A stretch of 64,000 nucleotides of DNA, taken from NCBI RefSeq assembly GCF_057098645.1, contig NZ_CM169472.1; one strand, written 5' to 3'. The position numbers were made by a program, and so were the translations under genes. Of the stretch, positions 1 through 64,000 are shown one piece after another (the first letter of the stretch is position 1; the number at the start of each line of letters is the position of its first letter). The notes below the pieces were generated by a model. The model saw nothing but the letters and a program-made list of their open reading frames with translations, made no database searches and was not told the DNA's origin.

Positions 1-10337: not shown

Positions 10338-10910
10338 TTACACAGACTGACGTGATGCCAGTTGCGCACTTTTACGCGAAAAAATCATGTTCTGCGCAGG
10401 GGTGAATTTTTCACGGCTGTCATCCACCGAAGCCGCGTCAGGCCTGAATCCGATGGTCGTTAAAATGTCGCTATCCTGTGCGGAATAATTAATTTTTTCA
10501 CCCTTCGCAAGCCAGGACAGGAGGGCTTCACGCAGGGCATCTGTGGCACGCTGTATGGCACAGTTTCGGGCAATGGCCGTCAGCTCACTGTAGCCCATCA
10601 GCTCCGGTGCCAGTGCCGCCGCCAGTGCTGTGCCGTGCTGCTGCATAAAATCATTCAGCCGATCGCGGATGCTGATGTGCTGAACGGCTTCATGCGAACG
10701 AATATAACGACCGGCGGCCTGATTCACCTGCCATTTTCTGACTTCGATAATATTGCGTAATTCGTCCAGGCGACTGACGTTTCTGCCTTCTCCTGACAGA
10801 AGCCGCAGATATTCCTGTTCGGCCGCAGCCAGCTCATTTTTGCGTTGCAGCCATGCTGCTTTGTTATTCTGACAGGTGTCAAAGGCCTGCTGTAAGGCTG
10901 TGCTTTCCAT
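10338..10910 (-). CDS. psu: P4 Psu-like polarity suppression / capsid decoration protein
   Basis: 190-aa ORF MESTALQQAFDTCQNNKAAWLQRKNELAAAEQEYLRLL...; size and position (last gene of the sid-delta-psu operon, next to cos) match P4 Psu. Confidence 0.8.
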   Translation of the reverse strand: MESTALQQAFDTCQNNKAAWLQRKNELAAAEQEYLRLLSGEGRNVSRLDELRNIIEVRKWQVNQAAGRYIRSHEAVQHISIRDRLNDFMQQHGTALAAALAPELMGYSELTAIARNCAIQRATDALREALLSWLAKGEKINYSAQDSDILTTIGFRPDAASVDDSREKFTPAQNMIFSRKSAQLASRQSV

Positions 10911-10983
10911 CGTTATCTCTTTCTCATCATGCTGAAGAATAAAAATACGGTGTGCGGCGACGGCCGGGGTTAACCGGCAGCCC

Positions 10984-11484
10984 TCATTCCAGACGCAGCG
11001 AATATGATTGTGTTTTTAACCGTACTGGCGGCAGTTCCTGTTTTTCATGCAGGCTTTCTGCCAGTTCGTCCGGCGTGACCGGGCGGACAATGAAGCGGTT
11101 GATGGTCTGAAGCGTTTTAAACACCAGACCACAGCCCGGATCCGTGCACACATAAAAACGCTCGGTGACTTCCTGAGACAGACGCCGCGATGTTCTTGAC
11201 AGCGCAAGGCCTTTACATCTCCGACAACAATATCCGGTAACAAGCATTCTTTTCGGGCGCTTCATGCTACCGGAGGCTGACGTCAGTGAATCGCGGTATC
11301 TCTGTTTGCCTGAAATGTATTCCATTCCTGAATCTTTACAGTCAGAGAAAAAGCTTTCACTCGCTTCAAATGTCGCAGAGCAATAAATATTCCGGCACTG
11401 TGCAATCATTATCTTGGTGCCATCGTCCATGAAATGTGCGCGACGGGTGTGAGCAACATGTCCACACGACGGGCAGTAAATCAT
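10984..11484 (-). CDS. delta: P4 Delta-like zinc-finger late-gene transcriptional activator (Ogr/Delta family)
   Basis: 166-aa ORF MIYCPSCGHVAHTRRAHFMDDGTKIMIAQCRNIYCSATFEA... with two Ogr-type CxxC..C..C zinc-finger repeats; overlaps sid stop (ATGA). Confidence 0.85.
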   Translation of the reverse strand: MIYCPSCGHVAHTRRAHFMDDGTKIMIAQCRNIYCSATFEASESFFSDCKDSGMEYISGKQRYRDSLTSASGSMKRPKRMLVTGYCCRRCKGLALSRTSRRLSQEVTERFYVCTDPGCGLVFKTLQTINRFIVRPVTPDELAESLHEKQELPPVRLKTQSYSLRLE

Positions 11485-12215
11485 GACAGCAGTCCTCTGG
11501 CCTTAAGCACTGCTCCCTGCTGGTCTATTTTGTCCTGCCACACCTTGCGCTGTGCCGGTGTGCCTGCCACCTCATAATCCATGTGCGGGAGTGTTGCCGC
11601 TGACAGTCCGGTCAGCCGGAGAACCGGCTCGCCGGTGAGGCTGATTTGCATCTGTTTTATTTTCTGTTCCAGCGATGATTTCACCTGCTGCATGACAGCT
11701 TTATCGGGTGCGACGTAGCCCTGATGCCCGGTGGTGTTGGCGAGCGGATTTTCCTGTACCAGAATGCTCAGATGCATTGCCCGGACAAGCGCCTCACAGG
11801 TTTCATTCAGGGCGTGTTCCAGCTCATGCTCTGCATACAGACTCAGAAGGTGATGATGTGCCTTCCGGTAGGCGGTGGCCGTGCTGTCACACGCCCCTTT
11901 CAGGCGTTCACGTTCGAAATTCAGCACCACGGCCAGATTGTCATATTCCTGTACCAGCTCCCGGCGTGCCACGCGCTCAATGTGGCGCTGTTTCAGCTCG
12001 TCGCTCAGGACACCACCGGCTGCACGAAAGGCCGTGCGCCAGTCGTCAGCGTCGTTTCCGTCGGCCTGCGCCAGCGCATTTTTTTCCTGCTCTGCCCGTT
12101 CAATGGCCGTGACGGTCTCATCCATCAGTCGGGCGTTCTCAAGGTGGGCGGCTCTGGCCTTTTCCAGTTGTGCCAGTGCGGGTTGCAGATATTCAGGGAT
12201 GGTGTTGTCAGACAT
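11481..12215 (-). CDS. sid: P4 Sid-like capsid size determination protein
   Basis: MSDNTIPEYLQPALAQLEKARAAHLENARLMDE..., about 244 aa, coiled-coil-rich; first gene of the sid-delta-psu operon. Confidence 0.8.
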   Translation of the reverse strand: MSDNTIPEYLQPALAQLEKARAAHLENARLMDETVTAIERAEQEKNALAQADGNDADDWRTAFRAAGGVLSDELKQRHIERVARRELVQEYDNLAVVLNFERERLKGACDSTATAYRKAHHHLLSLYAEHELEHALNETCEALVRAMHLSILVQENPLANTTGHQGYVAPDKAVMQQVKSSLEQKIKQMQISLTGEPVLRLTGLSAATLPHMDYEVAGTPAQRKVWQDKIDQQGAVLKARGLLS

Positions 12216-12287
12216 TTTCCGGCTCCTCGTCACTTCAGGTTAAGAAAATTGTGACGTACACCGGACAACAACACGACGCATTGCAGA

Positions 12288-12305
12288 TGTGCCAGCCCTG
12301 ACACA
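12288..12305. promoter_or_regulatory. TGT-N12-ACA dyad; candidate Ogr/Delta activator site of the sid late promoter
   Basis: tgtgccagccctgacaca matches the P2/P4 late-promoter activator consensus TGT-N12-ACA; centre about 80 bp upstream of the sid start codon. Confidence 0.5.
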
Positions 12306-12384
12306 GGAGACTCATCCTCAGACCGGCAAGCCAGGAAAAGGTCGCAGGAAAAACCGGCTTACTGTTTGTTTTTTTATATTTTAC

Positions 12385-12478
12385 TGTTCACCTCTGTTCA
12401 CCATAAGAAAAAAGATAAGTAATACAGTAAGTTAAATGGTGAACAATCGCAGTAATGACTGTTCACCGTCTGTTCACC
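12385..12478. repeat. Cluster of TGTTCACC octamer iterons (P4 ori-like)
   Basis: Five copies of TGTTCACC or its complement within 95 bp (12385, 12395, 12438 reverse, 12460, 12471); P4 alpha protein binds this octamer at ori and crr. Confidence 0.6.
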
Positions 12479-12756
12479 CGTTGATGGACTTTTTGTGCTG
12501 TTTACTACTGTTTATTTTTATTAATTCACTGAAATAAATAAGAAAAAACAATTTGTATTTCACTATAATTTTTTCCAGCTCCTTCCAGAGCGTTTTAAAG
12601 CTATCTGGCGCTGATATACAAAAAATGCACAGCCATTGTAAGGCTGCCGGAACAAATCCCCCCTGTTGCGTCTGCCAAAAATATTCACAAAATAAAGCGC
12701 TACCCGAAGCCGGACGGACTTATCCGGTGCTGTATGGACATTAACGAGGTAGCCCG

Positions 12757-13023
12757 ATGCAAGCTGTTTTTTCTTCCCCGTCTCCCGCCCCTGTGACGCC
12801 ACTGATGCCGCTGCCGGACATCACGCAGGAGCGTTTTTTACGTCTGCCGGAAGTGATGCACCTGTGCGGCCTGTCACGCTCGACCATCTATGAACTCATC
12901 CGTAAGGGGGAATTTCCGCCGCAGGTGAGTCTTGGCGGTAAAAATGTGGCCTGGCTGCACTCTGAAGTCACCGCATGGATGGCCGGACGCATTGCCGGAC
13001 GCAAACGGGGGTACGACGCATGA
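12757..13023 (+). CDS. AlpA/Vis-like small DNA-binding regulator
   Basis: 88-aa ORF containing [27 protein letters not shown], an AlpA/Vis-type HTH. Confidence 0.6.
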
Positions 13024-13610
13024 TAGTGCCCGCTCTGCAAAAACTCCCTTTTTCTGGCTTGCCTTTTTCCGGCATTTGCGGATATAGTTTTTCCGCTGCC
13101 GCAAAATCGGCAGCCGGGCGTGAGAACCCGTGTAGCTCGAAGGCGACATATGACGCGCCATGCGTCTTTTTTTGTGTCGCAATCAACGCCACAGAGCGCC
13201 AGATTATGGTGTGGCGTGTGGTTTGCCGTGCAGGTATGATCCTGTTCGCAATCGCATGTTATGCCACTGAGTCAATGGTAGCTCAGGCGGGGCAGCCTCC
13301 GGGCTGGCCGGTATTCTTCGAGGCCGGTATTCTCACCCCCGTCTGGGCTATCGCCATCGAGCGTGAGAACTCCGGCGATAGCAGTTATTTGCTACTCGAA
13401 GGAGGCTGCCTTATGGCTACAACCCTTACCCCCTCACACCCTGAATTTGTCTTTGTGTTTGCGGCTGTCCGTCGCGCAGACCGTCATCCCCGTATCTGCA
13501 TGCTTCGCACCGTCGCCGGTGATGAACGCAGCGCCCGCCGTTCCCTTGTCCGTGACTATGTGCTCTCCCTTGCTGCCCGTCTGCCGGTGGTGGAGGTGTC
13601 CCGTGCGTAA
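13020..13610 (+). CDS. Hypothetical protein of the P4-like element
   Basis: 196-codon ORF whose ATG overlaps the vis-like stop (ATGA coupling); no recognisable motif. Confidence 0.35.
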
Positions 13611-13915
13611 TAAAAGCCCCTCAGACCGTCTCAGCGCGTCATGACGCCCGTGAACACCTCAGCATTGAGGCTTACCATAAGCTCAACCGCGCCAGCGCCG
13701 TATCCCGGTTTGTTGCAAAATGGCATCTGAATCGATCGCAGTTTGGCATTCGAATCGATCATGATTTGGCATCCATCTCCGATCACAGTTTGGCATCACA
13801 ATCGATCACGATTTGGCATGCTTCCGATCATTGATTGGCATCCTGCCAGTCACTCCGGGAATTAACTCTTTTCACCACAGTCTCCATTGCCGTGTTTAAA
13901 CCAGTGGAGACGTCA

Positions 13916-15481
13916 ATGTCCAGAAAGAGAAAATCCAGGAGCACTATGGAAACCTGTTTTAAGATCCTTCAGCTCAAGTTCGACAAGAAGCTGACTAACC
14001 GTTGTATCGGACTGACGTTACACATCAGCGCCTCAACCGTTTTTGAGGTTCTTGCCCGCTTCAAAGCCTCTTCTCTGTCATGGCCATTACCTGCTGATAT
14101 ATCCCATGACACGCTGGAGAAACTCATTTTTCCGCCCAAAGACACCTTTGCATCAGAGCTTGTAATGCCTGACATGTTGTACTTCGATACGGAAATGAGA
14201 AAACCAGGTGTGACGCGGCAACTGTTGTGGATGGAATACAAGGCACAGGCGGGTAACAAAGCGATGGGATACTCGCACTTCTGCCGTTGCTACCGGGAGT
14301 GGAAAAAAACGCGACGTCTCTCCATGCGCCAGGAGCATCGTGCCGGCGAAAAGCTTTTTATCGACTTCTGTGGTCCTACGGTTCCTGTTATTAATCCGGA
14401 CACCGGTGAGATACGCCGCGTGGCAATCTTCGTGGCCGTAATGGGGGCGTCCAACTATACCTACGTTGAAGCGTGCGAAGGTCAGGACATGATGTCATGG
14501 TTAAATGCCCACAGCCGTTGCCTGACCTTCCTGGGCGGCGTACCGAAGCTGCTCATCCCCGATAACCTCAGAAGCGCAGTGAAAAAGGCCGATCGATATG
14601 AGCCTGTCATCAACGACAGTTATCAGGCACTGGCTGAGCACTATGGCACGGTTATCATCCCGGCCCGACCACGCAAACCTAAAGATAAACCAAAAGCAGA
14701 AAACGGCGTCCTCATCGTTGAACGATGGCTTCTTGCCCGCATCCGTAATGAAACCTTCCACACGCTCAGGGCGCTGAATGCGCGCCTTAGGGAGTTACTG
14801 ACAGACATGAATAACCGGCCAATGAAGGGGTACGGCAATCAAACCCGTGCAGAACGCTTCCGCATACTGGATGCGCCAGCACTCTCTCCGCTGCCTCTGG
14901 CACCTTATGAATACACGGAATACAAAGCTGTGAAGGTTGGCCCTGACTACCACGTTGAATATGCCCGTCACTGGTACTCCGTTCCACACGAACTGGTCGG
15001 TCAGCGTCTGTCACTGAAGGCGGGGCAGTCGGTGGTACAGCTCTGGCACAAGGGGCAGTGTGTGGCGCAACATCCGCGCAGCACACATGAATATAAACAC
15101 ACAACCAATCCGCTTCACATGCCAGAGCGCCACCGGCAGCACGGGACATGGACACCGGAACGCCTGATCGAGCAGGGAAAACGTACGGGCCCGTCCACAG
15201 GCCGGGTGGTTGAATCCATGCTGAAGGCAAAACCCCATCCGGAACTGGCTTATCGTGCAGTTCTGGGGCTGCTGGCACTTCAGAAAAAATACGGCCCGGA
15301 ACGGCTGGAAAAGGCCTGTTACGTTGCCCTGCACTATAACGCCCCTGACAGACGCTTTATCGACAATCTGCTGCGTCACCATCGGGAGAACCTGGAGCTT
15401 CCATTATCCCGCCAGGGCGAACAACATCCGGCATATGCTTCAGAGCATGAAAACCTGCGTGGTCCGGGCTACTACCACTGA
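13916..15481 (+). CDS. istA: IS21-family transposase IstA
   Basis: MSRKRKSRSTMETCFKILQLKFDKKLTNRCIGLTLHISASTVFEVL... N-terminal HTH followed by a DDE integrase-like core; GGAG RBS. The ORF track extends to 13835, but the internal ATG is the better start. Confidence 0.8.
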   Translation: MSRKRKSRSTMETCFKILQLKFDKKLTNRCIGLTLHISASTVFEVLARFKASSLSWPLPADISHDTLEKLIFPPKDTFASELVMPDMLYFDTEMRKPGVTRQLLWMEYKAQAGNKAMGYSHFCRCYREWKKTRRLSMRQEHRAGEKLFIDFCGPTVPVINPDTGEIRRVAIFVAVMGASNYTYVEACEGQDMMSWLNAHSRCLTFLGGVPKLLIPDNLRSAVKKADRYEPVINDSYQALAEHYGTVIIPARPRKPKDKPKAENGVLIVERWLLARIRNETFHTLRALNARLRELLTDMNNRPMKGYGNQTRAERFRILDAPALSPLPLAPYEYTEYKAVKVGPDYHVEYARHWYSVPHELVGQRLSLKAGQSVVQLWHKGQCVAQHPRSTHEYKHTTNPLHMPERHRQHGTWTPERLIEQGKRTGPSTGRVVESMLKAKPHPELAYRAVLGLLALQKKYGPERLEKACYVALHYNAPDRRFIDNLLRHHRENLELPLSRQGEQHPAYASEHENLRGPGYYH

Positions 15482-15497
15482 CAGAAGGAACAACAGT

Positions 15498-16253
15498 ATG
15501 AGTGATAACCTGTTAAACAAACTGACCCAACTGAAACTCCCGGCGATGGCCGGGAGCCTGATACGGCAGCGGGAAACGCCTCAGACCTACGACGAACTGT
15601 CGTTCGAGGAAAGGCTGACGCTGCTGGTTGATGACGAGCTTCTGAGCAGGGAAAACAGCCGTGTGGCACGGTTGAGAAAAAATGCCGGCCTGAAATACCA
15701 GGCAACACCGGAAGGGCTGCGCTATCCGGCCTCAAGAGGTCTGCGGGCTGAACAGATGAGAGAACTGCTGAACGGCCACTACATAACCCACAGGAAAAAC
15801 CTGCTGATAACCGGTCCGACAGGATGTGGCAAGAGCTGGATAGCCAATGCGCTGGGCGAACAGGCATGTCGACAGAAACACAGCGTCCGGTACTGTAGAA
15901 CCGGGCGATTACTGGAACAACTGGCTCAGGGACGTGTTGATGGCAGCTGGCTGAAATATCTGAAACAGTTGCAAAAAATACAGGTTCTAATCCTGGACGA
16001 TCTGGGGCTGGAACAGTTAAGTAACGCCCAGTGTAATGACCTTCTGGAGCTCATAGAGGATCGTTACGGACAAAGCAGCACGATAGTGGTAAGCCAGTTC
16101 CCGGTAGATAAATGGCATGGTCTGATGGAGAACCCAACAACAGCAGATGCCATCCTGGACAGACTGGTACATAACTCACACCGAGTGGTCCTTCAGGGAG
16201 AGTCACTGAGGAAAAATCCCCCGGTAGTGGAAAGCAGCGAAAAAACGCGTTAA
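15498..16253 (+). CDS. istB: IS21-family helper ATPase IstB
   Basis: MSDNLLNKLTQLKLPAMAGSLIRQRE...; Walker A GPTGCGKS and Walker B ILDDLG. Confidence 0.85.
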   Translation: MSDNLLNKLTQLKLPAMAGSLIRQRETPQTYDELSFEERLTLLVDDELLSRENSRVARLRKNAGLKYQATPEGLRYPASRGLRAEQMRELLNGHYITHRKNLLITGPTGCGKSWIANALGEQACRQKHSVRYCRTGRLLEQLAQGRVDGSWLKYLKQLQKIQVLILDDLGLEQLSNAQCNDLLELIEDRYGQSSTIVVSQFPVDKWHGLMENPTTADAILDRLVHNSHRVVLQGESLRKNPPVVESSEKTR

Positions 16254-16525
16254 AAAGCGGTAGAAAAAGTTAAGTTCCCGGTTGATCGAATGGATGCGAA
16301 TCGCTGATCGGACTTCGATGCCAATCCGTGATCGAATAGAGCGGAATACGCAGTTTGTTGGGGGTGATTTGATTCACCGTGAACTCTCCGGCCTGCATCA
16401 GCTCTACATTCCGCATATTTTCAGTTACCTGAATGAAGATATTGATTTTGTGCTGAATGAACTGAAAGCCAAAGGCCTGTGCCGCGATTTTCTCGCCCAG
16501 CAGAAAGACCGGGGAGACAGGACGC

Positions 16526-16981
16526 ATGTTTGATTTTCCCCAGCCCGGTGAGATTTACCGTTCTGCCGGTTTTCCCGATGTGGCCGTGGTCGGCATTCTG
16601 GAAGACGGTATTCCGTGGGAAATGCCGTACCGCTGCCCGGACATTGTCTGGAACCCGTACCGCCGTAAATTCAGTATCCTTGTGCGTATCCTCGCTGACG
16701 GGCGCACCACAGACATCCCGCTGGGGCGTTTTCTGCGGGAATTTACCTGTGACCGTCCTGACCTGTTTAAACGCAGCCCCGTAAACCGGCATGCGGTACT
16801 GAAAGAAATGGCCGGAGACCCGGAATTACAGAAATGGCGGGAGAAATATCTGGATATTTACCCGCAGGACCCTGTTCCGGTCAGCCGGGCGGCACCGGTG
16901 GCGCGGGAATGGCGGGAAATTCCCCGCACGGAGCCTGACCCGGAAATCACCCCGGATAACAGTTACCGCAATTATCTGTAA
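16526..16981 (+). CDS. Conserved hypothetical protein of P4-like elements (151 aa), upstream of alpha
   Basis: ORF MFDFPQPGEIYRSAGFPDVAVVGILEDGIPWEMPYRCPDIVWNPYRR...; ATG overlaps the stop of a short upstream frame (ATGTTTGA). Confidence 0.5.
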   Translation: MFDFPQPGEIYRSAGFPDVAVVGILEDGIPWEMPYRCPDIVWNPYRRKFSILVRILADGRTTDIPLGRFLREFTCDRPDLFKRSPVNRHAVLKEMAGDPELQKWREKYLDIYPQDPVPVSRAAPVAREWREIPRTEPDPEITPDNSYRNYL

Positions 16982-17116
16982 TTAAAAAACGACACCCGAA
17001 AAATTAAATGTGCGTATTCGCGCAGGGATACGCACGTCTTCAGGAGACGCAGATATGCCTTATCAGTTAATGCAACCGGCACGGAATGCAGTCATCTGTC
17101 ACAGGGAGGAAAACAA

Positions 17117-17437
17117 ATGAAAACACCCTTACCGCCCGTCTTACGCGCTGCCCTTTACCGTCGCGCTGTCGCCTGTGCCTGGCTGACCGTGTGCGAACGT
17201 CAGCACCGCTACCCGCATCTCACCCTTGAGTCACTGGAAGCGGCCATCGCCGCTGAGCTGGAAGGCTTTTATCTGCGCCAGCACGGTGAGGAAAAAGGGC
17301 GTCAGATAGCCTGTGCCCTGCTGGAAGATTTAATGGAATCCGGCCCCCTGAAGGCCGCGCCGTCGCTGTCCTTTCTCGGGCTGGTTGTGATGGATGAACT
17401 CTGTGCCCGTCACATAAAAGCGCCGGTACTGCACTGA
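17117..17437 (+). CDS. Small hypothetical protein of the P4-like element (106 aa)
   Basis: ORF between the 151-aa ORF and alpha; GGAGG RBS. Confidence 0.45.
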
Positions 17438-17451
17438 AGGAGAACAACACC

Positions 17452-19785
17452 ATGAAAATGAACGTAACCGCCACCGTCAGCCATGCGCTCGGCCACTGGC
17501 CGCGTATTCTCCCGGCGCTGGGGATTCAGGTGCTGAAAAACCGTCATCAGCCCTGTCCGGTCTGTGGCGGGAGTGACCGCTTCCGTTTTGATGACAGGGA
17601 GGGGCGCGGCACCTGGTACTGCAATCAGTGTGGTGCCGGTGACGGCCTGAAACTGGTTGAAAAGGTGTTTGGTGTCTCCCCGTCCGACGCGGCCGCAAAG
17701 GTGGCTGCCGTGACCGGCAGCCTGCCCCCGGCTGACCCGGCAGTGACGGCTGCCGCCGGTGCTGAAACAGACGCTGCCCGGAAGAACGCCGCCGCACTGG
17801 CACAAACCCTGATGGCGAAAACCCGTCCCGGAACCGGTAACGCCTACCTGACCCGCAAGGGCTTTCCCGGCCGGGAATGCCGGATGCTGACCGGCACACA
17901 CAGATCCGGTGGCGTGAGCTGGCGTGCCGGTGACCTTGTGGTGCCACTGTATGACGACAGCGGCGAACTGGTTAACCTTCAGTTAATCAGTGCTGACGGC
18001 CGTAAGCGCACCCTGAAAGGCGGACAGGTCAGGGGCACCTGTCACACCCTTGAAGGACAGAATCAGGCCGGAAAACGTCTGTGGATAGCGGAGGGATACG
18101 CGACCGCACTTACCGTACATCACCTGACCGGTGAAACGGTGATGGTGGCGCTTTCTTCCGTGAACCTCCTTTCTCTGGCCAGCCTTGCCCGGCAGAAGCA
18201 TCCGGCCTGTCAGATTGTCCTTGCCGCAGACCGTGACCTCAGCGGTGACGGCCAGAAAAAAGCCGCCGCAGCCGCAGATGCGTGTGAGGGCGTTGTTGCC
18301 CTGCCGCCGGTCTTCGGTGACTGGAATGATGCCTTCACGCAGTACGGCGGGGAGGCCACCCGTAAGGCCATTTACGATGCCATCCGGCCACCGGCTGAAA
18401 GCCCGTTCGACACCATGAGCGAAGCAGAGTTTTCCGCCATGAGTACCAGCGAAAAGGCCATGCGTATCTATGAGCATTACGGCGAGGCGCTCGCGGTTGA
18501 TGCCAACGGCCAGCTTCTGTCCCGTTATGAAAATGGTGTCTGGAAGGTGCTGCCGCCACAGGACTTTGCCCGGGATGTGGCCGGGCTGTTTCAGCGTCTG
18601 CGCGCGCCGTTCTCCTCCGGGAAGGTGGCCTCCGTGGTGGACACCCTGAAGCTGATTATTCCGCAGCAGGAAGCCCCCTCCCGCCGCCTGATTGGCTTTC
18701 GTAACGGCGTGCTCGACACGCAGAACGGCACGTTCCACCCGCACAGTCCGTCACACTGGATGCGCACCCTGTGCGATGTGGATTTCACCCCGCCGGTGGA
18801 CGGTGAAACGCTGGAGACCCACGCCCCCGCGTTCTGGCGCTGGCTTGACCGTGCCGCCGGTGGCCGTGCGGAAAAACGCGACGTGATTCTGGCCGCACTG
18901 TTTATGGTGCTGGCAAACCGCTATGACTGGCAGCTCTTTCTGGAGGTGACCGGTCCCGGCGGCAGCGGCAAAAGTATCATGGCCGAAATAGCCACCCTGC
19001 TGGCCGGTGAGGATAACGCCACGTCGGCCACTATTGAGACGCTGGAATCCCCGCGTGAACGTGCCGCGTTAACTGGCTTCTCACTGATACGCCTGCCGGA
19101 CCAGGAAAAATGGAGCGGCGACGGTGCCGGACTCAAGGCCATCACCGGCGGCGATGCGGTGTCCGTGGACCCGAAATACCGGGATGCGTACTCCACGCAT
19201 ATCCCGGCGGTGATTCTGGCCGTGAACAATAACCCGATGCGCTTCACCGACCGCAGCGGCGGCGTGTCACGCCGGCGGGTGATTATTCACTTCCCGGAAC
19301 AGATAGCCCCGCAGGAGCGCGACCCGCAACTTAAGGACAAAATCACCCGCGAGCTGGCGGTCATCGTGCGTCACCTGATGCAGAAGTTCAGCGACCCGAT
19401 GCTCGCCCGGTCACTGCTTCAGTCCCAGCAGAACTCAGACGAGGCACTGAACATCAAACGGGATGCCGACCCGACGTTTGATTTTATCGGCTATCTGGAA
19501 ACCCTGCCGCAGACCAGCGGCATGTATATGGGGAACGCCAGTATCATCCCGCGTAATTACCGTAAATACCTCTATCACGCCTATCTGGCCTACATGGAGG
19601 CAAACGGCTACCGGAATGTACTCAGTCTGAAAATGTTCGGGCTGGGGCTGCCGGTGATGCTGAAGGAATACGGGCTGAATTACGAGAAGCGCCATACCAA
19701 ACAGGGGATACAGACCAACCTGACGCTGAAAGAGGAAAGCTACGGCGACTGGCTGCCAAAATGTGACGACCCTGCAACAACCTGA
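17452..19785 (+). CDS. alpha: P4 alpha-like primase-helicase
   Basis: 777-aa ORF; N-terminal zinc-binding primase region (CPVCGGSDRFRFDD..WYCNQCG), central P-loop GPGGSGKS; same length as P4 alpha. Confidence 0.85.
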   Translation: MKMNVTATVSHALGHWPRILPALGIQVLKNRHQPCPVCGGSDRFRFDDREGRGTWYCNQCGAGDGLKLVEKVFGVSPSDAAAKVAAVTGSLPPADPAVTAAAGAETDAARKNAAALAQTLMAKTRPGTGNAYLTRKGFPGRECRMLTGTHRSGGVSWRAGDLVVPLYDDSGELVNLQLISADGRKRTLKGGQVRGTCHTLEGQNQAGKRLWIAEGYATALTVHHLTGETVMVALSSVNLLSLASLARQKHPACQIVLAADRDLSGDGQKKAAAAADACEGVVALPPVFGDWNDAFTQYGGEATRKAIYDAIRPPAESPFDTMSEAEFSAMSTSEKAMRIYEHYGEALAVDANGQLLSRYENGVWKVLPPQDFARDVAGLFQRLRAPFSSGKVASVVDTLKLIIPQQEAPSRRLIGFRNGVLDTQNGTFHPHSPSHWMRTLCDVDFTPPVDGETLETHAPAFWRWLDRAAGGRAEKRDVILAALFMVLANRYDWQLFLEVTGPGGSGKSIMAEIATLLAGEDNATSATIETLESPRERAALTGFSLIRLPDQEKWSGDGAGLKAITGGDAVSVDPKYRDAYSTHIPAVILAVNNNPMRFTDRSGGVSRRRVIIHFPEQIAPQERDPQLKDKITRELAVIVRHLMQKFSDPMLARSLLQSQQNSDEALNIKRDADPTFDFIGYLETLPQTSGMYMGNASIIPRNYRKYLYHAYLAYMEANGYRNVLSLKMFGLGLPVMLKEYGLNYEKRHTKQGIQTNLTLKEESYGDWLPKCDDPATT

Positions 19786-19792
19786 CCCACCT

Positions 19793-19817
19793 GACCGGCA
19801 TCTGCCGGTCTTTTTTT
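19793..19817 (+). terminator. Intrinsic terminator downstream of alpha
   Basis: gaccggc-atct-gccggtc hairpin followed by TTTTTTT. Confidence 0.7.
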
Positions 19818-19830
19818 ATCCCGACATCCC

Positions 19831-20125
19831 CCGAAGGTGAACAATCCACTGTTCACCCTTCACCGTATATTCACCCGTTATCACACTGAAATTAAAAGAG
19901 AAAAACGAAAGGTGAACAGTGTGAACAATCAAATCAAAAAAAACTTTTTTCTCCCTGCGTGATTTTCAGTGCAGGGGACTAATCGCCGGTATGAGTCACA
20001 CCGGCAGAATACCGGAGGTGAAGAATCGAATGTTCACCCTTCACCCATTATTCACCACCTATCATACTGAAATAAAAGGAGAAAAAAGAAAGGTGAACAG
20101 TGTGAACAGTTCTTTCGAAAAAAAA
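19831..20125. repeat. crr-like region: two direct repeats of about 110 bp, each with TGTTCACC/GGTGAACA octamers
   Basis: Near-identical units at about 19831-19945 and 20015-20125 (..ggtgaa..aatgttcacccttcacc..tcatactgaaataaaaggagaaaaa..aaaggtgaacagtgtgaaca..). Confidence 0.6.
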
Positions 20126-20321
20126 TTTTTTATGTGGATAAAAGATGCACTGGTTTGGATCCGAGCTACGGATCCAAACTTACTGATTAAAAATGATTTA
20201 ACTTTCCGATTTATTGATGGGCTGAAAATAGATTGGTCAGAAAAACAGTGGGGGCACAAAAGGGGGCATATTTCATTGTTGTGTTTTATTATTTGTTTTT
20301 TATCATTAACTTATTTTGATG

Positions 20322-20343
20322 TTTGAGTCCGGCCTTCGCACCA
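20322..20343 (+). repeat. attR: partial duplicate of the leuX 3' end
   Basis: tttgagtccggccttcgcacca versus leuX ttcgagtccggccttcggcacca. Confidence 0.7.
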
Positions 20344-21020
20344 CACCGTATGCAAATCGAGTCGCTCAAGGGCGGCTTTTTTTGTGTCTGAAATCACCCA
20401 TATCCGTGCAGTATATAGGCCTGCCAGAAAAGCAGTTCAGTATTCTTCATTTTGTAGTCGATGGTCCCAAGTTTGCTCTGGCTGGAAGCTGCATCGTCCA
20501 CATTACGTGGGCAGGGTGGTTTCGCTATGCTACTTGAACGTTTTGACCATGTGGCTCAGGTAGCTAATATCAAAAGACGTCATTTTGTCTCCACGCCCAC
20601 CTTGGTGAACATTCAATAAATAGTTTCGGTCGAGAGCAGTTATGTAGGGCTAGCAGACGAGATGCGCAGACATCTTGTTGAAGACAATTATACTGACCAC
20701 CTGAGAACGCTATTCTACCGAATAATATTTATTATCTTGGCGAATAATGATGATTACCTGTGTAACTATGGTTTTATGCTGATGGGACCGGCAGTACAAT
20801 TTCTGTAGTGTACTCGCAATTTCAGATCTCTGGCGTTTATTCTGGTGCAAAGGAGGTATGTGATGAAAACTTTGCTACCATGCCATTAAATGCGACCAAT
20901 ATCGGATTATCCATCAGTTGCTTGTCGTAGATTTCATTGGTTATAAAAATGCAAGGTGTAAAAGATGAAATTTATAATTATTAGTTAAGTGGCTAGTTTT
21001 ATAGTAATTTAGACAATAGG

Positions 21021-23069
21021 ATGTATGGAAAAATGGAAAAAGTTTATGATACCACTAGAATTAGTAATCTTGCTAACGACCCGAAACAGTTTTGTTCTTT
21101 TTTTTGTGAGTACATAAAAAGAGATGATATTAGTATAGATATCGCCTTGGATGTGCTGAGAATATCTTCCATCTATTATAATAGATTTTCAGTTCAGACT
21201 GAAGTTGAGTATAACAATACATTCAAAAAATGTATTAATGAGCTAGTAAACTCATTTCCTGATAACATTGAACTAATTTCTGAGTTCGAGAGTCAATGTA
21301 AAATTATGCATGATATAAATAATTCTTTCTTTGCGGCTACAAAATGTGCTGGTATTTGGCGTGAAAATACAAAAAAATCACATGCATTAATACTTAATCT
21401 CATCATGTTTTGTGAGATGTTTTTATCATCATTATCATCCTTGGTTGTGGTCAATGATCCTAAAAAAATGAAGAGGATTTTTCCATTATTTATCGTTTCT
21501 GAAAATATTAATATTCATGCTGAACCTGATATCGAATATTTTCGAGTTATCGATAGGGCATTTGATGAGGTAGCCAATTACACCGGAAGAATATTTTCTT
21601 ATTTACGGACTCATGAGCCATTGAAACTAACTTCTTGTGTGAATAAACAAACCTTGCTTTCAATGGGAGGGTACCTTAATGAGTGGAATGTTTTTGACTC
21701 ATTAAGCAGAGTAAGAGACTTTTTCAGACTAAGTAGTGCAGTATTTACAAAATTGGATAATAACATTTACTCTCTTGAGGTTGATAGTTTTTGTTTATAC
21801 CGAGATTATGAGATTGCAAGAAATAGACTAATGATGAGAGCGTCACATCTATATAGCGAAGTTCATGAATTTAGTAACAAACATTTTCATCTAAATAGTT
21901 GGGTAAAGGATCATATGCCATCTTACTTAAATTCTGATGGCGTTTTTAGCTCATTTCATCTAAGCGAGTTGGAAAATATGTCTCCTGATGACCTTCATGA
22001 AGAATATGGGAATATATCATTATTTAATTGGGTGCACGCTTATCAATGTTTAGTCGAGTTATCTAAAGAAGAAATGAGCAAAAGATTTTCATCGACAAAA
22101 CCTATACCCCTACAGTTGGATCGCTGGCTGATCATAAAAAGCCGTGAGAGTTGGTTATCATTCTTTCAACGTAAGGGGATTGCAGCAGATGCAGCAAAAA
22201 AACTGATAGATTATTTTACCTTCAATTCAAAATCACATGATCTTAATGATTGCCCATTTATTCCCTGTATGGACGGTTTATGCTTAATGCCTGCATTCAT
22301 AGCAAATAGCTCAGTGACTCGCTCTCTAATGTCATTATTTGGTTCCAAAAAAATTTCTCAAGCAAGTAAAGGGCGATTTCATGAGCAACAATTTATAAAA
22401 CAAGTTCGTGATGCGGGGATTAAAGCTTCTCCAATTGATGCTCATGCTAATTATCAGTGCGATTGCGTGATTCTCCTGGATGATTGTTTGATTTTTACAG
22501 AACTAAAATCAAATGGTCAACCAATATATTATGGTAAGTACTATCAGCAAGTGTGTAACATCGTTGGAGATAGCTCATTAATACATGATCATAATAATAA
22601 ATTTATGCGTTCTTATTTTCAACAAATAAATCGAACTTCTGAACATTATCTTAATCATCTTGATGTGATCATTAAAGAATTCGAACTACCATCAACATGG
22701 CAACCCAAAGGTGTGTATAAGCTTATTGTTACTACAACTATGCTCGGTGGGAAATATCATGTGGATGATACATATGTAGCGGACAAATATGCATTATCTA
22801 GTTTTTTTCAACGAATACCTGGAGTGATATATCAAACAAATGAAAATGGAGAAATGGCGAAAAATATCATTGATGGGTTTGAGTGTTGCGAAGGGGAAAT
22901 CACTATCGATAAGTTTATAGATTATCTTTCCTCTTTGCCCGGTATTAATGCTGTACGTAAAAATATACAAAAATTAACTTATAGTGTTCGATTTAATGAA
23001 AAACTAGTCCATCACCCTTATTATGATTCTTGGGCTTTTGGCCCATATATTCGTAAGGGAAATGATTAG
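21021..23069 (+). CDS. Hypothetical 682-aa protein with a possible PD-(D/E)xK nuclease-like motif; orphan accessory gene
   Basis: Long AT-rich ORF; no housekeeping similarity recognised; QCDCVILLDDCLIFTELK segment resembles a PD-(D/E)xK core; strong terminator immediately downstream. Confidence 0.5.
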   Translation: MYGKMEKVYDTTRISNLANDPKQFCSFFCEYIKRDDISIDIALDVLRISSIYYNRFSVQTEVEYNNTFKKCINELVNSFPDNIELISEFESQCKIMHDINNSFFAATKCAGIWRENTKKSHALILNLIMFCEMFLSSLSSLVVVNDPKKMKRIFPLFIVSENINIHAEPDIEYFRVIDRAFDEVANYTGRIFSYLRTHEPLKLTSCVNKQTLLSMGGYLNEWNVFDSLSRVRDFFRLSSAVFTKLDNNIYSLEVDSFCLYRDYEIARNRLMMRASHLYSEVHEFSNKHFHLNSWVKDHMPSYLNSDGVFSSFHLSELENMSPDDLHEEYGNISLFNWVHAYQCLVELSKEEMSKRFSSTKPIPLQLDRWLIIKSRESWLSFFQRKGIAADAAKKLIDYFTFNSKSHDLNDCPFIPCMDGLCLMPAFIANSSVTRSLMSLFGSKKISQASKGRFHEQQFIKQVRDAGIKASPIDAHANYQCDCVILLDDCLIFTELKSNGQPIYYGKYYQQVCNIVGDSSLIHDHNNKFMRSYFQQINRTSEHYLNHLDVIIKEFELPSTWQPKGVYKLIVTTTMLGGKYHVDDTYVADKYALSSFFQRIPGVIYQTNENGEMAKNIIDGFECCEGEITIDKFIDYLSSLPGINAVRKNIQKLTYSVRFNEKLVHHPYYDSWAFGPYIRKGND

Positions 23070-23092
23070 AGCAATTTATTATATAGTCCATG

Positions 23093-23134
23093 TTATTCAC
23101 TGATTATATTATTGATAATATAATCAGTGAATAA
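23093..23134. terminator. Long perfect hairpin between the 682-aa gene and downstream minus-strand ORFs
   Basis: ttattcactgattatatta-ttga-taatataatcagtgaataa followed by a T7 run. Confidence 0.65.
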
Positions 23135-23691
23135 CTCTAATTTTTTTAATGTTGGGGGGTAGCCTGAAATTGAAATTGGTACTACGGAACGGTATGATCA
23201 TATCGCATCAAAATATCAAGGTAGTGATGATTTTCTACGCAACGATCCAGAAACGTGGATTTTATCATCACCATAAGCAATGGCAGCGACAACACCATCA
23301 ATTTCTATATCAAAGGTGGTGAAATGAATTAGAAAATTGTTTATTTAATCCATTAGCGATAAGTTTTATTGTTATTTAGCCGAGATATATTCCATTGAAA
23401 AAAGTAAATTGGCACTGATATTATATCAAATGGGAATAATCCTTTTGTAAATAAGCTGAGGAATGTGTTAATTCACATCCAGCGCCTTATAAACCGCATC
23501 AACCGGTTCTGAGTAAAAACTTACCTGAAACTTGGTAAACAACTCTGCCGGAACTGTTGGAATATCCATAGCCGAGGATATCGGCAACAGAACACGTTTT
23601 GCGCCGCTATCGAAGGCGAGTTGTAAACTAGCGGCAAGATCCTGCACTGATTATGTCAGCAATATTGAACATACTGCGATAGTTATCAACC

Positions 23692-24564
23692 TCACCCCCT
23701 AAAAACCTCTTTCCGATGCCACTCTACAAACACCTCATAAGGGTAATTTTTACGCACCTGCGGCAACGTAATAGTTTTCCCGTCAAAATCCCAGAATAAT
23801 CTCTCAACGATCCCTCCGCCGTTTACCGCATCTGATACCAGTACCCGCATATTTTCGTCCAGGCCAATCGATCCTTTATCAAAGGCTTTATGGTGAATTG
23901 CGCAAAGCGCCAGGCCATTAGGAATTTCACAAGGACCGCCGTGCTGTTTCCATTTTATATGCGCCGCTTCCAGCGCGACGGTGGTGTCGTCGTGGCGCAT
24001 ATTAAAGCCACATATCGCGCACTGGTAGTTATAAGCGCGTAATACATTTTTGCGAAATAACGGGTCGCGCTGTTTACGGATTTGCTGGAGATCAAAACCC
24101 AGCTCGTCAGCGATTTCTTCCTGAATACTCTCGGTGAAGTGCGCTTCGAGTATCTGTTGCGCCAGAGTATTGATGAGTTTTTTATTGCCGATTACCAGGG
24201 CGTAGTGCTGTTCATCGAAACCGCCTGCAACGTGGTATTCGTTCAGTTCCTTCACTGGCGGTTGTCGGCTGCTCCCTGCTGTTGAGCAACGCTCGGCATT
24301 GTGTAATTGCCAGAATCCGTCGCCTTGTAATCGCCAGAACGGCATATCAGGTCGGTACTGTGAACGCTGTGGCCCAAAACGTTCCAGTAAACTGTGCAGA
24401 GGTTCGTAGATTTCCGATCCATAATCGAAAAGGCGCGGATGTCCATTCAGGTATCCCGCTAATACGTATAGCAGTAACAATGGTTTATGCGGCGCGCGCT
24501 GTTCACCCTTGTGCCAAATTTTTATGTTGGCAATTGCCTGCTGTAGCGATTTACTGGAAGCCAT
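23692..24564 (-). CDS. HNH endonuclease-domain protein with an N-terminal domain of unknown function
   Basis: C-terminal HNH motif YNYQCAICGF...ALEAAHIKWKQHGGPCEIPNGLALCAIHHKAFD; start chosen at MASSKSLQQ (ATG 24562-24564). The ORF track allows an N-terminal extension to 24720 that overlaps the nanM-derived fragment. Confidence 0.7.
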   Translation of the reverse strand: MASSKSLQQAIANIKIWHKGEQRAPHKPLLLLYVLAGYLNGHPRLFDYGSEIYEPLHSLLERFGPQRSQYRPDMPFWRLQGDGFWQLHNAERCSTAGSSRQPPVKELNEYHVAGGFDEQHYALVIGNKKLINTLAQQILEAHFTESIQEEIADELGFDLQQIRKQRDPLFRKNVLRAYNYQCAICGFNMRHDDTTVALEAAHIKWKQHGGPCEIPNGLALCAIHHKAFDKGSIGLDENMRVLVSDAVNGGGIVERLFWDFDGKTITLPQVRKNYPYEVFVEWHRKEVFRG

Positions 24565-24641
24565 TGATATCCCAGGCAGTGAAATAATTGCAATCATGCT
24601 CGCAAATTTTCTGCTGTTCAAGCCTGCAAGTGAAGATCCAT

Positions 24642-24914
24642 TGCTGTGTTGAGGGATCAAAAGACAACAAAAACTTATTGAAGAAATAATCTTCTGCTTT
24701 TTTGTCGAAATAATAGGCATTGATCTTGTCTATAGCTGCTAAATATTCTCCAGCCTCGTTGAGATCTTCAAAATAGCCATTGAAGATGTTCTGGTTAACA
24801 CCGCCAGTAACATAAGCCTTGCCGCTGTGTACAAAAGTCACATTACCCGCCATGCCCATCGGCGCGTGCGACATCAATTTATTGTTTTATTCATTGTGAC
24901 TGTCTCCTGTCTAC
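24642..24914 (-). pseudogene. Rearranged nanM fragment (internal codons fused to the nanM 5' leader)
   Basis: About 240 bp nearly identical to nanM 57959-58200 (MSHAPMGMAG..FDPSTQQW) joined directly to about 30 bp matching the nanM RBS/leader region 58541-58573; lacks the first about 148 codons and the 3' part. Confidence 0.7.
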
Positions 24915-25103
24915 AAAGCTTTAACCTTCACCCGTATGAGGGAAGTTTTAAGTATGAGGCGAACCATAGCATATGCCTTTATACCTATTACACCATAAAG
25001 ATAGACAAGTTATGCCATAAACTACTTTTGTAATTTGAGTCACAAATCAGGGAAGTTTTATTTATCTTCCGTGAAAGTCTTAACTTTCACGGAGTGTTAG
25101 AAT

Positions 25104-26207
25104 TTACAAAGTTGCTGGCGTAAAGGCTCCGGTTTGTATTTCTTTAACCAGCTCACCCACGGTATATATTCTCCATCCTTCGACTTCGGCGGGAGTAAGG
25201 TTAACTGCAATTTTAAGGCCTGGCCATGCAGCTTCTACGGTTGCAATAATTTCATGTTCTGAGTTTTGAAGATCTAACCCAGGAACAGGAGGTTGAAAGC
25301 CTTTATGTTGCATCATATTAATATCACCATGCACTGATGGATCAGTCAGGTCATATATTTCATTCCAGGATTCTGCTTTTAATAACCCTTGTTGGGAACG
25401 TAAACGTTGAATGATAGCCATCTCAGCTTGGGTAACGAATATACCTTCGTGGAGGGGCTGTTTTCGATGGCAATCCTTGCACAGAACAAGAAGGTTTTCA
25501 TGGTGATTATCATATTTGATGCCATTTTTATGATGGACATGGCACAAGTTTTTGGCGGTTGATAAATTCACGCCACAATCATTACAAACATAATTGGCCT
25601 TTTCTCGTATTTCTTTAGATATTTCCTTCCAGTTTTCAACATACCCACTATTTGTTTTGTCATAGATACCCTTAGGCATATGACGAAAACAGGTACTATA
25701 ATCTGAAAAAAACTCATTTAATGAGAATGATTTAAAAATCTCTCTTTTTCGTTGTTTATCAATACTTCCTTTATAATTAAGTCGTTCGAGGCAATTCATA
25801 CATACCCGTAAATCAACATCCTGGCTCCGACCTGAACCATCATCAATTTCGAATAAACCATCTATGCGGTTAGTTGCATGATACCTTTCAAATCGATTTT
25901 TATGGCGCATTTCATCAAGAGTTCTGCACCAGGCAATATGAAAACGTTTTCCTTTTTCGCCATCTACGATAGCCGCATCATAACGCCCTGAATGGTCCCG
26001 AATATATAAAAGAACCTGGCGGCCATGATAAGAGATAAGCCCGCTACCAGGGTCAAGATCTTCGATACTAACTTCTTTACCCGTGGATAACTCAATATCT
26101 ATAGGATCAAAGTCAATAGGGGATTCATCCAGAAAAAAATCGACTCCTTCTGGTAACATTTTCTTCCCTAATTGAATAAGTTCTGAAAGGTCGATAGATA
26201 ATTTCAT
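25104..26207 (-). CDS. zorE: ZorE-like HNH endonuclease (Zorya type II)
   Basis: 367-aa ORF with HNH motif CNDCGVNLSTAKNLCHVHHKNG..NLLVLCKDCH; third gene of a MotA-like/MotB-like/HNH operon. Confidence 0.65.
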   Translation of the reverse strand: MKLSIDLSELIQLGKKMLPEGVDFFLDESPIDFDPIDIELSTGKEVSIEDLDPGSGLISYHGRQVLLYIRDHSGRYDAAIVDGEKGKRFHIAWCRTLDEMRHKNRFERYHATNRIDGLFEIDDGSGRSQDVDLRVCMNCLERLNYKGSIDKQRKREIFKSFSLNEFFSDYSTCFRHMPKGIYDKTNSGYVENWKEISKEIREKANYVCNDCGVNLSTAKNLCHVHHKNGIKYDNHHENLLVLCKDCHRKQPLHEGIFVTQAEMAIIQRLRSQQGLLKAESWNEIYDLTDPSVHGDINMMQHKGFQPPVPGLDLQNSEHEIIATVEAAWPGLKIAVNLTPAEVEGWRIYTVGELVKEIQTGAFTPATL

Positions 26208-26210
26208 CTC

Positions 26211-26918
26211 TTACTCCTGAATAATCTTTCTAATCTGCAACTCGGCATTTGTTACAACTTTGAAGGTGACACGACGAGAGCGATTAGGATCCTCCTTGCC
26301 GGTTTTATCAAGAATGGGATGTGCAGATGAATAACCTACTGCGGCAAATTTACTTTTAACCCATTGTTGGTGTGTCGCGATATTTTTTATGTCATAAACG
26401 TATTGTAATACTGCACGTGTACGACCTTGCGATAGTGCCATATTATTAAAATAAGCAATATCAGGATTCGTTGTTCCTGTCCAGTCAGTACTTGTGTGAC
26501 CTTCAATGCGGACTTCAGTAATATGTTCCTGATAATTATCTAGAACTTTTAGGTAGCGAGGAAAGAAATCGTCAAGAATGAGTTTAAACTTTGGTTTTAG
26601 CTCTGTGCTTCCTAAGCCAAATAAAACATCCGGTGATTTAAATCGAACCTCCAGAGTCTGTTTATCGATCTCTGCATCCCAGTCTTGTAAATCCTTTGCA
26701 AACTCAATATCCAGAGCATTATAAAGCTGTAACTGAGCATTCTCGTAGGCTACGGCAACTTCTTTAATTTTTTCTTTTTCAATACGTACGTAGTGCATAT
26801 AAGCAATAGATATGAACATAAAAACCATCATCAGCCCTGCCATTAGGTCTGACATGGATACCCAATGTTCATTATCTTGATCTTTTTTAGGTAATTGTTT
26901 CCCTATAATCTTATCCAT
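26211..26918 (-). CDS. zorB: ZorB-like MotB/OmpA-family protein (Zorya)
   Basis: 235 aa; N-terminal single TM helix with a preceding Asp (SMSDLMAGLMMVFMFISIAY); C-terminal OmpA-like peptidoglycan-binding region. Confidence 0.7.
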   Translation of the reverse strand: MDKIIGKQLPKKDQDNEHWVSMSDLMAGLMMVFMFISIAYMHYVRIEKEKIKEVAVAYENAQLQLYNALDIEFAKDLQDWDAEIDKQTLEVRFKSPDVLFGLGSTELKPKFKLILDDFFPRYLKVLDNYQEHITEVRIEGHTSTDWTGTTNPDIAYFNNMALSQGRTRAVLQYVYDIKNIATHQQWVKSKFAAVGYSSAHPILDKTGKEDPNRSRRVTFKVVTNAELQIRKIIQE

Positions 26919-26924
26919 GATCGA

Positions 26925-28577
26925 TTACCCGCGATGTTTATTAGCAGAAATTAATGCTTGTAACTGCCCCATAACTATTTGGTAATCTTTAATAAGTTTT
27001 TCATAGTTACCGACAAAACCTTTGCTGATTGAAAGCAGAGCATTACCTAATGATTGCATTTCACGGTTCATTTCACGTTCAGTTGCTTGCTCAAAAGCAT
27101 GTAACTGCTCGTTGATGGATAGAGCAAATTTTTCAATTGATTCTCTGACTTGAGAAGTCAGCCCTGCACTTGCCTTATCAAATGATGTCTGGATTGAATC
27201 AAACATATTATCGGCATTACTGGATAGTTGATGGTTAATCTTTTCACCAGTCTTACTGAACATATCAATCACATTCGTCGTATTTTGTTCCATATTTCTA
27301 TGCAATTCTTTCGAGTGCGACTCTAGTGATTTCAGGAATTCTTCACCACTTTGTTTCATTTCAGTAATTGTTTCACCTAACGTGCTGGTTAGGGTTTCGG
27401 AGGAATTGCTGACATCATGTGCCATCGAGGCAAATGCTTGTTGTGTTTGGGTAACCGATTGTCTGAATCCTTCGGTACCTTCATCCAGGGCAACGCGCAT
27501 TGAATCTGCATTAAGAAGTATTTGCTGGCTGGTTTGCTCAAGAGATGCACTAACATTTGCAGCTCCGGATTTCAGCAGTTCACCCACTTCAGCCATTTTG
27601 TTCTGTATTTCAGGTAATACGGTTGTAGCTTTATCGCGGATGGCGACAAAGGTTTCTAAATGGCGGGAGAGTTCGCTGATTTGATGTTGGTTCACCTGAA
27701 GCACTTCACGCAGTTCAGACATAGCCAGAGGAATTTCTTTACATTCTTCCCAAATCCCTGCAACCGCAGTTTTTGTTTCAACCAGGGACTCGACACTTTG
27801 TTGATATTGTTCTGACATCTGCTCAATTTGCGTTTTATAATTTCCCTGCCACTCAACAAGTTTTTTTACAGAGGCATCAAGAGCTTTAAAGTTTTCACCA
27901 AACTGTTCAGTTAAATTTTGATTAAAATCAATAATGACTTGTCGCAAAGCATCAATAATTTGTTCTGTAGCACCTTTTGCCATTAGATCTGCAAATTGTT
28001 CAAGTTGTTCCCAAAGCTTATTACTGAAATGAGTGTGATTAGCTAATTGTGCCTGCGAGGAATCGCTAATATCAGTACGTAGTAATTTTATTTGAGCAAT
28101 AAGAGAACCTTCACTATCACCGTTAATACCCGAGACTAATTTAGTCAGAGTCTGGTTCTGCTCTTTTAATTCATGATAGATATGTTCAGGTGTAACAGAT
28201 TCAGGGTTATTTTCTGCTAACGCACTTCGTTTATTGGCAAAAAAGAAAGCATCCATTCCATTAAATAAAATGGCAAAAAACATACCTACAATGCTTGTAA
28301 TGAATGCTGTTTTTAGGCCACCTAATAATACGGGGATGCTGGTATCAATACTTTCGGTATTAAAATTGAGTAAACCAATAATAATACCAATGAAAGTACC
28401 CAGAATACCTAATGCCCCCATTAAGGTTGGAGCATATTCTCTAAACTTACTATGTATATTTTTTTTGTCACACCACCACGCTGATAAAAATACGAATATA
28501 ACAGCCCAGATGAAAATATTGGTGATCAGTGTAGAGTCTATCGATTGAAACAACTGCTCAAAAAGCTGCGCTAACAT
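26925..28577 (-). CDS. zorA: ZorA-like MotA/ExbB-family membrane protein with long coiled-coil tail (Zorya)
   Basis: N-terminal TM helices (..LMGALGILGTFIGIIIGL.., ..LKTAFITSIVGMFFAILF..) followed by about 400 aa of Q/E-rich predicted coiled coil. Start chosen at MLAQLFEQ (ATG 28575-28577); the ORF track allows 28634. Confidence 0.7.
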   Translation of the reverse strand: MLAQLFEQLFQSIDSTLITNIFIWAVIFVFLSAWWCDKKNIHSKFREYAPTLMGALGILGTFIGIIIGLLNFNTESIDTSIPVLLGGLKTAFITSIVGMFFAILFNGMDAFFFANKRSALAENNPESVTPEHIYHELKEQNQTLTKLVSGINGDSEGSLIAQIKLLRTDISDSSQAQLANHTHFSNKLWEQLEQFADLMAKGATEQIIDALRQVIIDFNQNLTEQFGENFKALDASVKKLVEWQGNYKTQIEQMSEQYQQSVESLVETKTAVAGIWEECKEIPLAMSELREVLQVNQHQISELSRHLETFVAIRDKATTVLPEIQNKMAEVGELLKSGAANVSASLEQTSQQILLNADSMRVALDEGTEGFRQSVTQTQQAFASMAHDVSNSSETLTSTLGETITEMKQSGEEFLKSLESHSKELHRNMEQNTTNVIDMFSKTGEKINHQLSSNADNMFDSIQTSFDKASAGLTSQVRESIEKFALSINEQLHAFEQATEREMNREMQSLGNALLSISKGFVGNYEKLIKDYQIVMGQLQALISANKHRG

Positions 28578-28788
28578 TTTGATACCTGTGTAAATAATGG
28601 ATAGTTGTAATCGTTTAAAAAATAAACAAAACACACATAATTTATATGGTTAAGTTCGGTGTAGCGCTCATGATTGTAACAAGTTTTTTCGAGATATAAA
28701 TGATTTGTCTCATTTTTAGCGAGTTCATCGGGTTGAGCTTTTTTATGATGATAGTAACCTGTTACGAATTGTATCAAAGGAAGGCAGG

Positions 28789-31700
28789 TTGCTTGTGAAA
28801 ACTCCAGTTAACCCACTTTTGCAATGGCTTAATATGTTTTTTAGTCGCCGTTCATTATCCGGAGCTGATGGACGGGCGTTATATGCTTACCGTTGTACTG
28901 ATACAGAGTACGAAAGTTTGGCAGAACTACTGCGTACATATGCCCCCCGTAGTTATCCAAGAACGATATTCATTTCCTATAGCGATGTTCTATTTAGCAT
29001 ATATGCCGCAGAGTTTATCCGCCGGACTCATACGGTCGGACACCCTAAATGGGACACAATTTTAGATTCTATTAACTGGAAAGTTCCGTATGTTCATCGA
29101 CAGAAGCTGGTTAATGATGGCATTCGCTACTGGAAAAGAAAGATAAGAAACCTGGGACAAGCTTCGGGTTATCTGCATACACTGGCTTGTGAAGGTGGTT
29201 TGCCTATCCGCATGATTGAAAATGAGAGCGGTTATTTGATTACCTATTTCAGAAGGATATATCAGGCGCTTCGTGGGCAATCATCTCAATATCCTGCCGC
29301 TAAAATTGCACAAGAATTAGGCGATACGATTCCTGTCACAATGCAAAACGAACTGGTCTATGAAATAGCCGGTGAATTCTGCGAGACTCTCTGCCGATTA
29401 CTTAGTGAGCATCCTCCTCATAGCAGTGATCCCGTTTCTGCATTACGTAAGCTCTCTCCAGACTGGCATCTTCAACTTCCACTCGTTCTCCCCGAAGCGA
29501 ATGCTGCAGAGATTGTAAGGCGATTACTTTCTCAATCTTCTGAAATACGCAGTGCAAGTAGTCTTCAGGTTGAAAGAATCTGGGTCGATGTTGATGACAG
29601 TTGGTATTGCGATGCCCGGTTCCGATTCCCGGCCACAATGCGTACAGAACAGTTAACCTCTTTGTTTGAATGCCATATTCAGCCGGAGCAGACCCGACTC
29701 ATCATTTCAGGAAAATGGAAAAATGGCGGGGCAAGGTTGGCAATGCTAAGCCGTTATGAGCAGCAAGATTGGCGGGTCGAGTTATTACCTATTGCGATGC
29801 AAAAACTCTCTGGTGCAGATGCAATGGCCGAAATCTCATTGTCGCTTCATGAAGGTCCAATTCTGTTAGGTCACACAATTCCAAAAGGCGGTTATGAACT
29901 TACTGAAGAACTTCCCTGGGTTTTTGAAGCGATGAATGAGAGTGAATCGCAGCTAAAACTTGTTGGTATGGGGTCTGTGAGTTCCAGGCTAAATGCTCTG
30001 TTTATTTCGCTACCGAAAAATAGCCATTTAGATATTAGTGGAGAAGGTGAGTTTGATATCCCAAGGTTGCTGAAAAACAGTGAACGCAGCTTAACTAAAA
30101 TAAGTGGAGTATTTAGCGTTGTTTTACATGATGGTGCTGTTTGTACAATTCGCACCCAGCAACTTTATGATTCTGCGATTGAATATTATATTAAATCGAC
30201 AGAAGTTGAACTGGTTAAATCGGATTATCCTGTCCATCGAGCCTGGCCGAAGATCGGTTGGAAAAAGGATCTGCAATATGGCATTGTACCGGAGAAAGAA
30301 CTTTTTTGGCGTTCCATTCGTTCAGGTAATAATGCCTGGTATTCTGTCGCATCAGAAATGCCAAAAGGACAGATAGAAGTCCGGCGAATAGTTAATGATG
30401 AGGTTTTATTTAGCGGTAAAGTTGTAGTTTTACCAGCAGACTTCGATATTAATATTATACCTGAGAGTGCTCAGCAAGGCATTATTATGCTTTCTGGTAT
30501 AACGGATACTAGAATTGATAAATATTCAAACAATGAAAAAGTAACACTTAAGTCCGATTATTCACAAAACGAGTGTGCTATTTATTATAATTCATCGCTG
30601 ATGCTGGAAAATACCGTTGATTTACGGGTCTCCTGGAAAGATGGTTCTAATCTTAAACTATTATTACCTAAGCCGGTTAGCGGTGGCCGATTTGTAACTA
30701 ATGATGGTTCTGTTCATTTTGATGGTGTGGCATCTATAGCACATTTGCATGGAATAGATGCTGAGTTATTAACCATATCATGTGCTGGAAGAGGATATCT
30801 TAATATCGAGTTATTGGATGAAAATCCAGTAGCTGAAAAATTCCGCTATTTACATGCCGACCTTCCTCTTTTATCAGGACGCAATGACAAATTACAACAA
30901 ATTTCACTTTATGAGAACTATAATTTGCTAAATGCTATGCTGGCATGTGCATGGAACAGCAATAGTACATTATGTGTTGATTTTTACTCTGACAGATTTG
31001 GAAAGGATAAAGCAACACTCAATATTAAACGCTACGATGGTAGTTTTATTGAACACGATCAAGGGTTACTGGTTGATATAAAAAATTCTGTTGTTTTTCC
31101 TGCAAATAGAATAGACGAACTGGTTGTTGATGCTATTTCTCTTAAGAATCCTGGCTTACACATATCATTGTTAAAAAAAGATGAGTTTGCTTATGATCTT
31201 TCAGCTCTGAATGTTCAGGATAGTCCATGGTTAATTGTGGGAAAACTTGATGGTACAGCTCGCATTGCACCAGTAATTAAATGGATGCTACCTGTATTGC
31301 AGACAAATGATTTATTACTAAATGCTCTATGCGAAGCAGACCCAGAACAGCGCAAAAAAAATTTTAATGAGCTAATTTTTGAAATAGATAACAACCCATT
31401 GCAAAATTATTGCTGTTTATTAACAGAGTATATTAAGAAATACAAAATGAATAATGGCTTATCCTTGCTGGATCTGGACTTGTTCAGAGGTATTTCGAGT
31501 AATTACCGCGTGGTTGTTCAATTGTTAATATCATCATGTCTTTCTGGTGATAGCGATACGATTTATGATATACAGGAAGAATTACCCTTTTCATGGGGAT
31601 GGATTCCCGTTTCAATCTGGAAAGATGTTTTCCAAAAATGTTGGACTTATCTGGAGAAACAGATTAACGATAAAACATTAGCATTACATATATTGCAACC

Positions 31701-32148
31701 CTTTATTGCTTTTATGAACCATCGTGCACATATCGATCGTCGGCTGGCTCCGATTGCGAATATGTTACTTACATATAGTGAGAGCCTACCAACCGGTTGT
31801 GATGTATTGCCAACTGTTAGTCGTGAGCAGTTTAATGAAGCTAAACAGATGCTATTAAGGAACCCCGACAGCTTTGGGCGTATCAGTATCTTCCCTAAAG
31901 AACTTTGGTCTAGTGCTATTACTCCAGAGTTAAAATCTGTTTTTAATAAGCTTTGGATTGAAGATAAATATCACTCACGGCTTGAAAAACGTTTTAATTT
32001 GATGTTAGTCGCAGCGCTGTTAACCCAAAAAGATAATAACCTGATACATCAACTGTCTGCGCTTTTTGAATTTCACTATCAGCAAGCCCCACAGCAATTA
32101 GGGGTAATCTATCAATATTATTTTGAACAAGCAGGAGTATGTCATTGA
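28789..32148 (+). CDS. Large hypothetical protein (1119 aa), DruH-like by size and position; first gene of a two-gene operon with a giant helicase
   Basis: TTG start with AGGAAGG RBS; no P-loop or other motif recognised; stop overlaps the start of the downstream helicase gene. Confidence 0.5.
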   Translation: MLVKTPVNPLLQWLNMFFSRRSLSGADGRALYAYRCTDTEYESLAELLRTYAPRSYPRTIFISYSDVLFSIYAAEFIRRTHTVGHPKWDTILDSINWKVPYVHRQKLVNDGIRYWKRKIRNLGQASGYLHTLACEGGLPIRMIENESGYLITYFRRIYQALRGQSSQYPAAKIAQELGDTIPVTMQNELVYEIAGEFCETLCRLLSEHPPHSSDPVSALRKLSPDWHLQLPLVLPEANAAEIVRRLLSQSSEIRSASSLQVERIWVDVDDSWYCDARFRFPATMRTEQLTSLFECHIQPEQTRLIISGKWKNGGARLAMLSRYEQQDWRVELLPIAMQKLSGADAMAEISLSLHEGPILLGHTIPKGGYELTEELPWVFEAMNESESQLKLVGMGSVSSRLNALFISLPKNSHLDISGEGEFDIPRLLKNSERSLTKISGVFSVVLHDGAVCTIRTQQLYDSAIEYYIKSTEVELVKSDYPVHRAWPKIGWKKDLQYGIVPEKELFWRSIRSGNNAWYSVASEMPKGQIEVRRIVNDEVLFSGKVVVLPADFDINIIPESAQQGIIMLSGITDTRIDKYSNNEKVTLKSDYSQNECAIYYNSSLMLENTVDLRVSWKDGSNLKLLLPKPVSGGRFVTNDGSVHFDGVASIAHLHGIDAELLTISCAGRGYLNIELLDENPVAEKFRYLHADLPLLSGRNDKLQQISLYENYNLLNAMLACAWNSNSTLCVDFYSDRFGKDKATLNIKRYDGSFIEHDQGLLVDIKNSVVFPANRIDELVVDAISLKNPGLHISLLKKDEFAYDLSALNVQDSPWLIVGKLDGTARIAPVIKWMLPVLQTNDLLLNALCEADPEQRKKNFNELIFEIDNNPLQNYCCLLTEYIKKYKMNNGLSLLDLDLFRGISSNYRVVVQLLISSCLSGDSDTIYDIQEELPFSWGWIPVSIWKDVFQKCWTYLEKQINDKTLALHILQPFIAFMNHRAHIDRRLAPIANMLLTYSESLPTGCDVLPTVSREQFNEAKQMLLRNPDSFGRISIFPKELWSSAITPELKSVFNKLWIEDKYHSRLEKRFNLMLVAALLTQKDNNLIHQLSALFEFHYQQAPQQLGVIYQYYFEQAGVCH

Positions 32149-35100
32149 TGGACGTTCAGCAACTGCATTATGCGCCACTTCTAAATCAGCTTCATCAGCG
32201 TGCGGTGAGGTCGGTGGTAAGTCAGTTGGCATTGCGGAGCAAGTCGTTGACTCATTATCTGGAATCACAATATTTTCAGCCTCCCGGTCAGGAGGGGTCA
32301 CTGCTTGCAGACCCGGTATTCGAAAGTACATTCGGCTGGATGCCTGCGGATGAAACAATGGAGGATTTGCGGGACAAGCTGATCTCCAGCCCGCTGGTTG
32401 ATGCATTGAGCAAAGCGCCAGTGCCATTTCGTCATCAACTTACTGCGTGGCGAACGATTCTGGAAGACAAAAAATCCTTGTTAGTGAGCAGCGGTACGGG
32501 ATCCGGGAAAACAGAATGCTTTATGGTACCGGTTCTGGAAGATCTTATTCGTCAGCAAAAATCGACCCGCCAGTCACTAACAGGGACACAAGCTATTTTC
32601 TTGTATCCGTTAAATGCATTAATTAACAGCCAACAGGAGCGGCTTCGCGAATGGACGCGCGGATTTAAGGGGAAAATACGCTTCGCGCTATATAATGGCG
32701 AAACCCGGCATACCAAATACGAAATTCAGGAAGATCAGTTGAAAGTACCTGAACAAGCTTTGAGTCGGGAAGCCATTTATGAAGCACCACCTTCCATCAT
32801 GGTGACGAATACCACCATGCTGGAATATATGCTGATTCGTCGTAAAGATGCCCCAATCATCGAAAAGTCTCAGGGGATGTTAAAGTATATCGTCCTGGAT
32901 GAAGCCCATAGTTATATTGGTTCTCAGGCTGCTGAGTTAGCGCTGCTTTTACGTCGTGTTATGCAGGCTTTCAATGTTGGACCCGGCACAGATAAACCTG
33001 TGCAGATTATCGCGACCTCTGCCACTATTGGTGAAGACTCTCCTGAAGGTAATAAGGAGCTTGCTAAATTTGTCGCTGATCTCGCGGGCGTTACAGAACG
33101 TGATGTCAAAGTGGTTCGCGGTTATCGACAAATACCGCGGGTATCGGAGTCGCTGATTCGTCATGAATACCCCACATCTTTAACTTCTCTTAAATCCCTG
33201 AGCCCTCAGGATCTTTACCAACAGCTTTGTCATTACCGTGTGGCCCAGCAATTGCGTCAGGCGTTAACTCATCCCGGACGGCAGGCAGTACGTTTGAGTG
33301 AGTTGCTCAATGTTGCCAGAAGAACCTGGCCAGATATTAATCACCGTGAGCTACTGCAACTCCTCGATCTAATGGCAAGATCGCGAGAAGGTGAACTGGC
33401 TTTTACGCCATTACGTATGCATGGGTTTATCAGAACACTGGCGGGTCTATGGGCATGTTCAAACAAACAATGCTCACATAAAGCACATGAATTAAATCAG
33501 AGTGACTGGCCATTTGGTCAGGTATGGTTTGAGCAGCGCCAATATTGTGACTGTGGAGCGCCGGTATTTGAAGTTTTACGTTGCTCCGGGTGTGGTTCAG
33601 CTTATTTGTCTGCCAAAGAGGAGATGCGCGGTGATGGAACGAACTGGTTGGTAGCGCAACCAGCCGCTGCCGAAGTGGATGAGTTTGCTCTTGATGTAGA
33701 TGTTTATTCTGAAGATGAAGACAACGACGAATTAGACAATAACTCTCAATTTGATCGTCTGATTGCGAGCGATGGTGAAAAATATATCATTTCACTGGAA
33801 GAAACGACGGCGGGGAAAATTGATAGTGAAGCGCAAAAGCACTATGAAATAAACCTGTTAAGACCGGAATCTCGAGGTGAGGGACGCAATAACTCCTTTG
33901 CTTGTGTTTGCTGTGGTGACACTCAACGGAAAAATAATCCTTTATTCCGTCCGCTTCGGCTCGGCGCGCCCTTTTTTTTAAATGAAATTATTCCTACTCT
34001 GCTGGAGTTTTCTCCATTACCGCAAACAAGAGAAGAGCAGTTAGGACCGTTTAATGGTCGACGCTTGCTCACCTTTACGGATTCGCGTCAGGGTACCGCT
34101 CGCATTTCAGCCCGCTTACAGCAGGATGCCGATAAAGCGACGTTGCGAGCTCTTTGTTACCAGGAACTGGCAAATATTACAGAGCCTTCAGCAAAACTCA
34201 GCCCGGCACACTGTGCACTGTTAGAGAAAGTTATTAGCCAGTTTTCTGTCCTCCCTTTAAAAAATTCCATCGACGCGCTGAAAAAAGCGATGGCTGCGAA
34301 TGAGGAGCTTAGCCCGACGGACATTCAGGCACTTAAAATTATTGAGCCGATGGTGAGTTCCTTAAGCACGGAGCATGCTGAAGCGATGCAAATACTTCAG
34401 GCTAACTCTGGCAATCAGCAGAAGAAAACCATGTCATGGCAAACGCTGTCTGAACAGCTGGTTGGCAGTGTGGACCTTGCCGATAGAATGAGAGGCAGTT
34501 TTAAAGAATTGTCTGGGCTTGATCTTACTAAACAACAGTTTGCAGATTTTTGTTTATACAGCGAGTTTGGTCGCCGCCCTAAAAATGCCTGGACCCTCGA
34601 AAGTCTGGGTCTGGTAGCCATTCACTATCCATTCATTGATAAAGTTACAACCTGCCCGCAGGACTGGAAGACATTATTACCCGATCCCGATAAGCAATTA
34701 GCGGAATGGCGTAATTTATTGAAGATTACTCTTGATTTCTTTATCCGTGAAAACAGTGCCGTTTTTTACGAAAACGAGCAATACCCTCGCTGGATGGGGG
34801 CACGTTTCCCGGTAAAAATGCTCCAGGGGCCAGATAAAAAAAACAAAGGGCAGAAACGTGATCAACTTTGGCCACAAATACGCGATCGCCATTATAACCG
34901 GGTCATTAAGCTATTAATCGCAGTCTTTCCGGCAATACAACCTGAGCAGGCTCACTGGAAATCGTTAGTTAACCACTTAATGATTGAGGTCTGGGATGCA
35001 ATTCGACCCTGCTTACGTCAGTTTGAGTCGGGTTATCAGCTGGATATTAAACAACAAGCTGAATTTTACAGTCCAAAGCAAGTGTGGCGTTGCCCCTATA

Positions 35101-38100
35101 CTCGACGTGCGTTAGACGTCACGTTGCTGGGATACTCTCCGTATTTGCCGGGTAGCAAAGAAATTGCACCTGAAAAAGCAGTGTTGATTGAAATGCCTGA
35201 GCTTCCTGTACGTCACTGGCGTTTGTCTGGTGGTGGAGAAATCGCCCGAGAAGAACGTCTGGAGTGGCTGGAAAGTAATGCGCTGATTCAACATGCCCGC
35301 GAGGAAGGATTATGGTCTACTCGCAGCGACCGACTGGCCCTGAAAGATAGCTGGTATCGTCTGGAGGAACACTCTGCGCAGAGAACGCCTGAGCAGAACC
35401 AGTTTAATGAAAAACAATTTAAGTCAGGCAAAGTTAATGTGCTGAACTGTTCCACGACCATGGAGATGGGGGTGGATATTGGTGGTATGAGTTTGGTGGC
35501 AATGAACAACGTTCCTCCAGCGCCGGCAAATTATTTGCAACGTGCAGGTCGCGCGGGGCGTCGTGGAGAGAGTGCATCTGCTGCCATTACGTTATGTAAA
35601 AACACGGCGCATGGAATGGAGGTATTCAAAGACCCCCTCTGGGCGTTCAACACTACTGCCAGTGCGCCACGGGTTCGTTTTGGGAGCAGTAGCATTGTTC
35701 AACGACATGTTAATGCCCAGGTTTTAGGTCTGTTTTTACGAGCTGAAGTTCCTGATGCGACAAAACTGAGTTGCAAATGGTTCTTTGAAGGTGATGAGAG
35801 CCAGTGTCTTCGTTTTCTTCATTGGTTAAATCACCAGGCCGATGAGCTGGCGGATAAACTTAAACGCCTTACTCAGGGAACCGTCCTGATGTCATTGACG
35901 GCAACCCAGCTCTTGACCCGCACACAAGCAATGATGCAGCAGGTTGATATCCGCTGGAGAAGCCAACTTGCGATACTGTTGGAAAATATCGAAGCGTTGA
36001 AGGCGGATAACAGCGCGTGGGAAGAAACGCCAGCAGGTAAAGCCATCGCTTATCAGCTTCGTGATTATCGCGGTGCATATCTGTTTTCTAAACTCATTAG
36101 TGAAGCGTTCCTGCCGGGGCATGGTTTCCCGGTTGGCGTAGTCAATTTCAATTATCTGACGGCAGATGAGCTGGAAAAACGTCGCGCAATAAAAGCCACT
36201 CAGGCTGACCCTAATGAAGGGGGAGAAAGCTTTTCTCGTCGTATTGAAAAATTGCCCAGCCGTGATTTGCCTACAGCATTACGCGAGTATGCGCCTGGTG
36301 CAGATGTGGTATTGGGCGGAAAAGTATATCGTTCCTCGGGCATTATGCTTGGCAAGGTGCTTGCCAGCGGGCAGGAGCTGTCAGGCGATCATCATATTCC
36401 GTGGTTCTGGCATTGCCGTAAATGTGGTGCGGGGGCAACCAGTACTACCCATCCTGTCGAATGTAGTCACTGCAAAGCGGATATACAGCAACTTGATGTG
36501 AAGCGTTATTTACAGCCTGTTGGTTTTGCGACAGATATTCGTTATCAGGCACATAATGATGTATCCATGCCTGCACAACTTCCCTGGAAAGATCCACGTG
36601 TTCTTGTACCGTCTTCGGTGTGGGTTTCTTTACCCGATGCTGGGCTAGGACGTTACCGTTTTAGCCATAGTGGGGAATTGTTCCACTTCAGTGAAGGGGA
36701 ATTTGGGCACGGCTACGCAATTTGCCTCTCATGTGGTCGGGCAGAATCTCAAACTCAACCCCAGCGTACCCCTGAAAATCTAAAGAACCCAGAGCGGGAA
36801 AATACGCATTACCTGTTGCGAGGGGGCAGTAACGATCGTCAGGGGAGCAATAAATTGTGCCACGGTCATGTGCATAAAGATCTGTGGTTGGGGTATAGCA
36901 GTCGTACAGATATGGTTGAGCTGCAACTTAATGATGATAATGGCCTGTTGATCCGTGATGAGGTTGCCGCGCGTTCCCTTGCGGTCGCTTTGCGTGAAGG
37001 GTTAGCGCATAAATTGGGTATCGAAAATACTGAGCTGGGCGTGACGACGCAGCAAGCGCGCGATATCAATGGCTATACCGGATATTCCATCTTCATATAC
37101 GACAATAATGCGGGTGGTGCAGGTTATGCAGTGCAATTGATCGACCATTGGGCTGATGTCTTTAATTACGCCAGAAAATTGCTCGATTGCAGTTGCGATA
37201 AATTTTGTCACCACTGCTTGCTCAGCTACGACAGTCAGCATTATGTCAACAGATTAGATCGTCACCATGCATTAACCCTGCTTACCAATGTACGGTTGCA
37301 GCGACTTAACCTCGCGCCAGAATATCAGTACTTCGGCGATGGTAGCCGGGTTGAAACTAACCCTCTGAGTTTACGTATTGCGCAATGCCTGAACAGCGAG
37401 ATTTATGACTCCTGCTCGCTGGTTCTTGCGGGGCCGCAGGAACAGTGGGACTTTGCCCAATGGCCATTATTTAAAGAGTTGCTCCAGTTTGCCTCCTCCG
37501 GTGGGAATGTTGAGTTGCTGGTGGCCACGCCGCTGGAAAACTTAACTGATAGCTCCAGACATCAGCTTTCCGCGTTGGCGGCGATGCCGGGAGGACGCTT
37601 ACAAGTGAAATCCATTGCCACTGCGCAACTCATGCAAGGAAAGGGGCGCTGGCTTGCGCAGGTGACTCGCGAAGGGCAAAGCCAACAGTGGGCCGCAGAC
37701 GACAGCGCTACCGTTGCCCCTGGTGAATTATGGGGACAAAGTGCGTCTTCACCAGTAGTGACACTTAAAGGAACGTCCGGAAAAACCTTCTCGGGTCAGA
37801 CCTTAAGTGCAGAAGATTTACTGCCCGCCTTACCCACCGGGGCGGTGCGCATCAATCTCTGTGAACAACTGGACGGGCCGCTGGAAGGTTTTGGTTCGCG
37901 TTTCTGGTCGTTAGTCACGCAACAGCACGCTGGCTGGAAGCAGGCATTTACCCGCCACAAAGAGATAACGCATGTTGAGTACAGCGATCGTTATCTTAAT
38001 AGCCCATTCACGGCGCGTTTGTTAGGTGAAATCTTAACCGAGCTGGTTGAACAGGGAATGGCGGAACGCGCCAGCCTCACTGTTTGCGTCAAAAAATTGG

Positions 38101-38462
38101 ATTACAACTCTCGCCAACACGACGCTCTCTATAACGCGTGGCTTAATGAGGAAGATCGTCAGCAGGTTGTGACCACTTTACTTGAAGAAGGATATCTGGG
38201 GCCTGCGTGGCCGGGAGCAATTAGCTGGTTAACGGGGGATAACCAGAGTACGGAGCATGGACGAGAACTGACAGTCACCTTCAGCGATGGCAGTCAGCAT
38301 TATGTCCTGCTCGACATGGGGCTTAGCTACTGGCGCTGTATTGAAGATACCTTCTTTGATTTTGCCCTGCGAGTACCGCAGCAAGTTGAACGGCTGGCAA
38401 ACACGCGAGCGCGAGCTGTTGCCCCGGGTAATGACCTTAGGAGTTATATTATCGCTGGATAA
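32148..38462 (+). CDS. Giant DEAD/DEAH-box helicase with C-terminal Cys-rich (DUF1998-like) region; DruE-like
   Basis: About 2100 aa; motif I SSGTGSGKTECF, motif II VLDEAHSY, motif III TSAT, motif VI QRAGRAGRRGE at about aa 1130, cysteine clusters CRKCGAG..CSHC and CDKFCHHC. Start ATG 32148 (AGGAG 10 nt upstream); an in-frame ATG at 32139 is alternative. Confidence 0.75.
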   Translation: MDVQQLHYAPLLNQLHQRAVRSVVSQLALRSKSLTHYLESQYFQPPGQEGSLLADPVFESTFGWMPADETMEDLRDKLISSPLVDALSKAPVPFRHQLTAWRTILEDKKSLLVSSGTGSGKTECFMVPVLEDLIRQQKSTRQSLTGTQAIFLYPLNALINSQQERLREWTRGFKGKIRFALYNGETRHTKYEIQEDQLKVPEQALSREAIYEAPPSIMVTNTTMLEYMLIRRKDAPIIEKSQGMLKYIVLDEAHSYIGSQAAELALLLRRVMQAFNVGPGTDKPVQIIATSATIGEDSPEGNKELAKFVADLAGVTERDVKVVRGYRQIPRVSESLIRHEYPTSLTSLKSLSPQDLYQQLCHYRVAQQLRQALTHPGRQAVRLSELLNVARRTWPDINHRELLQLLDLMARSREGELAFTPLRMHGFIRTLAGLWACSNKQCSHKAHELNQSDWPFGQVWFEQRQYCDCGAPVFEVLRCSGCGSAYLSAKEEMRGDGTNWLVAQPAAAEVDEFALDVDVYSEDEDNDELDNNSQFDRLIASDGEKYIISLEETTAGKIDSEAQKHYEINLLRPESRGEGRNNSFACVCCGDTQRKNNPLFRPLRLGAPFFLNEIIPTLLEFSPLPQTREEQLGPFNGRRLLTFTDSRQGTARISARLQQDADKATLRALCYQELANITEPSAKLSPAHCALLEKVISQFSVLPLKNSIDALKKAMAANEELSPTDIQALKIIEPMVSSLSTEHAEAMQILQANSGNQQKKTMSWQTLSEQLVGSVDLADRMRGSFKELSGLDLTKQQFADFCLYSEFGRRPKNAWTLESLGLVAIHYPFIDKVTTCPQDWKTLLPDPDKQLAEWRNLLKITLDFFIRENSAVFYENEQYPRWMGARFPVKMLQGPDKKNKGQKRDQLWPQIRDRHYNRVIKLLIAVFPAIQPEQAHWKSLVNHLMIEVWDAIRPCLRQFESGYQLDIKQQAEFYSPKQVWRCPYTRRALDVTLLGYSPYLPGSKEIAPEKAVLIEMPELPVRHWRLSGGGEIAREERLEWLESNALIQHAREEGLWSTRSDRLALKDSWYRLEEHSAQRTPEQNQFNEKQFKSGKVNVLNCSTTMEMGVDIGGMSLVAMNNVPPAPANYLQRAGRAGRRGESASAAITLCKNTAHGMEVFKDPLWAFNTTASAPRVRFGSSSIVQRHVNAQVLGLFLRAEVPDATKLSCKWFFEGDESQCLRFLHWLNHQADELADKLKRLTQGTVLMSLTATQLLTRTQAMMQQVDIRWRSQLAILLENIEALKADNSAWEETPAGKAIAYQLRDYRGAYLFSKLISEAFLPGHGFPVGVVNFNYLTADELEKRRAIKATQADPNEGGESFSRRIEKLPSRDLPTALREYAPGADVVLGGKVYRSSGIMLGKVLASGQELSGDHHIPWFWHCRKCGAGATSTTHPVECSHCKADIQQLDVKRYLQPVGFATDIRYQAHNDVSMPAQLPWKDPRVLVPSSVWVSLPDAGLGRYRFSHSGELFHFSEGEFGHGYAICLSCGRAESQTQPQRTPENLKNPERENTHYLLRGGSNDRQGSNKLCHGHVHKDLWLGYSSRTDMVELQLNDDNGLLIRDEVAARSLAVALREGLAHKLGIENTELGVTTQQARDINGYTGYSIFIYDNNAGGAGYAVQLIDHWADVFNYARKLLDCSCDKFCHHCLLSYDSQHYVNRLDRHHALTLLTNVRLQRLNLAPEYQYFGDGSRVETNPLSLRIAQCLNSEIYDSCSLVLAGPQEQWDFAQWPLFKELLQFASSGGNVELLVATPLENLTDSSRHQLSALAAMPGGRLQVKSIATAQLMQGKGRWLAQVTREGQSQQWAADDSATVAPGELWGQSASSPVVTLKGTSGKTFSGQTLSAEDLLPALPTGAVRINLCEQLDGPLEGFGSRFWSLVTQQHAGWKQAFTRHKEITHVEYSDRYLNSPFTARLLGEILTELVEQGMAERASLTVCVKKLDYNSRQHDALYNAWLNEEDRQQVVTTLLEEGYLGPAWPGAISWLTGDNQSTEHGRELTVTFSDGSQHYVLLDMGLSYWRCIEDTFFDFALRVPQQVERLANTRARAVAPGNDLRSYIIAG

Positions 38463-38582
38463 ATAATTGCTCCCCTGGGGATATCTTCCAGGGGAGTTGA
38501 CCCAGCTCACTTTTTAATAATTTTTGTTTGAAAATCATGCGCAATTTATGCGCATTCCCTCCCATTTTGTCACTTTGCCGGG

Positions 38583-38615
38583 GGCCTTCATGATATCTTT
38601 AAGGCCCTCTTTTTT
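38583..38615 (+). terminator. Intrinsic terminator between the two large operons
   Basis: ggcctt-catgatatcttt-aaggcc hairpin followed by ctcttttttt; a second hairpin at 38470-38496. Confidence 0.55.
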
Positions 38616-38685
38616 ATCGCAGTGTGCCGCGCCACATTTTTCAGGATGACGTTACCGCCACTGCCCCAAATAGACAGAAAAACCG

Positions 38686-41544
38686 ATGAATAAGCAAAAT
38701 TATGCACCTGGTATGCGGGTGGTTATTCGTGATGCCGAATGGCGTATTCGCCGGGCGGATGACAGTGGTGATGGTGGGTATTTGCTGACCTGCGATGGTA
38801 TTTCAGAGCTTGTGCGCGGTAAAGAAGGGTTATTTCTGACCAAACTGGAACAAAAAGTAGAGATCCTGGATCCCGCAAAAACGCATTTGGTGGAAGATGA
38901 ATCCGCCAATTATCAAGCGGCGCAGTTGTATATCGAAAGTCAGTTACGCCAACGCGTACCGACAGACAGTAAAGTCCATTTTGGTCATCTGGCGGCGATG
39001 GATTCCATGCCGTTTCAGCTCGATCCTACGCGGATGGCGCTGGCACAACCGCGTCAGCGGATACTCATTGCCGACGCTGTCGGTCTGGGTAAAACGCTGG
39101 AAGCGGGTATTCTGGTTTCGGAGCTGATCCGTCGTGGGCGCGGAAAACGTATTCTGGTTCTGGCGGTCAAATCGATGCTGACACAATTCCAGAAGGAGTT
39201 CTGGAGCCGTTTTGCGATCCCATTGACCCGCCTGGATTCTGCTGGTTTACAAAAGGTGCGTAACCGCATCCCAACCAACCACAACCCGTTCCACTATTTT
39301 GACAAGACCATTATCTCCATCGATACGCTGAAACAAGACATTGAATATCGTCACCATCTGGAAAATGCCTGGTGGGATATTATTGTCATTGATGAGGCCC
39401 ATAACGTCGCAGAACGTGGAACCAGTTCGTTACGCAGTAAACTGGCAAAACTGCTCGCCGGGCGTAGCGATACGCTGATTATGCTTTCAGCAACGCCGCA
39501 TGATGGTAAGGCTGAAAGTTTTGCCAGCCTGATGAACATGCTTGACCCGACGGCGATCGCCAACCCGAAAGAGTATGAATACGCCGACTTTGCCGATAAA
39601 AATCTGGTTGTCCGTCGCTTCAAAAAAGACGTGAAAGATCAGATGTCCGGCGAGTTCCCCGAGCGCAATATTGTCAAATTGACTCGCCTGGCATCCGGTG
39701 CCGAAGAAGAAGCATACCGTCGTCTGGTTGAGAGCCAGTTCCGTGATGATGACGATGAACAGGCCCAGTCTAACAAAGGTCGTCTGTTCAAGATAACCCT
39801 CGAAAAAGCGCTATTTTCCAGCCCGATGGCGTGTGCCAGCGTCGTGGCGAATCGTCTGAAGCGTCTTGAGAGCCGTAAAGATCATAATAGCCAGAGCCAG
39901 ATCAACGAACTGGAGTCATTGCTGTTGGCGCTGAATAACATTGATGCCAGCCAGTTTAGCAAATACCAGTTGCTGCTCGACACCATCCGAAAAGACCTCG
40001 CCTGGAAAGCCAATAACACGGAAGATCGCCTGGTGATCTTCACCGAAAGTATTAAAACGCTGGAGTTCCTCGAACAGCAACTGCGAGCGGATCTGAAATT
40101 GAAAGATGACCAGATCGCCACGCTGCGCGGCGATCAGGGCGATACGGTATTGATGGAAACCGTAGAAGCCTTTGGTAAAACGCAGTCGCCGTTGCGTCTT
40201 CTGGTTTGTTCGGATGTGGCATCTGAAGGGATCAACTTGCATCACCTTAGCCACAAAATGATTCACTTTGATATTCCGTGGTCGTTGATGGTATTCCAGC
40301 AACGTAACGGGCGTATTGACCGCTATGGGCAAAAACATCAGCCCCAAATCCGCTATCTGCTTACTGAGGCCAGCGAACCACAGATCAATGGCGATATGCG
40401 CGTACTGGAAGTGTTGATCAACAAAGACGAACAGGCGCAGAAGAACATTGGGGACAGTTCGGAGTTTACCGGCAAATTTACCCAGGAAGAGGAAGAAGAG
40501 CAGGTTGCAGAGTTCATGATGCAGGATGATGGTGCCAGCCTGTTTGATCAACTGCTGAACAGCAACGTCTCGGAAAGCGCCGAACACGATCTGTTTGGCG
40601 AAATATGCAGTGCGGTTTCCAGCGATGCCTCAATGGTCACCGAAGCAGACACCAGCTTGTTTGCCAGCGAACAGGCGTACTGCGAAAGAGCATTGGGTTA
40701 CCTGAAAGCCAGTGGTCAAACTATCCAGTATGAAACCTTGCCTGATAATACCTTGTCGCTGGTGGCACCGGAGGAGTTACGCCGCCGCTTCAACCAGCTA
40801 CCGCCTGAAATCGCCCCGGAGAACTGGCAGCTCTATTTAAGTCAGGATAAAACCGTCATCACCGACGCGATTGCACGCGCTCGCGGTGAGCAACATGCCT
40901 GGCCCGATGTGCAGTATCTCTGGCAAATCAACCCGGTAGTGCAGTGGCTGGACGATAAAATCTCTTCGGCTTTTGGTCGTCATCAGGCACCAGTTATCCG
41001 TCTGCCATACCTGCTTGAACCCGATGAAGATCACTTCATTCTTTCCGGGTTATTCCCGAACCGTAAATCACATCCGATGGTGAACCCGTGGATAGTGGTG
41101 AGCTTTAACCGTGAATCGCTAATCGGCAGTCAGCCATTCGCTGAGTTTTTACAACGTCATCCGCAGTTGAGTAACAAGCTGACTAACAGCGGCGGTAAAG
41201 ATCGTAATCACCAACGCCAGCAGGATTTACTTGAAGCGGCTATTGCTCATGCCCGGGAGGTATTCATCCATGATCGGAATGCGTTTGAAACGCACATTAA
41301 CCAGCAACTGAATGAGCATCTGCAAAAGCTGGACGTTTTGCGTGGGCGGCAGTTGAGCCAACTTGAGCTGGATTTTGCCGATAATAAACAGCAATTGTCA
41401 GTCAAGCAGAGCCGTAAAGAGCAGAGACAACGCGAAATCGAACACAATTTTGACAGCTATATCGAATGGATTGAGGACACCATGACGACTGAAAAAGAAC
41501 CCTACATTCAGGTAATTGCTGTTATCACCGGAGCGGAGGGTTAA
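38686..41544 (+). CDS. SNF2-family helicase (DrmD-like)
   Basis: 952 aa; motif I ADAVGLGKTLEAG, DEAH box VIDEAHNV, LSATPH, helicase C-terminal motif QQRNGRIDRYGQK. Confidence 0.8.
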   Translation: MNKQNYAPGMRVVIRDAEWRIRRADDSGDGGYLLTCDGISELVRGKEGLFLTKLEQKVEILDPAKTHLVEDESANYQAAQLYIESQLRQRVPTDSKVHFGHLAAMDSMPFQLDPTRMALAQPRQRILIADAVGLGKTLEAGILVSELIRRGRGKRILVLAVKSMLTQFQKEFWSRFAIPLTRLDSAGLQKVRNRIPTNHNPFHYFDKTIISIDTLKQDIEYRHHLENAWWDIIVIDEAHNVAERGTSSLRSKLAKLLAGRSDTLIMLSATPHDGKAESFASLMNMLDPTAIANPKEYEYADFADKNLVVRRFKKDVKDQMSGEFPERNIVKLTRLASGAEEEAYRRLVESQFRDDDDEQAQSNKGRLFKITLEKALFSSPMACASVVANRLKRLESRKDHNSQSQINELESLLLALNNIDASQFSKYQLLLDTIRKDLAWKANNTEDRLVIFTESIKTLEFLEQQLRADLKLKDDQIATLRGDQGDTVLMETVEAFGKTQSPLRLLVCSDVASEGINLHHLSHKMIHFDIPWSLMVFQQRNGRIDRYGQKHQPQIRYLLTEASEPQINGDMRVLEVLINKDEQAQKNIGDSSEFTGKFTQEEEEEQVAEFMMQDDGASLFDQLLNSNVSESAEHDLFGEICSAVSSDASMVTEADTSLFASEQAYCERALGYLKASGQTIQYETLPDNTLSLVAPEELRRRFNQLPPEIAPENWQLYLSQDKTVITDAIARARGEQHAWPDVQYLWQINPVVQWLDDKISSAFGRHQAPVIRLPYLLEPDEDHFILSGLFPNRKSHPMVNPWIVVSFNRESLIGSQPFAEFLQRHPQLSNKLTNSGGKDRNHQRQQDLLEAAIAHAREVFIHDRNAFETHINQQLNEHLQKLDVLRGRQLSQLELDFADNKQQLSVKQSRKEQRQREIEHNFDSYIEWIEDTMTTEKEPYIQVIAVITGAEG

Positions 41545-41546
41545 TC

Positions 41547-44500
41547 ATGGCGCTGGTCGGTATTAATAACGAAAACGAATTTTACTCTAACCACTATTTG
41601 GGTGAGGTTTTCACCAGTGATATCCGCGATGTGCTGGAACCCTGGATAGCCAAGGAAAATGCAGCGCGTGAAGCGGAGCGTGCCGCTCGTGAACAGGGCA
41701 AAGACGTGGAGCCGGGATACCGCGCTCCGTGGAACCAGTTTAACAGTCTGGCGACTGAGTTTTTCCGCAAACTTGCCGAGCACGAAAAACAGCGTCAGAT
41801 CCCGCAGCGTCTGGCCGATCAACGTAATCGCTGGCAGCCATTGTTAAAGGCGCTGGGCTACGAAATTACGCCACAGATCCAAATGCTGGATGACGATACA
41901 CCGCTGCCGGTACTGGCGCGTTACAACAGCACTGACGGTAGCCCGTGGCTGTGGATTGTTGAAGCACACGATCAGGAAGAAGGAACGCTGGATCCGCTGG
42001 CGCTCTCCTTACTGACCGCGCAATTCCCGGCGGATACCGACAAACATAAGCGCGACAGCCTGCGCAAAAAAGCCAACGGTGAATATCGCAGCTGGCAGGA
42101 TCTGCTCTCTACGGCGGTCTTCACCCAAAATGAACCGCCGCGTTTTGTGCTGCTGCTCGGTAACCGTCAGCTCTTGTTGTTGGACCGTACTAAGTGGGCG
42201 CAAAACCGTCTGCTACGTTTTGATTTTGAAGAGATTTTAAGCCGTCGTGAAACGGATACGCTGAAAGCGACTGCGGTGTTGTTACATAAAGATTCTCTGC
42301 TGCCGGGCAGTGGGGCACCTTATCTTGACTCGCTGGATGACAATTCGCACAAACATGCGTTTGGTGTTTCGGAAGATCTGAAATATGCCCTGCGCGAAAG
42401 CATTGAGTTGCTGGGCAACGAAGCGATGCATTATCTGATCGACCGTGGCCTGGCAAACTATACCGGTAACCGTGCGGTGGACCCGGATGAACTGAGCCGC
42501 GAATGTCTGCGTTACATGTACCGCCTGCTGTTCCTGTTCTACATTGAAGCGCGCCCGGAGCTGGGTTATGCGCCAATGACTGCCAAAACTTATCTACAGG
42601 GCTACAGCCTGGAAACGTTGCGCGATCTGGAGATGATCCCGCTGACCAGCGAAGAAGATCGCAACGGGCGCTACTTCCACGACAGCCTGAATATGCTGTT
42701 TAAACTGGTGCGCGAAGGCTACAACGGCGGCGTGAAAATGCAGAGTGACCTGGAGAGCGGCGACCGGATCACCATCCATAGTCATCAGTTCAGCGTCCCG
42801 CGTCTGGAAAGTCATCTGTTTGATGCCAACAACACGCGCATTCTTAACCGCGTGGTATTCCGTAACGAAACCCTGCAACAGATTATCCAGGCGATGTCGT
42901 TAAGCCGCCCGGCCAAAGGGCGCTTTAACCGCCGCGGACGTATTTCTTATCGCCAGTTGGGTATCAACCAGTTGGGTGCGGTGTATGAGGCGCTGCTCTC
43001 CTATCGTGGATTCTTCGCCAGCGAAGACCTCTACGAGGTGAAGAAAGCCGGGGAAGAGTTTAACGAGCTGGAGACAGGTTACTTCGTCAGTAAGGATGAG
43101 ATTGGCAAATACCACGAAGACGAGAAGGTCTACGAGAAAGACGGCAGTCTGCGCATTCACCGCAAAGGCAGCTTTATCTACCGTATGGCCGGGCGCGACC
43201 GTGAGAAATCTGCCTCTTATTACACCCCGGAAGTGCTGACCCGCTCACTGGTTAAATATGCCCTGAAAGAACTGTTTAAGGAGCAGATTGATCCCATTAG
43301 CGATCCGCACGCCAAAGCTGATGCCATCTTAAACCTCACCGTGTGCGAACCGGCGATGGGCAGCGCGGCGTTCCTTAACGAAGCCATCAACCAGCTGGCG
43401 GAAGCGTATCTGTTCCACAAGCAGCAGGCGGAAGGTCGCCGTATTCCGCAGGATCGTTACACCCAGGAGTTACAGCGGGTGAAAATGTACATTGCCGACA
43501 ACAACGTTTTCGGCGTGGACTTAAACCCGGTGGCGGTGGAACTGGCGGAAGTGTCACTGTGGTTGAACGCCATCAGTGGCGATGCCTTTGTACCGTGGTT
43601 TGGTTACCAGCTGCACTGCGGTAACTCACTGGTGGGCGCGCGCCGTCAGGTGTTCAACAAGAGTGAACTGACCTACAAAAAAGCCAAAGATCCGAGCTGG
43701 CTTAACAGCGAGCCGGTCGAACTGGCGATGAACACGCCGCGTGAAGAGACGCAGATTTTCCACTTCCTGCTGCCCGACGGCGGTATGGCTAACTACAGCG
43801 ATAAAACTGTTAAGCAGCGTTATCCGGATGACTTCAAAGCCCTGGACAGCTGGCGCAAAGAGTTTATTAAAAGCTTTGCCGGGCATGAGATTGCTGATGT
43901 GCAGCGTATCAGCGAAAAGGTGGAAGCTCTGTGGAACACTTATCGCCAACAACTTAAAGCAGAACGTCTGAAAACCGCCGACAGCTACCCGGTGTGGCCG
44001 GCAGAAAACAGCGAGCAGACGCGTTCTTCGCTGAGCAGTAAAGATGAAACCTTTAGCGGTCGTCTTGAAGATAACAGCGCCTACCAGAAGCTGCGTTGGG
44101 TAATGGACTACTGGTGCGCGCTGTGGTTCTGGCCGATCGACAAAGCCGATGAGCTACCGGATCGCGGCACCTGGTTGTTTGAGATTGAAACCCTGCTCGA
44201 CGGGATTGTAATCACGGAAAAAGTCACTGAAGTTGCGGAGCACACCACCGGCGATCTGTTTGCCGAAGAAGGCCTGCTGCGAGAAGAGTCTTCGCTGTTT
44301 TCCGTTGCTGGTCGTCTGAAAACCGAGGTGTTGTTCCGTCATTTGCCGCGTCTGGCGATTGTCGATGCCCTGAGAAAGCAGCACCGTTTCTTCCACTGGG
44401 ATCTGGAGTTCTGCGACCTGTTTGCCGAGCGCGGCGGTTTTGACCTGATGCTCGGAAACCCGCCGTGGCTGAAAGTGGAATGGCAGGAAGCGGGCGTGCT

Positions 44501-46457
44501 GGGTGATTACGAGCCGGAATTTGTGCTGCGTAAGCTGAGCGCCTCGAAGCTGGCAACGTTGCGTGTTGATACCTTTAACCAGATCCCGGCACTGGAAGCG
44601 GCCTGGCGCAGCGAGTATGAAGGCTGTGAAGGGATGCAAAACTTCCTCAATGCGCAGCAGAACTACCCGGTACTAGCAGGACAAAAAGCGAATTTGTATA
44701 AATGTTTTCTACCTCTGGGGTGGCGCTTAGGGGCGCAGAAAGGTGTCGTAGGGTTCCTGCATCCGGAAGGAATTTATGAAGACCCGAAAGGGGGAAAACT
44801 GCGTGGGGCGGTCTATCCAAGGTTAAGAGCTCATTTTCAGTTTCAAAATCAGCATATGCTTTTCCCTATCGGTGACAGGGTTAAGTTTAGTATTAATATC
44901 TACACCGCGTTTGTAAGTGATCATATTGGCTTCATTAGTATTGCAAACTTATTCTCGGCAAAAACGATTGAACTGTGTTTGTCGCATGATGGAACTGGAG
45001 AAGTGGGTGGTATTAAAGATGACGAAACCGACTCATGGAACGAATCAGGACACCAAAGCCGCATATTGAAAGTATCGTTAGAGCGGCTTTCCTTGTTTGC
45101 TAATTTGTATGATGAGCTAGGTATACCTGCGATTGAGGCCAGATTACCTGCTCTTCATGCGGATCACTTGGTGTCTGTGCTTGAGAAATTTGCTAAGCAG
45201 CCAACTAGATTGAGTGACTTAGAAAAAGACTATTATTCAACCCAACATTGGAACGAAGTTAATGCTCAGGATGATGGGATAATCAGACGCGAAACCCAAT
45301 TCCCGGAAGACGCATCCCAATGGATTTTGTCTGGTCCGCACTTCTATGTTGGAACACCGCTTTATAAAACGCCGAGAGAAATTTGCACAGAGAAAGGACA
45401 TTATGACTGCCTGGACTTGCTAACTCTGCCCGACGACTATCTGCCGCGCACTAACTATATTCCAGCATGTGATGCACAGGAGTATGCAAAGCGCACCCCA
45501 CGGGTTTCGTGGAAAGAACAGGATGAAGACGAGCCGAGGAAGGTGACGGATTATTATCGTCATATAAATCGAAGAGCCATTGGTTGTTCTTCGGAGCGAA
45601 CTGCTATAGGTGCAATTATACCCAAAGATGTCGCTCATATAGATGGGGGATTCTCATTAACTTTCAAAGACCCTAAACAACTGGTGATTTTTAATACCAG
45701 CTTCAATTCCTTACCTTTTGACTTTGTAATTAAAACAACGGGTAAAAGCGATTGTCGGGCGGAATTAGTAAAAATTTTACCAATGCTTTCAGATATAGGG
45801 ACAAGGCTATTTGCTCGGGGCTTAGTTAATAATGCAATAACAGCGCATTACTCCGATCTCTGGCAATCCTGCTACACCCCAGACTTCAACACCCAGCGTT
45901 GGAGCCGCGATCTCCCGCTGCTGCCCCAGGATTTCTTCGCCAATCTGACCCCAGAGTGGCAGCGTAACTGCGCCTTACGCTCCGACTACAGCCGCCGTCA
46001 GGCGCTGGTGGAAATCGACGTACTGGTGGCGCAGGCGCTGGGGTTAACCCTCGAAGAGCTGCTTACCATTTACCGTGTACAGTTCCCGGTTATGCGCCAG
46101 TACGAAGCGGACACCTGGTACGATCAAAACGGTCGTATTATCTTTACCCCAAGCAAAGGGCTGGTGGGCGTTGGCTTGCCGCGTACCGCGCGTAAAGCTG
46201 ACCTGAAAAACGGCTTTGTCTTTAACGTCGACAGCCCGGACTGGACCGGCGGTGACTGCACCGATCAAGCCATCGGCTGGGATGATGTCAAACATCTTAA
46301 AACTGGTACCGTCAGCGTCACCTTTGATGACTATACCCGCAGCGACGAAGGCGAGCGCCGTACCGTCACCTGGCAGGCACCGTTTATCAAGCCGGATCGC
46401 GAAGACGACTACAAAGTGGCCTGGGCGTTCTTTGCACAAGATAAGGAGAGCGCCTGA
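41547..46457 (+). CDS. Large N6-adenine DNA methyltransferase (Eco57I/DrmMI/PglX-like)
   Basis: 1636 aa; SAM-binding motif CEPAMGSAAFL, catalytic NPPW (LMLGNPPWLKV); start 2 nt after the SNF2 stop. Confidence 0.8.
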   Translation: MALVGINNENEFYSNHYLGEVFTSDIRDVLEPWIAKENAAREAERAAREQGKDVEPGYRAPWNQFNSLATEFFRKLAEHEKQRQIPQRLADQRNRWQPLLKALGYEITPQIQMLDDDTPLPVLARYNSTDGSPWLWIVEAHDQEEGTLDPLALSLLTAQFPADTDKHKRDSLRKKANGEYRSWQDLLSTAVFTQNEPPRFVLLLGNRQLLLLDRTKWAQNRLLRFDFEEILSRRETDTLKATAVLLHKDSLLPGSGAPYLDSLDDNSHKHAFGVSEDLKYALRESIELLGNEAMHYLIDRGLANYTGNRAVDPDELSRECLRYMYRLLFLFYIEARPELGYAPMTAKTYLQGYSLETLRDLEMIPLTSEEDRNGRYFHDSLNMLFKLVREGYNGGVKMQSDLESGDRITIHSHQFSVPRLESHLFDANNTRILNRVVFRNETLQQIIQAMSLSRPAKGRFNRRGRISYRQLGINQLGAVYEALLSYRGFFASEDLYEVKKAGEEFNELETGYFVSKDEIGKYHEDEKVYEKDGSLRIHRKGSFIYRMAGRDREKSASYYTPEVLTRSLVKYALKELFKEQIDPISDPHAKADAILNLTVCEPAMGSAAFLNEAINQLAEAYLFHKQQAEGRRIPQDRYTQELQRVKMYIADNNVFGVDLNPVAVELAEVSLWLNAISGDAFVPWFGYQLHCGNSLVGARRQVFNKSELTYKKAKDPSWLNSEPVELAMNTPREETQIFHFLLPDGGMANYSDKTVKQRYPDDFKALDSWRKEFIKSFAGHEIADVQRISEKVEALWNTYRQQLKAERLKTADSYPVWPAENSEQTRSSLSSKDETFSGRLEDNSAYQKLRWVMDYWCALWFWPIDKADELPDRGTWLFEIETLLDGIVITEKVTEVAEHTTGDLFAEEGLLREESSLFSVAGRLKTEVLFRHLPRLAIVDALRKQHRFFHWDLEFCDLFAERGGFDLMLGNPPWLKVEWQEAGVLGDYEPEFVLRKLSASKLATLRVDTFNQIPALEAAWRSEYEGCEGMQNFLNAQQNYPVLAGQKANLYKCFLPLGWRLGAQKGVVGFLHPEGIYEDPKGGKLRGAVYPRLRAHFQFQNQHMLFPIGDRVKFSINIYTAFVSDHIGFISIANLFSAKTIELCLSHDGTGEVGGIKDDETDSWNESGHQSRILKVSLERLSLFANLYDELGIPAIEARLPALHADHLVSVLEKFAKQPTRLSDLEKDYYSTQHWNEVNAQDDGIIRRETQFPEDASQWILSGPHFYVGTPLYKTPREICTEKGHYDCLDLLTLPDDYLPRTNYIPACDAQEYAKRTPRVSWKEQDEDEPRKVTDYYRHINRRAIGCSSERTAIGAIIPKDVAHIDGGFSLTFKDPKQLVIFNTSFNSLPFDFVIKTTGKSDCRAELVKILPMLSDIGTRLFARGLVNNAITAHYSDLWQSCYTPDFNTQRWSRDLPLLPQDFFANLTPEWQRNCALRSDYSRRQALVEIDVLVAQALGLTLEELLTIYRVQFPVMRQYEADTWYDQNGRIIFTPSKGLVGVGLPRTARKADLKNGFVFNVDSPDWTGGDCTDQAIGWDDVKHLKTGTVSVTFDDYTRSDEGERRTVTWQAPFIKPDREDDYKVAWAFFAQDKESA

Positions 46458-49400
46458 TGCTGCCGTCCGTTGTCAGTCGGCAGGTCGCCGACAGCGTTGC
46501 CGCCTTTTTACGGGCGGCGTTCCCGCTAAACAGCCCGCTGTTTAACGGTGAGAATAACGATAATGTCTCAATGCTGGAGCAATTTCTGGCCCAGCCCGAA
46601 ACGCTGCTGAAAGGACCATACCTTTCCGCCCAGTTGCCGTTTCGTAAAAGTGACTTACCACTGAATTTCTTCCCTAATCTGACGCTGCCGTTCCCGCCGC
46701 ACGCGCATCAGGCCCGGGCATTTCAGCGTCTGGGAAGCGACGCGCCACAGCCGACACTGGTCGCTACCGGTACCGGCTCCGGTAAAACAGAATGCTTTAT
46801 GTTCCCGCTGCTCAACCACTGCGCGGGCGCGTCACATGCCGGGGTTAAAGCGATTATCATCTACCCGATGAACGCCCTGGCAACCGATCAGGCCAGCCGT
46901 TTCGCCAAAACCATCGCCAGCGATCCACAACTGCATGGCAAGGTGACCGTCGGCTTGTTTGTCGGCGACAGCGAAATCGAACCCAGCAAGAAAATGTCGG
47001 CAGAAAAGGTCATTACCTGCAAGCACACGCTGCGCGAAAGCCCGCCGGACATCCTGTTGACCAACTACAAAATGCTCGACTACCTGCTGATGCGCCCTGG
47101 CGATCAGCCGCTCTGGCGTTACAACCAGCCCGGTTCATTGCGTTACCTGGTCGTGGATGAATTGCATACGTTTGATGGCGCGCAAGGGTCGGATCTGGCC
47201 TGTCTGGTGCGACGTCTGAAGCATCACATAGGTGTGGATAACCAACGATTCGCCTGCGTCGGGACATCAGCTACCGTCGGCGACGAACTGGGGCAACTGC
47301 TCGATTACGCAAAAACAATCTTTGACCAGCCGTTTACCGATGACGCCGTTATTCGCGAAGATCGCTACACGGCAGCGGAGTACTTGCAGGATTATGCCAT
47401 TGCGTACAGTCAGTATCCGGGGCCGGAGGCCGCTTCGGCCCTGGACCCGCAGAGTTACTCTACCCCGGTAGCGTATCTCAACGGGCAAATCCCTTTGTGG
47501 TTCCCCGACAGCGATTTGCAACTCCCGGACGATCTGGAGAGCGACGACGGGCGTGAAAAGCGTATTGCGCTGGGGTCACTGTTACGCCGCCACAGCGTGA
47601 TGCATGTCTTACTCCATGATCTGCAAGGCGGGATCCTCTCTGAGCGAGAGTGTCTGGAAAATCTCCAGGTCATGCTGGCAGAAAGCGCCGACCATGCCCG
47701 ACGCGTGCTGCAAAGCATTCTGGCGCTGATCGCGCAGGCACGTCTCGAAGTACCGGAAACGGAACACGATCGTCAAAAACGTCTCCAGGCGAAGAAAGCG
47801 CGTCCGGTGCTGCCGTTTGTGCAACTGCGCTCCCAGTTGTGGCTTCGTGAGATGCGTCGTCTGGTCGCCAGCGTGGCGAAAACGCCGCGACTGGTGTTTG
47901 CCGATGATGTGGCGGTGGAAGACCGCGAACACTATTTGCCGGTTATCCACTGCCGTGACTGCCATGCAACCGGCTGGGCCAGCCTGCGTCATGGGCAAAG
48001 CGTTCAGCTGGAAACAGACCTCGACGGCATTTATCGCCAGTTCTTTGAAAAAGGGCGCTCCATCGTCCTCGCTTTCCCGGATAATAACGAAAAAGCGGTC
48101 AGTGGCGCACACCAGAAACTGTGTCCTACCTGTCTGAAACTTAACCGACAGTCCAGCGTCCAGTGTGGACATTGCGGTCATACGGAACTGTTGCAGGTAC
48201 TGATCCCGGATATGCTCAAAGAGCGTAAGGACGAGCTGGAGTTTGCTAATGAATGCCCGTACTGCAACAGCAAACAGGGGATTTCGATCCTGGGGTCACG
48301 GGCTGCCAGTCTGTCGGCGGTGATGATTCACCAGCTTTATGGCAGCCAGTTCAACGAACATAAAAAGCTGATTACGTTTTCTGACTCGGTACAAGACGCC
48401 GCGCATCGTGCCAGCTTCTTTACTGCCCGAACCTGGCCGCTGATGATTCGTGGGCAAATCGCCAGTGTTCTTGGCGAAAAAGAGACATTACCGCTGGATG
48501 CGTTCGCGGCGCGTGTTTGCCAACAAACGCGTGAACGTTCACCGGACGATGCTCATTTTGCAGCGAACTTCATCGCACCAAATATGCAGTGGCTGAATGA
48601 TTATCAGACGCTGAAAAATGAAGGCAAACTGGCGGAGAACTCCGATCTGCCGGAGCTGGTTTCCCTGCGCCTCGACTGGGAGGTGTACAGCGAATTTACC
48701 CTGCGCGCGCGTATCGGACGTACGCTGGAAGCCACCGGTTATGCCGTTGCCGGAGTGGATAAAGATCGCTTTAATCCGGCAATTACCGCCCTGCATCAAC
48801 AGCTTTGTGAAGAGCTGGGTGATGAGATGTCCGGTGTGAGCGTCGAGCAGGTAGCGCACCTGGCGCTGGGGGTTATCTGGTATCAACGCCAGGCCGGGGC
48901 CGTTATGCATCCGGCGTTCGAAAGTTATCGCCGTGATGGCACGACCTTTATGATGACGCAAAAAGAGCGTACATCGCGCTATATGCCTTCTATCGGTCCG
49001 AAAACGCGTAAACCGGCTTATGCGTCGTTTGAAAAAATTAATGGTTTCCATCGCCTGATTGGCGCGAAGTCTAACCCCAGTTGGTATCAGCATTGGATCA
49101 ATCGCACGCTGAGTAACGGCAATAATCTGTTTATCAGTAGCGTTGCGGAAACAGTGTTACGACGCCTGTTTACGGCGTTGAAAATAGCCGGAGTAGTAAA
49201 AGATTTTGACACCAAAGGGCGTGAAGCCTGGGGACTGGTGCCTTCGGCGCTGGTGGTGAGCCGTGACGTCGTTCAGCTTAATTGCTCATGTTGCCGTGAG
49301 GTTGTCCGGGCTCCGGCCGATCAAGGCTGGCAGTGGCGTAATGCGCCTTGTCTCTCTTTACGTTGTGAAGGTCGTTACCTAGAAGTCGACAATATGGCGA

Positions 49401-52400
49401 CCTGGCGTTGGGAGAACATGGACATCGCGCGCGTGCAGGGCGCAGAACACACGGGGCTGCTTAGCCGTGAAGATCGCGAAGCCACCGAAAAATCGTTCTA
49501 CCGCGGCAACCAACCGTGGAATATCAACCTGTTGTCGGCAACACCGACGCTGGAGATGGGTATTGACGTTGGGGATCTTTCCACCGTTTTACTCTGTTCT
49601 GTCCCACCTGCTCAGGCCAACTACTTGCAACGTATTGGTCGCGCCGGTCGTAAAGATGGTAACGCGTTAAACATTACCGTGGCAGAAGGGAACCCGCACG
49701 ATCAGTTTTTCTTTGAAGAACCACTGGAGATGATGCAGGGCCAGGTGCAGGCTCCTGGCGTCTTCCTCAATGCAACGGCTATTCTCGAACGCCAGCTGGC
49801 AGCTTTTTGTATGGATAACTGGGTGAAAACCGGTGTACCAGAATCCGCTATCTGTAAAAACGTCAAACAGATGCTGGATGAGCTGGAGTTCGGGCGTAAA
49901 TCGGGTTTTCCGTATAACTTACTGCGATATATCGAACAGCATCATGCGGAGATTGCTGCGCAATTTACGGCAATCTTCCCCGATCTTGCCGCAGAAACTC
50001 GCCAACAGCTGTTGTCTTATCTTCAGGGCGCGCCAGGACAACGCTCGCTGGTGCAGCGTATCGAAGAAGCGTTAAAACTGCTGGTGGAAGATCGCAAATC
50101 TTTGCGCTCACGCATCGATAAACTCAAGCGCAGTATCGATAAACTGGAGAACGCGCCGCGCGATCAAAACTTTGATAGCGATATGCGCGAGTTAACTTCG
50201 GAACGGCAGGCGCTGATGGCGCTGGTCAATCAAATCAACAATAAGCAAACGCTGAATTTCCTCACGGATGAAGGTCTGCTGCCTAACTACGCCTTCCCGG
50301 AAGCCGGTATTACGTTACGTTCTGTGCTCTGGCGGCGTAAAGAAGGCGGGGAAGCACGTGAATATCAAAACACCACTTTCGAATATGAACGCCCGGCATC
50401 AACGGCGCTGGCTGAGCTGGCTCCGCTGAATAATTTCTATGCCGGTGGGCATAAAGTTGAAATTGAGCAGATAGACCTGAAGGTCTCTGAGCCGGAGAAC
50501 TGGCGTATCTGTAGCCACTGTAACTACAGCGAAAATATCGACCAGACGGGCGACCAGCATAAATATTGCCCGAAATGTGGCACACCGGGGTGGGCCGATG
50601 CCGGACAAAAAACCACGCTGCTGAAACTTCGCCAGGTTTATGCCCGCGCCAGCGCACGTGATAGCCAGATCAGCGACGAGAGCGACAGCCGTGAACCTGC
50701 TTTCTTCCAGCGTCAGCTATTGGTTAGTTTCGAAAAAGAAGATGTATCGGCGGCATACGCGATTGAGGAAGGCGAAGTTCCGTTTGGTTTTGAATTTTTA
50801 AGCAAAGTCACCCTGCGGGATATCAACTTCGGCAAAATGGCGGATGATGCCAATGAGTTGATGATTGCCGGAGAAGCGAAGAAGCGAACCGGGTTTAAAG
50901 TTTGCCTCGGGTGCGGCATGGTGCAGCGTCCTCGCGATCATGAACCACGTCATGATTTGAGCTGCAAATATCGCACGGAACCGGAAAAGGCGAAGTTCGA
51001 AGATTATCTCTACCTCTATCGCCAGCTGGAGTCAGAAGCGTTGCGTATTCTGCTCCCGGTAAGCAGTTACAGTAATGACCGTGTCGTGGAGGCTTCTCTT
51101 GGGGCGGCGATCCAGCTCGGTCTTAAACATTACTTCAAGGGGAATGTCGATCACCTGAAAGGCGTTGTGTACCGCGAGCCGGAAAATGAAGGCGAATCCT
51201 GGCGGCAGTATCTGGTGATTTACGATACCGTCCCGGGGGGGACTGGTTCTCTTAAAGAACTGATGCGCACTCCCGACAATTTGCTGAAATTACTTGAACT
51301 GGCCTATCAGGCAATAGTGGAATGCAGTTGCAACAATGATACGCATAAAGATGGTTGTTATCGTTGCGTTTACGCTTACCGTGACCGTGGGCGCATGAAG
51401 TATGTCTCCCGCGATCAGGCGCGTCTCTTGCTGGCGAAAATTTTGCAGGCAAGAGATTCGATACGGGTAATTGATTCCATCAAAAACATTTCCCTCGAAG
51501 CCATGATGGGCAGTGAGCTGGAAAAACGGTTTATTAGCTGCCTGCAAGAAAATAAAAACCTGATTGTCAGTCGCAGTTACGCGCATCAGGGCGCTGGGTG
51601 GATTATTAACACCCGCAGCGAACCGATGATGAGCTGGCATCTTAAAGCTCAGGTGGATTTAGGCGCTAAAGAGGCGGTGGGGATCCCTTGTCGCCCGGAT
51701 TACGTGCTATATCCGCTTATGCAGTCTGATGCCATTAAACCGGTGGTTATTTTCCTTGATGGCTTTGCGTTCCACAAAAATAGCGTCGCAGAGGATGTGC
51801 AAAAACGCCAGGCGATTCGGGATAGCGGTAATTTCTGGGTGTGGACAGTCACGTGGGCCGATCTCAAAGAGCCTGGGCTTAAACATGTTCAGGATGTCCT
51901 GGGACTTGGGCATAACCCGGATATGAAACAGCCTAAGTTTTATAACCTGTTTCATGATACCAACTTTGCGGCCCTTGAAGCGTCGTTCCGGGAACGCAAC
52001 AGTTTTGCACTGCTGCTGGATTATCTCGCCGATCCGGGCGGAAGAACGCAGTTATGGCAGAGAATGGCTGCTGCACATGCCTGGGTGTGGTTGGATGTGA
52101 AGAAGTCACAGGACGCGGGAACGAAACAAAAGTATGCCTATGAAATGCAGGAAAACGCGCCAGCCTGGCGGCTAGCAGAGCTTTTGCCAGACGAACCGTT
52201 TGTCTTTGGTGGTTTACTCGATAGCTGTAACTCATCGCAGCAATTTATTGAGCTGGCTTCGGTGTTGCCACAACAAGCCATTAAACCGACGACCAGCGTC
52301 GCACAAATGCGCAGCTGGCTGCGTTTGCATATCTGTTTTGACGATCGCTATACGCAGGATGACGGTTATGAAGCGGGACTCAATGGCTTCTGGCGACTGG

Positions 52401-52798
52401 TAAACCTGTTACAGTTCCTGCCGGATATGACCTTTACCAGCCGTAAAGCCGTGCATTTACCGCAGGAAAGCGTTGACACTAAAGTTTCGGCAACGCCAGA
52501 GGCAGTACCAGAGACTGATGAGAGTTGGGCTGAGATTATTGAGTTTGGCTTATTAAGCGCTGAAGAGATCGCGTTGCTTCAGTCTCATTCTCTCTCTGCG
52601 CCGACTCTCGGCTACGAATTGCAAAATGATGAAGGTGAAATTATTGCGGAAGCCGATCTCGCCTGGCCATCACAAAAATGGGCATTGATTATTGATAATC
52701 AAGAATTTATTCCATTATTCACAACCAGGGGTTGGCACGTTGCATTCGGGCCAATTGACGAAAATACATTGCAACATCTGTCCGGAGGTGACAAATGA
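46457..52798 (+). CDS. Second giant DEAD/DEAH-box helicase with C-terminal Cys-rich (DUF1998-like) region; DrmA/DrmB-fusion-like or DruE-like
   Basis: 2113 aa; motif I ATGTGSGKTECF, motif II VVDELHTFDG, motif VI QRIGRAGRKDG at about aa 1060, zinc-ribbon-like CSHCNYS..CPKCG and CSCNN..CYRC; ATG overlaps the MTase stop (TGATG). Confidence 0.75.
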   Translation: MLPSVVSRQVADSVAAFLRAAFPLNSPLFNGENNDNVSMLEQFLAQPETLLKGPYLSAQLPFRKSDLPLNFFPNLTLPFPPHAHQARAFQRLGSDAPQPTLVATGTGSGKTECFMFPLLNHCAGASHAGVKAIIIYPMNALATDQASRFAKTIASDPQLHGKVTVGLFVGDSEIEPSKKMSAEKVITCKHTLRESPPDILLTNYKMLDYLLMRPGDQPLWRYNQPGSLRYLVVDELHTFDGAQGSDLACLVRRLKHHIGVDNQRFACVGTSATVGDELGQLLDYAKTIFDQPFTDDAVIREDRYTAAEYLQDYAIAYSQYPGPEAASALDPQSYSTPVAYLNGQIPLWFPDSDLQLPDDLESDDGREKRIALGSLLRRHSVMHVLLHDLQGGILSERECLENLQVMLAESADHARRVLQSILALIAQARLEVPETEHDRQKRLQAKKARPVLPFVQLRSQLWLREMRRLVASVAKTPRLVFADDVAVEDREHYLPVIHCRDCHATGWASLRHGQSVQLETDLDGIYRQFFEKGRSIVLAFPDNNEKAVSGAHQKLCPTCLKLNRQSSVQCGHCGHTELLQVLIPDMLKERKDELEFANECPYCNSKQGISILGSRAASLSAVMIHQLYGSQFNEHKKLITFSDSVQDAAHRASFFTARTWPLMIRGQIASVLGEKETLPLDAFAARVCQQTRERSPDDAHFAANFIAPNMQWLNDYQTLKNEGKLAENSDLPELVSLRLDWEVYSEFTLRARIGRTLEATGYAVAGVDKDRFNPAITALHQQLCEELGDEMSGVSVEQVAHLALGVIWYQRQAGAVMHPAFESYRRDGTTFMMTQKERTSRYMPSIGPKTRKPAYASFEKINGFHRLIGAKSNPSWYQHWINRTLSNGNNLFISSVAETVLRRLFTALKIAGVVKDFDTKGREAWGLVPSALVVSRDVVQLNCSCCREVVRAPADQGWQWRNAPCLSLRCEGRYLEVDNMATWRWENMDIARVQGAEHTGLLSREDREATEKSFYRGNQPWNINLLSATPTLEMGIDVGDLSTVLLCSVPPAQANYLQRIGRAGRKDGNALNITVAEGNPHDQFFFEEPLEMMQGQVQAPGVFLNATAILERQLAAFCMDNWVKTGVPESAICKNVKQMLDELEFGRKSGFPYNLLRYIEQHHAEIAAQFTAIFPDLAAETRQQLLSYLQGAPGQRSLVQRIEEALKLLVEDRKSLRSRIDKLKRSIDKLENAPRDQNFDSDMRELTSERQALMALVNQINNKQTLNFLTDEGLLPNYAFPEAGITLRSVLWRRKEGGEAREYQNTTFEYERPASTALAELAPLNNFYAGGHKVEIEQIDLKVSEPENWRICSHCNYSENIDQTGDQHKYCPKCGTPGWADAGQKTTLLKLRQVYARASARDSQISDESDSREPAFFQRQLLVSFEKEDVSAAYAIEEGEVPFGFEFLSKVTLRDINFGKMADDANELMIAGEAKKRTGFKVCLGCGMVQRPRDHEPRHDLSCKYRTEPEKAKFEDYLYLYRQLESEALRILLPVSSYSNDRVVEASLGAAIQLGLKHYFKGNVDHLKGVVYREPENEGESWRQYLVIYDTVPGGTGSLKELMRTPDNLLKLLELAYQAIVECSCNNDTHKDGCYRCVYAYRDRGRMKYVSRDQARLLLAKILQARDSIRVIDSIKNISLEAMMGSELEKRFISCLQENKNLIVSRSYAHQGAGWIINTRSEPMMSWHLKAQVDLGAKEAVGIPCRPDYVLYPLMQSDAIKPVVIFLDGFAFHKNSVAEDVQKRQAIRDSGNFWVWTVTWADLKEPGLKHVQDVLGLGHNPDMKQPKFYNLFHDTNFAALEASFRERNSFALLLDYLADPGGRTQLWQRMAAAHAWVWLDVKKSQDAGTKQKYAYEMQENAPAWRLAELLPDEPFVFGGLLDSCNSSQQFIELASVLPQQAIKPTTSVAQMRSWLRLHICFDDRYTQDDGYEAGLNGFWRLVNLLQFLPDMTFTSRKAVHLPQESVDTKVSATPEAVPETDESWAEIIEFGLLSAEEIALLQSHSLSAPTLGYELQNDEGEIIAEADLAWPSQKWALIIDNQEFIPLFTTRGWHVAFGPIDENTLQHLSGGDK

Positions 52799-54909
52799 CG
52801 GTGCAAACGCCCAAGGTGGCACTTTCTGATGGTTTTCTGGGCGCATTCGCGCGGATCCCAAAGGCACAGCAAAAAAAGGTGCAGGAATTCATCTCCAAAT
52901 TCCGTCAGGACCCGACCAGTAATGGACTTAACTATGAAAAGATCCACGATGCGCGCAGTAAAAATGTCCATTCGGTGCGAATCGATCAAACTTATCGCGG
53001 CATTGTTCTGAAACCTGAACAGGGTGCCCTGTATATGCTGATGTGGGTGGATAAACACGACGAAGCATACGACTGGGCGCGGCGGCATGATTGTTCGATT
53101 CACCCGGTTACCGGCGCGATTCAGGTCATTGATATTAGCTATATCAAACCGGCACCGGAAGCGGTGGTTGATAAACCGAAACTCTTCGCGGCTTACAGCG
53201 CGGAACAGATTCTGGCCCTGGGCGTGCCGCCTGTCTTTATTGATCAGGTGATGGCGCTTACCGATGAAGCCGGGCTTAATCAACTTGAAAGCATAATGCC
53301 AGCAGAAGCCTGGGAACCTCTGCACTGGCTGGCAGAAGGGCTGGATTACCAGGAAGTGCTGGAAGAGTTTAACGATCATCATGATGAGCCTGTTGATACC
53401 AACGACTTTATGGAGGCGATTGAACGAAGTAAACGTCGCTTCCATGTCGTTGAAAATGAACAGGAGCTGTTGCAGATGCTTAATGCGCCTTTAGAAAAAT
53501 GGCGTGTATTTCTGCATCCGAGCCAGCGAAAACTGGTGGAGTCGCCCGCTAATGGTCCGGTACGAGTACTGGGCGGTGCAGGTACAGGGAAAACGGTTGT
53601 TGCGATGCACCGTGCGCGGTGGTTATCTCAGCGTCTGGCAGATAAACCCGGTAAGAAGGTACTTTTCACGACCTTTACGCGTAACCTGGCGGCAGATATT
53701 CGCGCTAATCTCCAGCGGTTGTGTACGCGAGAAGAGATGGCGCGTATTGACGTCGTTAACATTGATGCCTGGATGAGCGACCAACTAAAACGCCACGGTT
53801 ATGATTTCCGCGTGGTATACGACAGCGATGAAGGGCGACGCAAATGCTGGAACTATGCCTTGCAGCAGGCACCTGCCGAACTGGGGCTACCTGACAATTT
53901 CTATGCTGAAGAGTGGCAACGCGTTGTCCAGCCAAATGCGGTTTACACCCGGGAGGAATACCTCAAAGTCAGCCGGGTTGGACGTGGTACAGCGTTATCC
54001 CGTATTCAACGGGCGAAAATCTGGCCAGTCTTTGAAGAATTCAGAGCACAAATGGCGCGTGCCAAACTGCGCGAAATGGGCGATGCCATGCATGAGGCTA
54101 TTGTTCTGTTTAAAGAAAAACAGGTTCAACTACCTTATAGCAGTATTGTGGTCGATGAAGCTCAAGATATCGGTGCCCCGGCATTTACTCTTATTCGCAG
54201 CCTGGTTCCCGAGTCGCCCAACGATCTGTTTATTGTCGGGGATGGGCATCAGCGTATTTATCGCAATAAGGTCGTTCTTGGTCAGTGTGGTATTAACGTC
54301 CGTGGTCGTCGCAGTAAAAAATTGAAGATTAACTATCGGACCACAGAAGAGACGCGTCAATTTGCTGTTGGGCTGTTAACTGGTGTGAAGGTTGATAACC
54401 TCGATGGCGAAGCGGATACCAGTAATGATTATTTGTCATTACTGCACGGGGAAAAGCCCATGATTACGCATGCGGCAGATTTCAAAGAAGAGGCTGCAAC
54501 GCTCGTCAAGCAAATTCAGGCATTGCTGGCGAATCAGGTTCGTTCTCAGGATATCTGCATTACTGCGCGTACTAAACATGCTTGTGACCGCTACGCATCA
54601 GCACTGAATGACGCCGGAATTGAGACATTTAATTTAGGCAATGATAGCGGTGACAGCGATGCACGCCCTGGCGTGCGGGTTGCAACGATGCACCGTATTA
54701 AAGGGCTTGAGTTCCAGTATGTGTTCCTGGTGGGGATTAACGAAGGCGTTGTGCCGGAAATAAAAGCATTAGCATCCGATGATCCCGTTGAACAGCGTGA
54801 TGCATTATTTAATGAGCGCGCGTTACTGCATGTGGCTGCAACCCGTGCCGTAAAAGGGCTGTTTGTTTCATCATCTGGTGTCCCTAGTCCGCTATTAGTG
54901 GCTGACTGA
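52795..54909 (+). CDS. UvrD/Rep-like superfamily 1 helicase with about 230-aa N-terminal domain of unknown function
   Basis: 704 aa; Walker A GGAGTGKT, motif II VVDEAQD, C-terminal TMHRIKGLEFQYVFL; start overlaps the upstream stop (ATGA). Confidence 0.75.
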   Translation: MTVQTPKVALSDGFLGAFARIPKAQQKKVQEFISKFRQDPTSNGLNYEKIHDARSKNVHSVRIDQTYRGIVLKPEQGALYMLMWVDKHDEAYDWARRHDCSIHPVTGAIQVIDISYIKPAPEAVVDKPKLFAAYSAEQILALGVPPVFIDQVMALTDEAGLNQLESIMPAEAWEPLHWLAEGLDYQEVLEEFNDHHDEPVDTNDFMEAIERSKRRFHVVENEQELLQMLNAPLEKWRVFLHPSQRKLVESPANGPVRVLGGAGTGKTVVAMHRARWLSQRLADKPGKKVLFTTFTRNLAADIRANLQRLCTREEMARIDVVNIDAWMSDQLKRHGYDFRVVYDSDEGRRKCWNYALQQAPAELGLPDNFYAEEWQRVVQPNAVYTREEYLKVSRVGRGTALSRIQRAKIWPVFEEFRAQMARAKLREMGDAMHEAIVLFKEKQVQLPYSSIVVDEAQDIGAPAFTLIRSLVPESPNDLFIVGDGHQRIYRNKVVLGQCGINVRGRRSKKLKINYRTTEETRQFAVGLLTGVKVDNLDGEADTSNDYLSLLHGEKPMITHAADFKEEAATLVKQIQALLANQVRSQDICITARTKHACDRYASALNDAGIETFNLGNDSGDSDARPGVRVATMHRIKGLEFQYVFLVGINEGVVPEIKALASDDPVEQRDALFNERALLHVAATRAVKGLFVSSSGVPSPLLVAD

Positions 54910-54925
54910 TAATATGTCCAAAACA

Positions 54926-54951
54926 GACCAGGAGCCGAAACGCTCCTGGTC
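54926..54951 (+). terminator. Stem-loop after the UvrD-like gene (weak terminator candidate)
   Basis: gaccaggagc-cgaaac-gctcctggtc hairpin 17 bp after the stop; no strong U-tract. Confidence 0.35.
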
Positions 54952-55861
54952 TATATAACCGTTCTGGCAACTGGCGATATTTATATTGCTTAGCTCCCAA
55001 CAGCCAGACAATATCAACTTAGAAATTATATTCGCTTATGCGGTTTGCATATTGCACAGTACAACCTGTTTTCTCTATATCTAACGTAACGTCAGGATGT
55101 GGATGATTTTTGGATGGGGTGACACACTGGACAAATATAGCTGGCACGAAAAGGCTGGCATTTCCAGCTGACCAATAGTCTCTGGAACCATGATGATGAT
55201 AAAATAAATATCTTAAGTTTTAAACGTATGATGCCAGGATTACCAGAATTATAAACGAATATATTAGTTCTTTTCTATTTGTTCAGGAGGGGTATAAAAA
55301 TTGCAATTGTTAATAGTATCGTCAGGACGATAAAAAGATAATCATGACAAAGGAAATTGAACTAAAATGATTGACATTTTACAGGTGGTTTGTCAGTGAT
55401 TTCTTGTTATTCATAATTTATTTTCCGTAAAAAATAGTAAGGTGATCACCTGAATAAAGGTAATCTCATATTTTGATGAGTATAGTGATTTTTTATTTCT
55501 CTGGTGAGGAATGAAGGAAATATCAATGGTAAGGAACGTCAGAGAATCAGGGAAAATTAAGGTCCCTCAGAAACACAATGCCGTTCACTTAAGCGGGGCG
55601 GCACTGTGTTTCACAGGATAACGGGTTTTTGATATCTTAACCGCCCTCGCCCTTGATGGTCGGGGGCGTTTTGTTATGAACACCACTTCCAGAGCCCCCG
55701 CAGATGCTCCAGTCGTTTCGGGATAGTCCCCGGTGACGCCGTGTTTCCCAGCACTATCATTTCTGTCACGATAAACTGGAACGCGAACTTAAAGCTGATC
55801 TCTGACGCCGCTTTTGTTGCCTCACGCCGTATCGCTCCGCTGGTAGGCGCGGTCATGGCAT

Positions 55862-56349
55862 TCAGTAGAATGTGATTCCCAGATTCATTAACGCCACCAG
55901 ACGCATGACGGGGTAGGCGCTCTGCCGCTCAGTGGATGTGTTGGCAGAGCCATAATATTCACGCAGCTCGGGTTCATCAGGTGTCCTGAACTGTGCGCCA
56001 TCAATGGCAAAAAGTTGCAGGCCGTGCCAGTCATCCTGCAGGTAACGTTCCGCGCCCCATGTCTGTGCGGTCTGGCGGAAGAGCCATTCCACCGGGGCGG
56101 CCCCCACGCGCTGACGCGCCTGGGTGACAGCGCTGCGGGCGCCAGCAGGTTCATCCCCGCTTCGCCATCCACGCTCAGGTTAAGACGACGAACGGTCGCA
56201 TGAGCAGAAAGCGTCAGGAAGTGCTGTATCCACTCGGTGGGAAGGTGCTCTGCAAACAGTTGCGTAGAGGGTGGTGGCATAAGCGGATGGTCACTGAAAG
56301 TGGTATAAGAAAATGGCCCCTTGTTGTGGAAGTCGTTATAGTGCCGCAC
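55862..56349 (-). pseudogene. IS4-family DDE transposase remnant (frameshifted fragments)
   Basis: Two overlapping short frames; ..WLFRQTAQTWGAERYLQDDWHGLQLFAIDGAQFRTPDEPEL.. has the layout of the IS4-family N-terminal catalytic region; no intact ORF or terminal inverted repeats found. Confidence 0.4.
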
Positions 56350-56402
56350 GCCGGAGGAGTTAAAAGCGCTGATGGATGCGAATAAATCAAATTAATGAAC
56401 GC

Positions 56403-57383
56403 TCACTTTTCGCGCCAAAACTGCAAAATTGCTTCTACAAACCTGTCAGAAATAATCCCCCGACGGGCTGCCGCGCTGAAATGACTGCTTCGCAGTGCCG
56501 TCGTCCAGTTCTCCGGTGACCGGTACGCTGAACCGTAATATCCCGTGCTTAAATCGTCCGGATCTTCATCAGGCGCGTTCGTTAGCCCTCTTGCACCTTG
56601 TTGCTGGAAGTCGACGAAAATAATATTAGCTAAAACATTATTTTGATAATTGCCATAAATAGCTTCATACGCATGAGGGAAATTTTCTTTCCAGTACCAG
56701 GTGGTATCGCCGCAAAACCACGGCGCGTCAGTAATATTATTAAGCTGAGAATGGTATTGTTTTAGATCCCTACGAAAGGCTTCAACCATATGATTAAAGT
56801 GTTGAGGATGTGACGCGTAGTCACTGGTCATTAAGTCAAATTCGCCTTGCATCCAGCATACGCCGAGGAATTTGTTCTGCGGATTTTTTGTCAGTGCGGC
56901 TCGCGTTCTGCTGACTAAATCCTGGTATAGCGGAGTATCCGTTCCCCAACGACAAGCATCATGGCTGGCTCCGTGCCGTTCTGAATATGTCCCTTCGCTG
57001 CCTGCGGTAAAAGCCGATCCGCCACGGCAACATGGAACGATGAGAACCCCTGCGTTAACAGGAATAAAGGGCAGTAATTTCCGTGCAATATGCAGTGCCT
57101 GGCCAACGGTGCCGTACTGTGTTTGATGATTCGTTGCCAGAGGATGGTGATAACCCTGCATATCCTGAACATCGTGTGGGCAGTGAGTCATTGGAATAAT
57201 GTCGTTAAAGTGACATGACGGGCCTCCGGGATGCGTATGCGCAAATCTCGCTAATTGTTTAATTCTGGGATGAGGCGCATCTTCCCTGTCCGGTAATGGC
57301 AGTCCTTCGCCATACGCCATGGCATTAGACTGACCAGCAACGGTAAGAACATAGTAATAATCAGGCGATATTATTGCGTTCAT
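56403..57383 (-). CDS. nanS: 9-O-acetyl-N-acetylneuraminate esterase NanS
   Basis: MNAIISPDYYYVLTVAGQSNAMAYGEGLPLPDREDAPHPRIKQLARFAH... matches NanS (YjhS) as recalled; ATG at 57381-57383. Confidence 0.9.
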   Translation of the reverse strand: MNAIISPDYYYVLTVAGQSNAMAYGEGLPLPDREDAPHPRIKQLARFAHTHPGGPSCHFNDIIPMTHCPHDVQDMQGYHHPLATNHQTQYGTVGQALHIARKLLPFIPVNAGVLIVPCCRGGSAFTAGSEGTYSERHGASHDACRWGTDTPLYQDLVSRTRAALTKNPQNKFLGVCWMQGEFDLMTSDYASHPQHFNHMVEAFRRDLKQYHSQLNNITDAPWFCGDTTWYWKENFPHAYEAIYGNYQNNVLANIIFVDFQQQGARGLTNAPDEDPDDLSTGYYGSAYRSPENWTTALRSSHFSAAARRGIISDRFVEAILQFWREK

Positions 57384-57447
57384 ATAAATTTCGCGTAATT
57401 GAAATGACAAATTGATAGCAGGGCCCCTTTACTGGGGCCCTGAAGCG

Positions 57448-58554
57448 TTAGTTTTGTACTGTGACTTTATTATCCTTCACAGAGATCAAAACTGAATCCG
57501 TCACCGCTTTGCCGCCTGCAGTTTCACCGCCAATAATCAATAGACTATTATTCCAGGGCAATGATACTCCGTAAGCCCGACCTTGCGATAATTCACCCGA
57601 TTTATCCCATTTCCCGTTATGCCAAAGATGAATATCAGTGCTATATGATTTTTTCAGGCCTTCATGCGCATAGTTCTTACCGTTTTGGTAATTTTCTCGT
57701 GAACCTTTGAATCCGGCCCCTCCGGCAAATATAAGAGAATCATTGCTTATCCCCGCAAAACCGCCAGCGACGCCATCTGGTGATGAGACGGGAGCAAGCT
57801 TATTCCATTTTAAATTATTACCGGTGAAATCAAGTTCAAATACGGCATCCGTTCGCAATCCTGGTTTGGCTTCGCCATTAATAAGCCAGGTTTTATCACC
57901 TTTATTCACAACCGCCGCACCAGCCGTCCCGTACCAGGGAGATTCGCCAGCGTAACTCCATTGCTGTGTAGAGGGATCAAAAGACAACAGAAACTTATTA
58001 AAGAAATAATCTTCTGCTTTTTTGTCAAAATAGTGTGCATTGATTTTATCTATAGCGGTTGAATCTTTTCCAGTTTCGTTGAGATCTTCAAAATAGCCAT
58101 TGAAGATATTCTGGTTAACACCGCCAGTAACATAAGCCTTGCCGTTGTGTACAAAAGTCACATGGCCCGCCATGCCCATCGGCGCGTGCGACATCAATTT
58201 AACCCAGCTATTGGTTTTGGGGTTGTATTTGTGTACGTCATTAAATACCTGAGTCAAGCCCTCGCTGTTTTTGCCAATGCCGCCAAACACATACAGATTG
58301 CCATCAATAAATGCAGAGGTTGCTTGATCTCTTGGTCCGCCAGGGAATGCAGCTAACGCTGTCCATTTTTTATCTTTGGCCTGTGTATCCAGCTTGTACC
58401 ATGCCGTACCTGCGCTACCTAAACCAATGTAGACAGTGTCGTTATCAATTGCTCCGGTACCACTTTTAAATGGCACAGGAGTTTCCGGTAATACAGACGC
58501 GTTTGCGGCAAATGAAGCCATCATGATAGCAAGCGCCGTTATTGTTTTATTCAT
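57448..58554 (-). CDS. nanM: N-acetylneuraminate mutarotase NanM (Kelch-repeat periplasmic protein)
   Basis: MNKTITALAIMMASFAANASVLPETPVPFKSGTGAIDNDTVYIGLGSAG... with signal peptide and Kelch repeats; ATG 58552-58554. Confidence 0.9.
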   Translation of the reverse strand: MNKTITALAIMMASFAANASVLPETPVPFKSGTGAIDNDTVYIGLGSAGTAWYKLDTQAKDKKWTALAAFPGGPRDQATSAFIDGNLYVFGGIGKNSEGLTQVFNDVHKYNPKTNSWVKLMSHAPMGMAGHVTFVHNGKAYVTGGVNQNIFNGYFEDLNETGKDSTAIDKINAHYFDKKAEDYFFNKFLLSFDPSTQQWSYAGESPWYGTAGAAVVNKGDKTWLINGEAKPGLRTDAVFELDFTGNNLKWNKLAPVSSPDGVAGGFAGISNDSLIFAGGAGFKGSRENYQNGKNYAHEGLKKSYSTDIHLWHNGKWDKSGELSQGRAYGVSLPWNNSLLIIGGETAGGKAVTDSVLISVKDNKVTVQN

Positions 58555-58573
58555 TGTGACTGTCTCCTGTCTA

Positions 58574-64000: not shown

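Follow-up and report, generated by a model that had tools for sequence, protein, structure and literature searches.

A two-gene operon assigned to the Druantia type III-A anti-phage system in the leuX-adjacent defence island of Escherichia coli

The two genes at positions 28789-38462 (plus strand) of the window, by which we mean the whole 64,000-nucleotide stretch analysed here from contig NZ_CM169472.1, form a two-gene operon of druH and druE, and we regard it as almost certainly the druH-druE operon of a Druantia type III-A anti-phage system in the leuX-adjacent defence island of E. coli. The original prediction had read the pair as Druantia type III, and full-length matches to the DruH and DruE profiles, which had been set beforehand as the test, bear this reading out. 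DruH matches PADLOC DruH3 (PDLC00041) with E = 0 and 2554.9 bits over profile positions 1-1117 of 1117, and DruE matches PADLOC DruE3 (PDLC00037) with E = 0 and 2182.5 bits over profile positions 4-2051 of 2055. The underlying reading frames in the ORF list, 28789-32148 (plus strand, TTG, 1119 aa) and 32139-38462 (plus strand, ATG, 2107 aa), are 3.4 and 6.3 kb long, far beyond chance. We found no evidence against the Druantia identity, and an artefact is not plausible at 2000+ bits.

The island is of the O-island 172 type, with the Zorya II operon (zorA2-B2-E) diverging on one side and ARMADA II (armABCD) downstream. The DNA sequence matches E. coli O145:H28 chromosomes with 100% identity, and on these RefSeq annotates the same two genes beside zorA2B2E, and the druHE pair occurs in 505 of the 5426 complete E. 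coli genomes (about 9%). In comparison with the O145 strain RM9872, where leuX abuts the array directly, the window carries a 14.3-kb P4-like satellite between leuX and the array. The genes flanking druHE are the divergent zorA2 and armA, and no druA-D, druF or druG homologue adjoins the pair. The only DruM-like match was rejected as the Dcm methyltransferase at 8768-10021, located 19 kb away in the P4-like satellite beside a type II restriction endonuclease (MTase_II, 350 versus 268 bits).

Gene junction and domain architecture

The druH stop codon (TGA, 32146-32148) overlaps the start of the helicase gene, as predicted. It shares one base with the ATG at 32148-32150 in a TGATG junction (32146-32150, plus strand), an arrangement consistent with translational coupling, and would overlap the ATG at 32139 by 10 nt. 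For druE, ATG 32148 is the most probable start and shortens the protein from 2107 to 2104 aa. An AGGAG at 32133-32137 precedes ATG 32148 by 10 nt and ATG 32139 by only 1 nt, RefSeq annotates ATG 32148, and Hu et al. give lengths of 1119 and 2104 residues. All 14 published DruE residue numbers that we checked (G118, G120, K121, R165, D251, E252, R601, R1135, R1138, R1139, E1343, C1681, C1683 and C1687) match the expected amino acids if, and only if, this start is used. The predicted 1119 aa for the first gene agree with RefSeq and the papers, and the predicted 2107 aa for the second most likely give way to 2104.

The product of druE (32148-38462, plus strand) is a YprA/MrfA-family SF2 DExH helicase of Druantia III-A that also carries accessory domains, an MZB domain and, at its C-terminus, a tandem PLD-like module. 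It is essentially identical to PDB entries 9TU7-9TUC, with a score of 4897 bits across residues 1-2104; Himpich et al. deposited these entries together with 9TUD for DruH. The RecA1 (DEAD) domain spans residues 95-295 (32430-33032; PF00270, E = 6.4e-24), in which a motif check located motif I, GSGKT, at residues 118-122 (32499-32513), motif II, DEAH, at 251-254 (32898-32909), and motif III, SAT, at 291-293; these RecA1 motifs are invariant in four orthologues. The RecA2 (Helicase_C) signature follows at residues 1069-1140 (35352-35567; PF00271, E = 2e-12) with motif VI, QRAGRAGRR, at about 1132-1140, where R1135, R1138 and R1139 were confirmed. The four motifs expected from the sequence are thus all present, over about 1020 residues rather than the 1100 first estimated, and they are spread so far apart because an insertion of about 770 residues separates the RecA1 from the RecA2 signature. 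The Cys-rich, zinc-ribbon-like region noticed originally turns out to be the MrfA zinc-binding domain (MZB; PF09369, formerly DUF1998) at residues 1612-1691 (36981-37220; E = 7.1e-12), so that the DUF1998 signature proposed as a check is in place. Its cysteine cluster is C1681/C1683/C1687/C1690, and mutation of C1681/C1683/C1687 abolishes defence (Himpich et al.).

Downstream of the MZB domain, an AlphaFold2 model of residues 1701-2104 (pLDDT 72.5) and Foldseek searches point to tandem PLD-like domains over about residues 1724-2104 (about 380 aa; 37317-38459), a module which the original prediction had missed. All 31 Foldseek PDB matches with E <= 0.001, and most weaker ones, belong to the PLD superfamily (best E = 1.5e-5). 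They include PLD, PssA, F13, PLD3, SauUSI, MITD1, Zucchini, NucT and Tdp1, two-domain PLDs among them. Pfam-A alone did not detect these domains. Structures of the near-identical protein have been described with PLD1 and PLD2, with the domain boundary given by Himpich et al., and the model likewise shows two PLD-like domains C-terminal to the MZB, the arrangement that defines subtype III-A. The pocket is non-canonical (D1947-R1948-Y1949, R1989, H2037-x-R2039 and D2056), and the HxK(x)4D motif is absent, a regular-expression search for HxK having found none. These pocket residues are invariant in four orthologues at 35-54% identity, which argues for a constrained site.

The gene druH (28789-32148, plus strand) encodes the essential partner of DruE, a member of the YjiT / STY4851-ECs_5259 family (NCBIfam YjiT_fam NF038336, 986.8 bits against a cut-off of 150). 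Its start is ambiguous between TTG 28789 (1119 aa), the length used by RefSeq and the papers, and GTG 28795 (1117 aa), where the PADLOC DruH3 profile and several orthologues begin. The protein is 100% identical to a protein cluster of 2966 members and matches PDB 9TUD with 2583.6 bits overall, being identical over the part of the alignment compared (about residues 5-960). No domain of the Pfam-A copy used matched DruH, and for that copy the statement that the first gene has no recognisable catalytic motif holds; homologues of DruH carry PF27201 (YjiT_N) and PF27205 (YjiT_2nd). The most conserved motif of the family is DGRALYAYR at residues 27-35 (28867-28893, plus strand). Among 27 divergent homologues, the most distant at about 21% identity, L31, Y32, Y34 and E75 are conserved in all 27, R35 in 26, R79 in 25 and R29 in 20. 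A DNA cleft proposed for the N-terminal region would be lined by DGRALYAYR 27-35, E75, R79 and G136-G137-L138-P139, and the N-terminal conservation agrees with such a cleft being functional. Residues reported to contact ATP in E. coli DruH (N672, Y733, D735, R1064 and K1067) are not conserved across the family.

Published function and the effector step

Both genes are needed and jointly sufficient for defence (Li et al., 10.1101/2025.09.22.677730; Himpich et al.; Hu et al.), and the two-gene requirement for anti-phage protection was also shown by Wu et al. (PMC13192584) with the same or near-identical E. coli proteins. The protection conferred by such proteins is direct, non-abortive and effective against many dsDNA phages, and deletion sensitises cells to phages without a growth defect (Li et al.). 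DruE, a dimer-forming SF2 helicase of the YprA/MrfA type, works in the 3'-to-5' direction on DNA with 3' tails or forks (Wu et al.; Himpich et al.; Hu et al.; Loeff et al.). It loads onto the single strands exposed there and, at the expense of ATP, opens the duplex next to them. Neither motifs I, II and VI nor the MZB zinc cluster can be dispensed with, and the system does not depend on host methylation (Himpich et al.). The papers on its mechanism are all 2026 preprints or very recent.

A mechanism might be sketched in which the single-stranded DNA, which the circular host chromosome would not expose, comes from intermediates of phage replication or recombination or from the ends of linear genomes. 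DruH, a YjiT-family protein that has several Ig domains and a conserved cleft at its N-terminus, may bind or trim this DNA and/or sense a late phage protein, and would thereby license DruE. The phage genome might then be destroyed by the PLD-like module of DruE, or be immobilised and passed on to a separate nuclease, ZorE or RecBCD for example. The effector step, including DNA cutting by the PLD domains, is disputed. DruH has been described as a sensor that has nicking activity but forms no stable complex with DruE, as a 3'-5' exonuclease in complex with DruE (Loeff et al.), as an ATP-inhibited single-stranded DNA binder (Hu et al.) and as a scaffold (Himpich et al.).

The strongest alternative holds that Druantia III-A itself has no nuclease output. 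In this view DruE would only unwind phage DNA, DruH would coat the single strands once ATP falls, and other nucleases of the host or the island (ZorE, RecBCD, ARMADA) would finish off the immobilised genome, with the PLD-like domains serving cross-talk or assembly rather than catalysis. This is the model of Hu et al., and Himpich et al. observed no reproducible nuclease activity with this same E. coli DruE, whose PLD domains were dispensable for defence. The lack of the canonical HxK(x)4D in a pocket resembling the non-catalytic MITD1 points the same way, as does the tight linkage to Zorya II and ARMADA II in E. coli, where the block from zorE to armB is contiguous in 498 of the 5426 genomes, versus 505 with druHE. 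However, druHE under its native promoter and without its neighbours protects MG1655 >10^4-10^6-fold (Himpich et al.). According to Wu et al. and Loeff et al., DruE degrades DNA in an ATP/Mg-dependent manner, this nuclease activity is needed for defence, and pocket mutants no longer defend; the invariance of D1947, R1948, R1989, H2037, R2039 and D2056 in orthologues at 35% identity speaks for a constrained site. We consider this alternative tentative and less likely than not.

With about the same reserve, it is conceivable, though doubtful, that the near-invariant N-terminal residues of DruH (DGRxLYAYR 27-35, E75, R79 and GGLP 136-139) constitute the catalytic centre of a nuclease of no known fold or motif. 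The E. coli ATP switch would be a lineage-specific add-on in this case because the ATP-contact residues are not conserved across the family. If true, the conflicting preprints might be reconciled as one conserved activity in processing single-stranded DNA under clade-specific regulation. A nuclease role for DruH has already been proposed (Loeff et al.), and the novelty here is confined to the conservation contrast. The scientific question that this locus touches, the possible nuclease activity of the PLD-like module and of DruH, is being contested by experiment in other laboratories, and the window adds modest conservation evidence only.

Regulatory elements and independence from neighbouring systems

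We also considered whether druHE is merely the start of a larger co-transcribed and mutually dependent unit, either six genes (druHE-armABCD) or nine (Zorya-Druantia-ARMADA). Upstream, an AT-rich divergent region of 211 nt (28578-28788) separates druH from the zorA2 start (28577, minus strand; taken from the NCBIfam alignment and RefSeq). The druHE promoter is presumed to lie within it, and promoter-like hexamers on the plus strand at 28571-28598 and 28614-28641 are consensus matches only; published constructs that carry the native promoter are active (Himpich et al.; Hu et al.). The strong ribosome-binding site and the terminator hairpins of the original prediction were found again. The former reads AAAGGAAGG at 28776-28784 (plus strand), upstream of druH. 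Downstream, a first hairpin with a 12-bp stem, CUCCCCUGGGGA...UCUUCCAGGGGAG (38469-38497, plus strand), begins 7 nt past the druE stop codon, and an intrinsic-terminator-like element follows at 38580-38617 (plus strand), 68 nt upstream of the armA start (38686), with a GC-rich stem GGGGGCCUU/AAGGCCCUC (38580-38609) and then UUUUUUAU. The consensus scan did not list this second element because its loop is longer than the limit of the scan, and the fold z-score of the downstream hairpin region is -2.95.

The larger unit gains some credit from druHE and armABCD lying on one strand, from DruE and ArmC being paralogous YprA-family helicases (34% identity in RecA1 and 23% in RecA2-MZB), from the contiguity of zorE to armB in nearly as many genomes as carry druHE, and from published synergy. 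Against it, the spacer between druE and armA (38463-38685) is 223 nt long and contains hairpins, one of them a canonical terminator followed by a U-run. The published data show druHE and ARMADA II each to be active when cloned alone, Hu et al. agreeing on druHE, and in EDL933 and ATCC 8739 the deletion of one system leaves the other active. In three distant metagenomic loci, a druH-like gene is followed on the same strand by a druE-like gene, overlapping or 12 nt apart; their DruH proteins are 22-33% identical, all three loci lack ARMADA, and a ZorA-like gene lies nearby in only one of them. A larger unit is therefore very unlikely and already largely refuted, and the predicted independence of the pair from the downstream four-gene operon is upheld: druHE is supported as an independent unit that synergises with its neighbours. 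That druHE might be a housekeeping DNA-repair module of an MrfA/YprA-like helicase and its partner, as the resemblance of the DruE core to B. subtilis MrfA/YprA (PDB 6ZNP, E = 1.4e-19) and the published toxicity of the system under mitomycin C could suggest, can be dismissed as extremely improbable for an accessory island gene pair found in so small a share of E. coli genomes between other defence systems, whose deletion causes phage sensitivity and no growth defect and for which phage-challenge data contradict such a role.

Comparison with related systems

The Druantia III-A systems of EDL933 (Z5897/Z5898), ATCC 8739, ECOR19 and NCTC12923 have the same genes, the same lengths of 1119 and 2104 aa, the same island context and the same residue numbering, with no difference of substance from the operon described here. 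The locus, its neighbours, the phage spectrum, structures and several mechanistic models are already known from 2025-2026 preprints, one journal paper and PDB entries; Druantia III-A has been characterised in six or more papers and preprints. The locus adds little as a discovery, its sequence being identical to studied alleles. It is useful as a clean positive control, in which Druantia III was recognised by eye, correctly.

The type III Druantia of Pseudomonas aeruginosa (Loeff, Chanez, Jinek 2026) is a divergent orthologue with the same two-gene architecture and domain set. Judged from spacing rather than direct alignment, PaDruH R22/K28, the mutation of which abolishes defence (Loeff et al.), would correspond to R29/R35 of the E. 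coli protein, and PaDruE D1917-R1918-Y1919, H1999/R2001 and S2022 to D1947-R1948-Y1949, H2037/R2039 and S2060. Its biochemistry, with a 3'-5' exonuclease DruH, a stable DNA-dependent DruE-DruH complex and an essential PLD nuclease, differs from the E. coli reports of three groups. Druantia III-B, I (DruABCDE) and II (DruM-F-G-E) have in common the signature DruE helicase with MZB/DUF1998, and the DruE of the window matches the PADLOC DruE1 and DruE2 profiles with 575 and 362 bits. According to the published descriptions, III-B DruE lacks the PLD domains, and types I and II differ in their partner genes and carry one nuclease-like domain that is not of the PLD type.

Assignment of druHE to ARMADA II was rejected, as the strict gene order BrxHII/SNF2-like, PglX-like, YprA-like and GajB-like lies at 38686-54909 (armABCD) rather than at 28789-38462, and druHE is a neighbour and not a member. 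ArmC (46457-52798) shares the YprA-family core and the MZB with DruE, whereas its C-terminus is HNH-like (a ZorE-like match at residues 2021-2096) in place of the PLD domains. Its partners are two helicases (SNF2 and GajB-like) and a PglX-like methyltransferase, a type of enzyme that Druantia III lacks. DruE also resembles a fusion of DISARM DrmA, DrmB and DrmC. DISARM class 1 was rejected too: it needs separate drmA, drmB (DUF1998), drmC (PLD), drmD and drmMI genes, whereas druHE combines helicase, MZB and PLD-like parts in one protein within an operon free of a methyltransferase, and the DrmD-like and DrmMI-like genes sit in the downstream ARMADA II operon. B. subtilis MrfA/YprA shares the RecA1-RecA2-OB-MZB core and the 3'-to-5' polarity with DruE; with 751 aa, it has neither insertion domains nor a PLD module nor a DruH partner, and it functions in repair rather than in defence.

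Identity and boundaries of the two genes

Two overlapping open reading frames occupy window positions 28789-32148 (+, TTG start, 1119 aa) and 32139-38462 (+, ATG start, 2107 aa), as originally predicted, and the stop codon of the first (TGA at 32146-32148) overlaps the helicase gene. The reading of this pair as druH and druE (druHE) of a Druantia type III system was confirmed by the PADLOC profiles, which matched both proteins at near or full length: DruH matched DruH3 (PDLC00041; E = 0, 2554.9 bits) over all 1117 profile positions, and DruE aligned with positions 4-2051 of the 2055-position DruE3 profile (PDLC00037; E = 0, 2182.5 bits). DruH also belongs to the NCBIfam family YjiT_fam / STY4851-ECs_5259, with 986.8 bits at a cut-off of 150. 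A search of DruH against a Pfam-A release older than PF27201 (YjiT_N) and PF27205 (YjiT_2nd) gave no domain; both are carried by DruH homologues in precomputed tables. DruE contains DEAD (residues 95-295), Helicase_C (1069-1140) and MZB (1612-1691) domains, the last being PF09369, the former DUF1998 signature for which a check of the helicase had been proposed, and its RecA signatures are set apart by approximately 770 residues of accessory domains.

Searching the PDB sequences, we retrieved 9TUD ('DruH', 1119 aa; 2583.6 bits) with DruH, identical across the part of the alignment examined (approximately residues 5-960), and 9TU7-9TUC ('DEAD/DEAH box helicase'; 4897 bits) with DruE over residues 1-2104; the source of these entries is Himpich et al. 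(bioRxiv 10.64898/2026.05.13.724758). At the DNA level the pair has 100.0% identity to E. coli O145:H28 chromosomes, and a protein cluster of 2966 members is 100% identical to DruH.

The predicted length of 2107 aa for DruE holds for the reading frame opened by ATG 32139, but the likely start is a second in-frame ATG at 32148, giving 2104 aa. This start is better supported because of the spacing of the AGGAG at 32133-32137, which lies 10 nt upstream of ATG 32148 and just 1 nt from ATG 32139, the RefSeq annotation, which also starts druE at ATG 32148, the lengths of 1119 and 2104 residues given for E. coli DruH and DruE by Hu et al., and the published residue numbering. All 14 published DruE residue numbers checked (G118, G120, K121, R165, D251, E252, R601, R1135, R1138, R1139, E1343, C1681, C1683 and C1687) fit their amino acids only with the 2104-aa numbering. 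The start of druH is ambiguous between TTG 28789, which gives the 1119 aa of RefSeq and the published papers, and GTG 28795, the start in the PADLOC profile and several orthologues; the ribosome-binding site AAAGGAAGG lies upstream of both. The 223-nt spacer following druE (fold z-score of the region, -2.95) holds two hairpins, one with a 12-bp stem (38469-38497) and a GC-rich one followed by UUUUUUAU (38580-38617). Both were revealed by folding, and neither was listed by a consensus terminator scan; an Rfam search of 28789-38700 returned no RNA family.

Conserved regions of DruH and the C-terminal module of DruE

Among 27 divergent homologues, the conservation of DruH is focused in the first ~250 residues and comprises the motif DGRxLYAYR (window 28867-28893; L31, Y32, Y34, R35), E75, R79 and G136-G137-L138-P139. 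The reported ATP contacts of the E. coli DruH dimer (N672, Y733, D735, R1064, K1067) vary widely in the same set. R29 and R35 have the spacing of the essential R22 and K28 in PaDruH, and E75 would correspond to its E64; correspondences with PaDruH and PaDruE, the Pseudomonas aeruginosa type III proteins of Loeff et al., were inferred from spacing, without alignment to those sequences.

The last ~380 residues of DruE form a phospholipase D (PLD)-like region overlooked by the original prediction. With an AlphaFold2 model of the C-terminus (pLDDT 72.5), the top Foldseek matches in the PDB were solely PLD-superfamily proteins, namely PLD, phosphatidylserine synthase, vaccinia F13, PLD3, SauUSI, MITD1, Zucchini, NucT and Tdp1. 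Neither the canonical HxK(x)4D pattern nor any HxK was found beyond DruE residue 1700. The pocket is of the HxR type (D1947-R1948-Y1949, R1989, H2037-x-R2039 and D2056), and the PLD assignment was therefore made by fold. Queried with the C-terminus alone, a word-index search for homologues gave just five matches, either fragments or unrelated, and contigs that code for distant DruH proteins served instead as the source of DruE orthologues. D1947, R1948, R1989, H2037, R2039 and D2056 are invariant in four DruE orthologues (35-54% identity), which argues for constraint on the pocket. Of these residues, D1947, R1948, H2037 and R2039 would correspond to D1917, R1918, H1999 and R2001 of PaDruE.

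The defence array, its neighbours and the independence of the pair

In the E. coli O145 strain RM9872, the RefSeq gene order is leuX, a gene for a hypothetical protein, a restriction endonuclease for phosphorothioate DNA, the divergent zorE-zorB2-zorA2, the druHE pair and four large genes. We confirmed Zorya II at 25104-28577 (-) in the window, and the ARMADA type II operon (armABCD) is complete at 38686-54909 (+): armA, an SNF2/DrmD-like helicase (38686-41544, 952 aa); armB, a type IIG/PglX-like methyltransferase (41547-46457, 1636 aa); armC, a YprA-family helicase with an HNH-like end (46457-52798, 2113 aa); and armD, a GajB/UvrD-like helicase (52795-54909, 704 aa). The combination of Zorya II with Druantia III and ARMADA II is the published O-island 172 array (Li et al., 10.1101/2025.09.22.677730; PMC12458937). 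The armB frame is intact in the window, whereas it is annotated as frameshifted in RM9872 (16224 versus 16222 bases, with identity rounding to 100.0%). ArmC is a paralogue of DruE, with two blocks at 34% and 23% identity, and its residues 2021-2096 form a ZorE-like HNH region.

A P4-like satellite prophage lies at leuX (5923-20343), bounded on one side by the tRNA-Leu(CAA) gene itself (5923-6007) and on the other by a tRNA 3'-end repeat that is imperfect, one base being deleted (20323-20343; GAGTCCGGCCTTC-GCACCA). When a second copy of the leuX 3' end was sought without gaps, the tRNA alone came up; the repeat with its 1-nt deletion was found by BLAST against RM9872. The possibility that the defence array is cargo of this satellite was ruled out: the array lies beyond the attR-like repeat, and RM9872 lacks the 14.3 kb of the satellite yet has the array, which is therefore outside the satellite and in tandem with it. 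The satellite encodes an integrase (6160-7446), psu (10338-10910), delta (10984-11484), a sid-like gene (11481-12233), the immunity RNAs C4/isrK/c4-a1b1 (13082-13358) and an alpha primase (17452-19785). Its integrase-psu hotspot holds a type II restriction-modification pair (7912-10021, GC ~0.38), in which the endonuclease (272 aa) matched PDLC03471 at full length (653.7 bits) and adjoins a Dcm-type C5 methyltransferase (417 aa) in convergent orientation; the latter matched DruM2 profiles, yet it is no member of Druantia. An IS21-family element (13835-16253; istA 548 aa, istB 332 aa) separates the immunity region from the primase gene and probably inactivates the satellite.

The first gene past the attR-like repeat, heading the array, is a 682-aa frame (21021-23069, +, GC ~0.36), annotated in RefSeq as the hypothetical protein WP_000416999.1; it gave no match in Pfam, PADLOC, NCBIfam, PHROGs or PDB sequences and is a candidate for an uncharacterised defence gene. 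Adjoining Zorya II is a phosphorothioated-DNA-binding restriction endonuclease with an HNH C-terminus (23692-24720, -; NF045808, 437.7 bits), flanked by nanM- and sialate-esterase-like gene fragments in the RM9872 annotation. A 245-nt repeat occurs at 24637-24881 and 57957-58201. The right side of the island (55600-64000) is degraded, with phage-like frames to which no function was assigned (56403-58662, -), a transposase fragment (60162-61142) and an integrase fragment (61913-62545); a second full leuX repeat as the island end was absent inside the window.

Across 5426 complete E. coli genomes, druHE is very tightly linked to Zorya and ARMADA: zorE to armB occur as one contiguous block in 498, druHE (at least 80% of the pair) in 505, zorABE in 529 and armABCD in 520. 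The pair itself is an evolutionary and functional unit. At three metagenomic loci with DruH 22-33% identical, a YjiT-family gene is directly followed on the same strand by a helicase gene (2060-2138 aa, DEAD/YjiV_N/Helicase_C/MZB); none of these loci has ARMADA, and a ZorA-like gene is near just one. Moreover, druHE under its own promoter protects MG1655 (Himpich et al.; Hu et al.), ARMADA II is active as a lone clone (PMC12458937), and single-system deletions act independently, with synergy on top (Li et al., 10.1101/2025.09.22.677730; PMC12458937). The dependence on the downstream four-gene operon that had been weighed against the original prediction is therefore not borne out by the distant loci, lone-clone protection or deletions. 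The distant pairs adjoin GmrSD-like and ZorA-like genes (locus L002, 11533-14975), a Dcm methylase and Vsr (L003, 8048-9693), and a Y4kK/peptidase S8 gene and an AAA ATPase (L004, 19785-23299); given such defence-type neighbours, an association of Druantia III with Zorya-like genes may recur outside E. coli.

Comparison with known systems

The published studies consulted agree that protection by Druantia III is direct and non-abortive, that druH and druE are both essential, that DruE dimerises, binds ssDNA exposed on 3'-tailed or forked DNA and uses ATP to unwind in the 3'-to-5' direction, and that defence depends on the MZB cysteines as well as on motifs I, II and VI. DNA cutting by DruE is in dispute: Wu et al. 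and Loeff et al. reported cutting and found it required, whereas Himpich et al. did not reproducibly see nuclease activity, and in their hands the PLD domains were dispensable; Hu et al. proposed immobilisation. The role of DruH is likewise disputed, with proposals of a phage-protein sensor with dimer-dependent nicking, a 3'-5' exonuclease recruiting DruE, an ssDNA binder inhibited by ATP, and a scaffold. A type III system of Mycolicibacterium smegmatis is reported to block the circularisation and replication of phage DNA (PMC13316683).

An MrfA-type repair module was rejected after comparison as the class of druHE, and the pair lacks the defining features of DISARM, of ARMADA II and of Druantia I/II. 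It shows every testable defining feature of Druantia type III, subtype III-A. The initial recognition of Druantia III was thus correct, and druHE is an already known, intensively studied system, present here as an allele identical to those studied.

Follow-up and report, generated by a model that had tools for sequence, protein, structure and literature searches.

Two separate, evolutionarily related anti-phage systems lie side by side in the window analysed here, a stretch of 64,000 nucleotides from contig NZ_CM169472.1 of RefSeq assembly GCF_057098645.1. Each is built around a giant SF2 helicase of the YprA/MrfA family (DUF1998/MZB) with a C-terminal nuclease. One is Druantia type III (druH-druE, 28789-38462) and the other ARMADA type II (armA-armB-armC-armD, 38686-54909), a reading to which we assign a probability of about 0.93 and for which we found no contradicting evidence. 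Together with a divergent Zorya type II operon, they form a conserved defence array, O-island 172, of EHEC-type E. coli, which here is located downstream of a P4-like satellite at tRNA-Leu. The initial annotation, made from the sequence alone, had correctly picked out the two helicases and sensed that they are related modules. It had not identified the arrangement as one that is named, experimentally characterised and common; the finding is already known.

The array begins with the Zorya type II operon zorE-zorB2-zorA2 (25104-28634, − strand), which is recognised from the RefSeq annotation of an identical stretch together with the ORFs, is transcribed divergently from druH, and is the third member of the conserved array. 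On the + strand, druH (28789-32148) is a 1119-aa ORF with a TTG start that encodes a protein of the YjiT/STY4851 family, the Druantia type III partner of DruE. It overlaps by 10 nt with druE (32139-38462, + strand), which encodes a YprA-family helicase-nuclease of 2107 aa. RefSeq places the druE start at 32148, an internal Met that gives a protein of 2104 aa; the structure was solved with the 2107-aa product, whose start is at 32139. There follow, again on the + strand, armA (38686-41544; 952 aa, a SNF2/RapA/BrxHII-like helicase), armB (41547-46457; 1636 aa, a PglX/type IIG-like N6-adenine DNA methyltransferase), armC (46457-52798; 2113 aa, a second YprA-family helicase-nuclease) and armD (52795-54909; 704 aa, a UvrD/GajB-like helicase extended at its N-terminus by ~240 aa), all assigned to ARMADA type II.

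The description of these genes as adjacent operons is reasonable. The genes inside each unit overlap or abut, and a 223-bp spacer separates the druE stop from the armA start. Directly 3′ of druE, the spacer contains a hairpin (38469-38497, + strand) whose stem is 12 bp long (−21.2 kcal/mol, z = −2.6); promoter-like sites are present in or near the spacer at 38567-38594 and 38671-38700. The hairpin is a possible terminator and may mark the boundary between two transcription units, although its role as a terminator is stated tentatively because the T-run is not immediately beside the stem. This stretch of genes matches E. coli O145:H28 chromosomes with 100% identity. The defence array could be mapped onto strain RM9872, but the upstream part of the window could not; the P4-like satellite that follows tRNA-Leu in the window is absent from that strain, and positions 4000-28800 are covered to at most 78% by any complete genome.

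The first two genes display the composition of Druantia type III, in which a full-length giant helicase of the DruE3 type has a co-oriented DruH immediately upstream. The PADLOC profile DruE3 (PDLC00037) matches DruE over its full length (aa 9-2105) with 2182 bits, and DruH3 (PDLC00041) matches DruH, also over its full length, with 2555 bits. DruH additionally scores 987 bits against the NCBIfam profile YjiT_fam, for which the cut-off is 150. The solved structure 9tu7_Y matches DruE with 4899 bits over aa 3-2107. This entry, PDB 9TU7, is a cryo-EM structure of DruE from E. coli EDL933 (Himpich et al. 2026), and the DruE of the window is, at the level of sequence, essentially identical to it.

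Within DruE we see the motifs GTGSGKT at residue 119, DEAH at 254 and QRAGRAGR at 1134, with CxxC pairs at 1426/1442, 1529 and 1690. The approximate layout of the protein is RecA1 at aa 95-329, an insert at 330-1074, RecA2 at 1075-1206, an OB-CON-MZB segment at 1207-1716 and a PLD-like region at 1717-2107. A Pfam scan of the C-terminal half returned Helicase_C and MZB (aa 1615-1694, E = 6e-12), and for the exact E. coli homologue a DEAD domain has been recorded. No PLD domain was returned by Pfam in aa 1101-2107. However, tandem PLD-like C-terminal domains have been described for DruE (Bell et al. 2025, PMC12458937; Li et al. 2025, 10.1101/2025.09.22.677730; 2026 Druantia III preprints), and the motifs DRY (1950) and HxR (2040) in our protein resemble PLD-pocket residues reported for P. 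aeruginosa DruE. Given its near-identity to EDL933 DruE, the window protein very likely has two such domains, of which the last would be the active one.

The second unit has the gene order of ARMADA type II: a SNF2/BrxHII-like, a PglX-like, a YprA-like and a GajB-like UvrD protein are encoded by four abutting or overlapping + strand ORFs, and the helicase core of ArmC is joined to OB-CON-DUF1998 on a single polypeptide. Against PADLOC profiles, ArmA scores 333 bits with DrmD and 201 bits with BrxHII, and against the NCBIfam profile DISARM_DrmD it reaches 350 bits, which is under the cut-off of 610. The best match of ArmB is REase_MTase_IIG (PDLC03614, 931 bits), compared to 191 bits for DrmMI. 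ArmD matches GajB with 124 bits and contains the Pfam domains UvrD-helicase and UvrD_C; where a RelE-like domain was looked for at its N-terminus, only weak matches to ParE_like, YoeB and Gp49 were seen. Eight residues, namely ArmA K136 and D236, ArmB G605 and N971 (the latter in an NPPW motif), ArmC K110 and D234, and ArmD K266 and D454, are identical in position and motif to those that were mutated in the ARMADA system of E. coli NCTC 12900 (Bell et al. 2025, PMC12458937).

ArmC itself carries GTGSGKT at residue 105, DELH at 234 and QRIGRAGR at 1058, with CxxC motifs at 1352/1371, 1483 and 1634. Its approximate layout comprises RecA1 (aa 80-302), an insert (303-994), RecA2 (995-1129) and OB-CON-MZB (1130-1660), followed by a Vsr-like PD-(D/E)xK domain at ~1700-1805, a middle subdomain at ~1820-2000 and a ZorE-like domain at ~2019-2110. 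Pfam finds DEAD, Helicase_C and MZB (aa 1549-1638, E = 6e-13) in this one ORF, and the model of the C-terminal region is Vsr/PD-(D/E)xK-like, as expected of a predicted-active Vsr-type nuclease, which in ARMADA type II often has inactivated domains after it. The PADLOC profiles DruE1-4 give partial matches only (204-347 bits, with DruE3 at 347). Full-length, collinear ArmC-type relatives make up at least 150 clusters at 50% identity, come from diverse samples and show 37-52% identity, and a UvrD-type gene comes next after armC in the relatives examined. The profile scores and these relatives place ArmC in the ARMADA clade, related to yet distinct from DruE. The variants seen in other taxa are an SACS/NOV_C gene inserted between armB and armC, the order B-x-A-C-D, and an armC-armD pair that lacks armA/armB upstream.

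The two giant + strand ORFs, of 2107 and 2113 aa, are present with the motifs that had been claimed for them, at spacings close to those first estimated. From Walker A to the DExH box there are 135 residues in DruE and 129 in ArmC (~125 had been given), from there to motif VI 880 and 824 (~900), and from motif VI to the CxxC cluster ~292 and ~294 (~300); the modules, placed 8 kb apart, are separated by 7,994 bp from the druE stop to the armC start. BLASTP aligns the RecA1 domains of DruE and ArmC at 34% identity (E = 3e-30), and the region from RecA2 through the Zn-binding region, ~640 aa, at 23% identity (E = 7e-26). With two 61-sequence profiles as input, hhalign gives a probability of 100% (E = 8.7e-81) over 1769 aligned columns, with ~21% identity. 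This alignment is collinear through the N-terminus, RecA1, the large insert, RecA2 and OB-CON-DUF1998, and fails only in the C-terminal nuclease regions. When regions were tested in isolation, E was 6.6e-17 for OB-CON-DUF1998 and 2.6e-6 for the insert, with control values of 0.0012-0.35. For the second half of the insert by itself the homology was weak (E = 0.027). The full-length alignment also paired ArmC 2020-2101 with DruE 1997-2078 (posterior >=0.5, 2-10% identity), but this pairing is lost in the isolated test, in which the C-termini show no detectable similarity (E = 0.34), so we attribute it to the greedy collinear path and reject it.

Both proteins combine an SF2 DEAD/DExH core with a following four-cysteine Zn domain of the MZB (DUF1998) type, as is characteristic of the YprA/MrfA family, and both match the YprA structure 6znp (E = 1.4e-19 for DruE and 5.4e-20 for ArmC). 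The best solved-structure match of ArmC is DruE, with 166 bits. By these sequence comparisons, DruE and ArmC are real, distant homologues, with similarity far beyond chance. In a profile comparison with DruE and DrmA/DrmB, which the initial annotation had suggested, the first protein is DruE itself and the second scores 347 bits against DruE3 compared to 49 bits against DrmA.

The arrangement had been called unusual, but about one in ten complete E. coli genomes has it. Among 5,426 such genomes, the ARMADA operon is present in 520, DruHE in 505, and the DruE/ArmA junction in 524, which is nearly all carriers of either system. The adjacency is also kept in Photobacterium, where DruE identity is 50%. 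Each system nevertheless occurs without the other elsewhere, a check that the initial annotation had proposed: DruHE stands alone in Methylotuvimicrobium, and ARMADA was seen without an adjacent DruE in another genome. The side-by-side arrangement has been described, and both systems shown to defend and to synergise, by Bell et al. (2025, PMC12458937), who defined ARMADA and the YprA-family relationship, and by Li et al. (2025, 10.1101/2025.09.22.677730), who dissected O-island 172; strong synergy against 16-22 phages was reported. Four 2026 preprints deal with the structures and mechanism of DruE and DruH, and the literature cited here as a whole consists of preprints. Phage defence has been reported for the 99%-identical Druantia III systems of EDL933 and ATCC 8739 (Bell et al. 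2025; Li et al. 2025; 2026 preprints).

Against this background, several other explanations can be weighed. That the shared features are generic SF2 motifs and chance CxxC pairs, with no specific relationship between the proteins, is a reading to which we give no weight at all. Walker A, DExH and motif VI are indeed generic to SF2 helicases, but OB-CON-DUF1998 and the insert each align alone with E-values below those of the controls, Pfam detects MZB/DUF1998 in both proteins, and it is DruE that ArmC matches best among solved structures. Collinear homology thus reaches well beyond the ATPase core, which favours the relatedness first proposed. As to how the pair arose, the initial annotation had offered either a duplicated and subfunctionalised helicase or two independent systems that use the same module. 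A recent local duplication of one gene, followed by sensor/effector subfunctionalisation within a single system, would agree with the near-equal lengths, the same domain order, the collinear homology over ~1,700 residues and the position of the genes 8 kb apart on the same strand. It is barely credible, however, for proteins that share ~21% identity overall, have C-termini without detectable similarity and differ so widely in DruE3 profile score (2182 vs 347 bits). The diversity of the at least 150 ArmC-type clusters means that the DruE/ArmC split long predates the island. In addition, the conserved partners are separate (DruH vs ArmA/B/D), each system is found alone elsewhere, and each defends when cloned or with the other deleted (Bell et al. 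2025; Li et al. 2025). It is therefore the second option that stands: these are two old, separate systems, in different YprA/MrfA clades and with their own operons and partners, that use the same YprA-family helicase with no local duplication. A single obligate six-gene composite machine of DruHE and ArmABCD, for example with DruE-ArmC hetero-oligomers, would account for the junction found in nearly all E. coli carriers of either system, the adjacency kept in Photobacterium, the strong synergy, and a dimerisation domain inside the DruE insert of which ArmC has a diverged form. We consider it very unlikely all the same, since each system protects alone: cloned ARMADA protects against 13/80 phages, DruHE alone protects MG1655, and single-deletion strains keep defence (Bell et al. 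2025; 2026 preprint). The occurrence of each system alone in other taxa, and the spacer with its hairpin and promoter-like sites between them, also argue against such a machine.

A different question is whether the second operon could be DISARM class 1 with fused DrmA-DrmB and a replaced DrmC. The gene content and order are similar (SNF2 helicase, adenine methyltransferase, DUF1998 helicase), ArmA and ArmB match the DrmD and DrmMI profiles, and Li et al. (2025, 10.1101/2025.09.22.677730) called the operon 'DISARM I-related'. However, neither ArmA nor ArmB behaves as a DrmD or DrmMI equivalog, the former scoring 350 bits where 610 are needed and the latter finding its best match in a type IIG profile; and ArmC, as noted, is far closer to DruE3 than to the DrmA profiles. 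Separate DrmA and DrmB genes, a hallmark of DISARM (Bell et al. 2025, PMC12458937), were not found; one 2113-aa ORF carries both helicase and DUF1998. There is also no gene for a DrmC nuclease of the PLD family in 38686-54909, where instead a Vsr-like nuclease is fused to the helicase and the UvrD-like ArmD follows it. Finally, helicases of this kind fall in a clade with Druantia and not with DISARM (Bell et al. 2025, PMC12458937). We therefore set this candidate aside as extremely improbable on the DrmA/DrmB/DrmC criteria and the profile scores, and it has been superseded by the ARMADA literature.

For the two-system reading, the literature on the same or a near-identical protein shows how the Druantia III pair works. 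DruE is a dimeric, ATP-driven 3′-to-5′ DNA helicase that dimerises via a domain within its insert. It is loaded where ssDNA meets dsDNA in replication or recombination intermediates of the phage, and it requires the helicase core, the MZB domain and the PLD-like region at its C-terminus. DruH binds or processes ssDNA as a sensor or licensing partner; defence is direct and non-abortive (2026 Druantia III preprints). These preprints disagree on the preferred DruE substrate, which is a 3′ overhang in the E. coli studies and a 5′ overhang in the P. aeruginosa study, and on the nature of DruH, variously taken to be an exonuclease, a binder of ssDNA regulated by ATP or a protein that has no catalytic domains. 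For ARMADA II, defence is again direct and non-abortive and requires all four genes. ArmA and ArmC must have intact ATPase motifs, ArmB its NPPW motif and ArmD its Walker A motif; an ArmD Walker B mutant is partly active (Bell et al. 2025, PMC12458937). If DISARM class 1 and BREX are a guide, ArmB would mark host DNA. The ArmA translocase and the ArmC helicase would then engage unmarked phage DNA, which ArmC may degrade by means of its Vsr-type nuclease with ArmD assisting. DruE and ArmC descend from a common ancestor with the same insert domains and differ in nuclease (PLD vs Vsr) and partners. They would therefore act by different means on phage DNA intermediates that overlap, in keeping with the reported synergy.

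A closer connection within the island may also be considered. Among 5,027 PADLOC profiles, the last ~90 residues of ArmC have a single match, which is to the C-terminus of ZorE (40% identity, E = 3e-8). ZorE is the Zorya II effector, and its gene lies 20 kb upstream. Every ArmC type II homologue that was examined retains the ZorE-like domain, and no mention of the sharing was found in the main texts of the literature searched. ArmC furthermore keeps a diverged version of the insert region that bears the dimerisation stalk in DruE. The ZorE-like domain could share with ZorE a binding partner or a DNA structure that both recognise, and ArmC and DruE could form mixed assemblies; either, if true, would be a structural basis for synergy. 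That the three systems are physically wired through shared domains, beyond meeting at common DNA intermediates, is nonetheless unlikely in our estimation. The strong resistance of EHEC O157:H7 and O145:H28 strains to phages is explained in large part by the island. This bears on phage therapy and biocontrol, and the island is a textbook case of two related helicase-nuclease systems in synergy, all of it already reported.

Compared with known systems, the druH-druE pair is the same as the Druantia III of EDL933, down to the divergent Zorya II neighbour; nothing substantive differs, and the strain background is O145:H28-like and not O157:H7. The gene order, sizes and domain content of the second unit are likewise those of ARMADA II in E. 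coli NCTC 12900, ATCC 8739 and EDL933 (z5899-z5902), and we found no difference from these copies, in which ARMADA II also lies directly downstream of druE. DISARM class 1 (DrmD, DrmMI, DrmA, DrmB, DrmC) has the same helicase-methyltransferase-helicase order, and probably a methylation-linked restriction logic in common with the window operon. The latter differs in a fused helicase nearer DruE than DrmA, a Vsr-type domain in place of a separate PLD DrmC, the extra UvrD-like ArmD, and an ArmA under the curated DrmD cut-off. With MrfA/YprA of Bacillus subtilis (PDB 6ZNP), both giants have in common a RecA1-RecA2 core followed by an OB-CON-MZB canopy. To this 751-aa plan they add a ~700-aa insert within or beside RecA2, which Bell et al. 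(2025, PMC12458937) describe as BrxA-like, Zn beta-barrel and MarR-like, as well as extra Zn modules and C-terminal nuclease domains.

Six large open reading frames, found by ORF calling, follow one another on the + strand of the window: druH (28789-32148, 1119 aa), druE (32139-38462, 2107 aa), armA (38686-41544, 952 aa), armB (41547-46457, 1636 aa), armC (46457-52798, 2113 aa) and armD (52795-54909, 704 aa). The two giant proteins described in the initial annotation are both present with the motifs listed for them, at residues 119 (GTGSGKT), 254 (DEAH), 1134 (QRxGRAGR) and from 1426 (CxxC pairs) in the 2107-aa protein, and at 105 (GTGSGKT), 234 (DELH), 1058 (QRxGRAGR) and from 1352 (CxxC pairs) in the 2113-aa protein. 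The start previously placed at 32148 is that of RefSeq and yields a 2104-aa protein; translation from 32139 yields the 2107-aa form. The genes druE and armC are separated by 7,994 bp, and the Druantia and ARMADA units are parted by a 223-bp spacer, with a strong hairpin 3' of druE and promoter-like sites. In a published cloning, ARMADA was driven by its own promoters (Bell et al. 2025, PMC12458937).

From sequence comparison, PADLOC and NCBIfam identify the druH-druE pair as Druantia type III, with full-length matches to the PADLOC profiles DruH3 (2555 bits) and DruE3 (2182 bits, the 2107-aa protein), and a match of DruH to NCBIfam YjiT_fam (987 bits). The 2107-aa protein also matches PDB 9TU7, the cryo-EM structure of E. 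coli EDL933 DruE, over its whole length (4899 bits). Its C-terminus carries DRY (1950) and HxR (2040), akin to PLD-pocket residues reported for P. aeruginosa DruE; no PLD domain was detected there by Pfam.

The second operon was at first read as a DISARM class 1 variant, which was replaced by the published definition of ARMADA type II. [quoted passage not shown] 2025, PMC12458937). In the window, the armA product is an SNF2 helicase (DrmD 333 bits, BrxHII 201 bits), the armB product a type IIG/PglX-like methyltransferase (931 bits) and the armD product a UvrD/GajB-like helicase, while the armC product gave only partial DruE matches (347 bits) and DrmA at 49 bits. All eight residues mutated by Bell et al. 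are found at exactly the same positions in the window proteins (ArmA K136/D236, ArmB G605/N971, ArmC K110/D234, ArmD K266/D454). Model-based likenesses of the ArmC C-terminal nuclease region include the restriction endonucleases BsoBI and BstEII, RAP domains, I-Bth0305I and DUF559-like 3hrl; D1748, D1768, G1769, H1773, D1780 and R1784 are invariant, in line with the Vsr-type nuclease reported to be active there. The ArmD N-terminus, for which a RelE-like domain is reported in the literature, gave only weak ParE_like, YoeB and Gp49 matches and a low-confidence model, which did not confirm that domain.

BLASTP aligned the two giants at residues 96-300 of the 2107-aa protein versus 81-277 of the 2113-aa protein (34% identity, E = 3e-30) and at 1077-1718 versus 997-1662 (23% identity, E = 7e-26), the second match spanning RecA2 and reaching far into the Zn-binding region. 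Diverse full-length relatives were collected for each giant. For ArmC, phmmer with a 1,200-residue query against 1.84 billion representatives gave at least 150 clusters, mostly of ~2,100 aa and collinear over the whole query; for DruE, a word-indexed search gave 5,783 matches at E <= 1e-30. When the two resulting 61-sequence MAFFT profiles were compared with hhalign, one collinear alignment was obtained (probability 100%, E = 8.7e-81, 1,769 columns), with confident segments covering, in order, the N-terminal strand, RecA1, nine blocks within the ~700-aa insert (two CxxC sites among them), RecA2 and the whole OB-CON-DUF1998 region, where confident alignment ends at ArmC 1660/DruE 1716. Tested in isolation, OB-CON-DUF1998 gave E = 6.6e-17 and the insert E = 2.6e-6 (ArmC 368-674 versus DruE 355-679), with E = 0.027 for the second half of the insert alone and 0.0012-0.35 for cross-region controls. 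The C-terminal ~400 aa in isolation showed no similarity between ArmC and DruE (E = 0.34). The initial annotation had allowed that only generic SF2 motifs might be shared; this is rejected, because the insert and OB-CON-DUF1998 align beyond the ATPase core and Pfam MZB (DUF1998) is found in both proteins. These alignments make DruE and ArmC genuine, if remote, homologues that differ in their C-terminal modules. In Bell et al. 2025 (PMC12458937) the two fall in one YprA-family clade with common BrxA-like, Zn beta-barrel and MarR-like inserts, and Li et al. 2025 (10.1101/2025.09.22.677730) state their homology, both being DExH helicase-nucleases.

Such homologues could have arisen by duplication within the island, or two independent systems could have recruited the same module; both had been proposed, together with the view that the arrangement is unusual. 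E. coli O145:H28 chromosomes carry the window array at 100% identity. A megablast search of 5,426 complete E. coli genomes (>=80% query coverage, reaching relatives of roughly >=85% identity only) finds the ARMADA operon in 520, DruHE in 505 and the 1.8-kb DruE/ArmA junction in 524, so that in E. coli the two almost always occur together and the arrangement is common, not unusual. These counts match the 426 of 3,792 genomes in Li et al. 2025 (10.1101/2025.09.22.677730), who describe the same nine-gene locus as z5894-z5902 of O-island 172 in EDL933. Outside E. coli, the order DruH, DruE (50% identity), ArmA, ArmB is preserved in Photobacterium rosenbergii, DruHE stands alone in a Methylotuvimicrobium genome, and JALMEW010000002.1 has armB, a 557-aa gene, armA, armC and armD (order B-x-A-C-D) without DruE immediately upstream. 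[quoted passage not shown] What stands is two systems that share one module, each also found without the other.

Outside E. coli the order of ARMADA II genes varies somewhat, as seen at three loci of ArmC relatives (L004, L005, L008): besides the JALMEW010000002.1 order above, a 1662-aa SACS/NOV_C gene is added between armB and armC in CP126972.1, and one metagenome contig has RloB and small genes followed by armC-armD, without armA or armB. E. coli plasmids also carry ARMADA II/Druantia III sequences (23, 17 and 16 places in the ARMADA, DruHE and junction searches, respectively); in one example, a 76.5-kb plasmid record, the junction query matched over 35% only, under a DUF1998 domain-containing protein gene. 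The island's most variable gene is armB (Li et al. 2025, 10.1101/2025.09.22.677730). It is intact in the window (41547-46457, a 1636-aa ORF) and, per RefSeq, a frameshifted, split pseudogene in E. coli RM9872 (L001 18948-23856, NZ_CP028379.1); in that record the ARMADA operon has 2 bases fewer than in the window.

Homology links the last ~90 residues of ArmC (aa 2019-2113, window 52511-52795) with the C-terminal end of the same island's Zorya II effector, ZorE (25104-26207, - strand; ZorE aa 279-335), at 40% identity over 57 aa (BLASTP, E = 3e-8). Against all PADLOC profiles this fragment matches ZorE2 only (E = 5.3e-11), and the pattern PExGxEL...AELAW...K.AV...GW is kept in 26 of 26 aligned ArmC homologues. 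This homology is the one finding here without a counterpart in the texts searched; neither Bell 2025 nor Wu 2026 was found to mention it in the main text.

A tRNA-Leu(CAA) gene at 5923-6007 is followed by low-GC DNA (~6000-24000); its counterpart in the best-matching genome is a P4-like satellite that carries integrase, psu, ogr/delta, alpA, icd-like and primase-helicase genes. In complete E. coli genomes, coverage of window 4000-28800 never exceeds 78%, so the satellite cargo or hotspot region in the window is a different mosaic. An annotated phosphorothioated-DNA-binding restriction endonuclease adjoins zorE beside a nanM fragment (~23700-25000, placed by homology to L001 1093-2281 and to another comparison locus, L003 17143-18331). 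On the other side, armD is followed downstream by a complete nanM-nanC and a truncated nanS, an arrangement that suggests insertion of the defence array into or beside the nanCMS locus.

All of this arrangement had been named, mapped and studied by experiment before. In 2026 preprints on the same protein, DruE is shown to work as a dimer that unwinds DNA 3'-to-5' with ATP and engages junctions containing ssDNA, its helicase core and MZB domain both being required; DruH is assigned ssDNA binding or processing and a role as sensor or licensing factor, and Druantia III defence is direct and non-toxic, although these preprints conflict on substrate polarity and DruH chemistry. ARMADA II needs all four genes for direct, non-abortive protection, as well as the ArmA and ArmC ATPase motifs, the ArmD Walker A and the ArmB NPPW, while an ArmD Walker B mutant kept partial activity; with Druantia III it is synergistic against many phages (Bell et al. 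2025, PMC12458937; Li et al. 2025, 10.1101/2025.09.22.677730). By its anatomy and by comparison with DISARM and BREX, ArmB would mark self DNA, and the ArmC Vsr domain would degrade DNA.

Follow-up and report, generated by a model that had tools for sequence, protein, structure and literature searches.

A DISARM-related, non-canonical operon identified as an intact, previously described ARMADA Type II (armABCD) anti-phage system

Organization of the operon and its flanking sequences

The window, which is the whole analysed stretch of 64,000 nucleotides from contig NZ_CM169472.1 (assembly GCF_057098645.1), contained four large open reading frames, all on the + strand, which together spanned positions 38686-54909 and correspond to armA, armB, armC, and armD (Table 1). 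The stop codon of armA was separated from the start codon of armB by a 2-nt gap (TAA-TC-ATG), armB and armC overlapped by 1 nt at TGATG, and armC and armD overlapped by 4 nt at ATGA. Shine-Dalgarno-like sequences, GGAGG or AAGGAG, were located shortly upstream of the starts of armB, armC, and armD. The coordinates, the gap and both overlaps were all as given in the initial annotation, which had proposed a coupled four-gene operon.

Table 1. Features of the arm locus, numbered from the first nucleotide of the window
Feature	Coordinates	Strand	Description
Hairpin between druE and armA	38469..38497	+	12-bp stem; -21.2 kcal/mol, z = -2.6
armA	38686..41544	+	952 aa; SNF2/RapA/BrxHII-like (DrmD-like) translocase
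armB	41547..46457	+	1636 aa; PglX/DrmMI-like N6-adenine DNA methyltransferase, architecture type IIG-like; ORF intact
armB variable segment (aa ~1077-1470, ~400 residues)	44775..45956	+	Directly C-terminal to the methyltransferase core
armC	46457..52798	+	2113 aa; YprA-family SF2 helicase-nuclease with clustered CxxC motifs
ArmC MZB/DUF1998 zinc-binding domain (aa 1549-1638)	51101..51370	+	Pfam PF09369, i-Evalue 7.7e-13; fused, no separate DrmB gene
ArmC Vsr-type PD-(D/E)xK nuclease domain (aa ~1685-1805)	51509..51871	+	Family-invariant D1748, D1768, H1773, R1784
Small alpha/beta domain at the end of ArmC (aa ~2021-2113)	52517..52795	+	PD-(D/E)xK-like topology (secondary structure)
armD	52795..54909	+	704 aa; RelE/YafQ/YoeB-fold N-terminus (aa ~5-115), helical linker, UvrD/GajB-like SF1 helicase (aa 240-695)
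Hairpin 16 nt 3' of the armD stop	54925..54952	+	11-bp G+C-rich stem; -24.5 kcal/mol fold, z = -4.9

Stable hairpins were found on both sides of the operon, and none of 200 shuffled sequences reached the folding energy of the downstream one. A canonical T-run was absent after both hairpins on the + strand. Since a scan for promoter and terminator consensus sequences called neither hairpin and gave regional site counts that were not above those of shuffled sequences, the earlier description of the operon as bracketed by terminator-like hairpins held for the hairpins themselves, while their identity as terminators was not established. A terminator role is nevertheless plausible. The hairpin downstream of armD is likely the end of the transcription unit, and the one between druE and armA may be a terminator or attenuator of druHE. 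The native arm promoter would lie in the 188 nt between this hairpin and armA. In the constructs of Bell et al., the cluster was kept "under its native promoters" (PMC12458937).

The neighbours of the operon were Zorya II (zorA2, zorB2, zorE) and Druantia III (druH, druE), both detected at full length with very high PADLOC scores, which bore out the proposed location in a defence island with Zorya and Druantia operons. The island ran from Zorya II through Druantia III to ARMADA II and adjoined leuX, the same context as in the published copies.

Domain composition of the Arm proteins

ArmA contained the Pfam domains SNF2-rel_dom and Helicase_C, with K136 in Walker A and D236 in Walker B, and its nearest sequence matches in the PDB were RapA. 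Among the PADLOC profiles, DrmD scored 333 bits and BrxHII 201 bits. The NCBIfam DrmD profile (NF038317) scored 350 bits against a cut-off of 610, and its best matched stretch was limited to residues 104-405.

ArmB matched the PADLOC profile REase_MTase_IIG (PDLC03614) over almost its full length with 931 bits, and DrmMI with 191 bits. Fragments of the Pfam domains Eco57I and MmeI_Mtase were also detected, consistent with an N6-adenine methyltransferase of the Eco57I/MmeI type. G605 belonged to the SAM-binding GxG motif, and the catalytic NPPW began at N971. No nuclease domain was found in ArmB by Pfam. Compared with four other E. coli ArmB alleles, identity was 95-99% outside the variable segment and 49-63% inside it; the segment was ~55% identical to that of the O157:H7 allele, and at least 80% of it was covered in only 30 of 526 armB-carrying genomes. 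Because of its position relative to NPPW and the layout of PglX/MmeI-type enzymes, this segment is probably the target-recognition domain, and its reading as a specificity module is supported by the confinement of allelic replacement to residues ~1077-1470. In this putative recognition region, the window's ArmB departs from the O157:H7 allele used in the experiments, so that it probably reads a motif other than that of O157:H7.

In some O145 relatives, armB carried a frameshift or an IS insertion. In E. coli O145 RM9872, the arm operon was 99.9-100% identical to that of the window, but a 2-nt deletion frameshifted armB; this strain also lacked a P4-like element, which in the window lies beside leuX, and equating the window with RM9872 was rejected.

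In ArmC, the Pfam domains DEAD (84-278), Helicase_C (993-1066), and MZB (1549-1638) lay in a single open reading frame, in agreement with the earlier reading of a helicase and a Cys-rich module fused in one protein. K110 and D234 were assigned to Walker A and Walker B. CxxC motifs were present at 499, 556, 570, 600, 943, 1352, 1371, 1483, and 1634, the first four of which fall between RecA1 (84-278) and Helicase_C. ArmC of ARMADA II has also been described with a BrxA-like insertion after RecA1, a zinc-binding beta-barrel module in which CxxC occurs at least twice, and a MarR-like insertion within RecA2; the location of the first four CxxC motifs would fit the zinc module. In the PDB, the sequence of ArmC matched 9tu7, a "DEAD/DEAH box helicase" of 2108 aa, as well as YprA/MrfA (6ZNP). 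The PADLOC profile DruE3 scored 347 bits and DrmA 49 bits, and the true DruE encoded next door scored 2183 bits. By these profile scores, ArmC is nearer to DruE than to DrmA. ArmC and the neighbouring DruE shared 34% identity in RecA1 and 23% across RecA2 and the canopy (~700 aa).

ArmD showed UvrD-helicase and UvrD_C domains from residue 240 onward, as proposed earlier for the 704-aa UvrD-like helicase that ends the operon, with K266 in Walker A and D454 in Walker B, and matched PADLOC GajB with 124 bits.

PDB sequence searches with ArmB, with residues 1601-2113 of ArmC and with residues 1-240 of ArmD gave no match, so fold-level searches were needed. Residues 1-240 of ArmD gave a confident RelE/YafQ/YoeB fold, which answers the proposal in the initial annotation that the structure of this region be predicted. 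Within it, E48, R62, R68, and H88 were invariant in 75 homologues and are similar to the catalytic Glu/Arg/His residues of YoeB. In three of three distant loci examined, the RelE-UvrD gene lay directly 3' of an MZB-containing gene, and an Eco57I-type methyltransferase was encoded upstream in one of them; these loci were obtained via homologues of the ArmD N-terminus, their operons were fragmented or pseudogenised, and they bear on the linkage of ArmC and ArmD rather than on the full four-gene arrangement.

The C-terminus of ArmC was predicted at the fold level to carry an active Vsr-type PD-(D/E)xK nuclease. The terminal domain lacked the canonical (D/E)xK motif. Residues 2021-2096 were matched by the PADLOC profile ZorE2 as well as by the NCBIfam ZorE profile, and the C-terminus aligned with residues 279-335 of ZorE at 40% identity over 57 aa by BLASTP. 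The number of homologues of the ArmC C-terminus depended on the method, with four matches in a word-indexed search and 932 in an exhaustive representative search. An inactivated Vsr-like terminal domain on ArmC was described by Bell et al., who reported that "often, but not invariably" the active nuclease is followed by inactivated EEP and Vsr domains in ARMADA II (PMC12458937).

Identity of the operon and alternative readings

The four-gene locus is an intact ARMADA Type II (armABCD) anti-phage operon, which is related to DISARM, non-canonical, and already known. The type was named, defined and validated by Bell et al. (bioRxiv, September 2025, PMC12458937) as a strict order of a BrxHII/SNF2-like helicase, a PglX-like methyltransferase, a YprA-like helicase and a GajB-like helicase. 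The copy of EDL933, z5899-z5902 on O-island 172, was characterised in a further study (doi 10.1101/2025.09.22.677730); both primary sources are preprints. The description of OI-172 as a "motility-associated island" (PMC3681947) is older, concerns z5898 (druE) and was regarded as having no bearing on what armABCD does. The open reading frames, junctions and family and domain searches gave the gene content and order of the Type II definition for the window. ArmC of Type II is described with a fused OB-CON-DUF1998 and as nearer to Druantia DruE than to DISARM DrmA; in the window, the helicase and DUF1998 were likewise fused and DruE3 outscored DrmA, the predicted active Vsr-type nuclease was C-terminal, and the RelE-like domain of ArmD preceded the GajB-like UvrD helicase. 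The copies of NCTC 12900, ATCC 8739, and EDL933, on which the phage assays were performed, have the same genes, order and domain architectures, including these domains of ArmC and ArmD, whereas the ArmB of the window carries another allele of the ~400-aa variable region.

All eight published sites at which mutation impairs defence were kept with the same numbering and within the motifs expected (K136 and D236 of ArmA, G605 and N971 of ArmB, K110 and D234 of ArmC, K266 and D454 of ArmD). Relative to the copy of O157:H7 strain 4276, which is not NCTC 12900 itself, two residues differed in ArmA, ten in ArmC and four in ArmD. The same operon occurred in 520 of the 5426 complete E. coli genomes, the sampled O157:H7 strains among them.

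The initial annotation had taken the operon for a candidate undescribed system, to be abandoned if all four genes belonged to a catalogued system of exactly this gene content. Such a system exists in the literature, and the claim of novelty falls; the relation to DISARM class 1 and the non-canonical build were upheld, the nameless status was not. The profile checks confirmed the domain calls. With PADLOC-DB v2 and NCBIfam, none of the four proteins received a name at the system level or above a cut-off; the PADLOC profiles, which gave only partial matches to DrmD, a type IIG methyltransferase, DruE, and GajB, date from 2023 and are older than the description of ARMADA. Taken by themselves, the PADLOC and NCBIfam results would have pointed to novelty, and this reading was corrected by the literature.

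[quoted passage not shown] One alternative is a divergent DISARM class 1 that arose by fusion of drmA with drmB, loss of drmC and gain of a UvrD gene. DrmD is indeed the best PADLOC and NCBIfam name for ArmA, ArmB matches DrmMI, the order parallels drmD-drmMI-drmA, and Bell et al. use the term "disARM-related" (PMC12458937). However, the DrmD score of ArmA was far under the curated NCBIfam cut-off, ArmC was a much better match to DruE than to DrmA, and the helicase and DUF1998 module, encoded by separate drmA and drmB in DISARM class 1, occupied a single 2113-aa ORF. The operon also has an extra RelE-UvrD gene, and searches of its four proteins with Pfam, PADLOC and NCBIfam yielded no family resembling the PLD nuclease DrmC, in line with the initial annotation; a Vsr-type nuclease was fused to the helicase instead. 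The published YprA phylogeny, moreover, groups ARMADA with Druantia and apart from DISARM (PMC12458937), which together makes this reading highly improbable. An arrangement in which ArmB would be a type IIG restriction-modification enzyme that works by itself, with the three adjacent helicases either accessory or unrelated to it, would agree with the near full-length match to PDLC03614 and with a putative recognition region that varies between alleles, as is typical of such enzymes. It is extremely improbable, given that ArmB had neither a Pfam nuclease domain nor a PDB relative by sequence, that translational coupling joins all four genes, that the linkage of ArmC and ArmD is kept in distant taxa, and that any single-gene deletion or helicase Walker mutation abolished defence, ArmB alone being insufficient (PMC12458937). 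The confident RelE/YafQ/YoeB fold and its invariant residues in ArmD could likewise point to abortive infection, in which helicases sense phage DNA and unleash mRNA cleavage by the RelE-like toxin domain as the effector. Assays with propidium iodide (PI) and with resazurin showed the protection by ARMADA II to be direct and non-abortive, with infected cells intact and metabolically unperturbed, and ARMADA Type I lacks ArmD entirely (both PMC12458937); deletion of armD was the least severe deletion in EDL933 (doi 10.1101/2025.09.22.677730). That ArmD acts in this way is hardly to be credited.

Other known systems shared components with the ARMADA II operon. DruE of Druantia III and ArmC are paralogous giant YprA-family helicase-nucleases, but a methyltransferase, SNF2 or UvrD partner is absent from Druantia III, and DruE pairs with DruH and ends in PLD-like domains whereas ArmC ends in Vsr-type domains; the arm operon does not belong to Druantia III, as its DruE3 match was only partial and DruH was absent. 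BREX type 1 resembles it in a PglX-like methyltransferase that is needed for defence and not solely for self-protection, in a BrxHII-like SNF2 helicase, and in a specificity that varies via a swappable methyltransferase region. Unlike BREX type 1, the operon lacks BrxA, BrxB, BrxC, PglZ, and BrxL and encodes a YprA helicase-nuclease together with a UvrD-like helicase. ArmD resembles GajB of Gabija in its UvrD/GajB-like helicase core, but the GajA partner is missing, and GajB has no N-terminal RelE-fold domain.

Proposed mode of action and significance

Phage resistance from the operon of the window is predicted from near-identical copies. In these, the ATPase motifs of ArmA, ArmC, and ArmD and the NPPW of ArmB were needed for defence, as shown by point mutants, and ARMADA II acted synergistically with Druantia III. 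[quoted passage not shown] In the absence of phage, the arm deletion mutants, including that of armB, grew as the wild type (PMC12458937; doi 10.1101/2025.09.22.677730). Because the methyltransferase is required for defence and the armB deletion mutant grows normally, the logic appears BREX-like rather than that of classical restriction-modification. The cloning into naive E. coli and challenge with a phage panel that had been proposed are already published for a near-identical copy, where the methylation motif of ArmB was not reported. Neither primary study reports a methylation motif, DNA cleavage, complex formation or a target of the RelE-like domain, and a 2026 review lists ARMADA among the systems that restrict phages "by unknown mechanisms".

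We infer that ARMADA works like BREX or DISARM. ArmB, a large N6-adenine methyltransferase that is type IIG-like and whose target-recognition region can be exchanged, would mark a host motif and double as the sequence reader that locates unmethylated motifs on incoming DNA. The SNF2/RapA-like translocase ArmA and the YprA-type helicase ArmC would then act on the DNA located by ArmB. The OB-CON-DUF1998 canopy of ArmC may engage ssDNA or DNA ends, and its Vsr-type nuclease domain may nick or cleave the DNA, by which replication would be blocked. ArmD, with its GajB-like UvrD helicase and RelE-fold domain, may aid processing or bring a further activity, possibly directed at RNA. An intact ARMADA Type II operon with such a BREX- or DISARM-like working is very probably the best explanation of the locus as a whole.

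The finding is a correct rediscovery and not a discovery. Its residual value lies in an intact copy with a non-O157 specificity allele of ArmB, in the independent structural-level confirmation that ArmD has a RelE-like and ArmC a Vsr-like domain, and in the record of a domain common to ZorE and ArmC. ARMADA II has been reported as the dominant phage-resistance determinant of EHEC O157:H7. Neither the domain shared by ArmC and ZorE nor the motif of the minority ArmB allele is addressed in PMC12458937 or doi 10.1101/2025.09.22.677730. A joint reading, in which the shared module is a docking or DNA-binding element and the minority allele of the window has a motif of its own, is speculative and rather unlikely. 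If true, the shared module would provide a physical or functional link between the Zorya, Druantia, and ARMADA systems, which move together, and this would help explain their conserved co-localisation and synergy, and the ArmB alleles would represent a natural specificity-swap series for self/non-self discrimination by ARMADA.

Identification of the operon

The operon armABCD is already known: it is ARMADA Type II. ARMADA, the "disARM-related Antiviral Defense Array", was defined by Bell et al. (PMC12458937), and the strict order of its Type II starts with a BrxHII-like helicase, a PglX-like methyltransferase, and a YprA-like helicase with a C-terminal Vsr-type nuclease. The system, published in two 2025 preprints that were located by full-text literature search, is matched exactly. 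The initial annotation had read the domains of the four proteins correctly and the feature is real, but its label "undescribed" was due to the limits of the reader's knowledge and to dated profile libraries. The eight residues that Bell et al. mutated all occupied the same positions in the window proteins, and ArmA, ArmC, and ArmD differed from those of O157:H7 strain 4276 at 2, 10, and 4 residues.

ARMADA Type II gives protection from 13 of 80 phages, and the cells neither die nor shut down their metabolism. Defence requires all four arm genes, the Walker motifs, and NPPW, and synergy with Druantia III was demonstrated in ATCC 8739 (PMC12458937). In EDL933, where O-island 172 holds armABCD as z5899-z5902, ARMADA II is the dominant defence, effective on many phage families but not on hypermodified Tevenvirinae; the defence mutants, single-gene arm deletions included, grew like the wild type without phage, and armB varies more than any other gene of the island (doi 10.1101/2025.09.22.677730). 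That z5899-z5902 form one contiguous block, found in Salmonella as well, had been noted in an older paper (PMC3681947).

The four ORFs lay exactly where they had been placed and are translationally coupled. The junctions read in the sequence were a 2-nt gap between armA and armB (TAA-TC-ATG), a TGATG overlap between armB and armC, and an ATGA overlap between armC and armD, with GGAGG or AAGGAG (Shine-Dalgarno-like) 5' of the three internal starts. Stable hairpins were present on both sides of the block, as had been claimed, while their role as terminators is only plausible, since both lacked a canonical T-tract and neither was called by a consensus terminator scan, whose counts were not above those of shuffles.

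Membership in DISARM failed on three features tested. ArmA scored 350 bits against NCBIfam DrmD, under the 610-bit cut-off; the helicase and MZB/DUF1998 were in one gene, whereas DISARM has drmA and drmB as separate genes; and the arm operon had no PLD gene, unlike DISARM.

Positions of features in the window, with the residues mutated by Bell et al. that are kept
Feature	Position	Strand	Details
P4-like satellite element	5923-20400		inserted at tRNA-Leu(CAA)
P4-like: integrase	6160-7446
P4-like: type II restriction endonuclease	7912-8730
P4-like: Dcm-like 5mC methyltransferase	8768-10021	minus
P4-like: isrK	13095-13172
P4-like: C4 antisense RNA	13271-13358
P4-like: alpha-type primase	17452-19785
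P4-like: psu, ogr/delta
IS21 element (istA/istB)	13835-16253		breaks up P4-like element
Hypothetical protein (RefSeq)	21021-23069	plus	682 aa
Phosphorothioated-DNA-binding restriction endonuclease (predicted)	23692-24720	minus	SBD-HNH type
nanM internal fragment	24632-24880		directly left of zorE
zorE	25104-26207	minus	C-terminal domain aa 279-335
Left hairpin	38469-38497		-21.2 kcal/mol, z = -2.6
armA	38686-41544	plus	952 aa; K136, D236
armB	41547-46457	plus	1636 aa; G605, N971
ArmB variable region, cassette-like	44775-45956	plus	aa ~1077-1470; allele comparison
CT deletion in O145 RM9872	45151-45152		2 nt
armC	46457-52798	plus	2113 aa; K110, D234
ArmC last domain	52517-52795	plus	aa ~2021-2113
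armD	52795-54909	plus	704 aa; K266, D454
Right hairpin	54925-54952		inside -24.5 kcal/mol fold, z = -4.9
Truncated nanS (sialate O-acetylesterase), complete nanM	56400-58660		right of armD, past transposase pseudogene

Domains of the Arm proteins

ArmA consisted of SNF2-rel_dom and Helicase_C (Pfam), with DrmD and BrxHII as its best family names (PADLOC) and RapA proteins as its nearest solved relatives by sequence. The PADLOC type IIG methyltransferase model covered almost all of ArmB (931 bits), and DrmMI matched it only weakly (191 bits). Pfam detected methyltransferase fragments of the Eco57I and MmeI types in ArmB but no nuclease domain, and an NPPW motif stood at residue 971. ArmD was UvrD/GajB-like from residue 240 on (PADLOC, Pfam), and a RelE-UvrD gene was found directly 3' of an MZB-containing gene in three distant loci.

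ArmC carried DEAD (84-278), Helicase_C (993-1066), and MZB/DUF1998 (1549-1638) in a single polypeptide (Pfam). It was much closer to DruE than to DrmA models (347 vs 49 bits, PADLOC) and is paralogous to the product of druE, the gene directly upstream of the operon. The EEP-like middle domain reported for the ArmC C-terminus in ARMADA could not be confirmed in the window ArmC; it is not invariably present (PMC12458937). Sequence comparison showed that ArmC ends in a homologue of the C-terminal domain of ZorE, the effector of the island's Zorya II system: 57 aa aligned at 40% identity (pairwise E = 4e-9), and the ZorE profiles of PADLOC and NCBIfam matched the ArmC domain as well. Its AF2 model showed a small PD-(D/E)xK-like alpha/beta core without the canonical catalytic motif. 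ZorE is not mentioned at all by Bell et al. (PMC12458937).

The defence island and its distribution

The proposed defence-island setting was borne out, with full Zorya II (zorA2, zorB2, and zorE, minus strand; PADLOC/NCBIfam) and Druantia III (druH of the YjiT family, and druE) operons adjoining the arm operon, both at very high scores. One further defence gene, the predicted SBD-HNH endonuclease (438 bits against NCBIfam NF045808, cut-off 180), bordered the Zorya operon on the left, and the 682-aa ORF within the island had no match whatever in PADLOC or NCBIfam. The island adjoins tRNA-Leu(CAA), where the P4-like element had no counterpart at the same site in RM9872. With nan remnants on both sides, the Zorya-Druantia-ARMADA block sits between split or duplicated nan genes, possibly a scar of its insertion.

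The window matches E. coli, and its arm operon was 99.9-100% identical to that of O145 RM9872 and about 98.5% to those of O157:H7 strains. A full-operon search placed it in 520 of the 5426 complete E. coli genomes; 23 of the matching places were on plasmids. One example is the 122-kb qnrS1 plasmid pQnrS1_005237 (NZ_CP026578.2), in which IS3 and IS1 remnants and a tyrosine recombinase flank the druHE-armABCD array. Satellites that target tRNA genes are therefore not the only route by which the array moves.

ArmB alleles and the proposed mechanism

Outside its variable region, ArmB shared 98.6% identity with the O157:H7 protein; inside, about 55%. Three further alleles showed the same pattern (about 50-63% between alleles inside, 95-99% elsewhere), so the region looks like an exchangeable cassette. 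About 30 of the 526 armB-carrying complete E. coli genomes shared the window allele (at least 80% of the segment covered), while the O157:H7 allele was the common one. The segment directly follows the methyltransferase core, the place taken by the target-recognition domain in PglX and MmeI-type enzymes, and is thus a putative target-recognition domain judged from position. The window copy therefore probably has a sequence specificity different from that of the tested systems.

The window armB was intact. In O145 RM9872 (NZ_CP028379.1) it was frameshifted by the CT deletion, in O145:NM FWSEC0002 it contained an IS3 element, and in further O145 records it was annotated as two split hypothetical proteins; these breaks may reflect either ongoing loss of ARMADA function in O145 lineages or assembly errors.

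In near-identical copies defence is broad, direct, and non-abortive, and all four genes with their ATPase and methyltransferase motifs contribute to it (PMC12458937; doi 10.1101/2025.09.22.677730). The logic may be BREX/DISARM-like: ArmB would mark self DNA and also read unmarked motifs, ArmA and ArmC would translocate on or unwind invading DNA, the Vsr-type domain of ArmC would nick or cleave it, and ArmD may assist, possibly by an RNA-directed activity. Neither preprint reports a motif, cleavage product, or complex, and a 2026 review groups ARMADA with systems whose mechanism of restriction is unknown. To the published system, the window adds a non-O157 ArmB allele, structural evidence, obtained independently, that confirms the RelE-like domain of ArmD and the Vsr-type nuclease domain of ArmC, and the homologous terminal domain that ArmC shares with ZorE.

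Follow-up and report, generated by a model that had tools for sequence, protein, structure and literature searches.

The transposase-like open reading frames next to nanS in the 64-kb stretch of Escherichia coli chromosome analyzed here (the window, to which all positions refer unless stated otherwise) are very probably what is left of a non-functional insertion sequence of the IS4 family (IS4 group), of the same type as insZ/ISZ' of K-12 and as an intact 1430-bp element. The relic is the rightmost feature of a 31.7-kb defence-island segment. Since the joint at which it is cut off lies inside the IS and no second copy is present, there is no sign of the IS having assembled or relocated the island.

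Identity of the transposase-like fragments

The initial annotation had described a degenerate IS4-family transposase, and this assignment is borne out by protein family models, by an intact relative of 445 aa and by the relatives' inverted repeats and target duplications. Two overlapping ORFs on the minus strand, 55862-56107 (81 aa) and 55888-56349 (153 aa), the union of which gave the coordinates 55862-56349 of that annotation, derive from a single IS4-family transposase gene, of which they are pieces in different frames. Pfam scans of the single ORFs were nearly blind (best Nterm_IS4 E 0.03), and frame repair was therefore needed for the family to be recognized. The frame-repaired window copy matched NCBIfam NF033592 (IS4 family transposase) with an E value of 2.3e-16 and 59.8 bits, a score that falls under the full-length cutoff of 115 bits as expected for a fragment, as well as Pfam Nterm_IS4 (PF13006) with an E value of 3.8e-11. 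A near full-length paralogue from a ColV-type plasmid (L003), also frame-repaired, reached 200.7 bits against NF033592 (cutoff 115) and carries both Pfam domains, Nterm_IS4 (PF13006, 93.2 bits) and DDE_Tnp_1 (PF01609, 53.5 bits). At the DNA level the window relic aligned to the intact element with an E value of 1e-156. The IS4-family match of the fragments is far beyond chance.

DNA matches to pseudogenes annotated as 'IS4 family transposase' were obtained in thousands of E. coli genomes, and RefSeq lists the relic locus in strain RM9872 as 'transposase domain-containing protein, frameshifted'. The relic is an ordinary, already annotated pseudogene. For the intact copies, the name assigned by PGAP is the generic 'IS4 family transposase' only.

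Intact and degenerate relatives

The protein search led to intact relatives of 445 aa with both Pfam domains (Nterm_IS4 and DDE_Tnp_1) present, which were found near gnd in E. coli and on IncF (F-type) plasmids. The transposase P0001 (445 aa), encoded in the gnd-ugd region of E. coli, belongs to an element of 1430 bp (L006:2918-4347) with terminal inverted repeats of 18 bp, CAATGCCGATCAGTTAAG and CAATGCCGTTCACTTAAG, that match at 16 of 18 positions, and with an exact 11-bp target duplication. P0001 has the DDE catalytic triad, which a functional member of the IS4 family would carry complete and with the Y-2-R-3-E-6-K signature. The terminal repeat at the end retained in the window is identical in sequence to that of this element, and the two share 93.6% DNA identity over 771 aligned nt in a pairwise alignment; unlike the relic, the P0001 element is complete, with both repeats, the target duplication and an open frame of 445 codons. 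We regard it as the presumptive parent type of the window relic.

The closest relative is the insZ/ISZ' pseudogene of K-12, located between tdk and adhE, which is of the same IS type as the relic and about 93% identical to it in DNA over the shared blocks. Like the relic it is internally deleted and frameshifted, but it keeps both terminal repeats as well as a target duplication of 10 bp that lies within a terminator hairpin, and its deletions (17, 418 and 5 nt), at a different locus, are independent of those in the window. Canonical IS4 (InsG) belongs to the same family and group and has the Nterm_IS4 plus DDE_Tnp_1 architecture of the intact relative, but with a protein identity of about 38% to that relative it is a different IS. 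The target duplication of canonical IS4 is long (>10 bp).

The relatives of the relic have exact target duplications of 10-11 bp at all four independent insertions (L006, L014-L017 and L002), with the sequences CAGCTAGACTG, CCCGCTTCGCG, CCGGCATAGCG and CCCTTCTGGG. A direct duplication of about 10-13 bp is expected of the IS4 group; in the window copy, the flank on the truncated side is lost. The duplications of the relatives lie within predicted stem-loops, which are GC-rich and clear at three of the four sites (gnd-ugd, a site near traM on an F plasmid and the tdk-adhE intrinsic terminator); at the fourth, on a ColV/Klebsiella plasmid (CCGGCATAGCG), the predicted hairpin is weak. The pattern suggests that the ISZ'-type element may target GC-rich terminator-like hairpins, four sites being too small a sample for a firm claim.

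ISCro3 of Citrobacter rodentium is connected to the window copy only through a database label: one source gives the name 'ISCro3 transposase' to P0022, a homologue from Salmonella that is damaged by a frameshift and shares 66% identity with the reconstructed protein. The literature found on insZ and ISCro3 consists of inventory tables, in which ISZ'/insZ is listed for K-12 (PMC3032704) and ISCro3 as an IS present in multiple copies in C. rodentium (PMC3072379).

Extent and anatomy of the relic

The span 55862-56349 first assigned to the element is part of a real relic, but the true extent, as defined by homology to three independent copies, is larger (Table 1). Its edges were set by three-way alignments with copies that lie in unrelated flanks, namely insZ (L002, tdk-adhE) and the plasmid copy (L003). 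The window copy keeps 54% of the 1430-bp element.

The initial annotation had also reported no detectable terminal repeats. This holds for the pair, which is incomplete with one end gone from the window, but not for the other repeat, which is intact, has exactly the sequence found at that end of the 1430-bp element and matches the other end of that element at 16 of 18 positions. An inverted-repeat search of 55300-56600 returned no terminal inverted-repeat pair and only a hairpin at 55565-55617. This hairpin is a 19-nt inverted repeat with 84% complementarity (55565-55583 and 55599-55617) that spans the intact IS terminus, one arm consisting of the flank sequence CCTCAGAAACA and the first bases of the terminal repeat and the other of the subterminal sequence CGGCACTGTGTTTCACAGG. 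A second, terminator-like hairpin just inside the intact end (Table 1) faces transcription entering from the left flank and is conserved in all IS copies aligned; it may act as a terminator.

Table 1. Positions in the window of the IS relic and its parts, of nanS and of the defence genes in the adjoining segment
Feature	Position	Strand	Remarks
Zorya II (zorE, zorB2, zorA2)	within defence content 25104-54909		
Druantia III, DruH	28789-32148		E = 0 in PADLOC
Druantia III, DruE	32139-38462		E = 0 in PADLOC
DrmD-like SNF2 helicase	38686-41544		
Type IIG restriction-modification protein	41547-46457		1636 aa
2113-aa helicase	46457-52798		
UvrD/GajB-like helicase	52795-54909		
Whole IS4-family relic	55576-56348	-	773 bp; element nt 42-1430 minus internal deletions
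Intact terminal inverted repeat, CAATGCCGTTCACTTAAG	55576-55593		18 bp; transposase 3' end, stop codon inside
C-terminal coding remnant (element nt 1151-1430)	55576-55833	-	21-nt and 1-nt deletions; 60-aa and 33-aa ORFs
Terminator-like hairpin and T-run	55648-55677	+	9-pair stem, then TTTTGTTATG
488-nt deletion joint (element nt 663-1150)	55833-55834		second Asp and Glu of DDE triad gone
Middle coding remnant (element nt 303-662)	55834-56193	-	first catalytic Asp (AIDGA); includes 81-aa ORF 55862-56107
87-nt deletion joint (element nt 216-302)	56193-56194		inside Nterm_IS4 domain
5' remnant, leader and N-terminal codons	56194-56348	-	ATA start 56306-56304; 19-nt deletion joint 56299/56300
Truncation joint	56348-56349		element position 42 abuts nanS 3' flank
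Spacer, relic to nanS stop codon	56349-56402		54 nt; common to the majority class B E. coli genomes, not K-12
nanS	56403-57410	-	

Lesions and inactivation

All lesions were counted against the intact 1430-bp element. Element nt 1-41 are gone from the window copy, comprising one terminal repeat and the adjacent palindrome with its 11-bp arms, and the start codon has changed from ATG to ATA. The internal deletions measure 19 nt (element 91-109), 87 nt, 488 nt and 21 nt (1167-1187), and are accompanied by a 2-nt insertion at 56141-56142 as well as by 1-nt deletions at element positions 619, 650 and 1306, the first two of which correspond to 55875/55876 and 55845/55846. Indels of 1-2 nt number five, and frame-breaking indels overall at least seven. 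Since the 21-nt gap is common to the window copy and the plasmid copy L003, it probably reflects a difference between lineages and not decay.

The only catalytic residue left is the Asp of AIDGA; the 488-nt deletion has taken out both the Asp of LFDK (nt 717 of the intact element) and the YHSRWEIEVGFRNLK block, the Glu (RWEIE) being at nt 1023 of the intact element. With its start codon gone, its frame broken at least seven times, the second Asp and the Glu lost and one terminal repeat missing, the copy is dead, unable either to encode a transposase or to serve as a regular two-ended substrate for mobilisation. Residual transcription of the relic, for instance by read-through from nanCMS, is possible. 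Its substitutions relative to the intact element comprise 25 synonymous and 20 non-synonymous changes, so that part of the 6.4% divergence predates inactivation and provides no clock for the date of insertion.

Position relative to nanS and the island border

The relic had been placed directly upstream of nanS, which is not the case: nanS is on the minus strand, and the relic, in the same orientation, lies 54 nt downstream of its stop codon. Its assignment to the right border of the island, on the other hand, was correct. For the junction search, the sequence 56200-57500 was compared with 5426 complete genomes, of which 5040 matched, and the junction classes were read from evenly spaced sample rows. 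The window-type junction with the IS relic was present in about 443 of the 5426 complete genomes at a coverage of at least 80%, with the same relic location and joint in all carriers examined. In about half of the sampled rows (class B) homology begins exactly at 56348, with a fragment of an HNH endonuclease on the left, and in the K-12-type junction it begins at 56400, essentially the nanS stop codon. The truncated end of the relic is thus an exact synteny break relative to other E. coli, which places the relic at the right border of the island.

A 29-aa ORF (56395-56484, plus strand) that is antisense to the 3' end of nanS is the counterpart of YthB, a small protein of K-12. As the ORF begins in the junction-variable region, its N-terminus and upstream sequence differ by island type.

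Genomic setting and the defence-island segment

The window is E. coli chromosome and leads from tRNA-Leu(CAA) (leuX, 5923-6007) through a large variable island to nanS, nanM, nanC and fimB. E. coli O145 RM9872 is at least 99.9% identical to 20321-60093 and 61286-63620 of the window. The 31.7 kb between 24637 and 56348 stand in place of 83 nt of the class B genome STEC316 (L004) and contain, in this order, a nanM fragment, Zorya II, Druantia III, the DrmD-like helicase, the type IIG restriction-modification protein, the 2113-aa helicase, the UvrD/GajB-like helicase and the IS relic (Table 1). The left end of this variable segment is the nanM fragment, with no IS there.

Several further features of the region were noted. 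In the window the type IIG gene reads through as one open frame, whereas it is annotated as frameshifted in RM9872. The nanM fragment (24637-24914) is an internally deleted copy in the orientation of the real gene, with 92% identity to 57957-58201 and a further 36 nt identical to 58539-58574, and is directly preceded by the gene for an HNH-domain restriction endonuclease (23692-24565; phosphorothioated-DNA-binding according to RefSeq). A P4-like integrative element of 14.3 kb (6008-20320) directly follows tRNA-Leu(CAA) and encodes an integrase, a C5 DNA methylase, Psu, Ogr/Delta, Ash and a primase-helicase; an IS21-type IS (istA/istB, approximately 13835-16253) is inserted in it. The P4-like element is missing from O145 RM9872 and its two junctions overlap by about 24 nt, resembling an att-type repeat. 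Near its right end there is a 120-nt direct repeat with 82% identity (19831-19950 and 20012-20131). Relative to RM9872, K-12 and STEC316, the window also has an insertion of about 1.2 kb between nanC and fimB (60094-61288), encoding a 326-aa ORF that is probably the IS5 transposase (InsH); the insertion would presumably be a copy of IS5.

UvrD-like genes are found beside the window copy of the IS and beside the ColV-plasmid copy. Their co-transfer with the IS was considered and rejected, since the proteins are unrelated beyond the family level and their orientation differs.

Age of the relic

The insertion had been described as old, and the comparison with isolate 3702594 (L012) agrees with this: although L012 has diverged from the window, its relic is joined to the nanS flank at the same point and has the deletions of 19, 87 and 488 nt in common with the window copy, next to indels of its own. 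The joint is identical in both, and the 1-nt deletion at element position 619 is likewise common to them; the counterpart of the 87-nt deletion aligns in L012 as 80 + 7 nt (element nt 219-308), with a slightly different gap placement. Among the private indels of L012 are a deletion of 12 nt and the loss of 1 nt inside the terminal repeat, and the window has private indels too. Identity between window and L012 rises from 94.4% in the IS relic through 95.2% in the noncoding left flank and 96.9% in nanM to 98.1% in nanS and 98.5% in the UvrD-like gene. The shared joint and deletions indicate that the relic was already crippled before the two lineages split, and since then it has evolved at the noncoding rate.

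In L012, a uracil-DNA-glycosylase (UDG)-family gene of about 650 bp (L012 3577-4223) separates the UvrD-like gene from the IS relic. This gene is missing from the window, where the joint of its deletion (55408-55421) has a 14-nt overlap.

Origin of the border

We infer that a full element inserted beside defence-island cargo at leuX, next to the UDG-family gene that L012 still keeps. A later event without transposase involvement, either a deletion or an illegitimate recombination, would have cut 41 bp into the left end of the element, and the same event would have joined the relic to the DNA 54 nt past nanS, taking whatever lay between. The palindrome abutting the break point could have favoured breakage. 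From then on the relic would have been subject to neutral drift, and today it appears to have no role beyond marking an old breakpoint.

Two bolder readings, that this IS type targets hairpins and the relic marks a lost terminator, or that its truncated end is the recombination joint by which the 31.7-kb block was captured beside nanS, are rather unlikely.

The initial annotation had suggested that the insertion may have mediated island acquisition or rearrangement. Transposition, an adjacent deletion mediated by the IS or recombination between two copies could indeed have put the defence cargo next to nanS, and that the truncated end is the synteny breakpoint relative to class B genomes to the base, with the relic as the last feature of the variable segment, would fit such a course. 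The anatomy speaks against it: cleavage by the transposase would put the joint at the terminus of the element and not 41 bp inside, and the other end of the segment is the nanM fragment. A BLAST search with the intact element matched 55576-56348 only, and neither a second copy nor an orphan IS end was found in the 64-kb window, so that the two copies or ends around the cargo expected of a composite transposon or an IS-bounded island are absent. The joint is also without microhomology, and we consider an IS-made border unlikely. Deletion mediated by microhomology at 56348/56349 was considered separately and is unsupported, since GTTTA occurs in both putative parents yet is absent from the joint.

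Retention of the fragment for a function of its own might be read from the conserved hairpin at 55648-55677 and from the position of the relic directly downstream of nanS in the same orientation. The fragment would then code, for instance, for a DNA-binding N-terminal part of the transposase, or would act in cis to terminate or insulate transcription of the nanCMS operon or of the YthB-like ORF on the opposite strand. This is most improbable, as the start codon is gone, the breaks in the frame differ between the window and L012, the divergence is that of noncoding DNA and the hairpin belongs to every IS copy rather than to the nanS locus. A search for promoter-like sites pointing outward from the relic, in the direction of the YthB-like ORF at 56395, found none. 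That the relic is a non-autonomous MITE-like derivative still mobilisable in trans by an intact transposase is barely credible, for although one terminal repeat and the subterminal sequences are intact and F-type plasmids of E. coli carry intact relatives, the second repeat is missing from the relic and the whole window, and location and joint are the same in all carriers examined.

Significance

The relic is of little weight in itself, given how common IS relics are at the edges of islands and that RefSeq already flags the pseudogene. Its corrected anatomy means that the IS is not to be credited with assembly of the island. Should the truncated end nevertheless be a recombination joint, the captured block would comprise Zorya II, Druantia III and the helicase plus type IIG restriction-modification cluster, and IS relics would be landmarks of defence-island exchange at leuX. 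Together with the shared deletions, the joint at 56348/56349 is a clean marker for the descent and exchange of the leuX-nanS island among E. coli, including O157 and O145.
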